Assembly (NCBI GenBank): GCA_963719225.1 | Contig: CAVRAY010000001.1 | Location: forward strand, 2,816,001 to 2,880,000 | DNA: 64,000 nt | Direction: 5' to 3' | From: Thermoanaerobaculia bacterium | GTDB taxonomy: Bacteria; Acidobacteriota; Thermoanaerobaculia; UBA5066 | Shown: positions 1 through 64,000 of the stretch, piece by piece | How positions within the stretch are numbered: the stretch's first letter is position 1 | How the letters are laid out: every line of letters starts with the position of its first letter | The notes under the pieces: generated by a model | Database searches by the model: none | What the model was told of the DNA's origin: nothing | The model's input: the letters and a program-made list of their open reading frames with translations, nothing else | Translations under genes and position numbers: made by a program

Positions 1-1
1 C

Positions 2-3000
2 ATCGGGAGTCGTTCGAAGAGGATTTCGGGATTTTCTTCGAAGGGTAAGAAGGGAGAAGAAGCCGAAGCGCGGGGCGCGCGCAGCTCAGCCCCGCGCCGC
101 GGAAGCGGCGAATCGCCCTCTTCCCCATTCGAAGAAATCCCCGGTCATCCTCACAACAGCCACCTCCCTGGCCCATTGGGCCTCGTCCCCCCTCCCCTCC
201 CAGCAGGAGTTTCTTATCCCCGCCTGACGCTGCTCGCCGAGAGCCAGAGAGGCTACCGGAACCTCTGCTCGCTTCTCACCGCGGCCGCCGCGGGGAAGCC
301 GAAGGGGCAGGCGGCGGCGACGTGGGAGGAAGTCGCCGCCCACGCGGAAGGGCTGCACGTCCTGACGGGGGGCGAGGAGAGCGTCGTGACGCGCGCGTTG
401 ACATCGCGCGACGCGGGAGGTTTCGACGCGGCGCGGCGCGAGCTCGACCGCCTCGCGGCGCTCTTCCCGGGACGCGTGCACATGGAGCTGCAGCGCCACT
501 TCCTGCGCGAGGAGGAGCACCTGAACCGCGCGCTCCTCGATCTCGGGGGCGCCGCGCGCCTGCCCGTCCTCGCGACGAACGGCGCGCGCTACGCACAGCG
601 GAAAGACAAGGACCTCTTCGACGCGCTCACGTGCATCCGCCACCACACGCATCTCGACGCGGCCGGCACGAAGCTGCACGCGGGGCGCGAGCGCCACCTG
701 AAGTCCGCGGCCGACATGGAAACTCTCTTCGCGGATCTGCCGGGCGTCCTCGAAAGAAGCGCCGAGCTCGCGGGACGCCTTTCCTTCACGCTCGCGGATC
801 TCGGCTACCGCTTCCCCGCGTACCCGCTGCCGCCGGGGGAGACGCCGTCGTCGTTCCTCAGGCACGTCACGTGGGAAGGCGCGCGCTCGCGCTTCCGGCC
901 GCTCACGGGAAAAGCGCAGGCCCAGCTCCAGCGGGAGCTCGACCTCATCGAAAAGCTGGACCTCGCGGGCTATTTCCTCATCGTCTGGGACATCGTCAAC
1001 TTCTGCAAGAAGGAGCACATCCTCGTGCAGGGGCGCGGCTCGGCCGCGAACAGCGCCGTGTGCTACGCGCTCTCGATCACGGCGGTGGATCCCGTGAAGA
1101 TGGAGCTTCTCTTCGAGCGCTTTCTCTCGGAGGAGCGTGGGGAGTGGCCCGACATCGACCTCGACCTACCCTCGGGCGACCCGCGCGAGAAGGTGATCCA
1201 GCACGTCTACAAGACGTACGGAGCCGACGGCGCCGCGATGACGGCGAACGTCATCACGTACCGCGACCGTTCGGCCGCGCGCGAGATGGCGAAGGCCCTC
1301 GGGTTCTCGCCGGAGCAAGTGGACACGATCGCGAAGCACCTCGGGACGTGGAGCTTCGGCGAGTACCGCGACGGCGCGGCCGACCTCGGCAAGGAGATGG
1401 CGGCCGCCGGGTTCGACCCCGCGCATCCGCGGGTCGCGCACTTCGGGAAGCTCTTCATGCGCGTCCAGAGCCTCCCCCGCCACCTCGGGCAGCACTCGGG
1501 CGGAATGGTCGTGGCGATGGGCCGGCTGTCCGAGGTCGTCCCGCTCGAGCCCGCCGCGATGGAAGGGCGCGTCGTCATCCAGTGGGACAAGGACGACTGC
1601 GCGGACCTCGGCATCGTGAAGGTGGACCTCCTCGGCCTCGGGATGCTGGGCGCGATCGAGAAGATGCTGCCCCTGATCAAGGCGCACGAGGGCGTGGAGG
1701 TGGACCTCGCGCATCTGCCCGCGGGCGACCCGAAGGTGTACGAGCTACTCCGCGCGGCCGACACGATCGGCCTCTTCCAGGTCGAGAGCCGCGCGCAGAT
1801 GGCCTCGCTGCCCCGCCACGCGCCGAAGGTCTTCTACGACATCGTCGTGCAGGTCGCGATCATCCGGCCGGGGCCGATCGTGGGCGGGATGGTGCACCCG
1901 TTCTTCGACCGGCGGCAGGGCAAGGCGCCGGTCGAGTACCCGCACCCGTGTCTCGAGCCGATCCTGAAGCGCACGCTCGGCGTGCCGCTTTTCCAGGAGC
2001 AGCTCCTCCGGATCGCGATGGTCGCCGCAGGCTTCACGGGGGGCGAGGCGGAAGAGCTGCGCCGCGCGATGGGTTTCAAGCGCTCCGAGGAGCGTATGGG
2101 CGCGATCGAGGAGCGGCTGCGCGCGGGCATGGCGAAAAAAGGGATCACGGGGCCCGCGCAGGACCAGATCGTCAAGTCCATCACGTCGTTCGCGCTCTAC
2201 GGCTTTCCCGAGTCGCACGCGGCCAGCTTCGCGCTCATCGCGTACGCGAGCGCGTGGCTGAAGGCGCATCACCCGGCGGCGTTCACGGCGTGCCTCCTGA
2301 ATGCGTGGCCGATGGGCTTCTACCATCCCGCCACGATCGTGAAGGACATCCAGCGCAAGGGCACGCCGGTGCTGGCCATCGACGTGAATTTTTCTGGATG
2401 GGATTGCAGGATAGAAAGAGAAGAGAAGAGGGCGGCCACGCGCCCGCCCCTCGCCGTGCGTCTGGGCATGCGCTTCATCAAGGGGCTGAAGCAGACGACC
2501 GGGGAAGCCATCGAAAAGGAACGAGAGAAGAGATTCTTCGAAGATGTCGCGGACTTTTCTCGCCGGTGCCGCCTGCGTCCCGACGAGATGACCTTGCTCG
2601 CCTACTCCGGTTCTCTTTCGTCCCTCGGCGTCTCCCGCCGCGCGGCGCTGTGGCAGGTGGCGGAGGTCTCACGCCCTCTCGGCGCTCTCTACGCAACTCT
2701 TCCTCTTTCTCTTTCCTCGCGGAACTCTCCTCTCCCCGAGATGTCCCTGATCGAAGAGACGACCGCCGACTACCGGGCGACGGACCTCACGGCGGGGCCG
2801 CATCTCCTCGAGCACCTCAGGCCATTTCTGTCCGCGCAATCGATCCTCTCGGCCGCCGAGCTGTCCGGCGCCAGAGAGGGGAACGCGTGAAAACCGCGGG
2901 CGCCGTCATCGTTCGCCAGCGCCCCGGCACCGCGAAGGGCTTCGTCTTCCTGTCGCTCGAGGACGAAAGCGGCATCGTGCAGGCCATCGTGCGCCCCGAT

Positions 3001-3153
3001 CTCTTCCGGGAGAACCGTTCGGTGATCGTGGGCTCCGGAGGCCTCGTCGTGGAGGGAAAGCTCCAGAAGGAAGGCGGAAACCTCTCGGTGAGGGCCGAGC
3101 GTTTCTGGCCGCTTCCCTCGTTGCCGGACCTTCCCAGCCACGACTTTCGCTGA
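2..3153 (+). CDS. dnaE2: Error-prone DNA polymerase DnaE2; 5' end lies upstream of the window; frameshift near 2878-2881
   Basis: ORF 176-2890 has PHP and Pol III alpha motifs (QGRGSAANS, PDIDLD, GQHSGG, YGFPESHA), and the frame is open from base 2. The OB-fold and C-terminal SHDFR tail (VIVRQRPGTAKGFVFLSLEDE...SHDFR) are in another frame ending at 3153. Confidence 0.93.
31..140. repeat. Convergent pair of TTC-N3-GAA motif (cores 34-42 + and 128-136 -)
   Basis: ATTTTCTTCGAAGGGT on + and GATTTCTTCGAATGGG on -; centres 94 bp apart. Confidence 0.7.
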
Positions 3154-3162
3154 GGCTCCGCG

Positions 3163-5142
3163 TCAGCGCCCCGCGATTCGCGCCGCTTCCTGCAGCTTCG
3201 AGGCGGACGCCGCGAGAGCGTCGAGCAGCCGGGTCGTCTCGGCCTCGACCGAACCGTCGCCATGCAGCGCCCGTCGAAGGCCGGGCAGCGTGTCCGTTCC
3301 GCAGCCGGTCTCGGCGGAGGGCCCGAGGAGAAGATTGCGGCGCGCGAACTCGGGTGCAGCTCCGTCGTGAAAAGCGGCCATGGCGTCGAGAAGGAGGGGT
3401 TCGATCTTCTCCGCGCCGAGGCGTCGGCGCGCGGCTCCGAGCGATTCCCACCCGCGGGCCGCGAGGCGCAGGCGCAGGACCGCCGCGAAGAGCTCGCTTC
3501 GCCGCGCGAGCCGCCCCGACGCCGGATCCTTCGAGAGCTTGGCGAGCTCGTCCTCCAGAAACGTCGCGACCTCGGAGAAGCGCCACGGCGGCTCGGGAGA
3601 TTCCGCAAGCACCGATGTGTAGAGCGCCAGGATGCGCGCGAGGGTCGCGCTGACGCGGTAGCCGGGATCGAGGATCCGGCCGAGGAGGTACGGATCGTCG
3701 TATGCCGAGTGGTATTGCGGGTATGTGCGCCGCCCGAAGCCGAGCTCGACCGACGGGATGCCGCCGAGGCCCAGGAAAGGCGCCGTGTCGCCGCTGAAGC
3801 CCGGCAGCTGCATGGTCCCGCGGAGCGAGAGCAGGACGTGACCCGAGGCGGGATCGATCACGTGGCCGAGAACTTCGTCGAGCGATTCGCGCATGCCAGG
3901 CGAGACGTCGGCCATGAAATCGAGAGCACGCACGGAGGAGTCGACGTAGAGGAAAGCCGCCATCGGCGGCGCGCGCGCTGCCAGGCGATGCTCCACCCAG
4001 AGCGTGGAGCCGAGCATCCCGTACTCCTCGCCGTCGAAGAGCGTGAAGACGATGTCGCGTTCTCCCTTCCAGCCTTCGCGCGCGAGAGCCGAGAGAGCCG
4101 CCGCGGCCTCGAGGACGGCGGCGACGCCCGAAACGGGATCGACGGCGCCGTTCACCCAGGCGTCCGTGTGCGCGCCGACGACGAGGGCGCCGGCGTCGCG
4201 CCGGCGCCCCGCGAGCGTCGCCGTGACGTTCCGGAGCACGCGCGCTTCCGTGCGCGAACGCGTGCGGAGCCGCACGGTTTCCCGGGTCGCTCCGAGTCGG
4301 TACGGAACCTTGAGCCATCCGGTCCACTCCTCGGGTGCGGGCGGGCCCTCCACGCGTCCGAGGAGATCCCTGGCGACGCTCTCCGATACGGGCAGTGCGG
4401 GCAATGCCGGACGAAGCCGCGGGAGAGAGCGGCACTCCGCGCAATCGGGAGCGCCCGGACGGAGGAAATAGCGCAGCATGGAGCCGCGCTGGACGGTCCA
4501 CGGGTTGAGGTACGGGCCGGCGGGAAAGTCTGGCTTGACGATCCCGAGGTCGCGCCGCTCCGGATAAAGGAGGAGGGCCGCGGCACCTTCCTCCTCGGCG
4601 AGAAGGGACTTCATGGAACGGCAGATGCCCTGGGCCCGTGCGAGGACGACCGCGCCTTTCACGGCGACACCCGCCCGGCGCAGGACGTCGTAATCCTCAC
4701 GCGCTCCGTGGTTCGCGTAGACGACGCGCCCGGCGACGTCCCCGTCCGGGACCCACGCGAAGAACGGCAGCTCGGCCGGGGCCGCGGCCGAGTAGGGATC
4801 GCCCGCCAGCTCGCGTTCGGCGAGGTCGAAGCCGCGGCCGGCGGCCCCTTCGACCGCGAGCGACGCCTCGACGGGCTCGGGGATTGCCACCGTCTGCTCC
4901 GAGATCGTCGCCTCGAGGCCTGCGGCGCGGAGGAGTTCAGCCGCCGCCTCCACGGCCGCGCGCTGCCCCGGAGTTCCCGCACGATGCGGGACGCGCGCGA
5001 GTGCCTCCACGTTTCGCTCCATCCGCACGGGGTCGACGAGCGTTTCGAGGCGCTTTGTACGGCGCGCAAGCGGGTCGCGCCCTCCACAGGCCGCGAGCGC
5101 AGTGAGGGCGAGTGCGACGGCAGCGCTCGGGCGGCGCGTCAC
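3163..5142 (-). CDS. M28 family (glutamate carboxypeptidase II-like) peptidase with PA domain, lipoprotein
   Basis: PHRAGT, HTDAW, VDP, GEEYG, YVD and YHS motifs; lipobox LAAC; GTG start overlaps the upstream stop (GTGA at 5139-5142). Confidence 0.85.
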   Translation of the reverse strand: MTRRPSAAVALALTALAACGGRDPLARRTKRLETLVDPVRMERNVEALARVPHRAGTPGQRAAVEAAAELLRAAGLEATISEQTVAIPEPVEASLAVEGAAGRGFDLAERELAGDPYSAAAPAELPFFAWVPDGDVAGRVVYANHGAREDYDVLRRAGVAVKGAVVLARAQGICRSMKSLLAEEEGAAALLLYPERRDLGIVKPDFPAGPYLNPWTVQRGSMLRYFLRPGAPDCAECRSLPRLRPALPALPVSESVARDLLGRVEGPPAPEEWTGWLKVPYRLGATRETVRLRTRSRTEARVLRNVTATLAGRRRDAGALVVGAHTDAWVNGAVDPVSGVAAVLEAAAALSALAREGWKGERDIVFTLFDGEEYGMLGSTLWVEHRLAARAPPMAAFLYVDSSVRALDFMADVSPGMRESLDEVLGHVIDPASGHVLLSLRGTMQLPGFSGDTAPFLGLGGIPSVELGFGRRTYPQYHSAYDDPYLLGRILDPGYRVSATLARILALYTSVLAESPEPPWRFSEVATFLEDELAKLSKDPASGRLARRSELFAAVLRLRLAARGWESLGAARRRLGAEKIEPLLLDAMAAFHDGAAPEFARRNLLLGPSAETGCGTDTLPGLRRALHGDGSVEAETTRLLDALAASASKLQEAARIAGR

Positions 5143-7211
5143 TGTTTGCGCGAGATCCCCGGCGTCGGCCGCGGCGGTCGCCCGGTGCCCTCCGCCACGC
5201 GATTCGCCACGACGAGCTGGTCGCGCGCGCGGGAGAAGGCGCCCGCAAGACGCGCGACCTCCTTCGCCGCGGCGGCGCGGTCGTTCCGGCCGACGGCCTC
5301 TTCGAGCGCCGGGAACGGTATGGCACCGCACCCGGTCTCGGGCGAAGGCCCCCAGAGGCGGCAACCCCGCCCAAAGGGCGCGCCGGGCGCGGTGAAAGCG
5401 CCGAGCGCCACCGAGAGGAGACGATCGAACCGGCCCGCGTCCTTTCCCGGACCCTCCGCACCTCGCACACGGAGATCCCATGTGCGCGCCTCGGCCTCGA
5501 AAAGCTCGATCTGGCTCGAGACGGGCCGGGTGATTTGCGGAATCCACCCGATGGAGGAGGGATGGCGCGACTGGATCTCGAGTACCTTGCGGCTCGAGAA
5601 ATCGGCGAGCTCGGCGAACCGGAGCGGAAAAAGGCGCGGGGTCGCGAGCATGCCGACGTACAGGGCGAGGATCCGGCTGAGCGCTGCGGATCGCACGAAG
5701 CCGGGGTCGCCGAAGCGCTTCATCCACGTCACCGTGTCATAAAGAGTGTGGTAGCTCCCATACCAGCGGCCGAAGCCGAGCTCGGCGACCGGCGTCGCCG
5801 AAAACCCGAGAAACGGCGCGGCATCGCTGGAGAAGCCCGGCAGCTCGGGAACGCCGGAGGTCTCCGCGAAAGTCCTGCCTGAAGCCCCCGGATCGCGCAC
5901 GAGCCTGAGAACGTCCGCGAGCGGGCCGCTGAGACCCGGGGTTGCGCTCAGATAGAGGTCGTTCGCGCGGACGGCCGAATCGACGTTGACGAAAGCGAGC
6001 GCTGGAATCTCCCCGCTCGCGAGTCGCTCCTCGAGCCACCATGTGGACCCGAACATGCCGGGCTCCTCGCCGTCGAAGAATGCGAACACGACGGGACGCG
6101 AAGGCTTCCAACCGCGCTCCACGAGACGCGCGAGCGCGGCCGCGGTCTCGAGCACGACAGCCGTGCCGGACGAGGGATCCACGGCGCCGTAAACCCAGGC
6201 GTCGATGTGGCTGCCGACGATCACCGGCGAGGCCAGCGGGTCGGCCCCCGGAATGGTCGCAAGGACATTGCGGAGCGAGGCGCGCACGCGCTTCCCCCGG
6301 ACGGTCATGCGCACGCGCGCCGGCCCGGGGCCGAGCGCGTAAGGCGCGTCGAGGAGTCCCTTCCAGTCCGGGGGAGACGCCGGTCCCGCCATTTCACGAA
6401 GGAGCGCCTCGGCGACCTCGCCCGAGATCGCGAGGGCGGGGATCTTCGGCAGGGTGTCGACGCCCATCACCTTCGCACGCCCTGGATCGCCCGGCCGGAG
6501 GAAGTATTTGAGAAGCGAGCCGCGCGAGACCGCCCAGCGGTTCGTGGACGGGCCGAGCGGATAGGCCGGCTTGACGATGCCCTGGTCGCGGGGCTCGAGA
6601 TAGATGAGGAGTCCCGCAACGCCCGCGCGCTCGGCCGCGAGCACCTTCATTCCCCGGCAGACACCCTGCGCCTTGACGAGCGCGATCTTTCCGCGAACGT
6701 CGACGCCCGCCTTGCGCAGGGCCTCGTAGTTCTCGGGCGCACCGAACCCCGCGTACACGACGGGAGCTTCGAGATCGGCCTCCGGCGCGTATGCGAGGAA
6801 AGGAAGCTCGTCCTTCGCGACGGCCGTCGCAGGATCCTCGGCCAGGGCGCGCTCGTGGAGGTCGAAGGCTCGCGGCGCCGGCTTCGTGAGCGCGAGAGAG
6901 AGCGCCACGGGTTGCCAGAGCTCGACCTCGTGCACGTCGCTCCACGTCTTCAGTCCGGCTGTCCCGAGGCGGCGGGCGATCTCCTCCGCGACCTCGGAAT
7001 TCGCGAGGGTGCCGGCCCGGTGCGGACTCTTGGCGAGGGTATCGAGCATCTCGCCGATCCTCTCGGGCGAGACCAGCTCGTCGACGTCGGAGCGGAAACG
7101 CGAGAGAAACGGCCTGCGGGCAGGGAGGACGAGGAGTCCGACGCCCAGGATCACGAGCATCGCGACGGCGGCCGCGATGACGATGACGCGTCGAATGCGC
7201 TCCTCCGTCAG
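5139..7211 (-). CDS. M28 family peptidase with PA domain, N-terminal membrane anchor (start uncertain)
   Basis: PHRAGT, HIDAW, VDP, GEEPG, NVD and YHT motifs; paralog of the downstream gene. Confidence 0.85.
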
Positions 7212-8491
7212 AGTGTTCGCATCAGGAGGCTGGCGTTCGTTCCGCCGAACCCGAACGAGTTCGACAGGGCGACGGGGATCTTCTTCTCGCGCGCGGTATT
7301 CGGCGTGTAATCGAGGTCGCACTCGGAGTCGGGAGTCGTGTAATTGATCGTGGGCGGAACGACGCCGTGGCGCATGGCGAGCGCGAGAATGCCCGCCTCC
7401 AGGCCCCCCGCCGCGCCCAGGAGATGCCCCGTCATGGACTTCGTGGACGAGACGGCGAGCTTCTTCGCGTGATCGCCGAACACTCGCTTGATCGCGATCG
7501 TCTCGATACGATCACCGGCCGGCGTGGACGTGCCGTGCGCGTTCACGTAGACGACCTCCTCCGGGTTCACGCCCGCGTCGAGAAGCGTGTTGCGCATGAC
7601 GCGGAACGGGCCGTCGCCGTCGTCGGAAGGCGCCGAGATGTGGTACGCGTCGCCGGACATGCCATACCCCACGAGCTCGGCGTAAATCGAAGCGCCGCGC
7701 GCCCTGGCGAGTGATAGGTCCTCGAGGACGAGGATGCCTGCGCCTTCGGCGAGGACGAAGCCGTCGCGGCCCTTGTCCCAAGGCCGCGACGCGCCCTGGG
7801 GATCGTCGTTACGCGTCGAGAGGGCGCGCATCGCGGAGAACCCGCCCACCGCGAGCGGCGTGATGACGGCCTCCGAGCCGCCCGCGATCATCGCGTCGGC
7901 GTCCCCGCGCCGGATGACGTTGGCCGCATCGCCGATCGCGTGGGCGGACGTCGCACAGGCCGTGGCCGTGGCCGAATTCGGACCCTTCGCTCCGGTCTGG
8001 ATCGAAACGAGTCCGGCACCCATGTTGACGATGAGACCGGGGATGAAAAAGGGGCTGATCCGCCGGGGGCCCTTCTCGAGGACGATCTTGTGCGTCTCCT
8101 CGATGAGCGGAAGGCCGCCGATTCCCGAGCCGATGCACACGCCCACGCGCTCGGCGTTCTCGGGCGTGACGACGAGGCCCGAATCGGTCATCGCCTCCTT
8201 CGCCGCGGCGACGGCAAAGTGAATGAACGTGTCGAACTTCTTGACTTCCTTCTTCTCGAGGAAGGCGGACGGGTCGAAGCCTTTCACCTCACCCGCGATA
8301 CGGCACGCGTAATCCGTGGCGTCGAATCGGGTGATCATCCCGACGCCCGAGACGCCCGCCGTCAGGCTGGCCCAGTTCTCCTTCGCCGTGAGGCCCACGG
8401 GAGACACCAGGCCGACGCCCGTGACGGCGACACGCCGCCGGCCTCGGCCGTCGAGGAGGGGAACTGGATTCGCGGACACGCGTCGAGGCAA
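7208..8491 (-). CDS. fabF: Beta-ketoacyl-ACP synthase II
   Basis: TACAT active-site Cys, [27 protein letters not shown]. Confidence 0.97.
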
Positions 8492-8498
8492 CCCCGGA

Positions 8499-8744
8499 TC
8501 AGGCGGGCTTCGCGTGCGACTCGATGTAGGCGACTGCGTCCTTGACCTTCTGGATCTTTTCGGCGTCCTCGTCCGGGATCTCGATGCCGAACGCCTCCTC
8601 GAAGGCCATGACCAGCTCGACGGTGTCGAGGGAGTCCGCGCCGAGGTCGTCCACGAAAGAGGCCTCGGGCTTCACTTCGTCCGCCTGGACGCCGAGCTGC
8701 TCCACGATGATGCCCTTGACCTTTTCTTCCACCGAATTCGCCAT
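8499..8744 (-). CDS. acpP: Acyl carrier protein
   Basis: [18 protein letters not shown]; GGAGGA RBS before ATG at 8744. Confidence 0.97.
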
Positions 8745-8862
8745 CGCGATCCTCCGAAAGTCTTCGTCGTCTGAAAGACCGGCATTCTGAGGGCTGCCGG
8801 GACCCGATTTCAAGCGTGCGGAGTGTATCCGATCGAGGAAGAATGACGATTTTCAGGGGACT

Positions 8863-9939
8863 TCACGTGCGGAAACCCCGATCGCGTGCGAAGACGATCG
8901 CCTGGGCGCGCGTCCACACGCCGAGCTTGTCGAAGAGGTTCGAGATGTGGTTGCGGACGGTCTTCTCGCTCAGGCCGAGGCGCTGGGCAATGTCCGCGTT
9001 GCTCAATCCTTTGGTCAGCAGGGCGAGAATTCCCCGCTCGCGAAGGGTCAGCGAGGCGAACGCGCGCTCCTCGCCTCTTTCGGCAGGTGCGATTCCCATG
9101 AAGTCGCGGATGGCGGCGCAGAATCGCTCCCAGGCCGGCTCGGCCTCGAGCAGGATGTGGTTCTTCGAGTCCAGCTCGACGAACTCGGCGCCGGGGATGA
9201 GGGCGGCCAGCTGGCGCCCGGAGGCGACCGGCACCACGGCGTCCTCGCGCGCATGGATGACCAGCGTGGGCGTGCGCACCTTCGCCACCAGGTCCTTGAC
9301 GTCCACGTCGCCTCGGGCGCGCAACAGGTCGGCTGCGACCGCCGGCGCACTGGTCCTCCGGCAGAGCTCGTTGAACCAGTCCATCTGCGCGCTGGTCGCC
9401 CCTGGTATGAAGCGCGAGGTGAACACCTGCCGGAAAGCGGGATTGTCCCGGCCCCAGCCGAGGACGGCGAGGTCGACGATCGCCTCGTACTCGCGCTTCG
9501 CGGGGGAGTCGTCGCGGAGCGCCCACCCGCGCGCGTAACCGCCGTACAGGATCAGCTTCGAGACGCGTTCGGGGTGTCTCACCGCATAGGCGATGGAGGT
9601 CGCCGCCCCTTGAGAGACGCCGATGAGCGGGAAGGCGCCGTCGGGAAGGGCCGCGTCGGCGACGGCCTCGAGATCGCCGACCCAGCGCGAGGGGGAGAGA
9701 TCGGCGACGTTCCAGTCGCTCAGCCCGCAGCCGCGCTCGTCGTAGCGCACGAAGCGGAAGTGGTCGGTGAAGAAGCGGATCCAGTGCCTCCAGACGGGGC
9801 TCTCCCATTCGTATTCGAGATGGCTCAGCCAGTTCGAGGCCTTGACCAGCGGCGGGCCGGTCCCGGCCTCGGCCCAGGCGAGCTGCACGCCGTCCGGCGT
9901 GCGGAGAAAGTGGATGCGCTGGCCTGGCCTCTTTTCCAT
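8863..9939 (-). CDS. Alpha/beta-hydrolase fold plus C-terminal LuxR HTH transcriptional regulator
   Basis: YDERGCGLS, GVSQG nucleophile elbow; LTLRE...GLSNADIA..L.LSEKTVRNH HTH. Confidence 0.9.
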   Translation of the reverse strand: MEKRPGQRIHFLRTPDGVQLAWAEAGTGPPLVKASNWLSHLEYEWESPVWRHWIRFFTDHFRFVRYDERGCGLSDWNVADLSPSRWVGDLEAVADAALPDGAFPLIGVSQGAATSIAYAVRHPERVSKLILYGGYARGWALRDDSPAKREYEAIVDLAVLGWGRDNPAFRQVFTSRFIPGATSAQMDWFNELCRRTSAPAVAADLLRARGDVDVKDLVAKVRTPTLVIHAREDAVVPVASGRQLAALIPGAEFVELDSKNHILLEAEPAWERFCAAIRDFMGIAPAERGEERAFASLTLRERGILALLTKGLSNADIAQRLGLSEKTVRNHISNLFDKLGVWTRAQAIVFARDRGFRT

Positions 9940-10053
9940 CGGCAGCGGGACGTTCGTCCCATCGATCCGCGGCGATCATAGCCAGATCGGGACATTGTTC
10001 CCATTGGCAACGCGCCGTCTGGAGCCGATCTTACGGCGCAGGAGGATCGGAAC

Positions 10054-10971
10054 ATGCTCACTCACAAATACGACTACAGGTCGAATCTGGAAGCATCGGA
10101 GAAGGCCAACTGGAAGCTCGAAGACGTGATCGAGGGACGGACCTTCGACTTCGGGCGGCGGTTCCTGCCGGAATCGCTCGCGGGGGTGGACGGCATCGGC
10201 TGCCTGAACGCCGGGGAAAAGCTCAAGCTCAATCAGATCCGCGGCTTCACCTACCTGTACCTCTTCGGCCTGATCGAGGAATACATCCTGCCCTCGGTGA
10301 TCGAGCATGCCGAAGGCAGCGTGCACGGCAACGACTACGAGATGCGCGCGCTCCTGCGGTTCGCCGAGGAGGAAGCGAAGCACATCCAGCTCTTCAAGTG
10401 GTTCGTAAAGGAGTTCGAGAAGGGGTTCGGCACGCCCTGCGGGGGAATCGGTCCGGCGAAGGAGATCGCTGCGGCCATCCTCAACCACTCCAGGCTGGGC
10501 GTGTTCCTCACCACGCTGCACATCGAATGGATGACGCAGAAGCATTACACGGAGAGCGTGAAGGACAACGCCGCGGAGCGGCTGGATCCGCTCTTCTCGA
10601 GCCTGCTCAAGCACCACTGGCTCGAGGAAAGCCAGCACGCCAAGCTCGACACGCTCATCGTCGACAAGATCGCGAGCGCGCTCGAGCCGGCGAAGATCGA
10701 CGCGGGCATCGAAGACTACATGTCCATCGGCAAGTTCCTCGACGGCGGCCTGGCCGCGCAGGTGCAGCTCGACCTGGAGAGTCTGCAGAAAGCGATCGGG
10801 CGCACGCTCTCCGCCGAGGAGAAGGCCGAGATCGCCGAGGCGCAGACGAAGGCGTACCGCTGGACGTTCCTCGCGAGCGGCATTACTCACCCGAACTTCG
10901 ACAGGAGCCTGCGCGAGCTGAGCGCCCAGGGCCACGAGCGGGTCGAAGAGCTCGCGCGTGCCGTCGCCTGA
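10054..10971 (+). CDS. Ferritin-like diiron protein (AurF/diiron oxygenase-like)
   Basis: Two E...ExxH sets (IEE...EEAKH; IEW...EESQH); AGGAGG RBS. Confidence 0.75.
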   Translation: MLTHKYDYRSNLEASEKANWKLEDVIEGRTFDFGRRFLPESLAGVDGIGCLNAGEKLKLNQIRGFTYLYLFGLIEEYILPSVIEHAEGSVHGNDYEMRALLRFAEEEAKHIQLFKWFVKEFEKGFGTPCGGIGPAKEIAAAILNHSRLGVFLTTLHIEWMTQKHYTESVKDNAAERLDPLFSSLLKHHWLEESQHAKLDTLIVDKIASALEPAKIDAGIEDYMSIGKFLDGGLAAQVQLDLESLQKAIGRTLSAEEKAEIAEAQTKAYRWTFLASGITHPNFDRSLRELSAQGHERVEELARAVA

Positions 10972-11090
10972 CCGCGAATCTCACCTTTTCGTTTTGCCTG
11001 GGCCGTATCGACGGGGGATAGCTCCTCCCGCCGAAGCGGTCGCGAGAAGCAAAGAACTTGAAAGGGCGAAAATGTAGTACCATTTCGACC

Positions 11091-11336
11091 GTGCGCTTCG
11101 TCTGGCATTGGGAGAACGTCGAGCACGTCGCGCGCCACGGGCTAAGCCCGCAAGAGGTGGAGGCCGTGTTTGGCGCAAAAGACCTCGGCATCGAAGCATC
11201 CGGCAGGCGCGGGCGATGGGTCGCCGAGGGGACGGTCGCGGGGCGTGCTCTCCGCGTCGCGTTCACGCTGAGCGGACCGGACGAAGCGCACGTCATCACG
11301 GCGTATCCGATCGGGCGAAGGAGGCGGCGGACATGA
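11091..11336 (+). CDS. BrnT-like toxin (type II TA)
   Basis: FVW...NVEHVARHGLSPQEVEAVF ... GRALRVAFT ... VITAYP pattern; ATGA overlap with the next gene. Confidence 0.75.
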   Translation: MRFVWHWENVEHVARHGLSPQEVEAVFGAKDLGIEASGRRGRWVAEGTVAGRALRVAFTLSGPDEAHVITAYPIGRRRRRT

Positions 11337-11665
11337 GAACAAAGCAGAAGCGATCACGCAAAACCTACCGCTCGCTCGCCGAGCTGCCGAAGAGCTTTGT
11401 CCCGCTCGAGGAGGCGAAGCGCACCCTCGAGCGAGACGCCGCGTGGTTCGAGAAACACCTCGGTCCTGACGTCCCCCGAATCACGCGCCGCGGCCGGCCC
11501 CCGAAGGGTACGAAGGTGGAGCCGGGGAGGGTCCGGTCGCTCCGAATACCGGACTCGACGTGGCGCGCGCTGCAAAGACAGGCGAAGGCTTCGGGGCTCT
11601 CGACGAACACGGCGGTGCGTCTCGCCGTGCTGTCGTGGACGGAGCACTCCACCGACCGTCGATAG
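11333..11665 (+). CDS. BrnA/RHH-like antitoxin
   Basis: RGRPPKG followed by ribbon-helix-helix-like VRSLRIPDSTWRALQRQA; coupled to the toxin gene. Confidence 0.65.
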   Translation: MRTKQKRSRKTYRSLAELPKSFVPLEEAKRTLERDAAWFEKHLGPDVPRITRRGRPPKGTKVEPGRVRSLRIPDSTWRALQRQAKASGLSTNTAVRLAVLSWTEHSTDRR

Positions 11666-11668
11666 GAC

Positions 11669-12427
11669 CTATCCGATGTAGAGCCCGCCGCTCACGTTGA
11701 GACAGGTCCCGGTCACGTAAGCGGCGGCATCGGACGCCAGATAGACGACGGCGGCCGCCACGTCGGCGCCCGTCCCGAGCCGTCCGAGGACGATCTGGTC
11801 GACGAGCGCCTTTTTCTGGTCGTCGTTCAGCGCACCCGTCATGGACGTCTCGATGTAGCCCGGCGCGACCGCGTTCACGGTGATCCCCCGCGATCCGATC
11901 TCGCGCGCGAGCGCCTTCGTGAACCCGACGACGCCGGCCTTCGCCGCGGCGTAGTTCGTCTGGCCCGGGTTTCCCATGAGGCCCACCACGGACGTGATGT
12001 TCACGATGCGCCCCGGAACCTTCTTCTTCAGCATGACCTTCGCGGCCTCCTGGGCGCAGAGGAAGACGCCGGTGAGGTCCGTCGTGAGGACCTTGTCCCA
12101 GGATTCCTTCGACATCCTGAGGATGAGGCCGTCGTCGGTGATGCCGGCGTTGTTCACGAGGACGTCGAGCTTGCCGTGCTTTTCCACGATCCCCTTGAAG
12201 GCGGCCGAGACGGAAGCGGGATTCGTGACGTCGAGGCGCACGGCCTCGGCCCGGCCGCCTGCCGACGTGATCGCGTGCGCGACCGCGGCGGCTTTGTCTT
12301 CGCTGCGCGCGGCGACGACGACGAGCGCGCCTGCCGCGGCGAGCGCGTTCGCGATCGACTCGCCTATCCCCTGCGAGCCGCCGGTGACGAGCGCGATCTT
12401 TCCCTCGAGCGAGAACGAAAGAGCCAT
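11669..12427 (-). CDS. fabG: 3-oxoacyl-ACP reductase
   Basis: TGGSQGIG, NNAGIT, NYAAAK SDR motifs; fab context. Confidence 0.95.
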   Translation of the reverse strand: MALSFSLEGKIALVTGGSQGIGESIANALAAAGALVVVAARSEDKAAAVAHAITSAGGRAEAVRLDVTNPASVSAAFKGIVEKHGKLDVLVNNAGITDDGLILRMSKESWDKVLTTDLTGVFLCAQEAAKVMLKKKVPGRIVNITSVVGLMGNPGQTNYAAAKAGVVGFTKALAREIGSRGITVNAVAPGYIETSMTGALNDDQKKALVDQIVLGRLGTGADVAAAVVYLASDAAAYVTGTCLNVSGGLYIG

Positions 12428-12443
12428 CTGACTCCTTTCTCCG

Positions 12444-13373
12444 TCAGGCGAACGTCGCGAGAGCCGTGGCCGTGGACGTGGTCCTGACCGGCCAGTCCTT
12501 CGCGATGCGTTTCGCGAGACCCGCGAGGACAGCGCCCGGACCGGCCTCGACCGCCGACGGGGCGAGGCCCGCGAGGCGCTGGACCGACTCGACCCAGCGG
12601 ACCGGCGAGCAGATCTGGCGCTGGAGCGAGTCGCGCGCGACATCAGGATCCATCGTCTCCTTGGCGTCCACGTTCGTGACGACCGGAATCGCGAGCGGGC
12701 GAAAGGCCGCCGCCGCGAGGAACGGCGCGAGCTTTTCTTCGGCGCTCTTCATGAGCGCGGAGTGAAAAGGGGCGGAAACCGGCAACGAAAGGACGCGCTT
12801 GGCGCCCTTCGACTTCAGGATCTCGGCCGCCTTCGCGACGGCGGCGGCGCTTCCCGCGATGACGGTCTGCTCCGGCGAGTTGAAGTTCGCGGCCGAGCAG
12901 ACTTCGCCGGTTGCCGCGGCGGCTTGGGCGCACGCCTCGACGACGGCCTCGGGCGCGAGACCGATGACCGCCGACATGGCACCCTGCCCCGCCGGGACGG
13001 CGTCCTGCATGAAAAGGCCGCGACGCCGGACCAGAACGACCGCGTCCTCGAGCGTGAGGGCGCCGGCGGCGACGAGAGCGGCGTACTCTCCGAGGGAGTG
13101 CCCCGCCGCCACCGTGGGCGTTGAACCCTTCGCCTTCAGGACCTCGAGGACGGCGACGGCATGCGTGAGGATCGCGGGCTGCGTGACCGCGGTCTGCTTG
13201 AGATCCTCGTCGCTCCCCTCGAAGGACACCTTCGAGACGTCGAGACCCAGAGGCTGGAGCGCCGCGTCGGCCCGCCGGTAGACGTCGCGGGCCTCGCGAA
13301 ACGCCTCCGCGAGATCCCGTCCCATCCCGGCGAACTGCGAGCCCTGGCCCGGGAAGAGGAAGGCGAGGCTCAA
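12444..13373 (-). CDS. fabD: Malonyl-CoA:ACP transacylase
   Basis: FPGQGSQ, GHSLGEY, SAPFHS. Confidence 0.96.
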   Translation of the reverse strand: MSLAFLFPGQGSQFAGMGRDLAEAFREARDVYRRADAALQPLGLDVSKVSFEGSDEDLKQTAVTQPAILTHAVAVLEVLKAKGSTPTVAAGHSLGEYAALVAAGALTLEDAVVLVRRRGLFMQDAVPAGQGAMSAVIGLAPEAVVEACAQAAAATGEVCSAANFNSPEQTVIAGSAAAVAKAAEILKSKGAKRVLSLPVSAPFHSALMKSAEEKLAPFLAAAAFRPLAIPVVTNVDAKETMDPDVARDSLQRQICSPVRWVESVQRLAGLAPSAVEAGPGAVLAGLAKRIAKDWPVRTTSTATALATFA

Positions 13374-13377
13374 CGTC

Positions 13378-14361
13378 TCACCAACGGACGAGCGCGGCAC
13401 CCCACGTGAGTCCGCCGCCGAACGCCGTGATGAGGATGATGTCGCCGCGCTTCAGGCGGCCGTCGCGGGCGTACTCGTCCAGCGCGATCGGAATCGAGGC
13501 CGAGCTCGTGTTCCCGTAGCGTCCGATGTTGTTCATGCAGCGCTCGGCCGGGATCTGGAGCCGGTCGGCCGTGGCCGTGAGGATCCGTTCGTTCGCCTGG
13601 TGCGGGAGGAGCCAGTCCACGTCGGCGGTCGTGAAGCCGCTCTCCGCGAGGACGAACTTGCTGACCTCCACCATCGACCGGATGGCGACCTTGAACGTCT
13701 CGCCGCCCTTCATCTGGATGAACGGAAGTCTCTTCTCGAGCGTCTCGGGACGATTCGGCGGGTACGTGGACCCGCCGCCCGGCATCGCGATGAAGGGGGC
13801 TCCCTCTCCGTCCGAGTGGATCGACGTCGAGAGAACGCCGTGGTCGGCTTTCGTGGCCTTGAGGACCGTGGCGCCGGCGCCGTCCCCGAACAGGATGCAC
13901 GTGCCGCGGTCGGTGTAGTCCACGAACCGGGTCAGGAACTCGGCGCCGATGAGGAGGATGTTCTTCGCCTTGCCCGACTGGATGAGCCCGTCCGCGACGT
14001 GGAGCCCGTACAGCCAGCCCGAGCAGGCGGCGTTCAGGTCGAACGCGGCTGCCTTCTTCGCGCCCAGCTTGAACTGCACGACCGGCGCGGCGCCCGGGAT
14101 CAGGTGATCGGGCGTGCAGGTCGACAGGATGATCGTGTCGAGATCGGAAGCCGTGATTCCGGCGTCTTCGAGCGCGGGAAGGGCCGCGCGTACGCTGAAG
14201 TCCGACAGGATGTCTCCTTCGCCGGCGACGCGGCGTTCGCGAATGCCCGTGCGCGACGTGATCCATTCGTCGGACGTCTCGACCATCTTCGAAAGGTCAT
14301 CGTTCGTCAGGATCCTTTCCGGAATGGCCCGGCCCGTGCCGGCGATCGTGGCGTGAAACAT
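13378..14361 (-). CDS. fabH: Beta-ketoacyl-ACP synthase III
   Basis: AACSG, PHQAN, GNTSSAS, FGGGLTWG. Confidence 0.96.
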   Translation of the reverse strand: MFHATIAGTGRAIPERILTNDDLSKMVETSDEWITSRTGIRERRVAGEGDILSDFSVRAALPALEDAGITASDLDTIILSTCTPDHLIPGAAPVVQFKLGAKKAAAFDLNAACSGWLYGLHVADGLIQSGKAKNILLIGAEFLTRFVDYTDRGTCILFGDGAGATVLKATKADHGVLSTSIHSDGEGAPFIAMPGGGSTYPPNRPETLEKRLPFIQMKGGETFKVAIRSMVEVSKFVLAESGFTTADVDWLLPHQANERILTATADRLQIPAERCMNNIGRYGNTSSASIPIALDEYARDGRLKRGDIILITAFGGGLTWGAALVRW

Positions 14362-14392
14362 CGTTCCTCCGTAGGGACGTGAAGCCGGAATG

Positions 14393-15403
14393 TTACCTAG
14401 AGAGCGACGGCGGCGCGAACAGCAGTGCCCTCTCGCGGATTTTCTCGGGAATCCCGCGCCGCACGAAGTCGTCGGCCGCCCGGATGGCGTTTCGCACGGC
14501 CTTCGCGTTCGAGCGCCCATGCCCGATCAGACACGCGCCGTTCACACCGAGGAGAGGCGCGCCTCCGTACTCGCTGTAGTCGAGACGCTTCTTGAACGAC
14601 CGAAAGGCGTCCTTGGACAGAAGAAAACCCATCGACGCCTGGAGACTTCGCGTGATCTCCTGCTTGAGCGCTTCCTCGACGAGGTGCGCGAGGCTCTCGG
14701 AGACCTTGAGGATGACGTTGCCCGTGAAGCCGTCCGTCACGATGACGTCCACGTCGCCCCCATACACGTCACGCCCCTCGACGTTCCCGATGAAACGCAG
14801 ACCTGACTCCTTCAGGAGGCTGTAGACCTCCTTCACGGTGTCCGTGCCTTTGCCTTCCTCTTCCCCGACTGACATCAGGCCGATCTTCGGCTTCTCGATG
14901 CCGAGGACCTCCTGCGCGTAGAAGTGGCCCATGACGGCGAACTCGCGGTAGTGCTCCGGCCGGCAGTTGACGTTCGCGCCGACGTCCAGGAGGACGCGCT
15001 TGCGGTCGAGCCCCGGAAGCACCGTCGCGAGCGCCGGCCGGTCGATCCCCTCGACGACGCCCATGATCATCTTCGCGACGACCATGGCGGCACCGGTGTG
15101 CCCCGCCGTGAACATGCCTTTCGCGCGCCCGTCCCGCACGCATTCGGCGGCGATCCGGATGGACGCGCGGCGCTTCTTTCGAATCGGAGTGATCGAAGGC
15201 TCGTCGAAGAGGACGACCTCGTCCGCGTCGACGACGCCGATACGGCTGCCGTTGTACGCGATCTTGCGAAGCTCGGACTCGATCTCCCGGCGCCTGCCGA
15301 CGAGGAGCGTGTCGAGACCGAAGTCCACGGCCGCCGCAACCGCTCCCTCCACGTTGACGCGAGGGGCGTGGTCCCCCCCCATGGCGTCGACGGCGATCGT
15401 CAA
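14393..15403 (-). CDS. plsX: Phosphate acyltransferase
   Basis: IAVDAMGGDHAP, DGFTGN, GGAPLLG, HGRS. Confidence 0.96.
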   Translation of the reverse strand: MTIAVDAMGGDHAPRVNVEGAVAAAVDFGLDTLLVGRRREIESELRKIAYNGSRIGVVDADEVVLFDEPSITPIRKKRRASIRIAAECVRDGRAKGMFTAGHTGAAMVVAKMIMGVVEGIDRPALATVLPGLDRKRVLLDVGANVNCRPEHYREFAVMGHFYAQEVLGIEKPKIGLMSVGEEEGKGTDTVKEVYSLLKESGLRFIGNVEGRDVYGGDVDVIVTDGFTGNVILKVSESLAHLVEEALKQEITRSLQASMGFLLSKDAFRSFKKRLDYSEYGGAPLLGVNGACLIGHGRSNAKAVRNAIRAADDFVRRGIPEKIRERALLFAPPSLSR

Positions 15404-15404
15404 G

Positions 15405-15590
15405 TCAGGCCTTCTCGGCTCCGCTCATGACTTCCCGGCCCTTGTAATGACCGCAGGAGGGGCACACCCGGTGCGGCAACTTCTCCGTGCCGCAGTTCGG
15501 GCAGTTCGAGGTCTGCTTGGGCTTCAGGAAATCGTGGGCGCGGCGCAGGTCGCGGCGCGTCTTGCTGTGGCGGTGCTTTGGATTCGGCAT
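15405..15590 (-). CDS. rpmF: 50S ribosomal protein L32
   Basis: MPNPKHRHSKTRRDLRRAH...CPNCG...PHRVCPSCGHY. Confidence 0.96.
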   Translation of the reverse strand: MPNPKHRHSKTRRDLRRAHDFLKPKQTSNCPNCGTEKLPHRVCPSCGHYKGREVMSGAEKA

Positions 15591-15645
15591 GGCGGTCTCC
15601 TGTGACGGTCCGACGCGCGAAGGCGAGGACGAAAAGAGTCTGGTT

Positions 15646-16230
15646 TCAGTTCCCGGGTTCGAGAAGAGTTCGAAGCGACTTCCAGCGCTCGTCCGAAGGA
15701 GGCCGGCAGACGCACGGCGCGAGGTTCCGGTCGGCACCGCACATCGGACAGAGCCCGCGGCAGTCTTCCCGGCAGAGGACCTTCAGGGGAACCTCGAGCT
15801 GCACCTGCTCTTCGACGAGACCGTCGAAGGGCACGACGAGGTCGTCGTAGTACAGGACGTCGAGATCCTCCGGCGCGAGCTCGAGGCCCTCTTCGGACTC
15901 CGCGTCTCCCTTCGTGCGCTTCTCGGTCCGGTCCGCCTTCGAAGCGGGCTTGCCTTCGCGCGGCTTCTCGTGCGCCGGCGCGAAAACCCAGAACGCATCG
16001 CTCGCGCGCCGAAACGAGACGGGAGCGAGGCAGCGTGCGCAAGACGTGACCCCTTCGAAGGCGACTCGGCCGTTGAGCACGAAGCCGGGCCCCTGCCGCT
16101 CGAGACGTCCCGTGAACGTCACGGGCGAGAGCGACACGAGCTCGGGGCGCGCCAGGCTCCCGGCTGGAAAGTCGAACTGATGAGAAAGATCAACCGGCTG
16201 ATCGAAAGCCGCTTCGAGGTTCAGATCCAT
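15646..16230 (-). CDS. yceD: DUF177/YceD family protein
   Basis: CARCL and LCREDCRGLCPMCG...DERW motifs; upstream of rpmF. Confidence 0.9.
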   Translation of the reverse strand: MDLNLEAAFDQPVDLSHQFDFPAGSLARPELVSLSPVTFTGRLERQGPGFVLNGRVAFEGVTSCARCLAPVSFRRASDAFWVFAPAHEKPREGKPASKADRTEKRTKGDAESEEGLELAPEDLDVLYYDDLVVPFDGLVEEQVQLEVPLKVLCREDCRGLCPMCGADRNLAPCVCRPPSDERWKSLRTLLEPGN

Positions 16231-16283
16231 GGGAAAAGGCTCCTCCGTAACGGAGAGCAGCCGCGGAATATAACATGGAAAGC

Positions 16284-17369
16284 ATGCGCCTCGCCGTCGA
16301 TGCGCGCCCGCTCGAGGAGCGTCCGACTGGCGTCGGCCGCTATCTCGAGGGGCTGCTTTCCGCCTGGCTCGACCAGACGCCAGCGGATTCTTTCGTCCTG
16401 CTCTCGCCGCGGAGGGTCCACGTGCCGTCGCGCCTTTCCGGCCGGGTGGAGGTGACGAAGACACCCGCGCTCCCGGGGACGGTCTGGCTGCAGACCACCG
16501 CCGCGCGCGCCGCTCACCGGGCCCGCGCCGACGCCTTTTTCGGAAGTCTCGGCATCCTGCCTCTTCTCTCTTCGCTGCCGGGGGTCGCAACCGTTCATGA
16601 CCTCACGCCTCTTCTTTTTCCCGCGTGGCACTCGCGTAAGAATCGCCTTGGCTTCAACCCCTTCATCGGCGCGACCGTCCGGCACGCTCGCCGCATCGTG
16701 ACGGTTTCCGAGGCGACGCGGCGGGACCTCGTCGCCGCGTTTCCCGATGCCGAGCCGAAGACCGTTGTCGTGTACAACGGCATCGCACCCGAGACTCCCG
16801 CCGCCTTCGCCGCGGTCCCTCACGGCGGAAAGCCGTACGTCCTTTATGTGGGCACGCTCGAGCCGCGCAAGAACGTCTCGCGGCTCGTGGCGGCGATGGA
16901 GTCGATCTGGGATCGCCGACCGGATTTTCCCGAACTCGTCCTGGCGGGAGAAGACGGCTGGGGCATGAAAGAATTTGCCCAGACCGTTTCGGGCTCACGG
17001 CACGCGGCGCGCATCGCGCGCGTCGGCTATCTCGATTCGGGCGAAAGGGCGCGTTGGCTCGGAGGGGCGCGCGTCTTCGCGTATCCGAGTCTTTACGAAG
17101 GCTTCGGCCTCCCGCCCCTCGAAGCGATGGCGCAGGGGACACCGGTCGTGGGCTCCTCGTCTTCGTCGCTTCCGGAGGTGATGGGCGACGCCGGTCTCCT
17201 GCCGGATCCGACGAATATTCAAGACATCGCCTCGGCATTGGAAAGGGCGCAGGACGACCAGAAATTCCGTCGCCGCGCGGCTGCGGAGGGCCCGCGGCGC
17301 GCTCAGAGCTTCACGTGGGCGGCCGCGGCGGCCAAGACGCGCGCCCTGTTCGTGGAGGCGCTCTCTTGA
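16284..17369 (+). CDS. GT4 glycosyltransferase
   Basis: GTLEPRKN, YEGFGLPPLEAM. Confidence 0.92.
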   Translation: MRLAVDARPLEERPTGVGRYLEGLLSAWLDQTPADSFVLLSPRRVHVPSRLSGRVEVTKTPALPGTVWLQTTAARAAHRARADAFFGSLGILPLLSSLPGVATVHDLTPLLFPAWHSRKNRLGFNPFIGATVRHARRIVTVSEATRRDLVAAFPDAEPKTVVVYNGIAPETPAAFAAVPHGGKPYVLYVGTLEPRKNVSRLVAAMESIWDRRPDFPELVLAGEDGWGMKEFAQTVSGSRHAARIARVGYLDSGERARWLGGARVFAYPSLYEGFGLPPLEAMAQGTPVVGSSSSSLPEVMGDAGLLPDPTNIQDIASALERAQDDQKFRRRAAAEGPRRAQSFTWAAAAAKTRALFVEALS

Positions 17370-18418
17370 CGGAGCGAAAGAAGCTCATCCTCGTCGATGC
17401 TCGGAAGGCACGCGACTTCGGGATTGGAACGTACCTGCGGGGCCTCCTCTGCGGCCTCGCAAGCCTGGACCGCTTCGAACTCCGGGCGCTCGTTCTACCC
17501 GGCGACGGGGCGCTCCTTCCCGCGGGCGTCGGAACGACGCCCTGCGCGGCCGCGCATTATTCCTTCGGCGAGCTCGTGGCCGTCCGGCGGGCGATCTCGG
17601 CGGTGAAACCGGATCTCTTCCATGCCCCGCATTACGTCGTGCCCCTCTTCCCGCCACACGCCACGGTCGTCACGATCCACGACCTCATGCACCTCACCCG
17701 GCCCGAGCACGCGACGCCCGCGAAGCGCGCGTACGCGCGCTGGATGATCAGCCGCGCGCTGCGCCTTTCCGCCCGAGTCATCGCGGTGTCGGAGGCAACG
17801 AAGAAAGAAATTCTTGCTTTCGGACCCTCTCAAGGCCTCAAGGTCGAAGTGATTCCAAACGGCGTGGGAGAGAGATTTTTCTTAGAAGGTGAAGAGAAAG
17901 AATCTTCCTCTTATCTTCTCTTCCTCGGCAACGACAAGCCGCACAAGAATCTCGATGGTTTGCTCGCCGCCTGGCCGCGCGTGCGGGGTTCCTTTCCCAC
18001 GCTCACTCTTGTCCTCGCGGGCGTCGAGCCCGGGCGGTCGCTGCCCGAAGGCGCGAAGGCCATCGGCTTCGTGCCGGATGCGGACGTGCCTTCTCTTGTC
18101 GGCGGCGCCCGCGCGCTCGTCCTGCCCTCCTTCGCGGAAGGCTTCGGACTCCCGGTTCTCGAGGCGCAGGCGGCGGGCACGCCCGTCGCGTGCTCGGACC
18201 TCCCCGCTCTCCGCGAGGCCGCGGGCGACGCGGCGGTGTACTTCGATCCGCACGACGTCGATTCGATGATTAAGGGGATACAGAGAATTTTGAAAGAGGA
18301 AGAGCTTAGAAAGGGTTTGAGAAAGAGGGGACGGGCGCGGGCGAAGGAATACTCGTGGCGGCGCGCGGCGGAGCAAACCGCAGCTGTGTATGAAGATGTT
18401 CTTAGAAGGGTGACGTGA
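17366..18418 (+). CDS. GT4 glycosyltransferase
   Basis: TIHDL, KPHKN, AEGFGLPVLEAQ; TTGA overlap with the upstream stop. Confidence 0.9.
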   Translation: MTERKKLILVDARKARDFGIGTYLRGLLCGLASLDRFELRALVLPGDGALLPAGVGTTPCAAAHYSFGELVAVRRAISAVKPDLFHAPHYVVPLFPPHATVVTIHDLMHLTRPEHATPAKRAYARWMISRALRLSARVIAVSEATKKEILAFGPSQGLKVEVIPNGVGERFFLEGEEKESSSYLLFLGNDKPHKNLDGLLAAWPRVRGSFPTLTLVLAGVEPGRSLPEGAKAIGFVPDADVPSLVGGARALVLPSFAEGFGLPVLEAQAAGTPVACSDLPALREAAGDAAVYFDPHDVDSMIKGIQRILKEEELRKGLRKRGRARAKEYSWRRAAEQTAAVYEDVLRRVT

Positions 18419-19551
18419 GAGTCGCCCTCGTCCACGACTGGCTGACGGGCACGCGCGGCGGCGAGAAAGTCCTGCTCGAGCTCGTCCGGATGTTTCCGAA
18501 CGCGCCGGTCTTCACACTCTTTCATTTCCCGGGGTCGCAGCATCCCGAGATCGAGGCCGCGGAGATCCGGACGACGTTCCTCCAGAAGCTCGTCTCGCCA
18601 GAGGGGGGCTACCGCAAGCTCCTTCCTCTCTTCTTCGTGGCCGCCGAAACCTGGGACCTCTCCGGCTTCGACCTCGTCATCTCGTCGTCCCACTGTGTCG
18701 CCAAGAACGCGAGGCGGGCGCCGGGCGCTTTTCACCTGTGCTACTGCCACACGCCCGTGCGCTATCTGCACGATCAGTTCGACGAGTATTTCCGCAACCG
18801 CCCCGCGGCGGTCCGGGCGGCAGCGCGTCTCGCCCGGGCTCCGCTTCGTGCCTGGGACCGGGCCACGGTGCCCCGCGTAGACGCGTTTCTCGCGAACTCG
18901 GAAAACGTCAAGGCCCGCATCGCCCGACTCTGGGGACGTGAATCGGCGGTCGTCTTTCCGCCAGTGGACGTGGATTTCTACACGCCGCCGCCCTCCGGAG
19001 CGAGCCGGAACGGCTTCCTCGTCGTGTCGGCTCTCGCCCCGTACAAGCGCCTCGACGACGCGATCGACGCCGCGAACGCCCGTCGGCTTCCGCTCACGAT
19101 CGCGGGCTTCGGGCCGGAGCGCGCCCGCCTCGCGGAGCGGGCCGGTGAGACGATCCGCTTCCTCGACACTCCCAACGACGAGATGTTGCGCGACCTGTAC
19201 CGCGCCTCGGAAGCCGTGCTGATGCCGGGCGAGGAGGATTTCGGCATCGTGCCTCTGGAGGCGCAGGCCTGTGGGACGCCGGTCGTCGCGCTCGGGCTCG
19301 GAGGAGCCACCGAGACGGTGCTGGACGGCAAGACGGGCGTCCTCTACGCCGAACCGGGCGCCGCGGGCCTTCTCGCGGCGCTCGACCGCCTCGGCGGAAT
19401 GGCGCTCGACTCCGCGGCTCTCTCCCGAAATGCCGCCCGATTCTCGCGATACGTATTTCGGGCCCGCTTCCGGGCGACCTTCGAGACGGCGCACGCCGCG
19501 CCCGCCGGATCCCCCGGGGACGCTAGAATCGGCGGTCCGGAGTCCGTGTGA
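18415..19551 (+). CDS. GT4 glycosyltransferase
   Basis: HDWL..GGEKV, YCHTP, EDFGIVPLEAQACG. Confidence 0.92.
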   Translation: MRVALVHDWLTGTRGGEKVLLELVRMFPNAPVFTLFHFPGSQHPEIEAAEIRTTFLQKLVSPEGGYRKLLPLFFVAAETWDLSGFDLVISSSHCVAKNARRAPGAFHLCYCHTPVRYLHDQFDEYFRNRPAAVRAAARLARAPLRAWDRATVPRVDAFLANSENVKARIARLWGRESAVVFPPVDVDFYTPPPSGASRNGFLVVSALAPYKRLDDAIDAANARRLPLTIAGFGPERARLAERAGETIRFLDTPNDEMLRDLYRASEAVLMPGEEDFGIVPLEAQACGTPVVALGLGGATETVLDGKTGVLYAEPGAAGLLAALDRLGGMALDSAALSRNAARFSRYVFRARFRATFETAHAAPAGSPGDARIGGPESV

Positions 19552-20948
19552 TCCGCCGTCAAACCCGCCGCCTTCAGGCCCTGTTCGTGGCCGCCGACGT
19601 CCTCGCGACCGTGCTCGCGCTGGGCGCGGCCTGGCTCATCCGCTTCGAGTCGGTATGGCCCACGCCCAAAGGCGGGCAGCCGTTCGAGAACTACGCGGCG
19701 TTCATTCCGATTCTCTTCGTCATCTGGCCGGTCGTCTTCTACTTCCACCGGCTGTATCAGATCCGGCGTGACCGATCGACGATCGACGAAGTGCTCGCGG
19801 TGATCGTGGCGGCCTCTCTCGGAACGATCCTCCTCGTGGGCATCCTCTCTTTCTGGCGCGGGTTCACGTATACGAGCCGGCAGCTCCTGGTCCTGTTCCT
19901 CTTCCTCGACGTCTTCTTCGTCTCGCTCGTGCGCTTCGGAATCCGCAAGTACCTCGAGACCATGTGGTCCACGGGCACCGGCGTGCGCCGGACGCTCATC
20001 GTCGGCGCGGGGCATGCGGGCCGCGCGCTGGCCGACAAGCTGCTCGACCACCCGGCGACCGGCCTGAAGCCCGTGGGATTCGCCGACGACGACCCGCTCA
20101 AGAGGGTCGAGAACTATCGCGGCCTCTCGGTCCTGGGCACGACCTCGGAAGTCACGGCGCTCATCCAGGAGCACGAGGTCGATACGGTGTTCCTGGCGCT
20201 GCCCGTCGAGGCGTATCGCACGATGCTCACGATCCTCAAGGAGGTCGGCAACCAGATCGTCGACCTCAAGGTCGTGCCGGACCTTTTCCAGTACGTCACG
20301 TTCAAGGCCGGCATCGAGGATTTCGACGGGCTGCCCGTCATCAACCTGACGCAGATGCCGCTCGAGGGCTGGAACTCGCTCGTGAAGCGCACGATGGACG
20401 TCGCGCTCTCGGCGCTCGGCCTCGTCGCGCTCGCCGTTCTCTTCCCCATCCTCGCGCTCGCCATCTGGCTCGAGGACCGCGGACCGATCTTCTACGCACA
20501 GGAGCGCATGGGCCTCGACGGGCGGCTTTTCCGCATGCTGAAGTTCCGCTCGATGCGCGTCGACGCCGAGGACGACGGAGCCCGTTGGGCCGAGGAGAAC
20601 GATCCACGCCGCACGCGCGTGGGCTCGTTCCTGCGCCAGACCTCGCTCGACGAGCTGCCGCAGCTCATCAACGTGTTCAAGGGCGAGATGTCGCTCGTGG
20701 GTCCGCGTCCGGAACGCCCGGAGTTCGTCAGCACGTTCAAGGAGAAGCTCCCGCAGTACATGCTGCGCCACCGCGTGCGCGCGGGGATCACGGGCTGGGC
20801 GCAGGTCCACGGCTGGCGCGGGAACACCAGCCTCTCCAAGCGCATCGAGTACGACCTGTACTACATCGAGAACTGGTCGGTCGGCCTGGACGTGAAGATC
20901 CTGTGGCTCACGGTCAAGTGGGGCTTCACCCACAAGAACGCGTACTGA
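19548..20948 (+). CDS. Undecaprenyl-phosphate glycose-1-phosphate transferase (WcaJ-like)
   Basis: N-terminal TM helices, [28 protein letters not shown]. Confidence 0.93.
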
Positions 20949-20952
20949 GCCT

Positions 20953-20973
20953 GCCGGTCGAACCGGCGTTTCT
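20953..20973 (+). terminator. Possible intrinsic terminator
   Basis: GCCGGT-CGA-ACCGGC hairpin followed by GTTTCT just after the stop codon. Confidence 0.4.
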
Positions 20974-20981
20974 CGATCAGT

Positions 20982-21019
20982 GAAGGGGGAACGGGGGAAA
21001 CACGACCGTGTTTCCCCCG
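20982..21019. repeat. REP-like palindromic element, copy 1
   Basis: GAAGGGGGAA then CGGGGGAAACACG-AC-CGTGTTTCCCCCG perfect hairpin. Confidence 0.6.
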
Positions 21020-21074
21020 AACATGACAGCTTCTAGCGCGCCCGTTTCTTGGTGCGTGCGAAGCACGCGGCGCG

Positions 21075-24041
21075 CTAGATCACGAGCGCGCGTCCCGCCT
21101 TGAGCCGCATCGCGGCGCCTTCGAGGAGCTCGGCGTGCTCGCGCTCCTCCGCTTCCAGCTCGCGGTAGAGGCGCCACTCGGGCGAGGCCTCGGAGAACGC
21201 GCGGCCGGTCTCGAGGAAGAACCGGCCCGCCCGCTTCTCGAGATGGACGGCGAGGCGCAGCAGCGCGACGCCGTCCGCGTCTTTCGAGGTCTCGACGCCC
21301 GAGAAGACGGCGAGCTGCGTGGAAGACGGCCCCTTGCCCGAAAGGTCCGGGGCCTCGAGGTGATAGCGCCGCGCGAGCGTCTCCATGTGCTCGCGCTCCA
21401 TGGAGGAAAGCCGATTGAAGAGCTCGATGACCTCGGGGTCGGCTCCGGCGCGCGCCATCTCCTCCGCTCCACGGGCATAGAAGAGGACGCCGCCGATCTC
21501 GATCTCGTACGCGCGCCGCACGGCCTCGGCGAGAGCGCCTTCGGGAGTCGCGAGCTCCTCGCGGGGCGCAAACGCGCCGCCGCAGATCGGGCACAGGCCG
21601 TACGGGAAAGCGAATCCCTCGGAGACCTTCCCGCAGGACGTGCACTCGAAGGACAGCCGCTCGCCCGCGCAGCACACGTAGTCTTCGCCCGGCTCGATCG
21701 GCCGACGGCACTTCTTGCACACGGACTCAGTGGGTGCAGCCACGGCAGGGATCTTCGAATCCGCGCGGACCTCGGGAGGCCAGACGCGATTCTTCAGGTA
21801 CGACGTGATCGCGCGGGCCGCTCTCCGGCCGGCGCCGAGCGCGAGGATCACTGTGGCGGCGCCGGTCACGATGTCACCGCCCGCGAAGACGCCCGGGAGG
21901 TTCGCCGCCTGCGTCGTCTCGTCGACGTTGATGTAGCCCTCGCCGCGTATGTCGAGCCCCGGCGTGGACCGTGCGATGACCGGATTCGCGCGTGTGCCGA
22001 GCGCGTAGATGACGGTGTCGCACTCGAACGTCTCCATCTCGCCGGGGATGGGGACCGGACGCCGGCGGCCGGAGGCGTCCGGCGGGCCCAGCTCCATCTT
22101 CTGGCAGACGAGAGCCTTCACGCCGCCCTTGTCGTCCGTGACGATCTCGGTAGGGCCGCGCAGCCAGTGGAACGTGATGCCCTCTTCCTCGGCGTGGCGG
22201 AGCTCCTCGATGCGGGCGGGAGCCTCCGCCTTCGTACGGCGGTAGACGCACCGGACGAGCTCGGCGCCGAGGCGCTTGGAGACGCGCAGGCAGTCCATCG
22301 CCGTGTTCCCCGCGCCGATGACGACGATGCGCTGGCCGAGCGTGACGGGAGTGTCCTGGTAGGGGAAGTTGTCGCCTCCCATGAGGTTCACGCGGGTGAG
22401 GAACTCGTTCGCGCTGTAGACCTGTCCCGCGAACTCGCCCGGGATGCCGAGAAAAGACGGAGCGCCCGCCCCGGTCCCCACGAAGACGGCGTCGAAGCCC
22501 TGCTCGGAGAGCAGCTGCGGAATCGTGAAGGTCTTGCCGATGACCTTGTTCGTCTCGAAGCGGACGCCCATGTCCTCGAGCTGCTTCACCTCGCGGTCGA
22601 TGATGTTGCGCGGCAGACGGAAGGACGGGATCCCGTAGCGCAGGACCCCGCCGATGATGTGCAGCGCCTCGAAGATCGTGACCTCGGCGCCGTCGCGCGC
22701 GAGGTCGCCCGCGCAGGCGAGGCCGGCGGGGCCAGATCCCACGACCGCGACCTTGCCGATCGGGGCCGGGCGCGGGGGCGGTGCGGTGACGGGCGCGTGG
22801 TCACCCACGAAGCGCTCGAGCCGGCCGATCGCGACCGGCTCCATCTTCTTGATGAGGATGCACTGCGCCTCGCACTGGCTTTCCTGCGGGCAGACGCGGC
22901 CGCAGACGGACGGGAAGTGGTTGTTCTCGCGGATGACAGCCGCGGCGCCCGCGATATCGCGGACGAGAAGGTGTCGGATGAAGCGCGGAATGTCGATGGC
23001 GACCGGGCAGCCCTGCACGCAGGACGGCCTCAGGCACTGGATGCAGCGCTCGGCTTCCGTCAGCGCGTCGGCCATCGTGTAGCCGAGGTTGACCTCGAGG
23101 AAGTTGTGCGCGCGCTCCTCGGCGTTCCGCTCGGCCATCTTGGTGGCGTGCGGCGCGACGTCCTTGAGCTTCTTGTAGTTGCGTTTCTCCTCCTCGAAGA
23201 GCGTCTTCTCGAGGTTGCACGTGTGCGCGAAGTCCTCGTTCGCGCGCGTTTCCTGGGACTTGAAGCGCTGCTGGCGCAGCATGAGCTCCTGAAAGTCGAT
23301 CTTGTGCGCGTCGAAGTCGGGCCCCTCGACGCAGGCGAACTTGATCTCGCCGTCGACCGAGACGCGGCACGAGCCGCACATCCCGGTACCGTCCACCATG
23401 ATCGCGTTCAGGCTCACGGCCGTCGGCACGCCGCGCGGGCGCGTGACCTCGGTGCAGGCGCGCATCATCGGGAGCGGGCCGATCGCCACCACTTCGTCGA
23501 CTTTCTCCTTCGACAGGACGTCCTCGAGCGCGGCCGTGACGAATCCCGGCCGCCCGTACGAGCCGTCGTCGGTGCAGACGATCAGGTCGTCGCAGTACTT
23601 CGCGAACCGGTCTTCCCAGAAGACGAGGTCCTTCGAGCGGAAGCCGATGATCCCCGTGACGCGGTTGCCCGCCTCCTTGAAGGCGCGCAGCTGGGGAAAG
23701 ACCGGCGCGACGCCGAGGCCGCCGCCGACGAGGACGACGTGCCCGACCTTCTTCACGTGGCTCGGCATTCCGAGCGGCCCCACGAAGTCGAGGAACGTGT
23801 CGCCTTCCTGGTACGCGGCCATCATCTCCCGCGTCGTCTTGCCGATCGCCTGGATGACGATCGTCACGGTGCCCCAATCGCGGTCGTAGTCGGCCACCGT
23901 CAGAGGGATGCGCTCACCACCGTCGCGCAGCCGCAGCATGACGAAATGGCCCGGTTGGGCGGCGCGGGCCACGTCGGGCGCGAAAACGTCCCAGAGGAAC
24001 GTCGATTCCGAGAACTGGTGGCGGCGGACGATCTGGTACAT
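21075..24041 (-). CDS. Fused NfnA/SudB + NfnB/SudA (GltD-like) flavoprotein with C-terminal Cys clusters and rubrerythrin-like domain
   Basis: ERIPLT, DGTGMCGSCR, CIQC..CPV, CGRVCPQE, GSGPAG, GAGNTAMD; C-terminal CxxC pairs and two E..ExxH helices. Confidence 0.88.
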   Translation of the reverse strand: MYQIVRRHQFSESTFLWDVFAPDVARAAQPGHFVMLRLRDGGERIPLTVADYDRDWGTVTIVIQAIGKTTREMMAAYQEGDTFLDFVGPLGMPSHVKKVGHVVLVGGGLGVAPVFPQLRAFKEAGNRVTGIIGFRSKDLVFWEDRFAKYCDDLIVCTDDGSYGRPGFVTAALEDVLSKEKVDEVVAIGPLPMMRACTEVTRPRGVPTAVSLNAIMVDGTGMCGSCRVSVDGEIKFACVEGPDFDAHKIDFQELMLRQQRFKSQETRANEDFAHTCNLEKTLFEEEKRNYKKLKDVAPHATKMAERNAEERAHNFLEVNLGYTMADALTEAERCIQCLRPSCVQGCPVAIDIPRFIRHLLVRDIAGAAAVIRENNHFPSVCGRVCPQESQCEAQCILIKKMEPVAIGRLERFVGDHAPVTAPPPRPAPIGKVAVVGSGPAGLACAGDLARDGAEVTIFEALHIIGGVLRYGIPSFRLPRNIIDREVKQLEDMGVRFETNKVIGKTFTIPQLLSEQGFDAVFVGTGAGAPSFLGIPGEFAGQVYSANEFLTRVNLMGGDNFPYQDTPVTLGQRIVVIGAGNTAMDCLRVSKRLGAELVRCVYRRTKAEAPARIEELRHAEEEGITFHWLRGPTEIVTDDKGGVKALVCQKMELGPPDASGRRRPVPIPGEMETFECDTVIYALGTRANPVIARSTPGLDIRGEGYINVDETTQAANLPGVFAGGDIVTGAATVILALGAGRRAARAITSYLKNRVWPPEVRADSKIPAVAAPTESVCKKCRRPIEPGEDYVCCAGERLSFECTSCGKVSEGFAFPYGLCPICGGAFAPREELATPEGALAEAVRRAYEIEIGGVLFYARGAEEMARAGADPEVIELFNRLSSMEREHMETLARRYHLEAPDLSGKGPSSTQLAVFSGVETSKDADGVALLRLAVHLEKRAGRFFLETGRAFSEASPEWRLYRELEAEEREHAELLEGAAMRLKAGRALVI

Positions 24042-24090
24042 GACCCGGATTCTCCGGGTCAGGGGGGACAGCCGCTATGGTGCAAACCCA

Positions 24091-25686
24091 TCAGGCTGCG
24101 CGCGCCGCCCGCAGGACCCGGGGCACGATGATCAACGCAGCGCCATACACGACGAACGTCGCCACCAGCGTGCTCGGGCGCCCGTGCGGGAGATCGTCGA
24201 TGAGCAGCTTGAGACCGGCAATCGCGAGCACCGGGTAGGTGAGGCGAGCGAGGGGGGCGAGCGTCGGGAGGCGCCTGAGCGAGGCGAGCAGCACGGACGC
24301 CGCGGCCAGGACGGCGCCACGTACCGCGGCGACCCGGCCGGCGTCGCCGTCGGGCGCGACGACGGCCGCCAGACCCAGCACGGCGAGCGCGCCGGCGCCC
24401 GCGATCGAGACGCATGCGAGACCGAACATCGCTCCGCGCGCAGGTCCACCGGTGCCCGAGCGGACGCGGGCCGCAAGGAGCGCCGCCGACGCGGCCGAGA
24501 GGGCGAGGACGACGAGAGAGTCTCTGTGTGGCGAGGCGCCAGCGTAGGGAGAGCCGAGGAAGGCGCGCCCGGCGAAACCGGCCAGGCCGGATGCGGCCGA
24601 TGCCACGAGGAGCAGGACCGCTCCATAGGCGGGAGCCATCGAGCCCGCGATCCGTGCCGGCGCGACGGCCGCCGCGAATCCGGCAACGCCCCAGACGAGC
24701 GAGGCGGGAACGTCCGCCAGGGGGGTCAGCCGCGAGACGGCGAAGACGGCGAGAAGAAGAGCCGCCCCGAGCTGGAGCGCCTCGAAGACGTCGGAATCCC
24801 CGGCGCGCCGCCGGATTCGCCGGACCGTCCCCACGAGGGAAACGGCGAAGAGCGAAAGCGCGAGCGCGAGAACGGCGTTCCGGGAGAGGCCCGCGTACGC
24901 CTCGGGCAGTCCCCCGGAACGTCCGGCGATCCAGACGGCTTCGAGCACGACGAGATCCGCGACGGCGGCCGGAACCCATGGAAGGCCGGCCCAACTTCTG
25001 CGGATCGAGGCCGCCCGCGCCCCCGCCACGAGGGCGACGAGAAGAGCGCCGAAGGTTACGAGAGCATGCGTCGTCACGAGGAGCAACGACGCGGTCGGGA
25101 CGACCGAAAGGACGGCGCCCCAGGCGAGAGCCGGTAGGTTGCGGTGGACGGACGCGCCGAGCGCGGCAGCGCCGACCGTGAAGAGCACGGCGGCCGCGGC
25201 CCTCGGACCGAACACGCCGAAACGGGTCGAGGCCTCCCAGACGAGGGGGCATGCAATGGCGAGCGCCGTGATACCCCACGCGGCTGCGGCCGCGTCGGAG
25301 CCCTTCCTCCCGGCCCGGTCCGCGAGGACGAGCCAGGTCAAGGCGTAGGCAAGGCCCAGCGTCACGCCCGCGCCGCGCGGAAACGCGCCCGAGTCGGTCA
25401 AGGCGCGAATGAGGAATGCCCCGGCGAGGACGAAAAGGCAGCGGCCCAAGAGGGCGACGATCGAGGGGGATGAGAGACCGGGAGATTTCTCAGAAAGCGC
25501 GCCAGGGAGCGTTGCGTCTCGCGCCGCCGTTTCCGCGTCTGCTGCGGCGGTGCGGCCGGCCTTATTACCTTCTAAGAAAGGGTGCTCTTCGGCTTTCTCG
25601 AGTGCCGCGACGCGCATCTCCACCGACCGGAGAGACCGGGCCAGGTCGGCGACCTGCTTCTCGAGATCGGAAACGAGGTCGTCCAT
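24091..25686 (-). CDS. Polytopic membrane protein (DUF2339-like), N-terminal coiled coil
   Basis: Many hydrophobic helices; ends LKLLIDDL...; at the end of the cytochrome operon. Confidence 0.7.
   Translation of the reverse strand: MDDLVSDLEKQVADLARSLRSVEMRVAALEKAEEHPFLEGNKAGRTAAADAETAARDATLPGALSEKSPGLSSPSIVALLGRCLFVLAGAFLIRALTDSGAFPRGAGVTLGLAYALTWLVLADRAGRKGSDAAAAAWGITALAIACPLVWEASTRFGVFGPRAAAAVLFTVGAAALGASVHRNLPALAWGAVLSVVPTASLLLVTTHALVTFGALLVALVAGARAASIRRSWAGLPWVPAAVADLVVLEAVWIAGRSGGLPEAYAGLSRNAVLALALSLFAVSLVGTVRRIRRRAGDSDVFEALQLGAALLLAVFAVSRLTPLADVPASLVWGVAGFAAAVAPARIAGSMAPAYGAVLLLVASAASGLAGFAGRAFLGSPYAGASPHRDSLVVLALSAASAALLAARVRSGTGGPARGAMFGLACVSIAGAGALAVLGLAAVVAPDGDAGRVAAVRGAVLAAASVLLASLRRLPTLAPLARLTYPVLAIAGLKLLIDDLPHGRPSTLVATFVVYGAALIIVPRVLRAARAA
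25482..25580. repeat. Convergent TTC-N3-GAA motif pair (cores 25487-25495 + and 25570-25578 -)
   Basis: GAGATTTCTCAGAAAG and CTTTCTTAGAAGGTAA (rev); centres 83 bp apart. Confidence 0.7.
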
Positions 25687-25735
25687 GGCGGTCGACTCTT
25701 GCTGTTGCGTCTCTCGCACCTCCGTGGAGGAGAGC

Positions 25736-26914
25736 TCAGACGGCCGCTTTTTCCTCTTCGAACGGCGGCAGGACCTTGACGAGAACCCAGAGGATTCCGA
25801 ACGGCAGGATCATCAGGAGGATCGCGGGGAGCAGCCCTTCCCTCGTGGCGAACGCCATCTTGTACGTCGTGTACCCGAGGAAGCTCTTCGAGAAGAGCTG
25901 TCCGCCGATGACGACGTTCCACCGCATCGCGAAGATCCCCATGAGGGTGAGCACGCCGGCGAGGGCGTAGATCCCCTTCCGGGCCGCGTCGCTCAGCTTC
26001 ACGACCTGGATGAACGCCAGCATGGAGATCGGGACGATCGTGCCGAAGACGATCTGCACGAGGATTTGCGAGGTGTAGAGCCGCGTGTGCACCATGAAGT
26101 CGAGGCTCTTGAAGGACTCGTCCGCCTCGTAGATGCGGTGGATCAGGTCGAGCATCTCGAGCGAGAAGTCGATCAGGAAGGCGTACATCAGGTAGCGGGC
26201 GATGGTATCCACGCACGGCATGTCGATGGGAATGCCCTTCAGGAAACAGACGATCATGTACATGAGGAGGACGAGGGCGATACCCGAAACGATGGCGGAG
26301 AAGAGGAACACGATCGGCATCACGGGCGTGGACCACCACGGATTCGCCTTGATGGAGCCGAAGATGAAGCCGACGTAGCCGTGCAGGAGGAAGGCCGACG
26401 GGATTCCCACGATGGTGATGAAGCGCCCAAGCTTGTCGTCGATGCGGAGCGACTCCTCGCTGATGTTGTCGACGCCGAGGGTGAGGACCCGGTAGAGAGT
26501 CTTCTTCCAGCCCGTCTCGGACCGGGCCAGAAGCACCATGTCCTTGCGGTAGTCGAGCCAGATCTCGAGTACGAGAACGGCCATGAGGTACCAGAGGTAG
26601 ATGAAGCCGAACATCGCCATCGCCGAGCTCGTGTGCGGCGTGAGGTACATCTCGAAGGAGCGCTCCGGATGGCCGAGGTGGAGCTGCAGCGGCAGCGGCG
26701 CCACGAGGAGGAACGCGAGCGCGGAGAGGAGCGCGAGCCGGTACGTCGGCTTGACCGCCGCCACGTTGAAGACGCGCTCGAGCGAGGCGAGAATGAAGGC
26801 GCCGGCGACGAGGCCGGTCGTGAAGGGGTAGAGGACGATGAGGATGCTCCACTGGAGCTCCACTTCGTTGGGGTACATGAACCCCTGAACGGCCTGGAGA
26901 AGCCCTTCTTCCAT
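25736..26914 (-). CDS. NrfD/PsrC family quinol-interacting membrane subunit
   Basis: W.ILIVLYPF..GL.AG, HLGHPER, TP..SSAM, HGYVG; multiple TM helices. Confidence 0.9.
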   Translation of the reverse strand: MEEGLLQAVQGFMYPNEVELQWSILIVLYPFTTGLVAGAFILASLERVFNVAAVKPTYRLALLSALAFLLVAPLPLQLHLGHPERSFEMYLTPHTSSAMAMFGFIYLWYLMAVLVLEIWLDYRKDMVLLARSETGWKKTLYRVLTLGVDNISEESLRIDDKLGRFITIVGIPSAFLLHGYVGFIFGSIKANPWWSTPVMPIVFLFSAIVSGIALVLLMYMIVCFLKGIPIDMPCVDTIARYLMYAFLIDFSLEMLDLIHRIYEADESFKSLDFMVHTRLYTSQILVQIVFGTIVPISMLAFIQVVKLSDAARKGIYALAGVLTLMGIFAMRWNVVIGGQLFSKSFLGYTTYKMAFATREGLLPAILLMILPFGILWVLVKVLPPFEEEKAAV

Positions 26915-26918
26915 GGCG

Positions 26919-27677
26919 CTACCTCACCGACCCGTCGAGGCCGTTGTAGAAGACTTTCGCTCCGGTCGCGAGCTGCGGCTTCAGGACCTGGATCTTGTGG
27001 GTCCTCAGGAACTCGTGAACCGGATCCTTCGGGTCCTTGAGGTCGACGAGCTGGCGCGCGCCGGTCGGGCAGCCCTCGCAGCAGGCCGTCGTGAGGCCTT
27101 TCGTGATGCGGTGGTAGCACAGGTTGCACTTATCGACCGTCTTCGTGCGCGGGTCGATGAACCGGCACCCGTACGGGCACGCCTGCACGCAGTAGCGGCA
27201 GCCGAGGCAGTAGGTCTTGTCGACGAGGACCGCGCCGTCGGGGCTCTCGAACGTGGCGCCTACCGGGCACACCTGCGTGCAGGGCGAGTGCGCACACGCG
27301 TTGCAGAGCTTCGGCACGAAGAAGCTCTTCGCACCGTCGCCGGCCGCGTACTTCTCGGGAAAGCCGTTGTAGCCTCCGTCCGGCGAGTCGACTTCGGGAT
27401 GCTCCTTGGCTTCTGCGACGTGATACCGCTCCACCCACGTCCGGAAGAAGTAAGGCTCGAGGGGCACGTCGTTCTCGGTCTTGCAGGCCCTCACGCAGCT
27501 GCCGCACCCGATGCACTTCTCGATGTCGACGATCATTCCCCAGTAGTGCTCGGTGGCCTTGTACGCGGGCTCCTCCGCCTTGCCGGTCTCCACGGCCTCG
27601 AGGTAGGCGGCGGCCGGCGCGGTCAGCACGAGGAGCTTTCCGGCCGTGAGCACGAAGTCGCGACGGTCGGAGTTCAT
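26919..27677 (-). CDS. NrfC/DmsB-like 4x[4Fe-4S] protein with Tat signal
   Basis: DRRDFV Tat motif; CIGCGSCVRAC, CNAC..PCTQVCP, CLGCRYCVQACP, CNLC...CCEGCP. Confidence 0.92.
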   Translation of the reverse strand: MNSDRRDFVLTAGKLLVLTAPAAAYLEAVETGKAEEPAYKATEHYWGMIVDIEKCIGCGSCVRACKTENDVPLEPYFFRTWVERYHVAEAKEHPEVDSPDGGYNGFPEKYAAGDGAKSFFVPKLCNACAHSPCTQVCPVGATFESPDGAVLVDKTYCLGCRYCVQACPYGCRFIDPRTKTVDKCNLCYHRITKGLTTACCEGCPTGARQLVDLKDPKDPVHEFLRTHKIQVLKPQLATGAKVFYNGLDGSVR

Positions 27678-28144
27678 TTCTTCGGCTCCTTGTCGGGCGC
27701 GTGCGGAGCATGGCAGCCGTTGCACGCCCCGCCGTCGAAGTGGCTTTTCGGATCGATCTGGGGGAACTTGCTCGGCTTCGCGACGTTCGTGAGGTGGCAC
27801 GTCAGGCAGATCGTCTTCGGGTCGGGTTTGAATGCCTTGTTCGTGGAGGGATCCTCCGCGTGCTTCGCGAGCGCCCCGTGGCAGGCTTCGCACCCGACGC
27901 CGGCGTGCTTTCCGCCCTTCCACACGTCCCGCTCGTCCGTGTGGCACTCGATGCAGGCGCTCCGGCCGGCGAAGTGGGGGGCGCGGACGCGGTTGTCCGC
28001 GAGGGCGCCGGCCCGGTAGTGGCCGTAGACGCCGAATCCCTTCGGAACGAGCACGGCCTGGAGGATCAAAAAGACCACGATCCCGGCCGCGAACAGGACC
28101 GCGATGCGAACAAGATGCTCCTTGTCCTTCATGAACCTGTTCAT
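27674..28144 (-). CDS. Membrane-anchored tetraheme cytochrome c
   Basis: 4 CxxCH motifs (CIECH, CEACH, CLTCH, CNGCH) and an N-terminal TM helix. Confidence 0.92.
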   Translation of the reverse strand: MNRFMKDKEHLVRIAVLFAAGIVVFLILQAVLVPKGFGVYGHYRAGALADNRVRAPHFAGRSACIECHTDERDVWKGGKHAGVGCEACHGALAKHAEDPSTNKAFKPDPKTICLTCHLTNVAKPSKFPQIDPKSHFDGGACNGCHAPHAPDKEPKK

Positions 28145-28194
28145 GAAAGGGGACGATGGAGCGCGGGCGGCCGCCCGCCAATGATTCAGGCGTG

Positions 28195-31100
28195 CTATTT
28201 AGGGGGGGTGTTCGGGTCCGGGCCGCCGTCGACCTGCCTGATCTTCAGGTAAAGGAGGACCGCGAACGCCGAGATGAGCCCGCTCGCGAGGATGAGGCCG
28301 TTTCGCCGGAACCGGTACTCGGCCCAGACGGCGGCGGCGGCCTTCCGGAGGCTTTCCTCGGCCTCCGACGCCGCCGCGGAGTTGCGGATGAAGTCGCTCC
28401 GGTCGAAGGTGTGAATGCCGAGGCGCGTCTTGCGAAGCGCGTCGTTCACGGCGCTCGACTGGAAACGCAGCTCGTCGACGTCGAATCCCCGCTCGGCGAG
28501 CCGGTCGACGTCCTTTCCGAGGGCCTCGTGCGACTCGCGGAGGGACGTGATGGACGTGTGGAAGAACCGCGCCGTCTCGTCGCATTTCGGCTGGCCGTAC
28601 TTCGCATGACACGAGTGACAGAGCGCCTGCGGCGCGTCGCTGAGCATCTCGTCGGTGGGCCTCGCGATGTCGTGCTTCCCGTGACAGGTTTCACATTCGG
28701 GCCACCCGTGCGCCAGGAAAGCCTTCTTGTGAGGGCTCCCGTCGAAGAGGTTGCCGTTGGCGGCATGACAGGTGCGGCAGACCTGCGACACGAACTCGGT
28801 ATGCGGCGGGAGGGCCGCGTGGTTTCCATGACAGCCGTTGCACGCCGGCGCGCCCGCATCGTGCTTTCCGAGGAGCGCCAGGCCGTGGACGCTCTTCTTG
28901 TACTGCTCGAGCTGGTTCGTCGGGATGGGGGTCACCCCGTCGTCGAGCGTGTAGCCCTTCATGTAGGCGGCGTTCGCATGGCACTTGCCGCAGGTCGACG
29001 GGATGTTCTCGCGGTACACGAGCGAGTTCGTGCTGTCGGGCGGCCGGATGCCGTGCACGCCGTGGCAGCTCACGCACTGCGCGGCCTTCGGGTCCTTCGT
29101 CTTGCCGAGGAGAAGCTGCCCGTGCTTGCTCGTGCGGTACTTGAGGAGCTGGTCCACCGGAAGGGACGGGTTGTAGCCCCGCATGAACTCGCTCGAGGAG
29201 TGGCAGCGAGCGCAGAACTCCGGGATCCACGAGCGATCCTCGTGCCGGACCTCGGACGCGGGCCAGCGTTTGCCGATGTCCGCCGACATCTCGGCGTCGC
29301 TGGGCTTCCCGCCGTGACACCCGGCGCACATGAGCCCGCCACGGAAATGCACGTCGCTCACGATCTCGCGGAGGTCGAGGTGGGCGTTCGCGTCGCCTTT
29401 CGCGCGCGGCTTGAAGAGGATTTCGTCCGGGAGGTCCGGGTTCGAGTGGCACAGGACGCAGTTGTCTCCCAGGATCAGCTCCACCTTGCGGTCGTCGATG
29501 TCGAGAGCGAGAAGCGTCGCGAGGTGCGCTCCCGACGAGACCCTCCCGTCCTTCGCGGCGACGAAGAAGAGCTCCTGGGCGTGGCTGGGGAGAGTCCGGA
29601 AACGCGCCTTCGCCTTCTCGCTCAGGAGAGGCCCTGTCTTCTTGTCGACTTCCGTGAAGAGCTTCTGAAACTCCGCGGGCCAGGCTCCTTCGACGACGTG
29701 CCCCGGAGCCGACGCACTTGCCGGAGCGGAAGCGGTCGCCGGAGCCGGCGCGCCCGCCTTCTCGTCCGCACGTACCTCGAAGGCGCCGATCAGCCCGAGA
29801 ACCACGAGCGCCGCTGCGGACGTGCCGCGTCGGACCCGCCCTGCGAAAAGAAGGGCGAGGAGGACGGCGAGAGCGGCGCCGCCGCTCGCGAGCCAGCTCA
29901 GGTGCGCGAATCCGTTGAGCACCGCCTGCAGGAGGACGGCGGCGGTGAAGGGGAACGCCGAGTGGCCCCACTTCAGGCGCCGAAGGACCGTCACGGCAAG
30001 CCCGATCCCGATGATCCACAGTGCCGCCGTCCGCGCGATCGTCGCCGCCATCACGGGGTCGCCCGCGGGGTCCTTTCCGTGCGGCGCGTGGACGCCCACG
30101 TCCCACGCCTTGAGGGTCAGGAACCCCAGGAACAGGAGTCCTGCGACGCCGAGGTCGGTGAAGAGCGGGCTCGGCTTTCCCTTCGCCGCGTTCCGGTCGA
30201 GAAGCGGGATCGCGAACGCGATCGCGCCGAGGATGCTCGCCAGGAGCAGGCAGGCCTGCGGCCCTTCCATTCCGAAGAGATGTGCCGGGAACTCGCGCAA
30301 CATCTGGTACACGGACAGGAAGTACCACTCCGGTTTGATGCCCGGATAGGCCGGCTTCAGCGGGTTCGCCTTGGCTCCGAGCTCCCATTCCATGCCCGGG
30401 ATTCCCGGCCCGAACGGAAGCGCGACCGCCAGGAGCGCGAGGATGTTCAGGCAGATCACCCACAGGAGCAGGTCGCGCATCGCGAAGTTCGGGAAAAAAG
30501 GCATCCCGCGGGGCCGCGGTTTCGTCGCATCCGACGGCTCGCCTTCGAGCGGCTCGGCCATCCCCTGCCTCTGGATGAAGAGGAGGTGGGCGCCGATGAA
30601 CCCCGCCATGACGAGCGGGAGGATGCAGACGTGGAGGGCGAAGAACCGGTACAGGGTCTGGACCGAAACTTCCTCGCCTCCGCGCAGCACGCGGAGCATC
30701 CACGGGCCGACGACGGGAACGGACTTGACCGAGTCGGTCCCCACCGCCGTCGCGAAATAGCTGAGCTCGTTCCAGGGCAGGAGGTAGCCGGAAAACCCGA
30801 AGCCCAGGACGATGCCGAGCATCGCGAAGCCCGTGTACCAGGTCAGCTCGCGCGGCTTGCGATACGCCTTCAGGAACAGGACGCTGAAGAGATGCGCGAG
30901 GACCGCGAGGCTCATGAGGTGCGCCGACCAGCAGTGGATCGAGCGGATGAGCCAGCCGAACGGCACGCGGCCGACGAGGTTCTTCATGCTCTCGTAGGAC
31001 GTGTTCTCCCCTACCTGGTAGTTCATGAGGAGGAGGATTCCGGTGCCGATCTGGACGACGAAGAAGAAGAGCGAGACCCCGCCGAGGTAATACCAGACCA

Positions 31101-31242
31101 TCGAGTGCGACCCGACGGGCACCTCCTTGTGGCCGAGGAACGCGACGAGGCCCGAGAGCTGGAACCTCTCGTCCACCATGCGCCAGATCCGCGCGCCGAC
31201 GGAGGCCGGAGGGGCTGCGGCCGCATCGCGCTCGGCGCTCAT
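28195..31242 (-). CDS. Cytochrome b (b6 + subunit IV-like) fused to a nonaheme cytochrome c domain
   Basis: GWLIRSIH, GYLLPW, FFALH, PEWY; 9 CxxCH motifs in the C-terminal half; C-terminal TM helix. Confidence 0.9.
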   Translation of the reverse strand: MSAERDAAAAPPASVGARIWRMVDERFQLSGLVAFLGHKEVPVGSHSMVWYYLGGVSLFFFVVQIGTGILLLMNYQVGENTSYESMKNLVGRVPFGWLIRSIHCWSAHLMSLAVLAHLFSVLFLKAYRKPRELTWYTGFAMLGIVLGFGFSGYLLPWNELSYFATAVGTDSVKSVPVVGPWMLRVLRGGEEVSVQTLYRFFALHVCILPLVMAGFIGAHLLFIQRQGMAEPLEGEPSDATKPRPRGMPFFPNFAMRDLLLWVICLNILALLAVALPFGPGIPGMEWELGAKANPLKPAYPGIKPEWYFLSVYQMLREFPAHLFGMEGPQACLLLASILGAIAFAIPLLDRNAAKGKPSPLFTDLGVAGLLFLGFLTLKAWDVGVHAPHGKDPAGDPVMAATIARTAALWIIGIGLAVTVLRRLKWGHSAFPFTAAVLLQAVLNGFAHLSWLASGGAALAVLLALLFAGRVRRGTSAAALVVLGLIGAFEVRADEKAGAPAPATASAPASASAPGHVVEGAWPAEFQKLFTEVDKKTGPLLSEKAKARFRTLPSHAQELFFVAAKDGRVSSGAHLATLLALDIDDRKVELILGDNCVLCHSNPDLPDEILFKPRAKGDANAHLDLREIVSDVHFRGGLMCAGCHGGKPSDAEMSADIGKRWPASEVRHEDRSWIPEFCARCHSSSEFMRGYNPSLPVDQLLKYRTSKHGQLLLGKTKDPKAAQCVSCHGVHGIRPPDSTNSLVYRENIPSTCGKCHANAAYMKGYTLDDGVTPIPTNQLEQYKKSVHGLALLGKHDAGAPACNGCHGNHAALPPHTEFVSQVCRTCHAANGNLFDGSPHKKAFLAHGWPECETCHGKHDIARPTDEMLSDAPQALCHSCHAKYGQPKCDETARFFHTSITSLRESHEALGKDVDRLAERGFDVDELRFQSSAVNDALRKTRLGIHTFDRSDFIRNSAAASEAEESLRKAAAAVWAEYRFRRNGLILASGLISAFAVLLYLKIRQVDGGPDPNTPPK

Positions 31243-31694
31243 GCCGCACCGCCCGGCTTGATCACGCTCACCGCGCCCTTGAGGTCGCCTTCCACCGTGA
31301 AGGCGGCCAGCGGACGGGGCGGCGGGCCCGAGATGACGCGGCCGTCGAGCGCGAACTTCCCGTTGTGGCAGGCGCACCAGATGATGCCGTCCGCCGGCAC
31401 GAACTGGACAGTGCAGCCCTCGTGCGTGCACTTGGCCGAGAGCGCTTTCAGCTTCTGCTCCTTGTCCTTCAGGAGCAGGACCCGATCGGTGCCGACGCGG
31501 GCGATCAGGAACCCGTTGCTCGAAAGCTCCTGTTTCTGAGCGTCGGTGAGCGTGGCCTTGTTCGAGCCGCCTCCGTCCTTGAGAGGCGTGAGGTACTTCA
31601 GGACCGGATAGAGAACGGCCCCCATCCACGCGGCGAAGCTCGTGCCGAGCAGGGCGTCGATCCAGCGACGCCGCGTGAGGGGCTGAGAGCCCAT
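31239..31694 (-). CDS. Rieske [2Fe-2S] protein
   Basis: TRRRW Tat-like signal; CTHEGC and CACHNG boxes; GPPPRPL. Confidence 0.93.
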   Translation of the reverse strand: MGSQPLTRRRWIDALLGTSFAAWMGAVLYPVLKYLTPLKDGGGSNKATLTDAQKQELSSNGFLIARVGTDRVLLLKDKEQKLKALSAKCTHEGCTVQFVPADGIIWCACHNGKFALDGRVISGPPPRPLAAFTVEGDLKGAVSVIKPGGAA

Positions 31695-31698
31695 GTTT

Positions 31699-32046
31699 CT
31701 ACTTGGACTTCGGGTCGCCAGGGTTCGTGCCCTTCTTGATCTCGTCCATGTTCTTCACGCCGTCGCCGTCGCTGTCGAGAGCCTCGATCTTCTCGAACTT
31801 GAGATCCTTCTTCACGGCCTTCGGGTCGACGGCTGCCTTCCCGAGGACGTCCTTTCCGTAGGGGTTCAGCTCGTGGTCTTCCTTCTTTGGAAGAGGCTTC
31901 ACGTGGCACGTCGTGCACTTGCCCAGCGAGGCCTTGGCGTCGGGATATTTCGCCACGAACGCCTTCTGGTTATCGAGGTTCGCGAGCAGCGTCGTGCCGA
32001 CGCAGAACGCAAGAACAGCGGAAACGGCCATCGTCGTTTTCTTCAT
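31699..32046 (-). CDS. Small monoheme cytochrome c with acidic Ca-binding-like repeat
   Basis: Signal peptide, CTTCH, DSDGDGVKNMDEIKKGTNPGD. Confidence 0.8.
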   Translation of the reverse strand: MKKTTMAVSAVLAFCVGTTLLANLDNQKAFVAKYPDAKASLGKCTTCHVKPLPKKEDHELNPYGKDVLGKAAVDPKAVKKDLKFEKIEALDSDGDGVKNMDEIKKGTNPGDPKSK

Positions 32047-32110
32047 GTCGTTCCTCCACTTTCGTCGCAGGAGAGCCTGAGTGCACGGGAAAGGATATCC
32101 CTAATTTGAA

Positions 32111-34234
32111 TCATTGCGTCCGAAGCCGCGTCGCGGCCTCGCGGAACTCGTCGAGGAGCTCCTGGAGCCGGCCCTCCTCACCTTCCGCGGGCCGGAGGCC
32201 GCCGAAAGACTCGCGGACGTAAGCGCGCACGATCGCTTCCGCGGGACGCGCGGCACGAGGTCCGAGCGCGGCCGCCGCGGCGAGAGTCTCGGCCGGCACG
32301 GACGCAGGGGTGAGCGGCGCGCCGGACCGATGAAGCGCCTTCTGGAGGCGCCGGTACGCGGCCGACGCGGGCGCCAGGCCCCGAGTCCTCCAGCGTGCGC
32401 CGCCCAGCCGCCGCCGGAAGAAAGCGAGCGCGAGGAGGAGCGCCACGCCCGCCGTGACGGCGACCACCTCGCTCCCGGGGAGACCCTTCCCTCCGCGCGC
32501 GCGCCGAAGCACGTCGAACGCGCCGCCCGCCGCTTCCCGGATCCTCCTCAGAAGCTCGACCTGGTCGCCTTGGCCGAACGAGAGGATGAAGCGGTCGTAG
32601 AAGAACTCCAGCCCGTCCGTCACCTGGCGCAGGCGCTGCGAGACGGGTACGCGTTCGAGACCCGGCTGGCCCGTTTTCGGCGTCGGATCGAAGGTAAGCC
32701 AGCCTTTCGACGCCCCGCACCAGACCTCGACCCACGCATGGACGTTCTGCCCTCGGACGAGGACGTATCGTCCGAAAGCGCCGACCTCTCCGCCGAGGAA
32801 GCCCGTCACGAACCGCGTCGGGACGCCCACTTCACGCAGAAGGAGCGCCATCGCCGTCGCGAACGTCTGGCAATGGCCCTTGCGCCGAGTCGCGACGAAA
32901 TCCTCGACGGCGTTCGGGCCGCGCGGCTGGAGATCCAGCTCGTAGTCCCAGTTCCTCAAGGCCTCCTCGATCTTGCCGGCCGCGGCCTCGGGATCGCTCG
33001 CGGGATCGATGCCAGCCAGCGTCTCGAGCGCGAAGGCGCGCAGCGTTCCGGAGCCGCCGGCCGTACCGGCCTCGACGAGGTCGCCGGGCTCGAGGTCGGG
33101 GACCGGCCGGATCCCGTACAGGACCGTGTACTGGATGGTGCGGTCGGGCTCCGTCGGCATCCGCACGTTGCGCGTCGCGTCCCGTTCGACGTAGGCGAGG
33201 TTCGGATTCCGGAACGAGCCCTCCGCGAGGCGGAGAGCATTGCCGAGAAGCGGATACGGAAGGGTGCGCGTCTGAATCGGCGTGAGGTCGATCGTCATCG
33301 CGGCGCCTCCCGACGCCGCGCGTGCGCCCGACGCGAGAGAGATGAGCGCGCCTTTTCCCGCAGGCAGAATGGTGGCCCCGCGCTCGCGCGTTTTCTTCCA
33401 GACGCCGCCCTCCCAACGCGAGAGCGCGAGCGTGCGCAGCCTCAGGATGGTCGCCGCGCCCTCGCCGAGCGGCTCGTCGCTCGTGATCCTCAGGAAGACC
33501 CGCTCGTTGCGCTTGAGGGCTCCGAAGAGATCCGGGTCCACGCTCTCCGAAAATCCCGTCGTGATCTCACGCCCGGCCTCCGAGCCCCTGACGTACGGGG
33601 TCTTGAGACGCGGAAGGAAGAGAAAGAGCGGCACCGAGATGACCACCGTCGACAGCACCGACGTGAACAGCGGCCCGCGACCCGGCAGCTCGCGCGCCGC
33701 GCGGTCGCGAGCCCATTCCTCCGGGGCGGCGGCGAGGTCGCGCCAGAGCGCCCACTTCACGAGGACCGCCCAGCCGACGAAGGCGACGAGGAGGACATAG
33801 AGGAGGATCGCGTAATGAAAGGAGGTCGACACGGAGGCGACGAACAGCATTCCCGAAAGGACGAGCGCGAGGGAGAGGTCGCGCTCCTTTCGGATCGCCG
33901 CGAGCTTGAACAGGTTCGTGAAGAGCAGGAGGTGGAGCATCGTCTTCAACAGCGTATGGCTCCCGAAGCGGACGTCGGCGACGATCACGGGGAGGTAGAG
34001 GATCCCGGCGAGATTCAGGGCGCGGTTCGAGAGTCGCGGAACGCGGCCGCTGCGCACGCGCAGGAGAAACGCGCCGAGCGTGCCGAGGTAGACGAGGAGG
34101 ACGAAAAGCTCGAGCGCGTTGGTGAAGAACAGGGGAATGGGGGCGAGAAGCGCGAGGGACCCGAGCGCGAGGAGGCGCTCCTTGAGAAACGGGATCGGCT
34201 CTTCCCCCGCCGCGGGAGCCGCACGCGCGGTCAC
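32111..34234 (-). CDS. DUF3488/transglutaminase (TgpA-like) membrane protein
   Basis: N-terminal TM helices; GHCQTFATAM, HAWVEV, FDPT catalytic triad motifs. Confidence 0.9.
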   Translation of the reverse strand: MTARAAPAAGEEPIPFLKERLLALGSLALLAPIPLFFTNALELFVLLVYLGTLGAFLLRVRSGRVPRLSNRALNLAGILYLPVIVADVRFGSHTLLKTMLHLLLFTNLFKLAAIRKERDLSLALVLSGMLFVASVSTSFHYAILLYVLLVAFVGWAVLVKWALWRDLAAAPEEWARDRAARELPGRGPLFTSVLSTVVISVPLFLFLPRLKTPYVRGSEAGREITTGFSESVDPDLFGALKRNERVFLRITSDEPLGEGAATILRLRTLALSRWEGGVWKKTRERGATILPAGKGALISLASGARAASGGAAMTIDLTPIQTRTLPYPLLGNALRLAEGSFRNPNLAYVERDATRNVRMPTEPDRTIQYTVLYGIRPVPDLEPGDLVEAGTAGGSGTLRAFALETLAGIDPASDPEAAAGKIEEALRNWDYELDLQPRGPNAVEDFVATRRKGHCQTFATAMALLLREVGVPTRFVTGFLGGEVGAFGRYVLVRGQNVHAWVEVWCGASKGWLTFDPTPKTGQPGLERVPVSQRLRQVTDGLEFFYDRFILSFGQGDQVELLRRIREAAGGAFDVLRRARGGKGLPGSEVVAVTAGVALLLALAFFRRRLGGARWRTRGLAPASAAYRRLQKALHRSGAPLTPASVPAETLAAAAALGPRAARPAEAIVRAYVRESFGGLRPAEGEEGRLQELLDEFREAATRLRTQ

Positions 34235-35253
34235 GCGGCTCTCTCCGGTCCGCGTCCCGCACGAAAAACGGCGACAGAGGCAGGAATGACGGAGGGCGGC
34301 CGCGCCGCATCGCCGCCGGACTCGACGAGGGCGAGTGCGCGCAGCAAGCCGCGCCGGTGCGCGGGTCCGGAACCGGGCGGAACGATCGTGCCTCCGAGCA
34401 GGAGTCCCACCCGGCTTCCGCGCGCGAGGAGCCGCAGCGCGAGCCCCGCGGCCTCGGAGACGGAACGCTCGAAGGCCTCGGTCCAGGGGGCATCCGCCTC
34501 CGGCGGGCGGTACGTCTCGAGGGCGACGAGCGCGTCGCGGCCTTCCTCGGAGGCGCGCTCCTTGATGATGAACTTTCCCTGGCGTGCCGTCTGGGGCCAG
34601 TGGACGTCGCGTGGGTCGTCACCGAATCCCGCTTCGCGCAGATTGCGGATCTCCGCTCCGCGCCCTCTCCGCCGGTCGCGGGGATCGCCGCCCTCCGCTT
34701 CCCGCGGGTCGGGCGGGACGTACGGCACCGCCGCAGGGGCCGGATACACGAGGCGCTCGTCCTCGAGCGGGTGGACGCGGCCCTTCCGGAAGAGGCCGAT
34801 CGGATAGCCGCTGTAGAGGAGAAGCGACTCGATCGACCGCCGGCCCCGCTTCGGAAAGACGAGGTCCACTCCGCGCTCGGCGGGACGGCCGGGATCGAGG
34901 CGGCCGAAGAGGATCGGCGCCGAAGCGCTCGAGATCTTCACGAGGAGGCCGCGCCGCGGGAGGCGCCCGAAATTCGTGAGCCGGAGCGTGAAGCGCACCG
35001 GCACGCCCGCGAAGATCTCCGCCGGGCCCTCGAGCTCGACGGCGACGTTTTCCACGTTCCGGCGCGAGATGACGCCCGAGACCACCAGCGCGCCGAGAAA
35101 AAGCGACACGAGGATGTAGAGGCCGTTGTTGCCGGTGTTCGTCGCGGCCACGGCGACGACGAGCGTCAGGAGGATGAACCCCAACCCCAGGTTCGTGACC
35201 CTCACGAGGATGCCCGGGTGGAGGAGCTTCTTCAGGCGCGCGGCGAAGACCAC
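34231..35253 (-). CDS. DUF58 protein
   Basis: NTGNNGLY, YPIGLF, GDDPRDVHW; MoxR operon context. Confidence 0.88.
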   Translation of the reverse strand: MVFAARLKKLLHPGILVRVTNLGLGFILLTLVVAVAATNTGNNGLYILVSLFLGALVVSGVISRRNVENVAVELEGPAEIFAGVPVRFTLRLTNFGRLPRRGLLVKISSASAPILFGRLDPGRPAERGVDLVFPKRGRRSIESLLLYSGYPIGLFRKGRVHPLEDERLVYPAPAAVPYVPPDPREAEGGDPRDRRRGRGAEIRNLREAGFGDDPRDVHWPQTARQGKFIIKERASEEGRDALVALETYRPPEADAPWTEAFERSVSEAAGLALRLLARGSRVGLLLGGTIVPPGSGPAHRRGLLRALALVESGGDAARPPSVIPASVAVFRAGRGPERAA

Positions 35254-35257
35254 GGGC

Positions 35258-36244
35258 TCACAGGGGGACGGGCGTCTCGTCGAGAATGCGTTGGATCGCG
35301 TCGCGCTCGCGCCGTCCGCTCCCCCCGCCGTCCCACGCTCCCGGCTGTGAGGCGAGAACCCGATGAGCGAGCGTCGCGACGGCGACGCGTTTGACGTCGT
35401 CCGGCGTGGCATAGGGCCGGCCCGAGACGAGAGCGCGCGCCTGCACCGCGCGGAAAAAGCCCTGCGAGCCGCGCGGCGAGACCCCGAGGAGGAGATCCTT
35501 GCCGTTCCGGGTGCGAGAGACGATCGCGAGGATGTAATCCATGAGCTTGTCGGCGACCGTGACGCGCTCGGTCGCGGACTGCGCGGCGGCCAGCTCCTCG
35601 AGCGTGAGCGCCGGCGCGAGCGTCGCCAGGACGCGGTCGGCGCCGCCGGAGAGGAGGAGGCGTCTCTCGTCCTCCCGCGCGGGATAACCGAGCGAGATGC
35701 GCATGAGGAAGCGGTCGAGCTGCGACTCGGGCAGCGGGTACGTGCCGAGGTACTCGACCGGATTCTGCGTCGCGAGGACGAGGAACGGCTCCGGTAGCGG
35801 CCGGGTGACGCTGTCGGAGGACACGGCGCGCTCGCTCATCGCCTGCAGCAGCGCCGCCTGCGTCTTCGGCGTCGCGCGGTTGATCTCGTCGGCCAGGAGC
35901 ACCGGAGTGAACACGGGACCCGGATGGAACTCGAACTCCTGCGTCCGGACGTTGAAGACCGTGAGGCCGAGAATGTCGGAGGGCAGGGTGTCCGGCGTGA
36001 ACTGCACGCGGTGGACGCCGACGCCGAGAGCCTTTCCGAGGGCCGAGGCGAGCGTCGTCTTGCCCACGCCGGGAACGTCTTCGATCAGGAGATGGCCGCG
36101 CGCGAGGAGGCACACGACCGCGTCCTCGACGGCCGCCGCCGGCCCGCGGTAGGCCATGCGAACGGTGGCGACGAGCCGCCCGAGAGACGCGAGGATCGTC
36201 GCCGTCGGCGTGTTCGCCGCGGAAGACGTCCGGGCGTCGGTCAT
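35258..36244 (-). CDS. MoxR family AAA+ ATPase
   Basis: EDVPGVGKT, DEINRA, ATQNP, LPESQLDRF. Confidence 0.94.
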   Translation of the reverse strand: MTDARTSSAANTPTATILASLGRLVATVRMAYRGPAAAVEDAVVCLLARGHLLIEDVPGVGKTTLASALGKALGVGVHRVQFTPDTLPSDILGLTVFNVRTQEFEFHPGPVFTPVLLADEINRATPKTQAALLQAMSERAVSSDSVTRPLPEPFLVLATQNPVEYLGTYPLPESQLDRFLMRISLGYPAREDERRLLLSGGADRVLATLAPALTLEELAAAQSATERVTVADKLMDYILAIVSRTRNGKDLLLGVSPRGSQGFFRAVQARALVSGRPYATPDDVKRVAVATLAHRVLASQPGAWDGGGSGRRERDAIQRILDETPVPL

Positions 36245-37398
36245 CGCGAAAGTCCCTCTTCCACGCTCCGGCGAAGGGCGTCCGAGGCGCCCCGGCGCAT
36301 GACGAGCACGCCGTCCTTGGAGTCCACGACCGCGACGTCCGACAACCCGACGACGCGCACGGGCCGCCCTTCGGCGAGGACGAGGTTGCCGGAACCTTCC
36401 ACCGCGGCAGCGGGGCCTTCGAGCACGTTCCGGCCCGAAGCTCCACCCCGGAACTCGAAGACCGCTTCCCACGAGCCGAGGTCGCTCCAGCCGCACGCGC
36501 AGGGGACCGTGAGCACCTCACGAGCCTTTTCCATGACGGCGACGTCGAAGGAGACGGAGGGGGATGAAGAGAAGATTTCTGCGAATAAAGACGAAGAGGA
36601 AGAGGGGGTTTCTTCGAAGGTGGAAGAACCAGCTCTTCGAGCGGCATGTGCGCGGCGAGCGATGTTCAGGATATCGGGACACGCCCTCTCCATTTCTTCG
36701 AAGAGCAGCGAGGCCCGGAACACGAAGATGCCGGCGTTCCAATAGAAGCGGCCGGAGGCGAGGAATTGCTGGGCGCGCGCCAGGTCTGGCTTCTCGATGA
36801 ACCGTACGACACGTCGTGCCGCGGCTCCCCCTCCCCTCTTCCCATTCTCAGAAATCTTTTCTTTATTCCCTTTTTCTTCAGCAGAAATTTTTTCTTTCTC
36901 TTCTTCTTCTTCGACCTCCATGTACCCGAATCCCGTTTCGGCGCGCGTTGGCGGAATGCCGAGCGTGACGAAGGCGTCGTGCGTGTGCGCCGCGTCCGCC
37001 GCCGCGCGCAGGCCGGCGAGAAATGCCGCCTCGTCGCGCACGGCCTGGTCGGAGGGAAGGACGGCGAGAACGGCGCCCGGCTCGCCCTCCGATGCGGCAA
37101 GCGCGGAGAGCGCGATCGCGGGCGCCGTGTTGCGCCGCACGGGCTCGAGGACGAAGTGCGACCGCGCCACCTCGGGCAGCTCGGCGAAGAGGAGCGCGGC
37201 GTGGGCGGCTCGCCCGGAAATGAAAACGTTCCCGGCGCCGGCAAGGGCGATCGCGCGCCGAAACGTCTGCTTCAGGAGTGATTCGCCGCCCGTCAGCGCG
37301 AGGAAAGGCTTCGGACGCTCGTTCGTCGAGCGCGGCCACAGGCGCGTGCCGCTGCCGCCGGCGAGGATGAGCGCGCGGAGGCTCCCAGGGTGAGACAT
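36241..37398 (-). CDS. manC: Mannose-1-phosphate guanylyltransferase (no cupin domain)
   Basis: LAGGSGTRLWP.S, RNTAPA, FIEKP, WNAGIF, WSDLGSW; two low-complexity insertions. Confidence 0.9.
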   Translation of the reverse strand: MSHPGSLRALILAGGSGTRLWPRSTNERPKPFLALTGGESLLKQTFRRAIALAGAGNVFISGRAAHAALLFAELPEVARSHFVLEPVRRNTAPAIALSALAASEGEPGAVLAVLPSDQAVRDEAAFLAGLRAAADAAHTHDAFVTLGIPPTRAETGFGYMEVEEEEEKEKISAEEKGNKEKISENGKRGGGAAARRVVRFIEKPDLARAQQFLASGRFYWNAGIFVFRASLLFEEMERACPDILNIARRAHAARRAGSSTFEETPSSSSSLFAEIFSSSPSVSFDVAVMEKAREVLTVPCACGWSDLGSWEAVFEFRGGASGRNVLEGPAAAVEGSGNLVLAEGRPVRVVGLSDVAVVDSKDGVLVMRRGASDALRRSVEEGLSR

Positions 37399-37432
37399 CC
37401 AGAGGATTGTACGGGGCCGAAGATCGTCTAGC

Positions 37433-37472
37433 CGGGGGGAACCATTCTATGGTTCCCCCCGCGCCCCCCTCC
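37433..37472. repeat. REP-like palindromic element, copy 2 (possible terminator)
   Basis: CGGGGGGAACCAT-TCT-ATGGTTCCCCCCG hairpin plus CCCCCTCC tail; same architecture as the copy at 20982 but inverted. Confidence 0.6.
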
Positions 37473-38620
37473 TAGGGATCGATGTTCGTGATGAAGATCG
37501 GCTTGCCGCCCTCGACTTTCATCATCACGGCGCTCTTGACGGGGTCGCCCGATCCCGCCGGGAACGTCATCTTCCCCGTCACGCCTTCGAACTCCCGGAT
37601 TTTCGAGAGCGCGTCCCGGATCGATTCGCGGTCCGGTTTCGCCGCGCCTGGGAGCGCCTTGGCGAGCAACATGAAGGAGTCGTACGTCAGGGCGGCCACG
37701 TCGTCCGGCGTCTGGGAGTACTTGTTCCGGTACCGCGTCACGAACTTCGCGACGGCATCCACGCGCGCTTCCGGCGCGTAGTGGTTGCAGAACGTCGCGC
37801 CTTCGGCATCCGGTCCGCTCAGCTTGACGAGCTCAGGGCTGCTCCAGTTGTCGCTGCCCAGAAACGGCACGTTGATGCCGAGCTTGTGAGCCTGCTGGAG
37901 CTGCAGCGGAACCTCGTTGTAGTAACTGGGAAGGAAAACGAGATCGGGCGACGCAGCCTTGATCCGGCCGAGCTGCGAGGTGAACTCCTTGTCCCCCGTC
38001 TTGTAGGTTTCGAAGGCGACGACCTTGCCGCCCGCTTCCTCGAAGTCCTTCTTGAAGAGCTCTGCCTGGCTTTTTGGCGCCTCCGAGTCTGGGTCGTAGA
38101 GAACGGCAGCTTTCGTGGCTCGCAGGTAGCCGGTCGCAAACTTCGCGAGGACGTGTCCCTCGAAGGCATCGGTGAAGCAGGCGCGGAAGACCCACCTCTT
38201 TCTGGCCGTGGTTTTCGGGTTCGTGGACCACGGCGAGATCATGGTGACCTTCGCATCCTCGGCCACCTGCGCGGCGGGCACGGCGCCGAGGCTCGCATTC
38301 GGACCCACGATGGCGAGGACCTTGTCATCCTTCGCGAGGCGCTTCGCGGCCTCCACGGCCTCCCCCGCGGACCCCTTGCTGTCTTCCATCACCAGCCGGA
38401 TCTGATGGGACGTCCCGGCGACTTTCACCCCGCCCGCCCCATTGAGCTTGGCCACGGCCATTTCCGCCGCGTTCTTGCACGAGACTCCGACGGCGGGGAT
38501 GTCGCCGCTCAACTCGGCGATCACGCCGACGCTCAGGACGGGGAGCTCCTTCTTGCCGCAGGCCCCGGACAGGGCTGCAGCGGAGAGGAGAAACAGGCAG
38601 AGTGTCGAATGTCTTTTCAT
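37472..38620 (-). CDS. Branched-chain amino acid ABC substrate-binding lipoprotein (LivK/LivJ-like)
   Basis: Lipobox LSGAC; STNP, FRACFTD, AALTYD, FEGVTG. Confidence 0.9.
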   Translation of the reverse strand: MKRHSTLCLFLLSAAALSGACGKKELPVLSVGVIAELSGDIPAVGVSCKNAAEMAVAKLNGAGGVKVAGTSHQIRLVMEDSKGSAGEAVEAAKRLAKDDKVLAIVGPNASLGAVPAAQVAEDAKVTMISPWSTNPKTTARKRWVFRACFTDAFEGHVLAKFATGYLRATKAAVLYDPDSEAPKSQAELFKKDFEEAGGKVVAFETYKTGDKEFTSQLGRIKAASPDLVFLPSYYNEVPLQLQQAHKLGINVPFLGSDNWSSPELVKLSGPDAEGATFCNHYAPEARVDAVAKFVTRYRNKYSQTPDDVAALTYDSFMLLAKALPGAAKPDRESIRDALSKIREFEGVTGKMTFPAGSGDPVKSAVMMKVEGGKPIFITNIDP

Positions 38621-39516
38621 GGAGGTGTCCTCCCGAGCACTTTAATCTCCGGGACCAGCTCGATGCCAAATCGTCCTTTCACGGCTTCCATCATTTCATC
38701 CATCAGCCCCGTGACGTCCGCCGCCGTCGCTCCCCCGAGATTGACGATGACGTTCGCGTGAACGGGCGAGATTTCCGCGCCCCCGATGCGGCGCCCCTTC
38801 AGGCCGCAATCCTCCAGCAGCCTGCCCGCGAAGAGTCCGGGCGGGTTCTTGAAGATCGATCCCGCGTTCGGCTGTTTCGGGAGCGCCCCTCTTCTCTTCG
38901 CGGTCACCTCGTGGATGCGCGCCGCGATGACGTCCGGGGCCTTGGGGACGAGCCGCAGCGCGGCGCCGGAGATGACGTCCTCCGACTCGCAGAGAGCGGT
39001 CCAGCGGTAGGCGTGAAGGATCTCCGACGCTGGGACCGTCCGGCGCTCGCCCCGAGTCGAGACGAGATCAACCGCGACGAGCACTTCGAAGATCTCCGAG
39101 CCGTAGGAGCCTGCGTTGATCCTCACGGCTCCCCCGAGCGAAGACGGGATGCCCGATAGATTCTCGAGCCCGGACAGCCCCGCTTTCTGAGTCGCCATGG
39201 CGAGCGACATCAGAGACACACCGCTGCCCGCGACGACATCCGGAGGCGCGATCCGCGTCGCCAGGAAGTCACCCGCGAGTGTGAAAACGACTCCGGGGAA
39301 GCCCACGTCCGGGACGAGGAGGTTGGAGCCTTTCCCGAGCGCCAGGCTCGGAATTCTCTCCGTCCGGCACGCGGCGAGGAGGGCCGCGAGCGCGTCCGCG
39401 TCGTGGACCTCGACGAAGTACCGTGCCGGACCGCCGATCCGGAGCGTCGTCCGTCCTGAGAGAGGAACGTTCTCGCGCACGGTGGCGCGCATTCCGCTCA
39501 GGGCCTCTTCGATCAT
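38617..39516 (-). CDS. murB: UDP-N-acetylenolpyruvoylglucosamine reductase
   Basis: TTLRIGGPA, GKGSNLL, GIPSSLGG..NAG, GSIFKNP, HAN. Confidence 0.95.
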   Translation of the reverse strand: MIEEALSGMRATVRENVPLSGRTTLRIGGPARYFVEVHDADALAALLAACRTERIPSLALGKGSNLLVPDVGFPGVVFTLAGDFLATRIAPPDVVAGSGVSLMSLAMATQKAGLSGLENLSGIPSSLGGAVRINAGSYGSEIFEVLVAVDLVSTRGERRTVPASEILHAYRWTALCESEDVISGAALRLVPKAPDVIAARIHEVTAKRRGALPKQPNAGSIFKNPPGLFAGRLLEDCGLKGRRIGGAEISPVHANVIVNLGGATAADVTGLMDEMMEAVKGRFGIELVPEIKVLGRTPP

Positions 39517-40073
39517 CGCGTCACGACGAGGGCGGTGCCGACGAAGACCGCGGCGATCACGCCCGCCACGACGTCGTCCGCCATGATTCCCCAGCCGTGC
39601 GGCAGGCGCTCGAGCGCGGCGATGGGTCCAGGCTTCCAGACGTCGAGGATGCGAAAGATCAGAAACGAAGACAGGGCGGCGCCGATTCGCAGTGCGTGGG
39701 CTCCTTGAGGCACGAGCGCCCAAACCGGAACAAGCGCGATCGACTGCCCCGCGACCTCGTCCACGACGATCTCCGGCGGGTCGACTCGGCCGCGCAGGCG
39801 TGCCGTCTCGCCTGCGGCGTGAACGCCGATCAGGGCGACCCCGAGGGCGAAACCGAAAAGGCCCCCCGCGCCCGCGAAAGCCGCCACGAGAGACGCGAGG
39901 GGAATCGCCACGAGGCTTGCCCACGTTCCCGGCGCCGCGGGCAGGAACCCGGTCCCGAACCACGTCGCCACGAGCGTCGTCACGCGCGAGGCCGCGAAGA
40001 CGTCGGGCCAGGGGCGAAGATTCTCTTGCGTTTCGCGGATATCGGACCTAACTTGCACGCGTTCCTTCCGCAC
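39513..40073 (-). CDS. pgpA: Phosphatidylglycerophosphatase A
   Basis: APGTWAS, DP.EIVVDEVAG, FRILDVWKP, GIMADD. Confidence 0.93.
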   Translation of the reverse strand: MRKERVQVRSDIRETQENLRPWPDVFAASRVTTLVATWFGTGFLPAAPGTWASLVAIPLASLVAAFAGAGGLFGFALGVALIGVHAAGETARLRGRVDPPEIVVDEVAGQSIALVPVWALVPQGAHALRIGAALSSFLIFRILDVWKPGPIAALERLPHGWGIMADDVVAGVIAAVFVGTALVVTR

Positions 40074-40109
40074 GGCGACGCCATCCTAGGCCGATTCGCC
40101 GCGTTTTCG

Positions 40110-40198
40110 GACTTCTTAGAAGGGTGAGTGAAGTCGGGGCGGCGTGTCTCGCCTCGGCCGAACAAGAACGCGCTGCGTTCATTCACCTTCTAAGAAAA
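40110..40198. repeat. Convergent TTC-N3-GAA motif pair in the pgpA-recA divergent intergenic region
   Basis: GACTTCTTAGAAGGGTGA (+) and TTTTCTTAGAAGGTGAA (-); centres 75 bp apart. Confidence 0.75.
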
Positions 40199-40277
40199 GC
40201 TCCGCCGCCCGATGCGAAAGTCAAGCTAATCGAGTTTCCCAGAAACCTATATATTTGCCACGCTTGAAGGAGACCCA

Positions 40278-41423
40278 ATGGTCGAAGCGAACAAGGAAAA
40301 GCTCAAGGCGCTCGAGCAGGCCGTCCAGCAGATCGACAAGCAGTTCGGAAAAGGCGCGCTCGTCCGTCTCGGCGACAAGCCCCACGAAGTCATCCAATCC
40401 ATCTCCACAGGCTCGATCGGCGTCGACTCCGCGCTCGGGATCGGGGGCATCCCCCGGGGCCGGGTCATCGAGGTCTTCGGGCCCGAGTCCTCCGGCAAGA
40501 CCACCCTGACCCTGCACGTCATCGCCGAGGCGCAGAAGCACGGCGGGCTCGCGGCATTCATCGACGCCGAGCACGCCCTCGACCCCGATTACGCCAAGAA
40601 GCTCGGCGTCGACGTCGACAACCTCATGGTGTCGCAGCCCGACTCGGGCGAGCAGGCGCTCGAGATCGCCGAAGCGCTCGTCCGCTCGGCCGCCATCGAC
40701 GTGGTCGTCATCGATTCCGTCGCCGCGCTCGTTCCGAAAGCCGAGCTCGAGGGCGAGATGGGCGACGCCTCGATGGGTCTGCAGGCACGACTCATGTCCC
40801 AGGCTCTCCGAAAGCTCACCGCCGTCGTCTCGAAGTCGAAGACCACTCTCATCTTCATCAACCAGATCCGCGAGAAGATCGGCGTGATGTTCGGGAACCC
40901 CGAGACGACGACGGGCGGCCGGGCCCTGAAGTTCTATTCGTCGGTGCGCATCGACATCCGGCGCATCAACGCGATCAAGGACGGCGAGGTCGTCGTCGGC
41001 AGCCGGACGAAGGTCAAGGTCGTCAAGAACAAGGTGGCGCCCCCGTTCCGCATCGCCGAGTTCGACATCGCGTACGGCGAAGGCATCTCGAAGACGGGGG
41101 AGCTGGTCGACATCGGCGTCGAGATGAAGATCATCGAAAAGTCGGGGGCGTGGTTCAGTTACGGCGACCTTCGCATCGGCCAGGGTCGGGAGAACACGAA
41201 GCAGTTCTTTCGCGAAAACCCGGACGTGGCCGGCGAGGTCGAGAGAAAGATCCGGGCGAACCTCGGACTTCCGACGGGCGACGTCCTCGGCGCTCCGGTC
41301 CCGGCCGGCGGGCCGTCTTCCGCCGAGCCGAAACCCGCAAAGTCCGCGGCCCCGGGCGAAAAAAAAGAGGTGAAATCGGGCCGGCGGGGCAAACCCTGGA
41401 GGCCCTTCGTTCGTCTCATGTGA
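40278..41423 (+). CDS. recA: Recombinase A
   Basis: [32 protein letters not shown]. Confidence 0.99.
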
Positions 41424-41427
41424 GGTC

Positions 41428-41925
41428 ATGGTCATGAATGCCGGCCCGAACCCCTCTCCCGAAGAGCCGAAGGGCCCGGCGGGAAGGACGCGGCTGCCCT
41501 GGAGCCGATCCGAGGCCTTGCGCTTCTGGATGGTCGCCGTCGCGACGACGGCTCTTCTCGAAACCGCGGTCGTCGCCTTGGGCGTGGCGTTTCCGGCCGC
41601 TTCGGCGCCGCCCCAGCAGACCGTCCGAGTCCTCGCGCTTGCGGCCCTCCTCCCGATTCTGTTTCTCTCCCTCGCGCGCTTCGCGGAAAAGAAATATCAG
41701 CGGCGCCCGACGAAGGCCTTCCAGATCTCGCAATTCGGGTTTTATCTCGTCGGGACCGCGCTCGTCAGCGCGGGCTTCGTGAGGCATCGGGCCAACCTCG
41801 ACCCGTCTCTCCCGCTGCTTTTCGCAGGAGAGGTTCTCCTCGGCGCCGCCGCGCTTCTCCTCGCCGCGTGGATCGTGAGCGTGCTCCTCTGCACACCCAC
41901 GAAAGACACCCTCACGATTCCCTGA
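41428..41925 (+). CDS. Hypothetical 4-TM membrane protein
   Basis: Four hydrophobic segments; GAGG upstream. Confidence 0.55.
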
Positions 41926-41958
41926 CCCGACGTCCCACGGCGGGCACCCGTAGAATCC

Positions 41959-44900
41959 GTGCTGATGCGGCGGGGCCGAGCGCTCTCCTTCCTTCTCCGG
42001 CTCCTGCCGATCGCGGCCATGGGGCTGACGGTCCCGGCCCGCGCCGCTTCATCTCCGACCACGCTTTCTGCCTGGTTGAAGATCGTTCCAGGAGCCGCCC
42101 GCATCGGGCGGCTCACCTCCCTCGCCGCCGCCCCGCTCTCGCCAAACGCGCCCGGTCTCCTCCTGAAGCTCGACTCGGAAGGTTGGAAGCCCGGCAATGC
42201 CGCCGCGCGGGACGCGGTTCGCGCTCTGGCCAGGGAAGCGCATCGCCGGGGCTGGCGGTGGGGCCTCTCGCTCGAGCTGCCGGACGTGACGATTCCGGCG
42301 GATGTGCGCGCCGCCGAGGCGGCCACCGTCGAAGAGCTGTGGCCCGGACTCGGAGAGATTCTCAGGGTCGCAAAGGATGCGGACCTCGTCGCGATCGACT
42401 TCCAATACACGAGGGTTCCGGGAATTCATGACTTCGGGCACCCTCAGGAAGGCACATTCGACCCGAAGGCGCGGGCCTATTTGCTTAGAAAGGTAGCTGC
42501 GGGTGCGCGCGCGGCAGCCCCCCAAGCGCGTCTCGTCCTCGCCGCCGGTCCCCTCGCGAGAGGCGAACTTTTCCCCGCCGACGTCCGCAAACTCCTTTCA
42601 GAAGAAAATACCGCGTATTTCGACTTCGTCGGCGCGACCCCTCTCGCGTCGCCAAAACCCGGCGAAGTCCGAGTGGCGATCGATGACGTCGCCTTCGGCA
42701 AGCCCGCTCTCGTCGACCTCGATTCCTCCGGAGTCCGCTCCCCTGCGGACCTCCTCGCCGCCGCCGCGCGCCTCGCGCCGGAGAACGTCCCGTTCGTCGT
42801 CGCGAGCCCGGCGTGGGATCCCTCGAGGGACGCCGCCCTCGAGCGCCTCGCACGCCTCCTCGACGGCGATTTCGGGCCCGATTCCCGCGCGGCGACGGCC
42901 TCGGCGGCGGGCGGCGAAGCCCTCGACGTCTTCCGATTCGTCGAGAGAGCCGATCTCGGCGGCGTCGTCCTGGTCCCGGGGACCTCGCCGGCGGCGGGCC
43001 TCCCGTCCGGCACCTTCACGCTGACCCTCGACGAGACGGCATACGCCTCGGCCGAAGTCTTCGAGCTTGCGACCGGCGCCTCGAAAAAATTCGAAGTTCC
43101 CGCCCGCTCCGTCCCGGCCCGTCTCTCGCTCTCTCTCGGAAACGGCCCTCTCGGCGTGCGTCTCCTCGCCCGGGAAAAGCTCCCTTCGGAGGCCGCGAAG
43201 GCCGCTGTCGGCGTCGCCGTGACTCGCGGCATCACGGCCGACGAGATCCTCGCGAAACATCAGGCGTGGCGCGCCGCCCGCGACTCACGGTGGAAGACGC
43301 TCACGGCGCGGAGCACGATGTCGATGCGTTTTCGCTTCGCGGAATTGAACAACACGTTCGACCTCGCGCTCGCGGGGCCGTTCTTCTACGAAAAAGGCGG
43401 CAGCTACGACTGGGCCTGGAGCGAGGCGTACTTCAACGGCGTGCGCTGGAAAGGGAAGAAGATCCCCGAGCTGCCTCTCCTGCAGCCCGAGAAGGTCTCG
43501 GACATGCCGCTCGCCCTGACCTTCGACGACGCCTACGCCTACACGCTCGCGGGGCAGGACACCGTGAACGGCATCCCCTGCTGGGCGCTCGATTTCACGC
43601 CTCGCGCCGCGGCCTCCGACAAGCCTCTCTACGCCGGAACGGTCTGGGTCGCCAAGGCGGACTTCGCGGCAATCCGGACGCGCACGCGCCAGCTCAACCT
43701 CACGGCCGAGATCCAGGCCGTGGACGAGATCTCGGATTTCGGCGAGGTGCCCGCTCCCGACGGCGGGCCTCCTCTTCGCCTCCCCACGCACACGACCGGA
43801 CAGTGGATTCTCAAGACGTTTTCGCGAACCACCGTGATCGAGCGGGAGAGCACGCTTTCGAACGTGCGGCTCGATCCCCCGGGGTTCGTCGCCGAGCGTC
43901 AGGCGGCCTTCGCCTCGCCGGACGTCATGGTGCGGGACACCGAGAAGGGCGTGCGGTATCTCGAGAAGACGAAGGAAGGCGGGCGCGTCGTCACCTCCGA
44001 TACGAAGCGCACGCATCTGTTCGGTCTCGGCGGTGTCTTCTACGACAGCTCGTTCGATTACCCCCTCCCCCTTCTCGGCGTGTATTACGTCGACCTCGAC
44101 TTTCACAAGAGGCACGAGCAGCTGCAGGTTTTTTTCGGTGGGGTCCTCCTCGCCGCCTCGTACAACCAGCCGCGCCTCTTCGGGACGGCCATCGATGCAG
44201 GCATCGACGTCTTCGGCATCGCGATCCGGGGATCGGACGCGCTGTTCGTGGACGGGACGGAGGACAAGCTCCAGCGTGTGAAGTCGCGCTCGTTCGCGGG
44301 GAGCTTCAAGGCGGGCATTCCCCTCGGGCGGCACGTGAAGCTGTCGGCGACGCTCGGCGAGACCCATCGCGACTTCGCCGCCGACGACACGGAGACGTCG
44401 CCCGCGTTCGTCGTTCCGTCCGACCACTGGGTCACGCGGCTCGAGGGGCAGGCCGTCTGGGACCTCCGCGGATGGGCGCTCTCCGGACGGTACGCATGGA
44501 ACAGGCGCTCGCGCTGGGATCCGTGGGGCCCCGCCGGCAACCCGGACTACGCCCCGGGCAAGGACGAGTACCGTACGTATTCCCTCCAGCTCTCCAAGGA
44601 CTTTCACCTCCCGCGCTTCCAGCGCATTCAGGCGTCTCTTTCGTATCTCGGCTCGGACAACACGGACCGCTTCTCCAAGTACAGCTTCGGGTTCTTCGGC
44701 GGAACATCCCTGCGGGGCTTCCGCTCGGGTGCGCTGCGGGCCGAGGAGGCCGTCACGTCGAGGTTCGCCTACGGATACGTCTTCGGCGACGTCCTGCGCC
44801 TCGAGGTCGTCTACGACGACGCGCGCGTCAAGGACCTCGCGGCCGGGCTCGACTGGGCCTACTTCAGCGGAGCGGGCCTCTCGGGCGAGGTGCCCGGCCC

Positions 44901-45003
44901 CTGGTCCACGCTCGTTCGATTCGACGCCGGGACGCCCGTCGCCGGCCGCAACCGCGGCCAGACCGGCTTCGTCGTGAGCCTCACGTTTCTGAAGATCTTC
45001 TAA
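41959..45003 (+). CDS. Large secreted/outer-membrane protein (LolA/MucB-like middle region, C-terminal beta-barrel-like region)
   Basis: Signal peptide; alternating aromatic beta-strands; C-terminal Phe (LTFLKIF). Confidence 0.65.
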   Translation: MLMRRGRALSFLLRLLPIAAMGLTVPARAASSPTTLSAWLKIVPGAARIGRLTSLAAAPLSPNAPGLLLKLDSEGWKPGNAAARDAVRALAREAHRRGWRWGLSLELPDVTIPADVRAAEAATVEELWPGLGEILRVAKDADLVAIDFQYTRVPGIHDFGHPQEGTFDPKARAYLLRKVAAGARAAAPQARLVLAAGPLARGELFPADVRKLLSEENTAYFDFVGATPLASPKPGEVRVAIDDVAFGKPALVDLDSSGVRSPADLLAAAARLAPENVPFVVASPAWDPSRDAALERLARLLDGDFGPDSRAATASAAGGEALDVFRFVERADLGGVVLVPGTSPAAGLPSGTFTLTLDETAYASAEVFELATGASKKFEVPARSVPARLSLSLGNGPLGVRLLAREKLPSEAAKAAVGVAVTRGITADEILAKHQAWRAARDSRWKTLTARSTMSMRFRFAELNNTFDLALAGPFFYEKGGSYDWAWSEAYFNGVRWKGKKIPELPLLQPEKVSDMPLALTFDDAYAYTLAGQDTVNGIPCWALDFTPRAAASDKPLYAGTVWVAKADFAAIRTRTRQLNLTAEIQAVDEISDFGEVPAPDGGPPLRLPTHTTGQWILKTFSRTTVIERESTLSNVRLDPPGFVAERQAAFASPDVMVRDTEKGVRYLEKTKEGGRVVTSDTKRTHLFGLGGVFYDSSFDYPLPLLGVYYVDLDFHKRHEQLQVFFGGVLLAASYNQPRLFGTAIDAGIDVFGIAIRGSDALFVDGTEDKLQRVKSRSFAGSFKAGIPLGRHVKLSATLGETHRDFAADDTETSPAFVVPSDHWVTRLEGQAVWDLRGWALSGRYAWNRRSRWDPWGPAGNPDYAPGKDEYRTYSLQLSKDFHLPRFQRIQASLSYLGSDNTDRFSKYSFGFFGGTSLRGFRSGALRAEEAVTSRFAYGYVFGDVLRLEVVYDDARVKDLAAGLDWAYFSGAGLSGEVPGPWSTLVRFDAGTPVAGRNRGQTGFVVSLTFLKIF

Positions 45004-46484
45004 CGAAGCAGCAGGCAGTGAACGCCGCCCTCGCCGCTCGGGAAGAGCGCGACGGGGACGACGGACAGACCGTTCGCCTCGTAAAGCGCCCGCTGCCCGT
45101 CGAAGAGCGGGTTCGGGCTCGTGGCCGCCTCGTCGATCTCGCGCCATGCATCCCGAAGGCTCGCGTCGAGACTCGCGAACGCCGTTTCCGTGGGGGCGGT
45201 CTCCCACGCGTCGAGGCGTCCCTGCAGGGTGAAGAGCGCGTCCTGCAGCTGCGCCATCGCGCTCCTGACTCCCGGCGCCGGAGGCCGGTGCTCCGGGTAG
45301 CGAGCGAGGAGCACGACGGGCCTGCCCGAGGTCGCGTCGATGAACTTGCTCACGTTCACCGGCGAGCGTACCGGATGGTCTTCGAACGGGAGGCGCACGA
45401 CGCGGTAGCCGCGCGCCTCCATCTGGCTCGCGACGAGGTCGTACTCCTTCTGGACGTCCCGGACGAACGCCTCGGGAAGGGCCTCCCGCGAGTTCGCGTC
45501 GACGGGAGCCTTTTCGTATGTCGGCACGAACGCGACCGTCTCGGTGAGGTTCCGCATGGCCGCGACCGCCATGTCCGCGTGGAACAGCTCCTCGCTCCCC
45601 CGCGACGGGTCGCGGAGCGCGCCCTCTCCGAGGATCAGCACTTCGACGCCGAAGAAGGCCGACGAGAACGCGCGCCGGACTTCCTCGATCTGCTCCGTCG
45701 TCATCGGACGTCCGACGAGGGATTTTCCGTCGCGCCTTTCGAGATAGCGGATCGCGCGATGACGGCCGACGAGGAGCCCGATCGAGCCGTCGGGAAGCCA
45801 GCTCAAAGCGAGGTCGCCGCCTTCCGTATTGATGTCGCCGACGTGGACGCCGCGGAGCCGGCACACGGAAAAGTCGCCGGGAAAGGCCTTCGAGATCCGC
45901 TCGACCGGCTCGGCATACGTGGGATCCGTGTCACCGCCGACGCCGAGGACGAGCCGGCCGGCGCGGTCGTGACCCAGGATCTCCGCCATGTCCTGCGGAT
46001 AGGGGAGCGGTCGCGACACGCGGAAAAACCTCGTCCGCGCCTGGATCGTCGCCTGCGTCCAGCCGTGGCGCGTCGCCAGGTACGCACGGAAATCAGCCTC
46101 TTCCTCGCCCGAAGCCTCGGGGACCGTCGCCGGGTCGGGCACGGCCACGAAGAACGTCGCGTAGGCCGGCAGCACCTTCATGCTGTCTCCCTGCAGGAGC
46201 TCGAAGTCGAGGGCATAGAGCCGGCGCCTGAGGTCCACGATCCGCGGATCGGTCGCGCCGCGCAGAGGATTCCGGCCGGACGCTCCGTGGGGGCGGAGGC
46301 CGATCACCACGCGCGCGAACGGCCGTTCCGACTCCGGCAGGAGGACGAGATCCTGTCCGGCGATTTCGATCGGCCTGAAGCGCGAGGAGAGCGCCGGAGG
46401 CTTCGGGGCGAGAAAGATCGCGAGCGCGGCGGCGCCGGCGAGCGCCGCGATGCTGCCGAGAACCGCGACGCGGTGTCCTTTCAT
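45000..46484 (-). CDS. Amidinotransferase/arginine-deiminase (pentein) fold protein, N-terminal anchor
   Basis: YPQD, EGGD, HAD and terminal GGVHC motifs. Confidence 0.65.
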   Translation of the reverse strand: MKGHRVAVLGSIAALAGAAALAIFLAPKPPALSSRFRPIEIAGQDLVLLPESERPFARVVIGLRPHGASGRNPLRGATDPRIVDLRRRLYALDFELLQGDSMKVLPAYATFFVAVPDPATVPEASGEEEADFRAYLATRHGWTQATIQARTRFFRVSRPLPYPQDMAEILGHDRAGRLVLGVGGDTDPTYAEPVERISKAFPGDFSVCRLRGVHVGDINTEGGDLALSWLPDGSIGLLVGRHRAIRYLERRDGKSLVGRPMTTEQIEEVRRAFSSAFFGVEVLILGEGALRDPSRGSEELFHADMAVAAMRNLTETVAFVPTYEKAPVDANSREALPEAFVRDVQKEYDLVASQMEARGYRVVRLPFEDHPVRSPVNVSKFIDATSGRPVVLLARYPEHRPPAPGVRSAMAQLQDALFTLQGRLDAWETAPTETAFASLDASLRDAWREIDEAATSPNPLFDGQRALYEANGLSVVPVALFPSGEGGVHCLLLR

Positions 46485-46541
46485 CAGCCCGTTCCGACCG
46501 TGAGGATCAGTCTACGCCGCGACCCGTACAATCCCGGCGCG

Positions 46542-47138
46542 ATGCGCCGCCTGCTCCTCGCCCTTTTCGTTCTGCTCGCGTTCGTTCCCGGCGCTCGCGC
46601 GCGCGGCGCGGGATGGTCGCTCGCGGACGAGAGGCGGATGGCCGCCGACGCGGCTTCCTTCGCGCCTCCGGATTTCAAGCGCCAGCTCGCCAGGCACTCG
46701 CGGCGCCTCATGCAGGGCGTGAGCGACGCGGCTGCCGCCGAGACCGGTGCCCGCACGGCTGCAGCCCATCGCGTCGCGGCGGGCCGCGGCGCGCGCGCGC
46801 TGGCGGAATCGATCCGCCGTCACACGCCCTTCGACGAGATCGCCTACCAGGCCGGGGGGATCGTCCACGAGCTCGCACGGGCGTTCCCTCCGCCGCCAGC
46901 GCCGGCCGCGGACGTATCGGCGGGCGCCCGCTTCCTCGGCTTCCCCGTGGAGACCTTCGCGGCCCCCGAGAAGCTCGTGTCGGACGCGTTGCCCTCCGGC
47001 ACGGCGCGCGAATGCTACGACGCGTCCGTCACCCTCACGGCGAGGCTCCTCGCCTGGATCTGGAAGACCGCCGGTGGCGACGCTTCTTCCGTCGCGCGGT
47101 ACCCCTTCTCGAAAGGACCTTACGTCGTTCGTGAGTGA
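46542..47138 (+). CDS. Secreted hypothetical protein
   Basis: Signal peptide MRRLLLALFVLLAFVPGARA; overlaps the purH start. Confidence 0.6.
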   Translation: MRRLLLALFVLLAFVPGARARGAGWSLADERRMAADAASFAPPDFKRQLARHSRRLMQGVSDAAAAETGARTAAAHRVAAGRGARALAESIRRHTPFDEIAYQAGGIVHELARAFPPPPAPAADVSAGARFLGFPVETFAAPEKLVSDALPSGTARECYDASVTLTARLLAWIWKTAGGDASSVARYPFSKGPYVVRE

Positions 47139-48672
47139 CCGCCTCGCCCTCCTCTCCGTCTCCGAGCGCAGCGGCCTCGTCGAATTCGCGCGCGTTCTCG
47201 CCGGACTGGGCTTCGGACTCGTCTCGACAGGCGGCACGGCGGCGCATCTCGCGGCCGCGGGTCTCGGCGTCACCAACGTCTCGGATCTCACCGGTTTCCC
47301 CGAGGTCTTCGGGGGTCGCGTGAAGACGCTCCATCCCAGGCTTTTCGGCGGCATCCTGTTCGACCGTTCCGAGGAACGGGACCGCGTCGAAGCCTCCGCG
47401 CACGGCGCCTCGCCCATCGATCTCGTCGTCGTGAATCTCTACCCGTTCGAGGAAGCCGTCGCCAGAGAGAACGTGGACTTTCGCGAGGCCATCGAGAAGA
47501 TCGACGTCGGCGGCCCCTCGCTGCTGCGCGCGGCCGCGAAGAACCACGCCCATGTCGGAGCCGTATGCGATCCCCGGGACTACGCCGCCGTCGCCGAAGA
47601 GCTGACGAAGAGCGGTGGGACCCTCAGCGACGTGACGCGCAGGCGTCTGGCCGCGAAGGTTTTCCGGCGCACCGCAGCCTACGACGCCGCGATCGCCCGC
47701 TGGTTCTCGGGAGAGACGGGTGAAAAGTTTCCCGAACTCCTGTCGCTCTCCTTCTCGCTCGGAGCACCGCTGCGCTACGGCGAAAACCCGCACCAGAAGG
47801 CGTCGCTCTACGTGGATTCCGCAGCCGGGCCTCCCGCTCTTTCGCGCCACCGGTTCATGCAGGGGAAAGAGCTCTCGTACAACAACTTCCTCGACGCGGA
47901 CGCGGCGCTCTACACGTCGCGCGTCGTGGGACCCAACGCGCTCACGATCGTGAAGCACCGCGTCCCCTCGGGCGTCGCCACGGGGGACACGATGGCCGAG
48001 GCGTTCGAGGCCGCCTGGGCTTCCGATCCCGTCTCGGGCTTCGGCGGCGTCGTCGCGTACACGGGCACGCTGGACGCCGGGGCGGCGACCACGATCACGT
48101 CGCGCTTCCTCGAAGTCATCGTCGCGCACGAGGTGACGGACGGGGCAAAGCCGGTCCTCGCCGGGAAACCGAATCTCCGCGTCCTGACCGTCTCGCCGGA
48201 AAGAGACGCCCGCCCTCGCCTCGAAGTTCGGGCCATCGACGGCGGACTCCTCGTCCAGGAAGGCGATCTCGCTCCCGACGAGCCGTCGGAATGGAAGGTC
48301 GTCACGAAACGGGTGCCGGACGATTCCGAAAGGCGCGCGCTCTCGTTCGCGAACCGCGTTCTCCGCGGAGTCGTCTCGAACGGCATCGTCGTGGCAGGCG
48401 AGACCGCGACGTACGGCATCGGCGGCGGGCGGACGAGCCGCGTGGACGCGTGCCGGGACGCCGTCGGCAAGGCCGGAGCGCGCGCGAACGGCGCGGTCGC
48501 GGCCTCGGACGCGTTCTTCCCTTTTCCGGACGGCCTCGAGGTGCTCGCGGCGGCGGGAGTGACGGCGATCGTCCAGCCGGGCGGCTCCGTGAGGGACGCC
48601 GCCGTCATCGCCGCTGCGGACGGCGCGGGGATTGCAATGATGTTCACGGGGAAGAGACATTTCAGACATTGA
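47131..48672 (+). CDS. purH: Bifunctional AICAR transformylase/IMP cyclohydrolase
   Basis: STGGT, GRVKTLHP, IDVGGP, LRYGENPHQ, SDAFFPF, RHFRH. Confidence 0.97.
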   Translation: MSDRLALLSVSERSGLVEFARVLAGLGFGLVSTGGTAAHLAAAGLGVTNVSDLTGFPEVFGGRVKTLHPRLFGGILFDRSEERDRVEASAHGASPIDLVVVNLYPFEEAVARENVDFREAIEKIDVGGPSLLRAAAKNHAHVGAVCDPRDYAAVAEELTKSGGTLSDVTRRRLAAKVFRRTAAYDAAIARWFSGETGEKFPELLSLSFSLGAPLRYGENPHQKASLYVDSAAGPPALSRHRFMQGKELSYNNFLDADAALYTSRVVGPNALTIVKHRVPSGVATGDTMAEAFEAAWASDPVSGFGGVVAYTGTLDAGAATTITSRFLEVIVAHEVTDGAKPVLAGKPNLRVLTVSPERDARPRLEVRAIDGGLLVQEGDLAPDEPSEWKVVTKRVPDDSERRALSFANRVLRGVVSNGIVVAGETATYGIGGGRTSRVDACRDAVGKAGARANGAVAASDAFFPFPDGLEVLAAAGVTAIVQPGGSVRDAAVIAAADGAGIAMMFTGKRHFRH

Positions 48673-48689
48673 GAGAAGAAGAAGAGGAA

Positions 48690-48788
48690 GATTTTCTTAG
48701 AAAGTGAATGCATCCCCGAGCATCCCGACCGCGCGCCGTAGTTTGTTCGGCGTCGCCTTTCTCGCCTGCGTCTTCGCCTTCGAAGCAC
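48690..48788. repeat. Convergent motif pair (cores 48694-48702 + and degenerate 48779-48787 -)
   Basis: GATTTTCTTAGAAAGTGA after a GAAGAAGAAGAGGAA run; TGCTTCGAAGGCGA (rev); 85 bp apart. Confidence 0.55.
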
Positions 48789-49405
48789 GGCCGGCGAAGC
48801 CGGCCGCAACGCCATCTCCTCCCGCCACGGCATCCCTCGACTCGCGATCCGTCCTCGCGAGCGTCCGAAAAGCCTATTCCTCCACTCCCTCCGTCGGCTG
48901 CACGTTCGTGCAGACGTACGCGCCCGCCGGGTTCGCGGAGACCGCGCCCGAGACCGGACGGCTCGTCCTGCAGGCGCCGGACCGCGTGCGCTTCGATTAC
49001 GACGGGCCGGAGGGAAAGGTCTTCACGTTCGACGGCAAGGCCGGCCGGCAGTACGTTGCGGCGGATCGGCAGCTCGTCGTGCGGAGCCTCAGCCCCGCGG
49101 AGATCGCGCGGTTGCCGATCGTGTTCCTGGAGAGCCCCGACGCGCTTCTCGCGCGCTACGCGGCGCGCGCGGCCGCGATCGACGCCGGCCTGACCGAGCT
49201 CACCCTCACCCCTCGCGCCGGCGGCGATCCGAAATCGATCACGCTTCTCGCTGCGGCTTCGGGAGAGGTGAAGAGGCTCGTCCTCGTGGATGCCTCGGGC
49301 AACCGCACGACGTTCACGTTCACGCAGAAGGTGCCCGGCCCGAAGCTCCCGGATACCGATTTCGCCCTCGTGCCGCCCGCGGGAACGAAGATCCTCTCGG
49401 AGTGA
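48704..49405 (+). CDS. lolA: Outer-membrane lipoprotein carrier LolA family
   Basis: FVQTY..., G.LVLQAPDRVRFDY, FDGK, C-terminal F..PP.G. Confidence 0.75.
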   Translation: MNASPSIPTARRSLFGVAFLACVFAFEARPAKPAATPSPPATASLDSRSVLASVRKAYSSTPSVGCTFVQTYAPAGFAETAPETGRLVLQAPDRVRFDYDGPEGKVFTFDGKAGRQYVAADRQLVVRSLSPAEIARLPIVFLESPDALLARYAARAAAIDAGLTELTLTPRAGGDPKSITLLAAASGEVKRLVLVDASGNRTTFTFTQKVPGPKLPDTDFALVPPAGTKILSE

Positions 49406-49408
49406 GCC

Positions 49409-49900
49409 ATGGCCGAACCCACATTCGACGTCGTCTCGGAAGTCAACCTGCCCGAGGTCGCGAACGCGGTCTCGCAGGCCAGGAAGGAAGTCGCGCAGCG
49501 CTTCGACCTGAAGGGCACCGCGGCCGGAATCGAGCAGAACGACAAGGAGCTCACGCTCACCGCGAACGACGAGTTCGGCCTGAAGGCCGTGACGGATCTC
49601 CTCCAGACGAAGCTCGCGAAGCGTGGAGTCTCCCTGAAGGCCCTCGACTACGGCCCGATCGAACCCGCGTCCAAGGGCACGGTGCGACAGCTCGTGACGA
49701 TTCGCCAGGGCATCTCCTCGGACAAGGCGCGCGAGATCGTCAAGGCCATCAAGGACAGCAAGCTGAAGGTGCAGGTCGCGATCCAGGGCGAGCAGCTGCG
49801 GGTCTCGGGGAAGAAGAAAGACGACCTGCAGGCCGCCATCTCCCTGATCCGCGGGGCGGACTTCGGTATCCCCCTCCAGTTCACGAATTTCCGCGGCTGA
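49409..49900 (+). CDS. yajQ: YajQ family cyclic di-GMP-binding protein
   Basis: PTFDVVSEV, RFDLKG, IQGEQLRVSGKKKDDLQ, QFTNFR. Confidence 0.95.
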   Translation: MAEPTFDVVSEVNLPEVANAVSQARKEVAQRFDLKGTAAGIEQNDKELTLTANDEFGLKAVTDLLQTKLAKRGVSLKALDYGPIEPASKGTVRQLVTIRQGISSDKAREIVKAIKDSKLKVQVAIQGEQLRVSGKKKDDLQAAISLIRGADFGIPLQFTNFRG

Positions 49901-49923
49901 CAGCGGTAAGATGCACCGCCGAG

Positions 49924-50982
49924 ATGAGCCAGACCTCGCTGAAAGACCGGCTGCTCGTCGCCACGCTCCCCGCCGACGAGAGGGAGAACGGGCGGCGCCT
50001 CCTCTCGGCTCTCGCGCCGATCGAAGGCAAGCTGAAGCTCGTCGAGGCCCGCCTCCAGGAGCGCACCCGCTCGGGCATTCCCACGATCTCCCTCATCGGC
50101 GACTACCTCGTCGAAGGCGGCGGCAAGAGGATCAGGCCCGCGCTCCTCCTTCTCGGCTCGCATCTCCTCGGGTGCGAAGGCGACCGGGACGTGAACTACG
50201 CGGCGATGATCGAGTTCATCCACACGGCGACGCTGGTGCACGACGACATCATCGACGACGCCGAGCTCAGGCGCGGCCGGCCGAGCGTGAACCGGCGGTG
50301 GGGGAACGAGCTGACCGTCCTCTTCGGCGACTTCCTGTACATGAAGTCCATGGAGATCGCGCTGGAGGAAGGGGACCTCAGGGTGCTGCGCCTTCTTTCG
50401 GACGTGACGCTCCGGATGACCGAAGGCGAGATCATCGGCGCCGAGCGGCGCGGGCTCCTCGACCTCACGCTCGAGGGCTATCTCGACATCGTGCGCCGCA
50501 AGACCGCCCTCCTCTTCGCGGGCGCCTGCAAGATCCCGTCGTTTCTCGTGACGGAAGCGTTCGGCGAGAGCCGCGAAGTCTGGGGCGAGCGCCTCTGGGA
50601 ATACGGAATGTCGCTCGGGATCGCTTTCCAGCTCCAGGACGACCTGCTCGACTACACCGCGAAGGAAGCGGACCTCGGCAAGCCCGTTCTTTCCGACCTC
50701 AGGGAGGGCAAGCTCACGCTGCCCCTGATCCTTTGCCTGCCGCACGCGACGCGGACCGAGCGCAAGCTCGTCGAGACCGTCGTGGCCGAGCAGGGCTTCG
50801 CTTCGGTCACGCCCGAACAGATTCTCGGGATCGTCCATCGCCTCGGCGCCCTCGAGCGCGCCCACGAGATGGTCGAGACCCACGCGGAGAGGGCCCGGGA
50901 AATCGCCTCCCTCTTCCCCGAAACGGCCTCGAGGGAGGGTTTTCTCCTCGCCGCCGAATACGCCGCAAATCGGCGTAAATAA
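49924..50982 (+). CDS. Polyprenyl diphosphate synthase
   Basis: GGKRIRP, HDDIID..RRG, FQLQDDLLD. Confidence 0.93.
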   Translation: MSQTSLKDRLLVATLPADERENGRRLLSALAPIEGKLKLVEARLQERTRSGIPTISLIGDYLVEGGGKRIRPALLLLGSHLLGCEGDRDVNYAAMIEFIHTATLVHDDIIDDAELRRGRPSVNRRWGNELTVLFGDFLYMKSMEIALEEGDLRVLRLLSDVTLRMTEGEIIGAERRGLLDLTLEGYLDIVRRKTALLFAGACKIPSFLVTEAFGESREVWGERLWEYGMSLGIAFQLQDDLLDYTAKEADLGKPVLSDLREGKLTLPLILCLPHATRTERKLVETVVAEQGFASVTPEQILGIVHRLGALERAHEMVETHAERAREIASLFPETASREGFLLAAEYAANRRK

Positions 50983-50999
50983 TTAGAAATAGAAGATTT

Positions 51000-51109
51000 A
51001 ATTTCTTCGAATGAAAATAGGTTAAAGGCTAAGATTGCCTAATGATCGCCCCGCCATAGCCATCTGTACACCTAGGGCCCGAATTTAGTAAGGCACTTTC
51101 GAAGAAATC
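51000..51109. repeat. Convergent motif pair in AT-rich intergenic region (cores 51003-51011 + and 51098-51106 -)
   Basis: AATTTCTTCGAATG and GATTTCTTCGAAAGTG (rev); 95 bp apart. Confidence 0.7.
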
Positions 51110-51132
51110 CCTTCTTTTTTCTGGTTCTTATC

Positions 51133-51161
51133 TTGATTTCTACGATTTTAGGTTCTAAGCT
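51133..51161 (+). promoter_or_regulatory. Sigma70-type promoter
   Basis: TTGATT-17 bp-TAAGCT upstream of the TPR gene. Confidence 0.55.
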
Positions 51162-51223
51162 CTCCCCAACATATCGTGGGTCACAGATCAGCTCCCACAA
51201 CCCGTGAACGGTCAGGAGAGCGA

Positions 51224-51658
51224 ATGATCGAAAAGCTGTTCCGGTCTTTCCGGTCGCCCTTCAGCGCAACCTCCCGCGAGGACTTCACCCTCGAGGAGGA
51301 GGTCGCGCTTTACCGCCACCGCGCGGAAGTCGCGCTCGAAGAGGAACGCTACAACGACGCCCTCGTATTTCTCGCGAAGATCCTGCGGCTCAATCCCTAC
51401 GATCTGCAGGCGCGGATGACCGTCGCCCACACGTACCATTACGCGCTGAGCGAGCCGACGAAGGCCCTCCTCACGTACGAGAAGGTCGTCGCGGCGTCCG
51501 GTTACGACGAGTCGAATTCCTATGCCGTCGCGGCCCGCGAAGGCATTCGCGAGCTGGAGGGAGCGATCGACACGGCGGTCCTTCCCCTCGACGAGCTCAT
51601 GGAAGAGGACGAATCCCTCGAAGACGACGGCGGTCGCGTCCACAACGTCGCCGGATAG
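51224..51658 (+). CDS. TPR-repeat protein with acidic tail
   Basis: YNDALVFLAKILRLNP..., A...YEKV TPR pattern; AGGAG RBS. Confidence 0.75.
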   Translation: MIEKLFRSFRSPFSATSREDFTLEEEVALYRHRAEVALEEERYNDALVFLAKILRLNPYDLQARMTVAHTYHYALSEPTKALLTYEKVVAASGYDESNSYAVAAREGIRELEGAIDTAVLPLDELMEEDESLEDDGGRVHNVAG

Positions 51659-51769
51659 CGGGCTTCCCCCGAATCCCTTTTCTTCCATCCTTTCAAGTCG
51701 CCATCGACCCGCTCCCGCGGGCCGGTGACGACGTTGACGCGCCGGCCGGAGCCGATGTTAAGATCGAAC

Positions 51770-52528
51770 GTGCCCCGGCTGGCGACCTCCTCCCCCCCTC
51801 ACGCCGTCGCCGTCATCCCCTCCCGCTACGGGGCGGAGCGCTTTCCGGGTAAGCCGCTCCATCCGATCGCCGGAATTCCCATGGTCCTACGGGTCCTCGA
51901 GCGCGCGCGCGCGGCGAGACGGATTTCGACGGTCCTCGTCGCGACAGACGACGAGAGGATCGCGCGAGCGGTCGAAACCGCCGGAGGCCGGGCAGTGATG
52001 ACGGACCCGGCGTTGCCGTCGGGCACGGACCGGGTCTGGGCGGCCGTGAAAGACCTGGAAGTGGATGTCGTCCTGAACGTGCAGGGGGACGAGCCTCTGA
52101 TGGATCCCGAGAACATCGACCGCGTGGCGGGTTTTCTCCTGGAGCATCCGGAGTTTCCGCTGGCGACGGTCGCGCTTCCCATCGACGACCCAGCCGAGAT
52201 CGCGAATCCGAACAACGTCAAGGTCGTGCGCGGCGACGACGGCAGGGCTCTCTACTTTTCGCGCGCCGCTCTCCCCTACCGCCGGAGGCCCGAGACCGCG
52301 CTGCCGACGCTCAAGCACCTCGGCCTCTACGGCTACCGCAAGGACGCGCTGAGGCGCTGGACGAGCCTGCCTCAGCACGCCCTCGAGCGCGCCGAGAGCC
52401 TCGAGCAGCTCCGCGCGCTCGCGGCGGGAATGGCGATGGCGGTGCTGGACGCGGCCAGCGACTCGATCGGAGTGGACACGGAAGAAGATGCAAAGAGAGT
52501 AGAAGAGATTCTTCTCGCGGAGGTGTAG
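51770..52528 (+). CDS. kdsB: 3-deoxy-manno-octulosonate cytidylyltransferase
   Basis: IPSRY...[26 protein letters not shown]. Confidence 0.96.
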
Positions 52529-52529
52529 G

Positions 52530-54221
52530 GTGGGAACCAAATACATTTTCATCACCGGCGGCGTGGTCTCGGGCCTCGGCAAGGGCATCGCCGCGGCGTC
52601 GATGGGCGCGCTCCTGGAAGCGCGGGGGTTCCGCGTCACTCTCCAGAAGTTCGACCCCTACCTGAACGTGGATCCCGGCACGATGTCGCCGTTCCAGCAC
52701 GGCGAGGTCTACGTGACCGACGACGGCGCCGAGACCGACCTCGACCTCGGGCACTACGAGCGGTTCACCTCCGCCGTCACCGGGAAGGCGAACAGCGTGA
52801 CGACCGGAAAGATCTATCTCTCGGTCATCGAGAAGGAGCGCCGCGGCGACTTCCTCGGGAAGACGGTTCAGGTCATTCCGCACATCACGGACGAGATCAA
52901 AGACTGCATCCGCCGCGTCGCGGGCGACAACGACGTCGTCCTCGTCGAGATCGGCGGCACCGTCGGCGACATCGAGTCTCTGCCGTTCCTCGAGGCGATC
53001 CGCCAGTTCCGCCAGGACGTGGGCCGCGGCAACGCGATCAACGTGCATCTCACGCTCGTGCCGCACATCGCGGCGTCCGACGAGCTGAAGACGAAGCCCA
53101 CGCAGCACTCCGTCAAGGAGCTTCTCTCCATCGGGATCCAGCCGGACATCCTCCTCTGCCGGGCCGACCGCTCCATTCCCGAGGAGATGAAGAAGAAGAT
53201 CGCGCTCTTCTGCAACGTGGACGAGCGGGCCGTCATCACGGCGCGCGACGTCCCGTCGATCTACGAGGTGCCGCTCGCGTTCGCGCGCGAGGGGCTCGAC
53301 GAGATCCTCCTCGACTACCTCTCCCTTCCCCACTACGACCGCGACCTCGCGAAGTGGGATTCGATCGTGAACCGCGTCAAGAACCCCCAGGAGGAGGTCA
53401 CGATCGCGTTCGTGGGCAAGTACGTGCAGCTCGGGGACAGCTACAAGTCCCTGAACGAGGCGCTCCACCACGGCGGCATCGCGAACAACGTGAAGGTCAG
53501 GATCTCGTTCGTCGATTCCGAGGAGCTGGAGACGGCCGGCTTCCCCGAGACGCTCGCCCGCGCGGACGCGATCCTCGTGGGGCCGGGCTTCGGCCGGCGC
53601 GGCATCGAAGGGAAGCTGAAGGCGATCCGACTCGCGCGTGAAACGAAGGTCCCGTTCTTCGGAATCTGTCTCGGGCTTCAATGCGCCGTCATCGAATACG
53701 CGCGGAACGTCTGCGGCATCAAGGACGCGAACTCGACGGAGTTCGAGCCGAACGCGCCGCACAAGGTCATCTTCATGCTGCGCGACCTCATCGGGGTCGA
53801 AGCGCTCGGCGGCACGATGCGTCTCGGGAAGTACCCGTGCGACCTCGCGGAGGGCACGCTCGCGCGGCGCGCGTACGGCGAACCGACGATCTGGGAGCGC
53901 CACCGTCACCGCTACGAGGTGAACCAGGAGTACCTGCCGGCGCTGCGCGACGCCGGCATGACGTTCTGCGGCATGTCGCCGGACCGGAAGTTCGTGGAGA
54001 TGATCGAGCTCTCCGACCACCCGTGGTTCCTCGGCTGCCAGTTCCACCCCGAGTTCAAGAGCAAGCCCACCGCGCCGCACCCGCTCTTCAAGGACTTCGT
54101 CCGCGCCGCCCGCGCCCACAAGCACGCGCGGCAGGAAGGTGTCGACAAGAAGAGCGCCGAGCTGGTGCCCGCCGTCGTCGCGCCGGCGAACCTTCCGACC
54201 CCGAACGGCCAGTCGGCGTGA
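52530..54221 (+). CDS. pyrG: CTP synthase
   Basis: [37 protein letters not shown]. Confidence 0.99.
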
Positions 54222-54445
54222 CGGACGTCGTCTCCTTCGACCCGAAGAGCCGCTACGGGAAGACGGCGGAGCGCTGGGGCAACCTTCTCCTCCCGGAGGG
54301 CGCCGCCCGCATCGACACGCGCTTCGCCTTCGAGGGCCAGCCCGGGACGACGTATCGCGTGCTGCGCGAAAACGTCTTCCCGCAGGATCCGGCGAAACGC
54401 CTTTATTACTACCTGCGCACGTCCGACAACCCGAACAACTCCTGA
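54218..54445 (+). CDS. Small hypothetical protein or gene remnant
   Basis: GTGA overlap with the pyrG stop; 75 codons with genome-like codon usage. Confidence 0.45.
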
Positions 54446-54452
54446 CGCGCGC

Positions 54453-56720
54453 TCAGGAGCAGAGGGCCGACAGAGCCCGGGAAGCGCGGTCGATCTTCCG
54501 GTAGACGGGGATTCCGCCGCGCTGGAGGACGGCGACGAAATCGTCGTAGAGGCGTCCGGAGTCGACGTTCACGACGAGCGGCTTCTTCGTCGCGCGGAAG
54601 AGGCGCAGCAGCTCCTGGGCGAGCGCGCCCTTCGAAAACAGGTTCTCGGAGTGCGCCCCGAAAGGATCCGGCGCGAGGATGTCGAGCGACGGCGTGACGG
54701 GGATCGGAGACACGAGAAGGGAATCCACGCCGGGATCGTCGAGGAGCGCCGCCGCCGCTTCCACGAACGCGGGTGTCTCCGCCATGGGCGTCGCGTCGAT
54801 GGGGTTCGTCGCATGGGCGATGGCCGGAAGGCACGCGCGAAGACGGGCGAGCGTCGGTTCCGCGAGCGTTGCCGGCGTCAGGCCGTAGAGCTTGTCCAGA
54901 ACGGCCGCGCATTCGAAGCCGGCGTTCGAGAGCACCGCGAGACGCCGGCCCGCGGGCAGCCGGTCGCCGAGCATCGTATAGGCCTTCGTGTAGTCCTCGA
55001 ACATGTCGAGCGACTGCGCGACGAGAACGCCCGCACCCTCGAGAAGCGCTTTCGCGACCGCATAGTCGCCGGCGAGCGAAGCCGTGTGGCTGCGCGTGGC
55101 CTCGGCGCCGAGCGCCGTCTTGCCAGCCTTGAAGAGAATGACGTGGCGTCCCTCCTGCGTGACGCGGCGCGCCACACGCGCGAACCGCTCTCCGTCCATC
55201 GGCGCGAACCCTTCGACGTAGAAGACGAGGAGGCGGATGGTCGCGTCGTCGGCGAAGTACTCGAGGAAATCCGCCGCAGTGAGATCCATCTGGTTGCCGT
55301 ACGAGATCGACGCGCGGGGGAACACGATGCCGTCGAGGTTGCTCGTGAGCGAGACGAGGTACGCCCCGCTCTGGCTGACGGCCACGAGGCCGTCGCCCGG
55401 CGCGTCGTGGAACGGCAGCTTGTACTGAGGAAGGAAGAAGGTGTTGTACTGCCTCTTCGAGACGATGCCGAGGCAGTTGCCGCCCACGAGCACGGGCCCG
55501 CCGTCCGGCCTCGCGTGCGCGGCGGTCAGGGTTCCACGGAGTCGCGCTTCGAGATCGGCGTGGCCCGCCTCGCCGAAGCCGCCCGGAATCAGAATCACGG
55601 ACTCGGCTCGGCCGCGGGCGAGTGCTTCCACGACTTCCGTCGCCGCGGGGGCCGGCACGGAGACGACGGCGAGGTCGACTCTCTCGGGCAGAGCGTCCAC
55701 GGACGGGACGCATGGCACGCCGTCGATCGATTTCTCCTGCGCGTGGACCGCGAAGAGGTGGCCGTAGGCGATGCCGTCGGACTGCTTGAGGTTCCGGAGG
55801 ATGATCCGGCCCGGGTTCATCGCGTGTGCGGAAGCGCCGATGACTGCGGCGCTCCGGGGGGCAAGGAGTCGAGAGATCTTGGAGAGGGGACGCGGCGAAA
55901 GAGCAAGGCGCCGGGAGGAGATCCGCGCCTTCCCGTCCGCGACCACCCATCGCCCATCCGTCGTGAGCAAGAGCGGGTTTACTTCCAGTTCTTCAAGAGT
56001 CGGATTGCCCAGTGAGTTGTCAGGAGAATAGGAGAGAAGATTCTTAGAGAGGTTTTCGAGGCGAACGGCCACCTCGTCGAGCACGAGCGGCGCCTGCGCC
56101 TGCCCTCTATTCCTTTCAAAGAAAATCTTCAACGCCGGATTCTTCTCGACTCCAGCCCGGAGGCCCCGCTCCACCTCTCCGGGCTGCAAGATCACAGTCG
56201 TCGCCCCCGGCGCAAGCTCGCCGTACCACTCGGTCAGAACGCCGCCGAGGCCGAAGACGAGGACGGGCCCGAACGCGGGGTCGTGCTTGAAGGAGAGGAG
56301 CGCCTCGGCCGCGGGTGTGCCGGAGGCGGGAACGAGCTTCTCCACGACGAGGATCCCGAGGCGCTGGGCTGCGGGCCCTCGGCGGGAAACGTTTTCCCAC
56401 ATCGTCCTCGCCGCAGCGATGACCGACGCAGGAGATTTCTTTGAAAATGAGAATCCGCCGACGTCGGACTTGTGGGCGAGATCCGGTGAGACGATCTTGA
56501 GGACGACTTCGTCCCCTCTCGACCCTTCTAAGAAATCTTCAATCTCCGTGGGCACCAGCCCCGGCGCGCCGCTCCAGAAGACGTGTCGCGGCACGTCGAA
56601 GCCCGCCGCGCCGAGCAGCGCGTAGACCTCGTGCTCGAAGAGCGTCGCGCGGCCGTCCGCACGCGCCTTCCGGAGGATCGCCGCCGGTGAAACGGCGTCT
56701 ACCGCGGCCGCTCCGCTCAT
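54453..56720 (-). CDS. ADP-forming acyl-CoA synthetase (ATP-grasp domain N-terminal to CoA-binding domain)
   Basis: VLKIVSPDLAHKSDVGG, DPAFGP, EVNPL, GGNCLG, SQSGA, SHTASLAG. Confidence 0.9.
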   Translation of the reverse strand: MSGAAAVDAVSPAAILRKARADGRATLFEHEVYALLGAAGFDVPRHVFWSGAPGLVPTEIEDFLEGSRGDEVVLKIVSPDLAHKSDVGGFSFSKKSPASVIAAARTMWENVSRRGPAAQRLGILVVEKLVPASGTPAAEALLSFKHDPAFGPVLVFGLGGVLTEWYGELAPGATTVILQPGEVERGLRAGVEKNPALKIFFERNRGQAQAPLVLDEVAVRLENLSKNLLSYSPDNSLGNPTLEELEVNPLLLTTDGRWVVADGKARISSRRLALSPRPLSKISRLLAPRSAAVIGASAHAMNPGRIILRNLKQSDGIAYGHLFAVHAQEKSIDGVPCVPSVDALPERVDLAVVSVPAPAATEVVEALARGRAESVILIPGGFGEAGHADLEARLRGTLTAAHARPDGGPVLVGGNCLGIVSKRQYNTFFLPQYKLPFHDAPGDGLVAVSQSGAYLVSLTSNLDGIVFPRASISYGNQMDLTAADFLEYFADDATIRLLVFYVEGFAPMDGERFARVARRVTQEGRHVILFKAGKTALGAEATRSHTASLAGDYAVAKALLEGAGVLVAQSLDMFEDYTKAYTMLGDRLPAGRRLAVLSNAGFECAAVLDKLYGLTPATLAEPTLARLRACLPAIAHATNPIDATPMAETPAFVEAAAALLDDPGVDSLLVSPIPVTPSLDILAPDPFGAHSENLFSKGALAQELLRLFRATKKPLVVNVDSGRLYDDFVAVLQRGGIPVYRKIDRASRALSALCS
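56038..56127. repeat. Convergent motif pair (cores 56041-56049 + and 56115-56123 -)
   Basis: AGATTCTTAGAGAGG and GATTTTCTTTGAAAGG (rev); 74 bp apart. Confidence 0.7.
56432..56537. repeat. Convergent motif pair (cores 56437-56445 + and 56526-56534 -)
   Basis: GAGATTTCTTTGAAAATG and GATTTCTTAGAAGGGT (rev); 89 bp apart. Confidence 0.7.
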
Positions 56721-56992
56721 CCCGGGAAGCCGCGGAGCTGAAGCTCCATGGCTTCGAGGCCGTCGAGCATCCGCGTGACCTCGACGCACTGGTCGCAGTT
56801 CGCGTGCACGCTCTGGCACGGGACGCCGTCCGACTGGTGCTCGGGACAGCGCGGCTCGCGCGCCATCTGGAAGAGGGCTTCGATGAGCGCCTTCACGCGC
56901 GTCTTCAGCGAGGACTCCGGGACGTCGCGCAGGCCCATGAGCAGGCGGTACTCGGCGGGTGTCAGGGAAACGGGGATCAGGTCCTGGGTCAT
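56717..56992 (-). CDS. Small Cys-rich hypothetical protein
   Basis: GGAGG RBS; C-x9-C-x6-C-x2-C; stop overlaps the ligase start. Confidence 0.65.
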   Translation of the reverse strand: MTQDLIPVSLTPAEYRLLMGLRDVPESSLKTRVKALIEALFQMAREPRCPEHQSDGVPCQSVHANCDQCVEVTRMLDGLEAMELQLRGFPG

Positions 56993-57006
56993 GGTGTCCT
57001 CCGCGT

Positions 57007-58428
57007 TCAGTTCGGAGCCGGCGTGACGGATCGCATCCCCCAGGAGAAGGCCTCTTCGTTCAGGGGAATCAGCGCGCACTTGTCCTTGAGGGCGAGGCGA
57101 ATGGCGGTGCGGAAGGTCTCGGCGGGAAAGAGCCTCGTCGCGGCCTGGAGCGCGCCGAGCGCGACGATGTTCTTCACCATCGCCTTGCCGAGGTCCACGG
57201 CGATCTCGGTGAAGGGCACGCCGAAGACGCGCACGCCGTCGCGGAACGCGGGCGGGTTCTTCACGACGGAGCTGTCGTAGAGGATGGTCCCGCCGACCGG
57301 CACGTCCGGAGCGAACTTCGCGAGGCTCGGGGCGTTGAACGCGACCAGGATCGCGGGATGCGGAGATGCCGGCGACAGGACCTCGTCGGCGCTCACGTGC
57401 ACGTCGGCGTACGAGGTGCCGCCGCGCGACTCGGGCCCGTAGCTCGGGATGTGGGTTGCGTCGTAGCCCTCGTGGATGGCCGCGCGCGTCAGGAGCATCG
57501 CCGCCGTCTGCGCGCCGTCGCCTCCCGCGCCCGCGAGCTTCAGGGCGATGTCCGTGCCGCCGAGATGCGTGGGGAATCCGGCCGCGAAGCGCTCGGGGCG
57601 CTCGGCGGAAGCTCCGATCGCCGCGAGGAGGCTCTCGGCGTCGAAGCGCGGCTTCCCGAGGTGGAACGAGGGCTCTACGACGACGTCCTTCTTCACGCCG
57701 AGCGGGAAGACCGGAAGCATCTTCTCCTTGACCCAGCGCTCCGTCTCCTCGGGCGTCATCCCGAGGTGCGTCGGGCATTCGGCGAGCACCTCGACGAACG
57801 CGAGGCCCCGGTTCTCGGCCTGCAGTTTCACGGCCTTCAGGATGGCTTTCTTCGCCTTCATGCGCTGCTTCGCGTCGAAGAGCGCGACACGCTCGACGTA
57901 CACCGGCCCGTCGAGCCCGGCGACGAGCTCGGCCATCTTCATCGGCTGCCCCATCATGGCCGTGCGGCCTGTCGGGCTCGTGGCGCTCTTCTGGCCGATG
58001 AGCGTCGTCGGCGCCATCTGGCCGCCGGTCATCCCGTAGATCGCGTTGTTCACGAAGATCACGGTGATCGGAGTGCCGAGCTGCGTCGCCGAGACGATCT
58101 CGGCGAGGCCGATGGAGGCGAGGTCGCCGTCTCCCTGATAGCTGATCACGACCGCTTCCGGATTCGCGTACTTGTGGCCGAGAGCTACGGCCGGCGCGCG
58201 CCCGTGGGCGGCCTGCGAGTTCCCGACGTCGAAGTAGTAATAGAGGAAAACAGAGCAGCCGACGGGCGAGATCGCGACCGTGCGGTCCTGGATGCCGAGC
58301 TCCTCGATCGCCTCGGCGAGGTACTTGTGCGCGAGCCCGTGTCCGCAGCCGGGGCAGTAGTGCGTCGCGTGGCTCTTCAGCCCTTCTCCGCCCGCGTGGC
58401 GCTCGAACTTCTCGTAGAAGACGCTCAT
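57007..58428 (-). CDS. 2-oxoacid:ferredoxin oxidoreductase beta+gamma fusion (VorA-like)
   Basis: YCPGCGH, GDGD TPP motif, YGMTGGQ, AGAGGDG, YGPESRGG. Confidence 0.92.
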   Translation of the reverse strand: MSVFYEKFERHAGGEGLKSHATHYCPGCGHGLAHKYLAEAIEELGIQDRTVAISPVGCSVFLYYYFDVGNSQAAHGRAPAVALGHKYANPEAVVISYQGDGDLASIGLAEIVSATQLGTPITVIFVNNAIYGMTGGQMAPTTLIGQKSATSPTGRTAMMGQPMKMAELVAGLDGPVYVERVALFDAKQRMKAKKAILKAVKLQAENRGLAFVEVLAECPTHLGMTPEETERWVKEKMLPVFPLGVKKDVVVEPSFHLGKPRFDAESLLAAIGASAERPERFAAGFPTHLGGTDIALKLAGAGGDGAQTAAMLLTRAAIHEGYDATHIPSYGPESRGGTSYADVHVSADEVLSPASPHPAILVAFNAPSLAKFAPDVPVGGTILYDSSVVKNPPAFRDGVRVFGVPFTEIAVDLGKAMVKNIVALGALQAATRLFPAETFRTAIRLALKDKCALIPLNEEAFSWGMRSVTPAPN

Positions 58429-59816
58429 GCCGGCACCTCCTGGGAAACGCGGACGGCCGCGGCGATCTCGGCCGCCTGCGGCAGGATGCCGCCCGAGTGC
58501 CGGACGCTTTCGATGGCGGGCGGCGCGACGCCTGCCTTCGAGAGGGCGAGGCGAAGCTCGTCCTCGAGCTGGCCGTTGCTGGCTTCGACGACGAGGATCC
58601 TCTTCACGTTGGGCAGGAACGCTTTCAACGCGGCGATGGGGAACGGCCACAGCGTGACCGGACGAAAGAGGCCCACGGGCACGCCCTCCTTGCGCAGCGT
58701 CTCGACCGCGCCCTTCGCCATCCGCGCCGGCGTTCCGAACGCCACGACGAGGGTCGTCGCGTCCGAGCAGGCGAACGCGTCGGACCTCTGCTCGGCTTCC
58801 ATGCGCTTGTATTTCTCGTTCAGGTGCGCGTTGTGGCTCTCGAGATCCTTCTCGTCGAGGTAGATCGAATTGATGAGGTTGCCGCGGTGGGCGGCGTCGC
58901 CGAAGACCGCCCAGTCCGGAAGGCCGGGCTGGATCATCGTGTCCGGGAGCACGACCTTGCCCGTCATCTGTCCGAGGTAACCGTCCGCGGCGATGACGAC
59001 CGGATTCCGGTAGCGGAACGACAGCTCGAAGGCAAGCCGCGTGAGGTCGAGCATTTCCTGCGGCGTCGAGGGGGCGAGGACGATCGCGTGCGTGTTTCCG
59101 TGGCCGAGGCCGCGGCACGCGAGCTTCACGTCGGCCTGCTCGGGGGCGATGTTTCCGAGGCCGGGCCCGCCGCGCATCACGTTCACGAACACGCCCGGCA
59201 CCTCGGCGCCGATCATGTAGGAGATGCCCTCGAGCATGAGGCTGAAGCCGGGCGACGAGGTGAACGTCATGCAGGGAAGGCCTGCGCCGCCGCAGCCGTA
59301 CATCATGTTCACGGTCGCGACCTCGCTCACCGCCTGCAGGAAGACGCCATCCAGCTTCGGCATCAGCTTCGCCATCAGCTCGGCGCCTTCGGTGGAAGGC
59401 GTGATCGGATAGCCGAAGACGTGACGGCAGCCTGCGACGAGCGCGCCGATCGCCGCGGCGTAGTTGCCTTTCAGGACGAGCGGCGCGACGGACGGCAAGG
59501 GAACTTCTCGAGGAGGAATGGGCGCCGGTCGGGGCGGGGCCGCCCGGGTTCCGAACAGCTTTTCCGGGTCCTGGAGCTCGAAGTCGCCTTCCGGCTGCGG
59601 CCTCAAGCCGTATGGCTCGGGGCACGCGTCGAGACACAGCCCGCAGCCGTTGCAGGCCTCGAGATTCAGCGCGACCGGCACGAGGCCCGTTCGCGGATCG
59701 ATCTCGCGGCCCGCCGTGATGCAGTCCTTCGCGCACGCGTCGATGCAACGGCCGCAGCCTTTGCAGAACTCCGGCAGAAGGAAGGGTTTGGGGCGTTCCC
59801 TGAGCGCAGTGGGCAT
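58425..59816 (-). CDS. 2-oxoacid:ferredoxin oxidoreductase delta(ferredoxin)+alpha fusion (VorB-like)
   Basis: CKGCGRC..AC, CNGCGLC..ACP; GYPITP, TSSPG, MRGGPGLG. Confidence 0.92.
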   Translation of the reverse strand: MPTALRERPKPFLLPEFCKGCGRCIDACAKDCITAGREIDPRTGLVPVALNLEACNGCGLCLDACPEPYGLRPQPEGDFELQDPEKLFGTRAAPPRPAPIPPREVPLPSVAPLVLKGNYAAAIGALVAGCRHVFGYPITPSTEGAELMAKLMPKLDGVFLQAVSEVATVNMMYGCGGAGLPCMTFTSSPGFSLMLEGISYMIGAEVPGVFVNVMRGGPGLGNIAPEQADVKLACRGLGHGNTHAIVLAPSTPQEMLDLTRLAFELSFRYRNPVVIAADGYLGQMTGKVVLPDTMIQPGLPDWAVFGDAAHRGNLINSIYLDEKDLESHNAHLNEKYKRMEAEQRSDAFACSDATTLVVAFGTPARMAKGAVETLRKEGVPVGLFRPVTLWPFPIAALKAFLPNVKRILVVEASNGQLEDELRLALSKAGVAPPAIESVRHSGGILPQAAEIAAAVRVSQEVPA

Positions 59817-60055
59817 GCGGGAACCTCCACGGTCAAGGTACCCGTCTGGACACCTCTTGCGGTATCCCGCAAATGAATCAGGTCCGTCAAAAAAACGGGT
59901 AAGAGACTCGCTGGCGTTTCCGGTTTTGAGATAGGATCTCGACGGCAATCCAGGAAGAGGGAACAGCTGGTCGTGACGTGGGCTCGTCCCACGTTCCGAT
60001 TCGACACACAGATTTCGTACGACGTCGTGACGCGACGAGGAAAGGGCTTTTTTCG

Positions 60056-60428
60056 ATGAGACAGCTCCGCCGCGTGTACGTTTCATCCTTAATTCCGAAC
60101 CTTCTCGTGGCCGCCACCGTCGCCTGTGCGCTCGCGCTGCTCACCCTCCCGCTTTCAGCCGCAACCGGCGAGGCCCTCGTCACGATGGGTCCGTGTCGCG
60201 CCGTGGATACGCGGGGCCCGGCGGGGCCGCACGAGCCTGTGATCGTGAGAATCCGGGTCTCGTTCGCGCCGAGCGCTGGACCTCCGAGTGGCCCCTCTGC
60301 GGAATGCGCCGCCCCGTAGACGCGGCTCGCGTCCGGAAGTTCATGGAAGCCCTCGTGCGACCGGTGCCGCGGCGTCACCCGCGTAGAGCTGCGCGTATCC
60401 GGCGGCCGTCGGGTCGACGACCGTGACG
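60056..60428. pseudogene. Scrambled fragments of a secreted PCRxxDTR-domain gene and of a nucleotidyltransferase-like gene start
   Basis: + strand: signal peptide...PCRAVDTRGPAG; - strand pieces GPLGGPALGANETRILTITGSCG and VTVVDPTAAGYAQLYAGD; + strand piece AECAAP*/MRRPVDAARVRKFMEAL. Confidence 0.6.
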
Positions 60429-60429
60429 G

Positions 60430-60675
60430 TTCGAATGAAACGAGCCGCCGGATCAGGGCGTTGTAGCGCGAATGGGCCGAGTTCGGATCGGAGAGCGCGA
60501 GGAGCGCGTAGAGCCGATCCTTGGGCGATGAGAGGGGCTCGGGGATCTGGAGACCGATTCGCCGAAGGCGAGCCGCACCGATCGAAACGAGAAGCGCTTC
60601 CTGAGAATCGACCGCGCGAGAGAGGTCTTCGATCCCTCGTGCGACGAATTCGGCCCCCGGCAGATTTTCGGTCAC
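60430..60675 (-). pseudogene. Truncated small hypothetical gene (…RYNALIRRLVSFE)
   Basis: Coherent N-terminal ~80 aa of ORF 59887-60675; its likely 3' end lies inverted at 60297-60319. Confidence 0.55.
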
Positions 60676-60706
60676 AAACCGATGATACGCGGCGCTTCGT
60701 GGCCGG

Positions 60707-61546
60707 TCAGAAGGGCCTGAAGACTCGCACGGAGCCGCTGCGACCCTCCTCGCCCGCCGTCGCGACGAAGAGGCGCCCGTCCGGGCTGAACGCCAGCGCG
60801 ACCGGCGGGCCTTCGCCGCCCGGCGAAAACGAGCGCACCCTTTTCCCTTCGTTGTCGAGCTGCGTCAATTCGCGTCCCTCGATCGCCCAGGCGCCGCCGC
60901 CGGGCGCCGTGCGGCAGATGACGGCCTGAAGGCGCGCTCGCGCGCACGGGCCCCCAGGGAGATCGGGCTTCTGCACGGGCTGCTGTTTCACCTCCGCGGC
61001 GCCGCGCCCGTCGAGAGCGCACCGGACGATCCGTCCCGAGGCGTCCGTGAGGAAAAGCGAGCCGGAGTCGACGGCGATGCCCGTGGGATTTCGCGCGCCC
61101 TCGACCTCGAACGCTCCTACCTCCGCAACGCCGCTCACCGCCCCGAGAATCACGACGAGCGAGGTCTCGGGAGAGAACGCGACGGGAGAGGCCCGGAAGA
61201 GCTGCCCCGCCACGTCCGTCTTCTTCCGGACCCGGTCCCAGGCGGGCGGCGCGCCCGCGGAGGCGTCGATCGGGTGCGTCGTCTCGCGTCCGCCTTCGTG
61301 CCGCGTCTCGGTGACGGAGACGAGGTCGATCCTCGGCGAAAGGACGTCGCCGTCCGTCTCGTTCGCGAGGCGCACGGGCGTGACGAACGTCCCGCCGATC
61401 AGGTCGGCACCTTCGAGCGAGAGAACGAGCGCTCCCTTCACGCCGGGCACCTTCAGGGTGAAGCGGTCGATCGGAACGGACTTTCCGCCCTCCGCGAGCG
61501 CGATCGCGAAGGCCAGACCGGCCGTGGCGAGGGAAGTCGTTGCCAT
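60707..61546 (-). CDS. Secreted hypothetical protein with NHL/beta-propeller-like repeats
   Basis: NPTGIAVDSGSLFLTD and PVALAFSPDGRLFVA repeats. Confidence 0.6.
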   Translation of the reverse strand: MATTSLATAGLAFAIALAEGGKSVPIDRFTLKVPGVKGALVLSLEGADLIGGTFVTPVRLANETDGDVLSPRIDLVSVTETRHEGGRETTHPIDASAGAPPAWDRVRKKTDVAGQLFRASPVAFSPETSLVVILGAVSGVAEVGAFEVEGARNPTGIAVDSGSLFLTDASGRIVRCALDGRGAAEVKQQPVQKPDLPGGPCARARLQAVICRTAPGGGAWAIEGRELTQLDNEGKRVRSFSPGGEGPPVALAFSPDGRLFVATAGEEGRSGSVRVFRPF

Positions 61547-61552
61547 ATCGCC

Positions 61553-63223
61553 TCAGCGCCCCGCGTCCTTGTCGCGCCTCACGACCACCTTTTGGCCGCG
61601 GATCATCGTGCCCCGGAGGGCGCGCATGACGGAATCGGCGATCTTCTCCGGCACCTCGACGAGCGAGAACCGCTCGGCGATCTGGATCGAGCCGACGTCG
61701 CGGGGGCTGACCTTCGCTTCGTTGACGATGGCCCCCACGAGATCCCCGGGGCGGACGCCCGCCGCGCGGCCCGCGCCGACGAAGATGCTCGCCGCGTTGC
61801 CCGGCTCCCTGGACCCGGACTTGTATTTCGTCCCGGCTCTCGGCGCCCGCGGCGGCGGAGGCGCGGCGACCGCCGGAATCTCGTGCTCGTCCCCGACCGA
61901 CCCCGAGCCCGCCGCGGAGGGGTCCGCCAGCTTCACGGCCGCCGCGGCCACGTCCATCGGGTCGAATTCCTCGGCGAGCGATTCGACGACGACGCGATAA
62001 TCCTCGAGCCCGCCGGCGAGGATCGACTCGCGGAGAGACGCGCGGGTCAGCTCGAGGCGCTTCGCGCGCAGGTCGGCGACCGTGGGCACGCTCGCGACCT
62101 CGATCTTCTGCTTCGTCAGGCGCTCGATGTTGCGGAGCTGCCAGTGCTCGCGCGGCTCGGCGAGCGTGATCGCGACTCCTTCGCGTCCCGCGCGCCCCGT
62201 CCGGCCGATGCGATGGACGTAGAGCTCGGGAGAGGACGGGACGTCGTAGTTGACGACGTGCGAGAGGTGCCCGATGTCGAGGCCGCGGGCCGCCACGTCC
62301 GTTGCGACGAGAAGCTCGAGCGTTCCCGCACGGAATTTCTTCATGACGCGGTCCCGGTGCTCCTGCGACATCCCGCCGTGCATCGCCTCCACGCGCAGAC
62401 CCCGGCCCTTGAGGGTCTCGGTCAGGTCGTCGACCTCGAGACGCGTGCGGCAGAAGACGAGGGCGCCGGCGGGGCTTTCGAGATCGAGGATGCGCCCGAG
62501 CGCCGCTCGCTTGTGGCCGCGGGCCACGACGTAGGCCGTCTGCCGGACCTTCGGCATCTTCCCGGGCGCCGTCTTCTCTTTCTCGATCGCGATGCGGACC
62601 GGCTCGCGAAGGTGCCGCGCCGCGAGGGTCGCGATGCGCGGGGGAAGCGTGGCGGAGAACAGCGCGGTCTGGCGCGCCTTCGGAGTCGCCGCGAGGATCG
62701 CGTCGAGGTCCTCGGCGAATCCCATGTCGAGCATCTCGTCGGCCTCGTCGAGGACGAGCGTACGGAGGCCGCCGAGAGCGAGCGAGCGGCGGTTCACGTG
62801 ATCGAGCGCGCGCCCGGGCGTCGCGACGACGACGTCCACCCCGCGCTTCAGGGCCTTCAGCTGCGTCTCCATCGACGCGCCTCCGTAGACGGGGAGGACG
62901 CGGACGCCGATCTCGCGGCCGTACCGGTGGATCGCCTCGGCGAGCTGCATCGCGAGCTCGCGGGTCGGCACGAGAACGAGGACCGTCGGCGCGACTCCCC
63001 TTTCGGTCTCCCCCCCGATGCGGTGGAGGATCGGGAGCGCGAATGCGGCCGTCTTCCCGGTGCCCGTCGCCGCCTGCGCGAAAACGTCACGGCCCTCGAG
63101 GAGCGGCGGGATCGCCGCGCTCTGGATGGGTGTGGGCTCCTCGTACCCCAGGGCGGCGAGCGCGCTCACGAGGCGCGCGTCGAGGCCGAGGGCCGCGAAG
63201 GGAGACGTGGGGGTCTCGTGCAC
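61553..63223 (-). CDS. deaD: DEAD-box RNA helicase (DeaD/CsdA-like with DbpA RNA-binding domain)
   Basis: PTPIQ, ATGTGKT, PTRELA, DEAD, SAT, HRIGRTGRAG; C-terminal GVRPGDLVGAI. Confidence 0.93.
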   Translation of the reverse strand: MHETPTSPFAALGLDARLVSALAALGYEEPTPIQSAAIPPLLEGRDVFAQAATGTGKTAAFALPILHRIGGETERGVAPTVLVLVPTRELAMQLAEAIHRYGREIGVRVLPVYGGASMETQLKALKRGVDVVVATPGRALDHVNRRSLALGGLRTLVLDEADEMLDMGFAEDLDAILAATPKARQTALFSATLPPRIATLAARHLREPVRIAIEKEKTAPGKMPKVRQTAYVVARGHKRAALGRILDLESPAGALVFCRTRLEVDDLTETLKGRGLRVEAMHGGMSQEHRDRVMKKFRAGTLELLVATDVAARGLDIGHLSHVVNYDVPSSPELYVHRIGRTGRAGREGVAITLAEPREHWQLRNIERLTKQKIEVASVPTVADLRAKRLELTRASLRESILAGGLEDYRVVVESLAEEFDPMDVAAAAVKLADPSAAGSGSVGDEHEIPAVAAPPPPRAPRAGTKYKSGSREPGNAASIFVGAGRAAGVRPGDLVGAIVNEAKVSPRDVGSIQIAERFSLVEVPEKIADSVMRALRGTMIRGQKVVVRRDKDAGR

Positions 63224-63243
63224 GGCCCCATTCTGACGCTCTC

Positions 63244-63732
63244 TCAGCGGATGGCCTCGAAAACCCCCGTGCCCCGGTCCTTCCTCACGTTGTCCCACGC
63301 GAACCAGCGGCCGTTCATGGCGACGTAGATGCCGGCCGGCAGCGACTGGACGAAGGAAACCGCGCTCCCGAGGTTGAAGAGGCCGTCGGAGCTCCCGAAC
63401 GCCCACGGCACCATCGCGCCGGTCAGGACGATCGTCTTGCCCGTTCCGGCGGCGGCGAGAGCGGCGGCCGTCTCGACCATCGTGTCGGTGCCGTGCGTGA
63501 TCACGATCCAGCTCTCGGGAGCCTCACGGCAGCGCCGGACGATCGTCTCGCGGTCGGCGGACGTCATCTCGAGGCTGTCGATCATCATCAGCGTCTCGAC
63601 CGAGACCGGCACCCGGCAGCGGCCGAGCCGGAGCATTTCCTGTATGTGCGTGTCCTTGAAGAAAAGGCGGCCCTTCAGCTCGTCGTACTCCTTGTCGAAC
63701 GTCCCGCCCGTCACGAGGATGCGGATGGCCAT
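63244..63732 (-). CDS. Short asparaginase-domain protein
   Basis: TGGTFDK, HGTDTM, LTGAM. Confidence 0.88.
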   Translation of the reverse strand: MAIRILVTGGTFDKEYDELKGRLFFKDTHIQEMLRLGRCRVPVSVETLMMIDSLEMTSADRETIVRRCREAPESWIVITHGTDTMVETAAALAAAGTGKTIVLTGAMVPWAFGSSDGLFNLGSAVSFVQSLPAGIYVAMNGRWFAWDNVRKDRGTGVFEAIR

Positions 63733-63773
63733 CGGGTCGGACCTCCTTCGCCCTCATTCTGTAACATCAGCCC

Positions 63774-64000
63774 GTGAAGGTCTTCGCGTCGATCACGCCG
63801 CATCTTTCCGTCGGGGACCGCTGTGGTCCGGTGTTTTTCGCGGGTCCGTGCGTGATCGAGTCGCGCGCGCACGCCCTGAAGATGGCGAAGGAGCTCAAAA
63901 GAGCCTTCGAGGACGCCGGCGTCGCGGACCGCCTCGTCTACAAATCCTCCTTCGACAAGGCGAACCGGAGCGCCCGGGCGAGCTTCCGGGGACCCGGGAT
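63774..64000 (+). CDS. kdsA: KDO-8-phosphate synthase (partial, runs off the window)
   Basis: Manual translation: [10 protein letters not shown]...[11 protein letters not shown]...FRGPG. Confidence 0.93.

Follow-up and report, generated by a model that had tools for sequence, protein, structure and literature searches.

To our knowledge, the chromosome-wide motifs that are served by a dedicated reader are few (matS, NBS/SBS, parS, KOPS, Chi and the uptake sequences DUS/USS), and none of them is known to have as its unit a polar pair with a minimum spacing. Sites of the matS and XDS type amount to tens of copies within a domain; known uptake sequences work singly, and inverted DUS pairs are found mainly in terminators. 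The MatP/matS and XerD/XDS systems keep SMC complexes away from the terminus, according to the accessible parts of the papers that describe them (PMC11894783, PMC11840125, PMC4786541). The geometry found in print that comes closest to the one reported here is that of MCM loading between two opposed ORC sites, which, in the portion of the source available to us, works best at 70-90 bp, still works at up to 300 bp and is blind to helical phase (PMC12440816); the resemblance would be one of analogy and not of homology. The open-access literature yielded no description of the present motif, of its occurrence in this taxon or of the paired arrangement.

Here, an asymmetric site of about 45 bp is described that is kept by selection in head-to-head pairs. 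It was noticed in a stretch of 64,000 nucleotides (the window; C1:2816001-2880000) of genome G000, which comprises 4.75 Mb in two contigs (C1 and C2) with 67.7% GC and is rated 6% contaminated. For one protein of the window, the three nearest named records (76-82% identity) come from Thermoanaerobaculia, and the source is accordingly regarded as an uncultured representative of this class of Acidobacteriota. Genes were called with a home-made dicodon model, and the coding boundaries are approximate.

The element and its sites in the window

A matrix trained on the genome and iterated to convergence returned 829 sites of at least 17 bits in G000 (422 on the plus and 407 on the minus strand), with the consensus RRRRATTTCTTMGAAGGKGAAKRGG, against 4 (at least 18 bits) to 11 (at least 16 bits) after triplet shuffling. 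Coding segments contain 406 sites, compared with 45-55 in five synonymous shuffles within genes. The whole-genome scan and codon-shuffled controls, both of which had been proposed in the preliminary description, thus show a motif that extends genome-wide and that exceeds chance in coding sequence as well. The most over-represented 10-mer of C1, TTTCTTAGAA, is present in 189 copies, with 1.2 expected under an order-4 Markov model. The full element consists of a purine-rich outer flank, the core TTTCTTMGAARG and the inner flank GKGAAKRGG, and within it GAAGA(G) words recur approximately every 6 bp around one inverted word.

All 24 of the 9-mers listed in the preliminary description were found where it had placed them, in both position and strand, and the seven centre spacings that it gave follow from these coordinates. 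On rescoring, 18 of the 24 reach 17 bits or more, three are moderate at 10-15 bits (18303+, 25487+ and 42482+) and three are poor (36694+, 7 bits; 48779-, 4 bits; 51153-, -2 bits), such that two of the seven pairs, 25487/25570 and 48694/48779, have a weak arm.

The first convergent pair, 34+/128- (34..136; 94 bp; 33 and 30 bits), lies within an in-frame loop insertion in the PHP domain of DnaE2, the ORF of which starts before the window, and dnaE2 also carries a single plus-strand site (2534..2542; 18 bits). A gene for a GT4 glycosyltransferase contains a strong single site (17879..17887; plus strand; 36 bits), translated as FLEG, and at its 3' end two plus-strand sites, the weak 18303 and 18399 (18303..18407; 13 and 24 bits). 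The pair 25487+/25570- (25487..25578; 83 bp; 11 and 21 bits), the plus arm of which is weak, is located in the 5' portion of an ORF on the minus strand that has no Pfam match. In a ManC-like nucleotidyltransferase gene the sites 36577+, 36610+, 36845- and 36878- form a cluster (36577..36886) in which tandem duplicates occupy a loop insertion and helices are overwritten; the arrangement is conserved across the genus, with the 36610 copy missing in one related strain. The divergent gap between pgpA and recA holds the pair 40113+/40188- (40113..40196; 75 bp; 22 and 33 bits), and a weak single site follows on the plus strand (42482..42490; 15 bits). Beyond purH lies the strong site 48694+ with its poor partner 48779- (48694..48787; 85 bp; 36 and 4 bits), and the gap that follows a polyprenyl synthase gene contains the pair 51003+/51098- (51003..51106; 95 bp; 30 and 22 bits). 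Two pairs share one acyl-CoA synthetase gene: 56041+/56115- (56041..56123; 74 bp; 18 and 34 bits), inside its ATP-grasp part, and 56437+/56526- (56437..56534; 89 bp; 27 and 30 bits). An Rfam search of the window gave no match.

Pairing, selection and chromosomal position

The convergent pairing seen in the window holds throughout G000, where sites within 400 bp of one another form 330 convergent and only 14 divergent pairs. A partner of at least 17 bits is present on the convergent side of 67.8% of the 829 sites and on the divergent side of 1.7%, and convergent pairs no wider than 300 bp account for 583 of the sites. A second species, sampled over 800 kb, has 126 convergent neighbours against eight divergent ones. 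Unpaired sites (183 of 829, about a fifth) are equal in strength to paired ones.

The spacing has a floor near 65 bp, below which very few pairs fall, a mode at 75-79 bp and a tail reaching about 250 bp; the 75-79 bp bin contains 46 of 347 pooled pairs and 16 of the 68 second-species pairs that have no counterpart in G000. A spike at 93 bp stems from one paralogous family, which we take to be Ser/Thr-kinase-like, with ordinary kinase sequence between the arms, and its pairs were taken out or cut to three before spacing was tested. A period of 10.5 bp was not supported (p about 0.2 with n=228, and p=0.3 after pooling), and scattered values of p<0.05 at periods of 8.5, 12 and 12.5 among 13 tried were not accepted as real. 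The preliminary description had placed six of the seven spacings near whole helical turns and had read the pairs as sites for a dimeric nucleoid-associated, looping or wrapping protein, with a convergent bias and a period of ~10.5 bp to be expected in the spacing histogram; the head-to-head bias is borne out, but the helical spacing suited to a rigid dimer is not. The lack of phasing speaks against a dimer that loops or wraps DNA rigidly, and in favour of a phase-insensitive action, sliding or flexible. Near 137 bp, 30 pairs were counted in the pooled set where 16 were expected, a mode that was chosen after the fact; since only one of the second species' own 68 pairs falls there, it is left unconfirmed, and the idea of a 60-bp ladder falls together with it.

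Partners show no excess of complementarity over shuffled partners (z 0.1), nor does their core after GC stratification (z 1.3 and -0.1), and their duplex energy of -37.2 represents no gain over -36.8 +/- 0.5 for shuffled partners; a folded single strand is therefore not what is selected. A small excess of identity between partners in the core, with z 3.0 at first, was rejected when it fell to 1.3 and -0.1 after stratification and in the second species. One position (-3) keeps a partner excess, with z 2.4-2.9, after stratification. The DNA between partners is unrelated from locus to locus, as had been noted for the window, or is native coding sequence; it is often ordinary gene sequence and is GC-rich (70.5%). 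Among contigs from four DNA runs of relatives, neither excision nor inversion between partners was seen in the 15 of 184 joints displayed.

Just over half of the sites (430 of 829) lie inside coding segments, 215 in the sense and 215 in the antisense orientation, and all six reading frames are used genome-wide; the translations FLEG, VLRRV, FSSKG, LSKNL, PFEEI and FSKKS given in the preliminary description are present in the proteins of the window. It had also tied the scarce TTA codons to the motif, as is indeed the case: of the 184 in called genes, 62 are no more than 25 bp away from a site, a zone that accounts for 0.6% of all codons. Over 480 kb of alignment at 77% identity, 67 of 92 alignable sites still scored at least 17 bits, and A or T at third codon positions was kept at 76% of 107 core positions, compared with 15% of 16,603 elsewhere, which upholds the earlier view that conservation acts on the DNA rather than on the protein. 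Paired sites were kept more often than single ones (106 of 123 versus 30 of 42, p=0.04), and in the 44 alignable pairs of 57 both arms were retained in 34, one arm in 4 + 3 and neither in three, a small test of joint retention with p=0.04. In the ManC-like gene, sites occupy the same codons across the genus, with tandem copies in a loop that the outgroups lack and substitutions in alignable helices; the outgroup rows of this alignment include the unpublished G025. A non-coding DNA signal can thus overwrite conserved residues and drive loop insertions in hundreds of proteins, and interpretation of the proteome in motif-bearing genera must reckon with residues and insertions of this origin.

Genes common with the second species carry 19.3 sites per 100 kb and unshared genes 6.7; islands have 8.3 compared with 32.9, and the most conserved fifth of genes has 5.4. 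Sites are about tenfold denser between genes than inside them and are packed against gene ends and starts. Tandem gaps are the richest class (1.38 sites per kb), followed by convergent (1.01) and divergent gaps (0.77), an order that fits neither operators nor terminators.

G000 has one dnaA origin, with dnaA at C2:326 kb, and one skew switch; the skew is greatest at C1:2,037,590, where a dif-like site lies. The density of sites climbs approximately threefold from origin to dif. The origin half contains 226 sites and the terminus half 603, these halves assuming a circular C2-C1 order drawn from skew, dnaA and dif; on C1 alone, successive 0.5-Mb bands from dif hold 294, 232 and 146 sites. The gradient is also present in intergenic gaps, from 0.6-0.7 to 1.6-1.7 sites per kb, and persists within GC3 classes, and in G019 the density follows the orthologous position in G000 despite a rearranged assembly. 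Mapping against origin and terminus, as the preliminary description had suggested, therefore yields a replication-axis pattern like that of chromosome-maintenance motifs, rich at the terminus. Paired sites have no strand bias (327 of 646 on the leading strand), while single sites are slightly lagging (77 of 183 leading, p=0.04). In six of eight motif-bearing loci, dif has a site no more than 190 bp away.

Distribution among genomes and candidate readers

The exact 12-mer is present in all 24 other genomes of the genus and in none of 16 genomes from other families of the order, and among 151 genomes drawn from across the class, more than eight matches occur in the genus alone. Strict pairs are carried by all 29 genomes of the genus (17-127 per genome), by seven of eight of the sister genus (1-20) and by none of 26 other family members, counts that include kin and are not independent samples. 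Among 401 genomes of the phylum, in a draw that did not take in the sister genus, the sole match outside the genus is one pair. This lone pair lies at the ends of a long perfect palindrome. In viral contigs, each of two motif patterns gave one match, the first in a contig with unrelated-looking genes. The sister-genus genome G082 carries weaker versions of the motif at several orthologous positions; the system therefore predates the split of the genera, and has either decayed in the sister genus or grown in the main one. The phylogenetic edge is sharp (two genera with the motif, 26 family members without, and 0-127 pairs inside), which allows a search for the reader gene by presence and absence and makes it possible to follow the birth or decay of the system.

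Candidate readers were taken from a hand-picked short list rather than from a genome-wide screen, and each was either absent or common to motif-free relatives. A second ParB, encoded beside dif, is order-wide (nearly all of 41 genomes) and has the same recognition helix in motif-free genomes. Smc occurs once in each of five genomes, and in motif-free relatives as well, which sets it aside as a clade-specific reader; it is accompanied by what are presumably ScpA and ScpB, as judged from their sequence features. An HU/IHF paralogue beside ftsK was found in 26 of 29 genomes of the genus and in all eight of the sister genus, yet two genomes without the motif have it too, and a small basic AT-hook-like protein is family-wide (56 of 63). 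A histone-fold gene was absent from five of five motif-rich genomes, MatP (PF06303) from five of five motif-bearing genomes and the Y1 (RAYT) transposase PF01797 from three of three genomes of the genus, the last being present in the motif-free G130. XerC, XerD and the dif arms are common to the motif-free G123 and G130 (60-71% identity), and among the 29 of 40 tyrosine-recombinase matches compared there was no group confined to motif-bearing genomes. ComEC (five of five genomes) and ComEA-type domains (61 of 63) also occur in motif-free relatives. The neighbourhoods of dif, xerC, xerD, smc and dnaA contain no clade-confined DNA-binding gene. The reader may be a protein that has escaped annotation, or else one that motif-free relatives also possess and whose specificity has changed.

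Readings of the paired sites and comparison with known systems

Polarity, the spacing floor, the mode and joint retention imply that the two sites do something together; that the partners are not complementary suggests that a protein acts on duplex DNA, and the lack of phasing suggests a sliding or flexible link. Our preferred reading, held tentatively and at a little under even chance, is that the element is an oriented site for a putative protein that would act head-to-head on duplex DNA in terminus-side chromosome management. Such a protein would bind the site as duplex DNA, and two oppositely facing copies might act together on the 65-250 bp between them, by sliding or through a flexible bridge rather than a rigid loop; the action could be, for example, the loading, unloading or stalling of Smc-ScpAB or another DNA-encircling machine between the two sites, and the setting would probably be management of the terminus half of the chromosome. 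A bolder form of this proposal, which appears rather doubtful, is that the pairs are hundreds of origin-like loading platforms, in which opposed sites and a putative factor would place or remove a DNA-encircling machine head-to-head, graded towards the terminus; if true, there would be origin-like platforms independent of helical phase and strong enough to rewrite conserved proteins. Against the preferred reading, no candidate reader on the list tracked the motif, and about a fifth of the sites stand alone at undiminished strength; the range of 0-127 pairs within the two genera fits drive as well as it fits an essential function, and uptake sequences, too, are depleted from islands and from the most conserved genes.

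The latter point leads to the possibility that the element is a DNA uptake signal that spreads by molecular drive like DUS/USS but is read as an inverted pair, for instance by a receptor that engages both sites on DNA entering in a U-shaped bend. This seems unlikely, yet the footprint in genes (shared genes rich; unshared genes, islands and conserved genes poor) is like that of uptake sequences, which, in the accessible part of the source, are missing from unshared genes and commoner in less conserved ones (PMC2817400). Copies are likewise counted in hundreds, in all frames and specific to a lineage, competence genes are present, and pairs adjoin both comEA-like genes and comEC, as noticed after the fact. 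Drive of this kind explains the gene footprint equally well, but not the geometry or the gradient: known uptake sequences act singly, whereas polarity, the 65-bp floor and the 76-bp mode are strict here; convergent-gene gaps are not the richest class, unlike in the case of terminator-borne DUS pairs; uptake would not be expected to produce a threefold increase towards the terminus, and the competence genes are common to motif-free relatives. Another possibility is that the core is a tyrosine-recombinase arm, a half-dif comparable to XDS, and the pair a dif-like site with a greatly expanded spacer that is bound without recombination; the terminus bias would fit this. At 9/11 positions the 11-bp core agrees with the left dif arm of B. 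subtilis, as given in the accessible part of PMC3025954, and at 7/11 with the reverse complement of the right dif arm of G000; convergent polarity is that of two dif arms, sites lie close to dif, and XDS are sites at which XerD unloads Smc-ScpAB, as far as the available portions of two papers report (PMC11894783, PMC11840125). Nevertheless, the core matches the left dif arm of G000 at just 6/11, dif has nothing that corresponds to the purine-rich flanks, motif-free genomes also possess XerC, XerD and the dif arms, and no recombinase group is motif-confined among the matches compared, which makes this explanation improbable.

Transcriptional and mobile-relic readings fit worst. That the sites are a transcription-related element of a global regulator (an operator, insulator, bidirectional roadblock or RNA signal) could account for their density between genes, their packing against gene ends and starts and the pair upstream of recA, but has a low probability: 430 of 829 sites are intragenic with exact strand symmetry and divergent, promoter-bearing gaps are the poorest class, bearing out the earlier remark that this is not an ordinary regulon; moreover, no pair lies upstream of lexA, uvrA, uvrB or ruvB, lexA has a different repeated box and there is no hairpin co-variation. 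That the pairs are remnants of a miniature mobile element, whether MITE, REPIN or attC-like cassette ends, is less probable still, and this reading is already largely refuted. Some pairs do lie in loop insertions, and inverted doublets are kept better than singlets, as in REPINs according to the part of the source available (PMC3116915); yet ordinary coding sequence separates the arms in the kinase family and in many others, sites arise by substitution in alignable helices, hold their position across species and are mostly not extragenic, partners do not co-vary and the three genomes of the genus lack a Y1 transposase. Because many pairs enclose ordinary gene sequence and there is no co-variation between partners, the pair is not a MITE, REPIN or attC hairpin; the preliminary description had itself named a MITE among the things that would overturn its proposal, and no conserved internal sequence was found between the arms. 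A mechanism outside those listed is also improbable, to about the same degree as the recombinase-arm and transcriptional explanations.

Set beside known systems, the favoured oriented protein site shares something with several of them. DUS/USS of Neisseriaceae and Pasteurellaceae are alike in their imprint on proteins, but here the unit is a strict convergent pair with a floor and a mode that is also intragenic, convergent-gene gaps are not enriched and there is a terminus gradient. Like matS/MatP and XDS/XerD, as these are described in the accessible parts of the papers cited above, the motif is dispersed, terminus-biased and found in a genome with Smc. It differs from matS in that MatP is absent, the site is asymmetric and not palindromic and the unit is a pair; approximately 830 sites form a gradient, compared with tens in a domain. 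With parS/ParB and NBS/Noc it shares the TTTC...GAA shape of the core, and a second ParB gene adjoins dif; the three-base centre and asymmetric flanks are different, near the origin there is a separate, canonical parS-like palindrome, and the gradient is opposite to origin clustering (parS) or terminus exclusion (NBS). KOPS/SRS and Chi are similarly asymmetric, purine-rich, dispersed and richer towards the terminus, whereas no leading-strand skew is present here and a separate skewed GGGGAG-type word exists. Among inverted arrangements, REPIN/RAYT doublets are over-represented and better conserved than singlets (PMC3116915, available part), but the present pairs are intragenic, without hairpin co-variation or a RAYT-family gene, and are conserved in position by substitution; integron attC sites differ in that no co-variation exists here and sites are not concentrated in the integron array, MITEs in that no internal sequence is shared between arms and the 93-bp peak is a kinase family, and the LexA (SOS) box in the genes that it precedes, which the motif pairs do not. 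Opposed ORC sites in yeast, in the available portion of PMC12440816, are likewise two asymmetric opposed sites with a 70-90 bp optimum and no phasing, and would be an analogue in geometry only, the present system being bacterial with GC-rich inner DNA that is not an unwinding element. Each known motif family thus fails on at least one defining feature, and there is a real chance that the paired unit represents a new kind of system.

Motif sites at competence genes and in mobile elements

In the source genome (G000, contigs C1 and C2), motif pairs lie at or immediately before both comEA-like genes and comEC (C2:230143-230224, C1:1007221-1007669 and C1:1876799-1877225), one of them within the site-poor origin region. 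An IS110-like element present in five copies (C1:1112861, 2198905, 2200891, 2206368 and 2209403) carries one strong single site per copy (5/5), approximately 300 bp 3' of the transposase gene. At locus L333, a tyrosine recombinase gene (C1:1115079-1115996), which we take to be of the integron-integrase-like type, precedes an array in which short same-strand genes are accompanied by IS copies, the small genes occupying C1 1100-1115 kb; relatives occur in three other genomes (G004, G177 and G130).

The dnaE2 region and boxes upstream of lexA

The imuA-like, imuB-like and dnaE2 genes span window positions 1-3153 and 4 kb upstream; the first motif pair of the window is held in a long loop insertion in the PHP domain of dnaE2, which also displays a frameshift close to its 3' end. 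Upstream of lexA, an AT-rich box is present in two copies (C1:1590050-1590312), starting with TTAGG and ending with CCTTATTTT; it is unlike any LexA box known to us and is a candidate SOS operator of this lineage.

Other proteins and sequence words

A second parA-parB operon (C1:2037871-2039533, L122) adjoins the dif-like site both in the genus of G000 and in other families of the same order, its ParB being distinct from the origin ParB. A 164-residue basic protein (C1:3836048-3836539, minus strand; L285:3048-3539), containing a pair of helical repeats and an RGRP stretch that resembles an AT-hook, had no Pfam family and is kept in 56 of the 63 family genomes; it may possibly be a new nucleoid protein. 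Among the matches listed family-wide, a frame of about 800 residues with a strong HHH_3 match, inferred to be probably Tex, was present in most motif-free genomes and in neither of the two motif-bearing genera. The low-complexity T/G-rich stretch at C1:56000-62000, translating into K/T/Q/N runs, is probably an assembly artefact. Octamers containing GGGGAG are 72-85% leading-strand genome-wide, and represent a KOPS-like word distinct from the paired motif.
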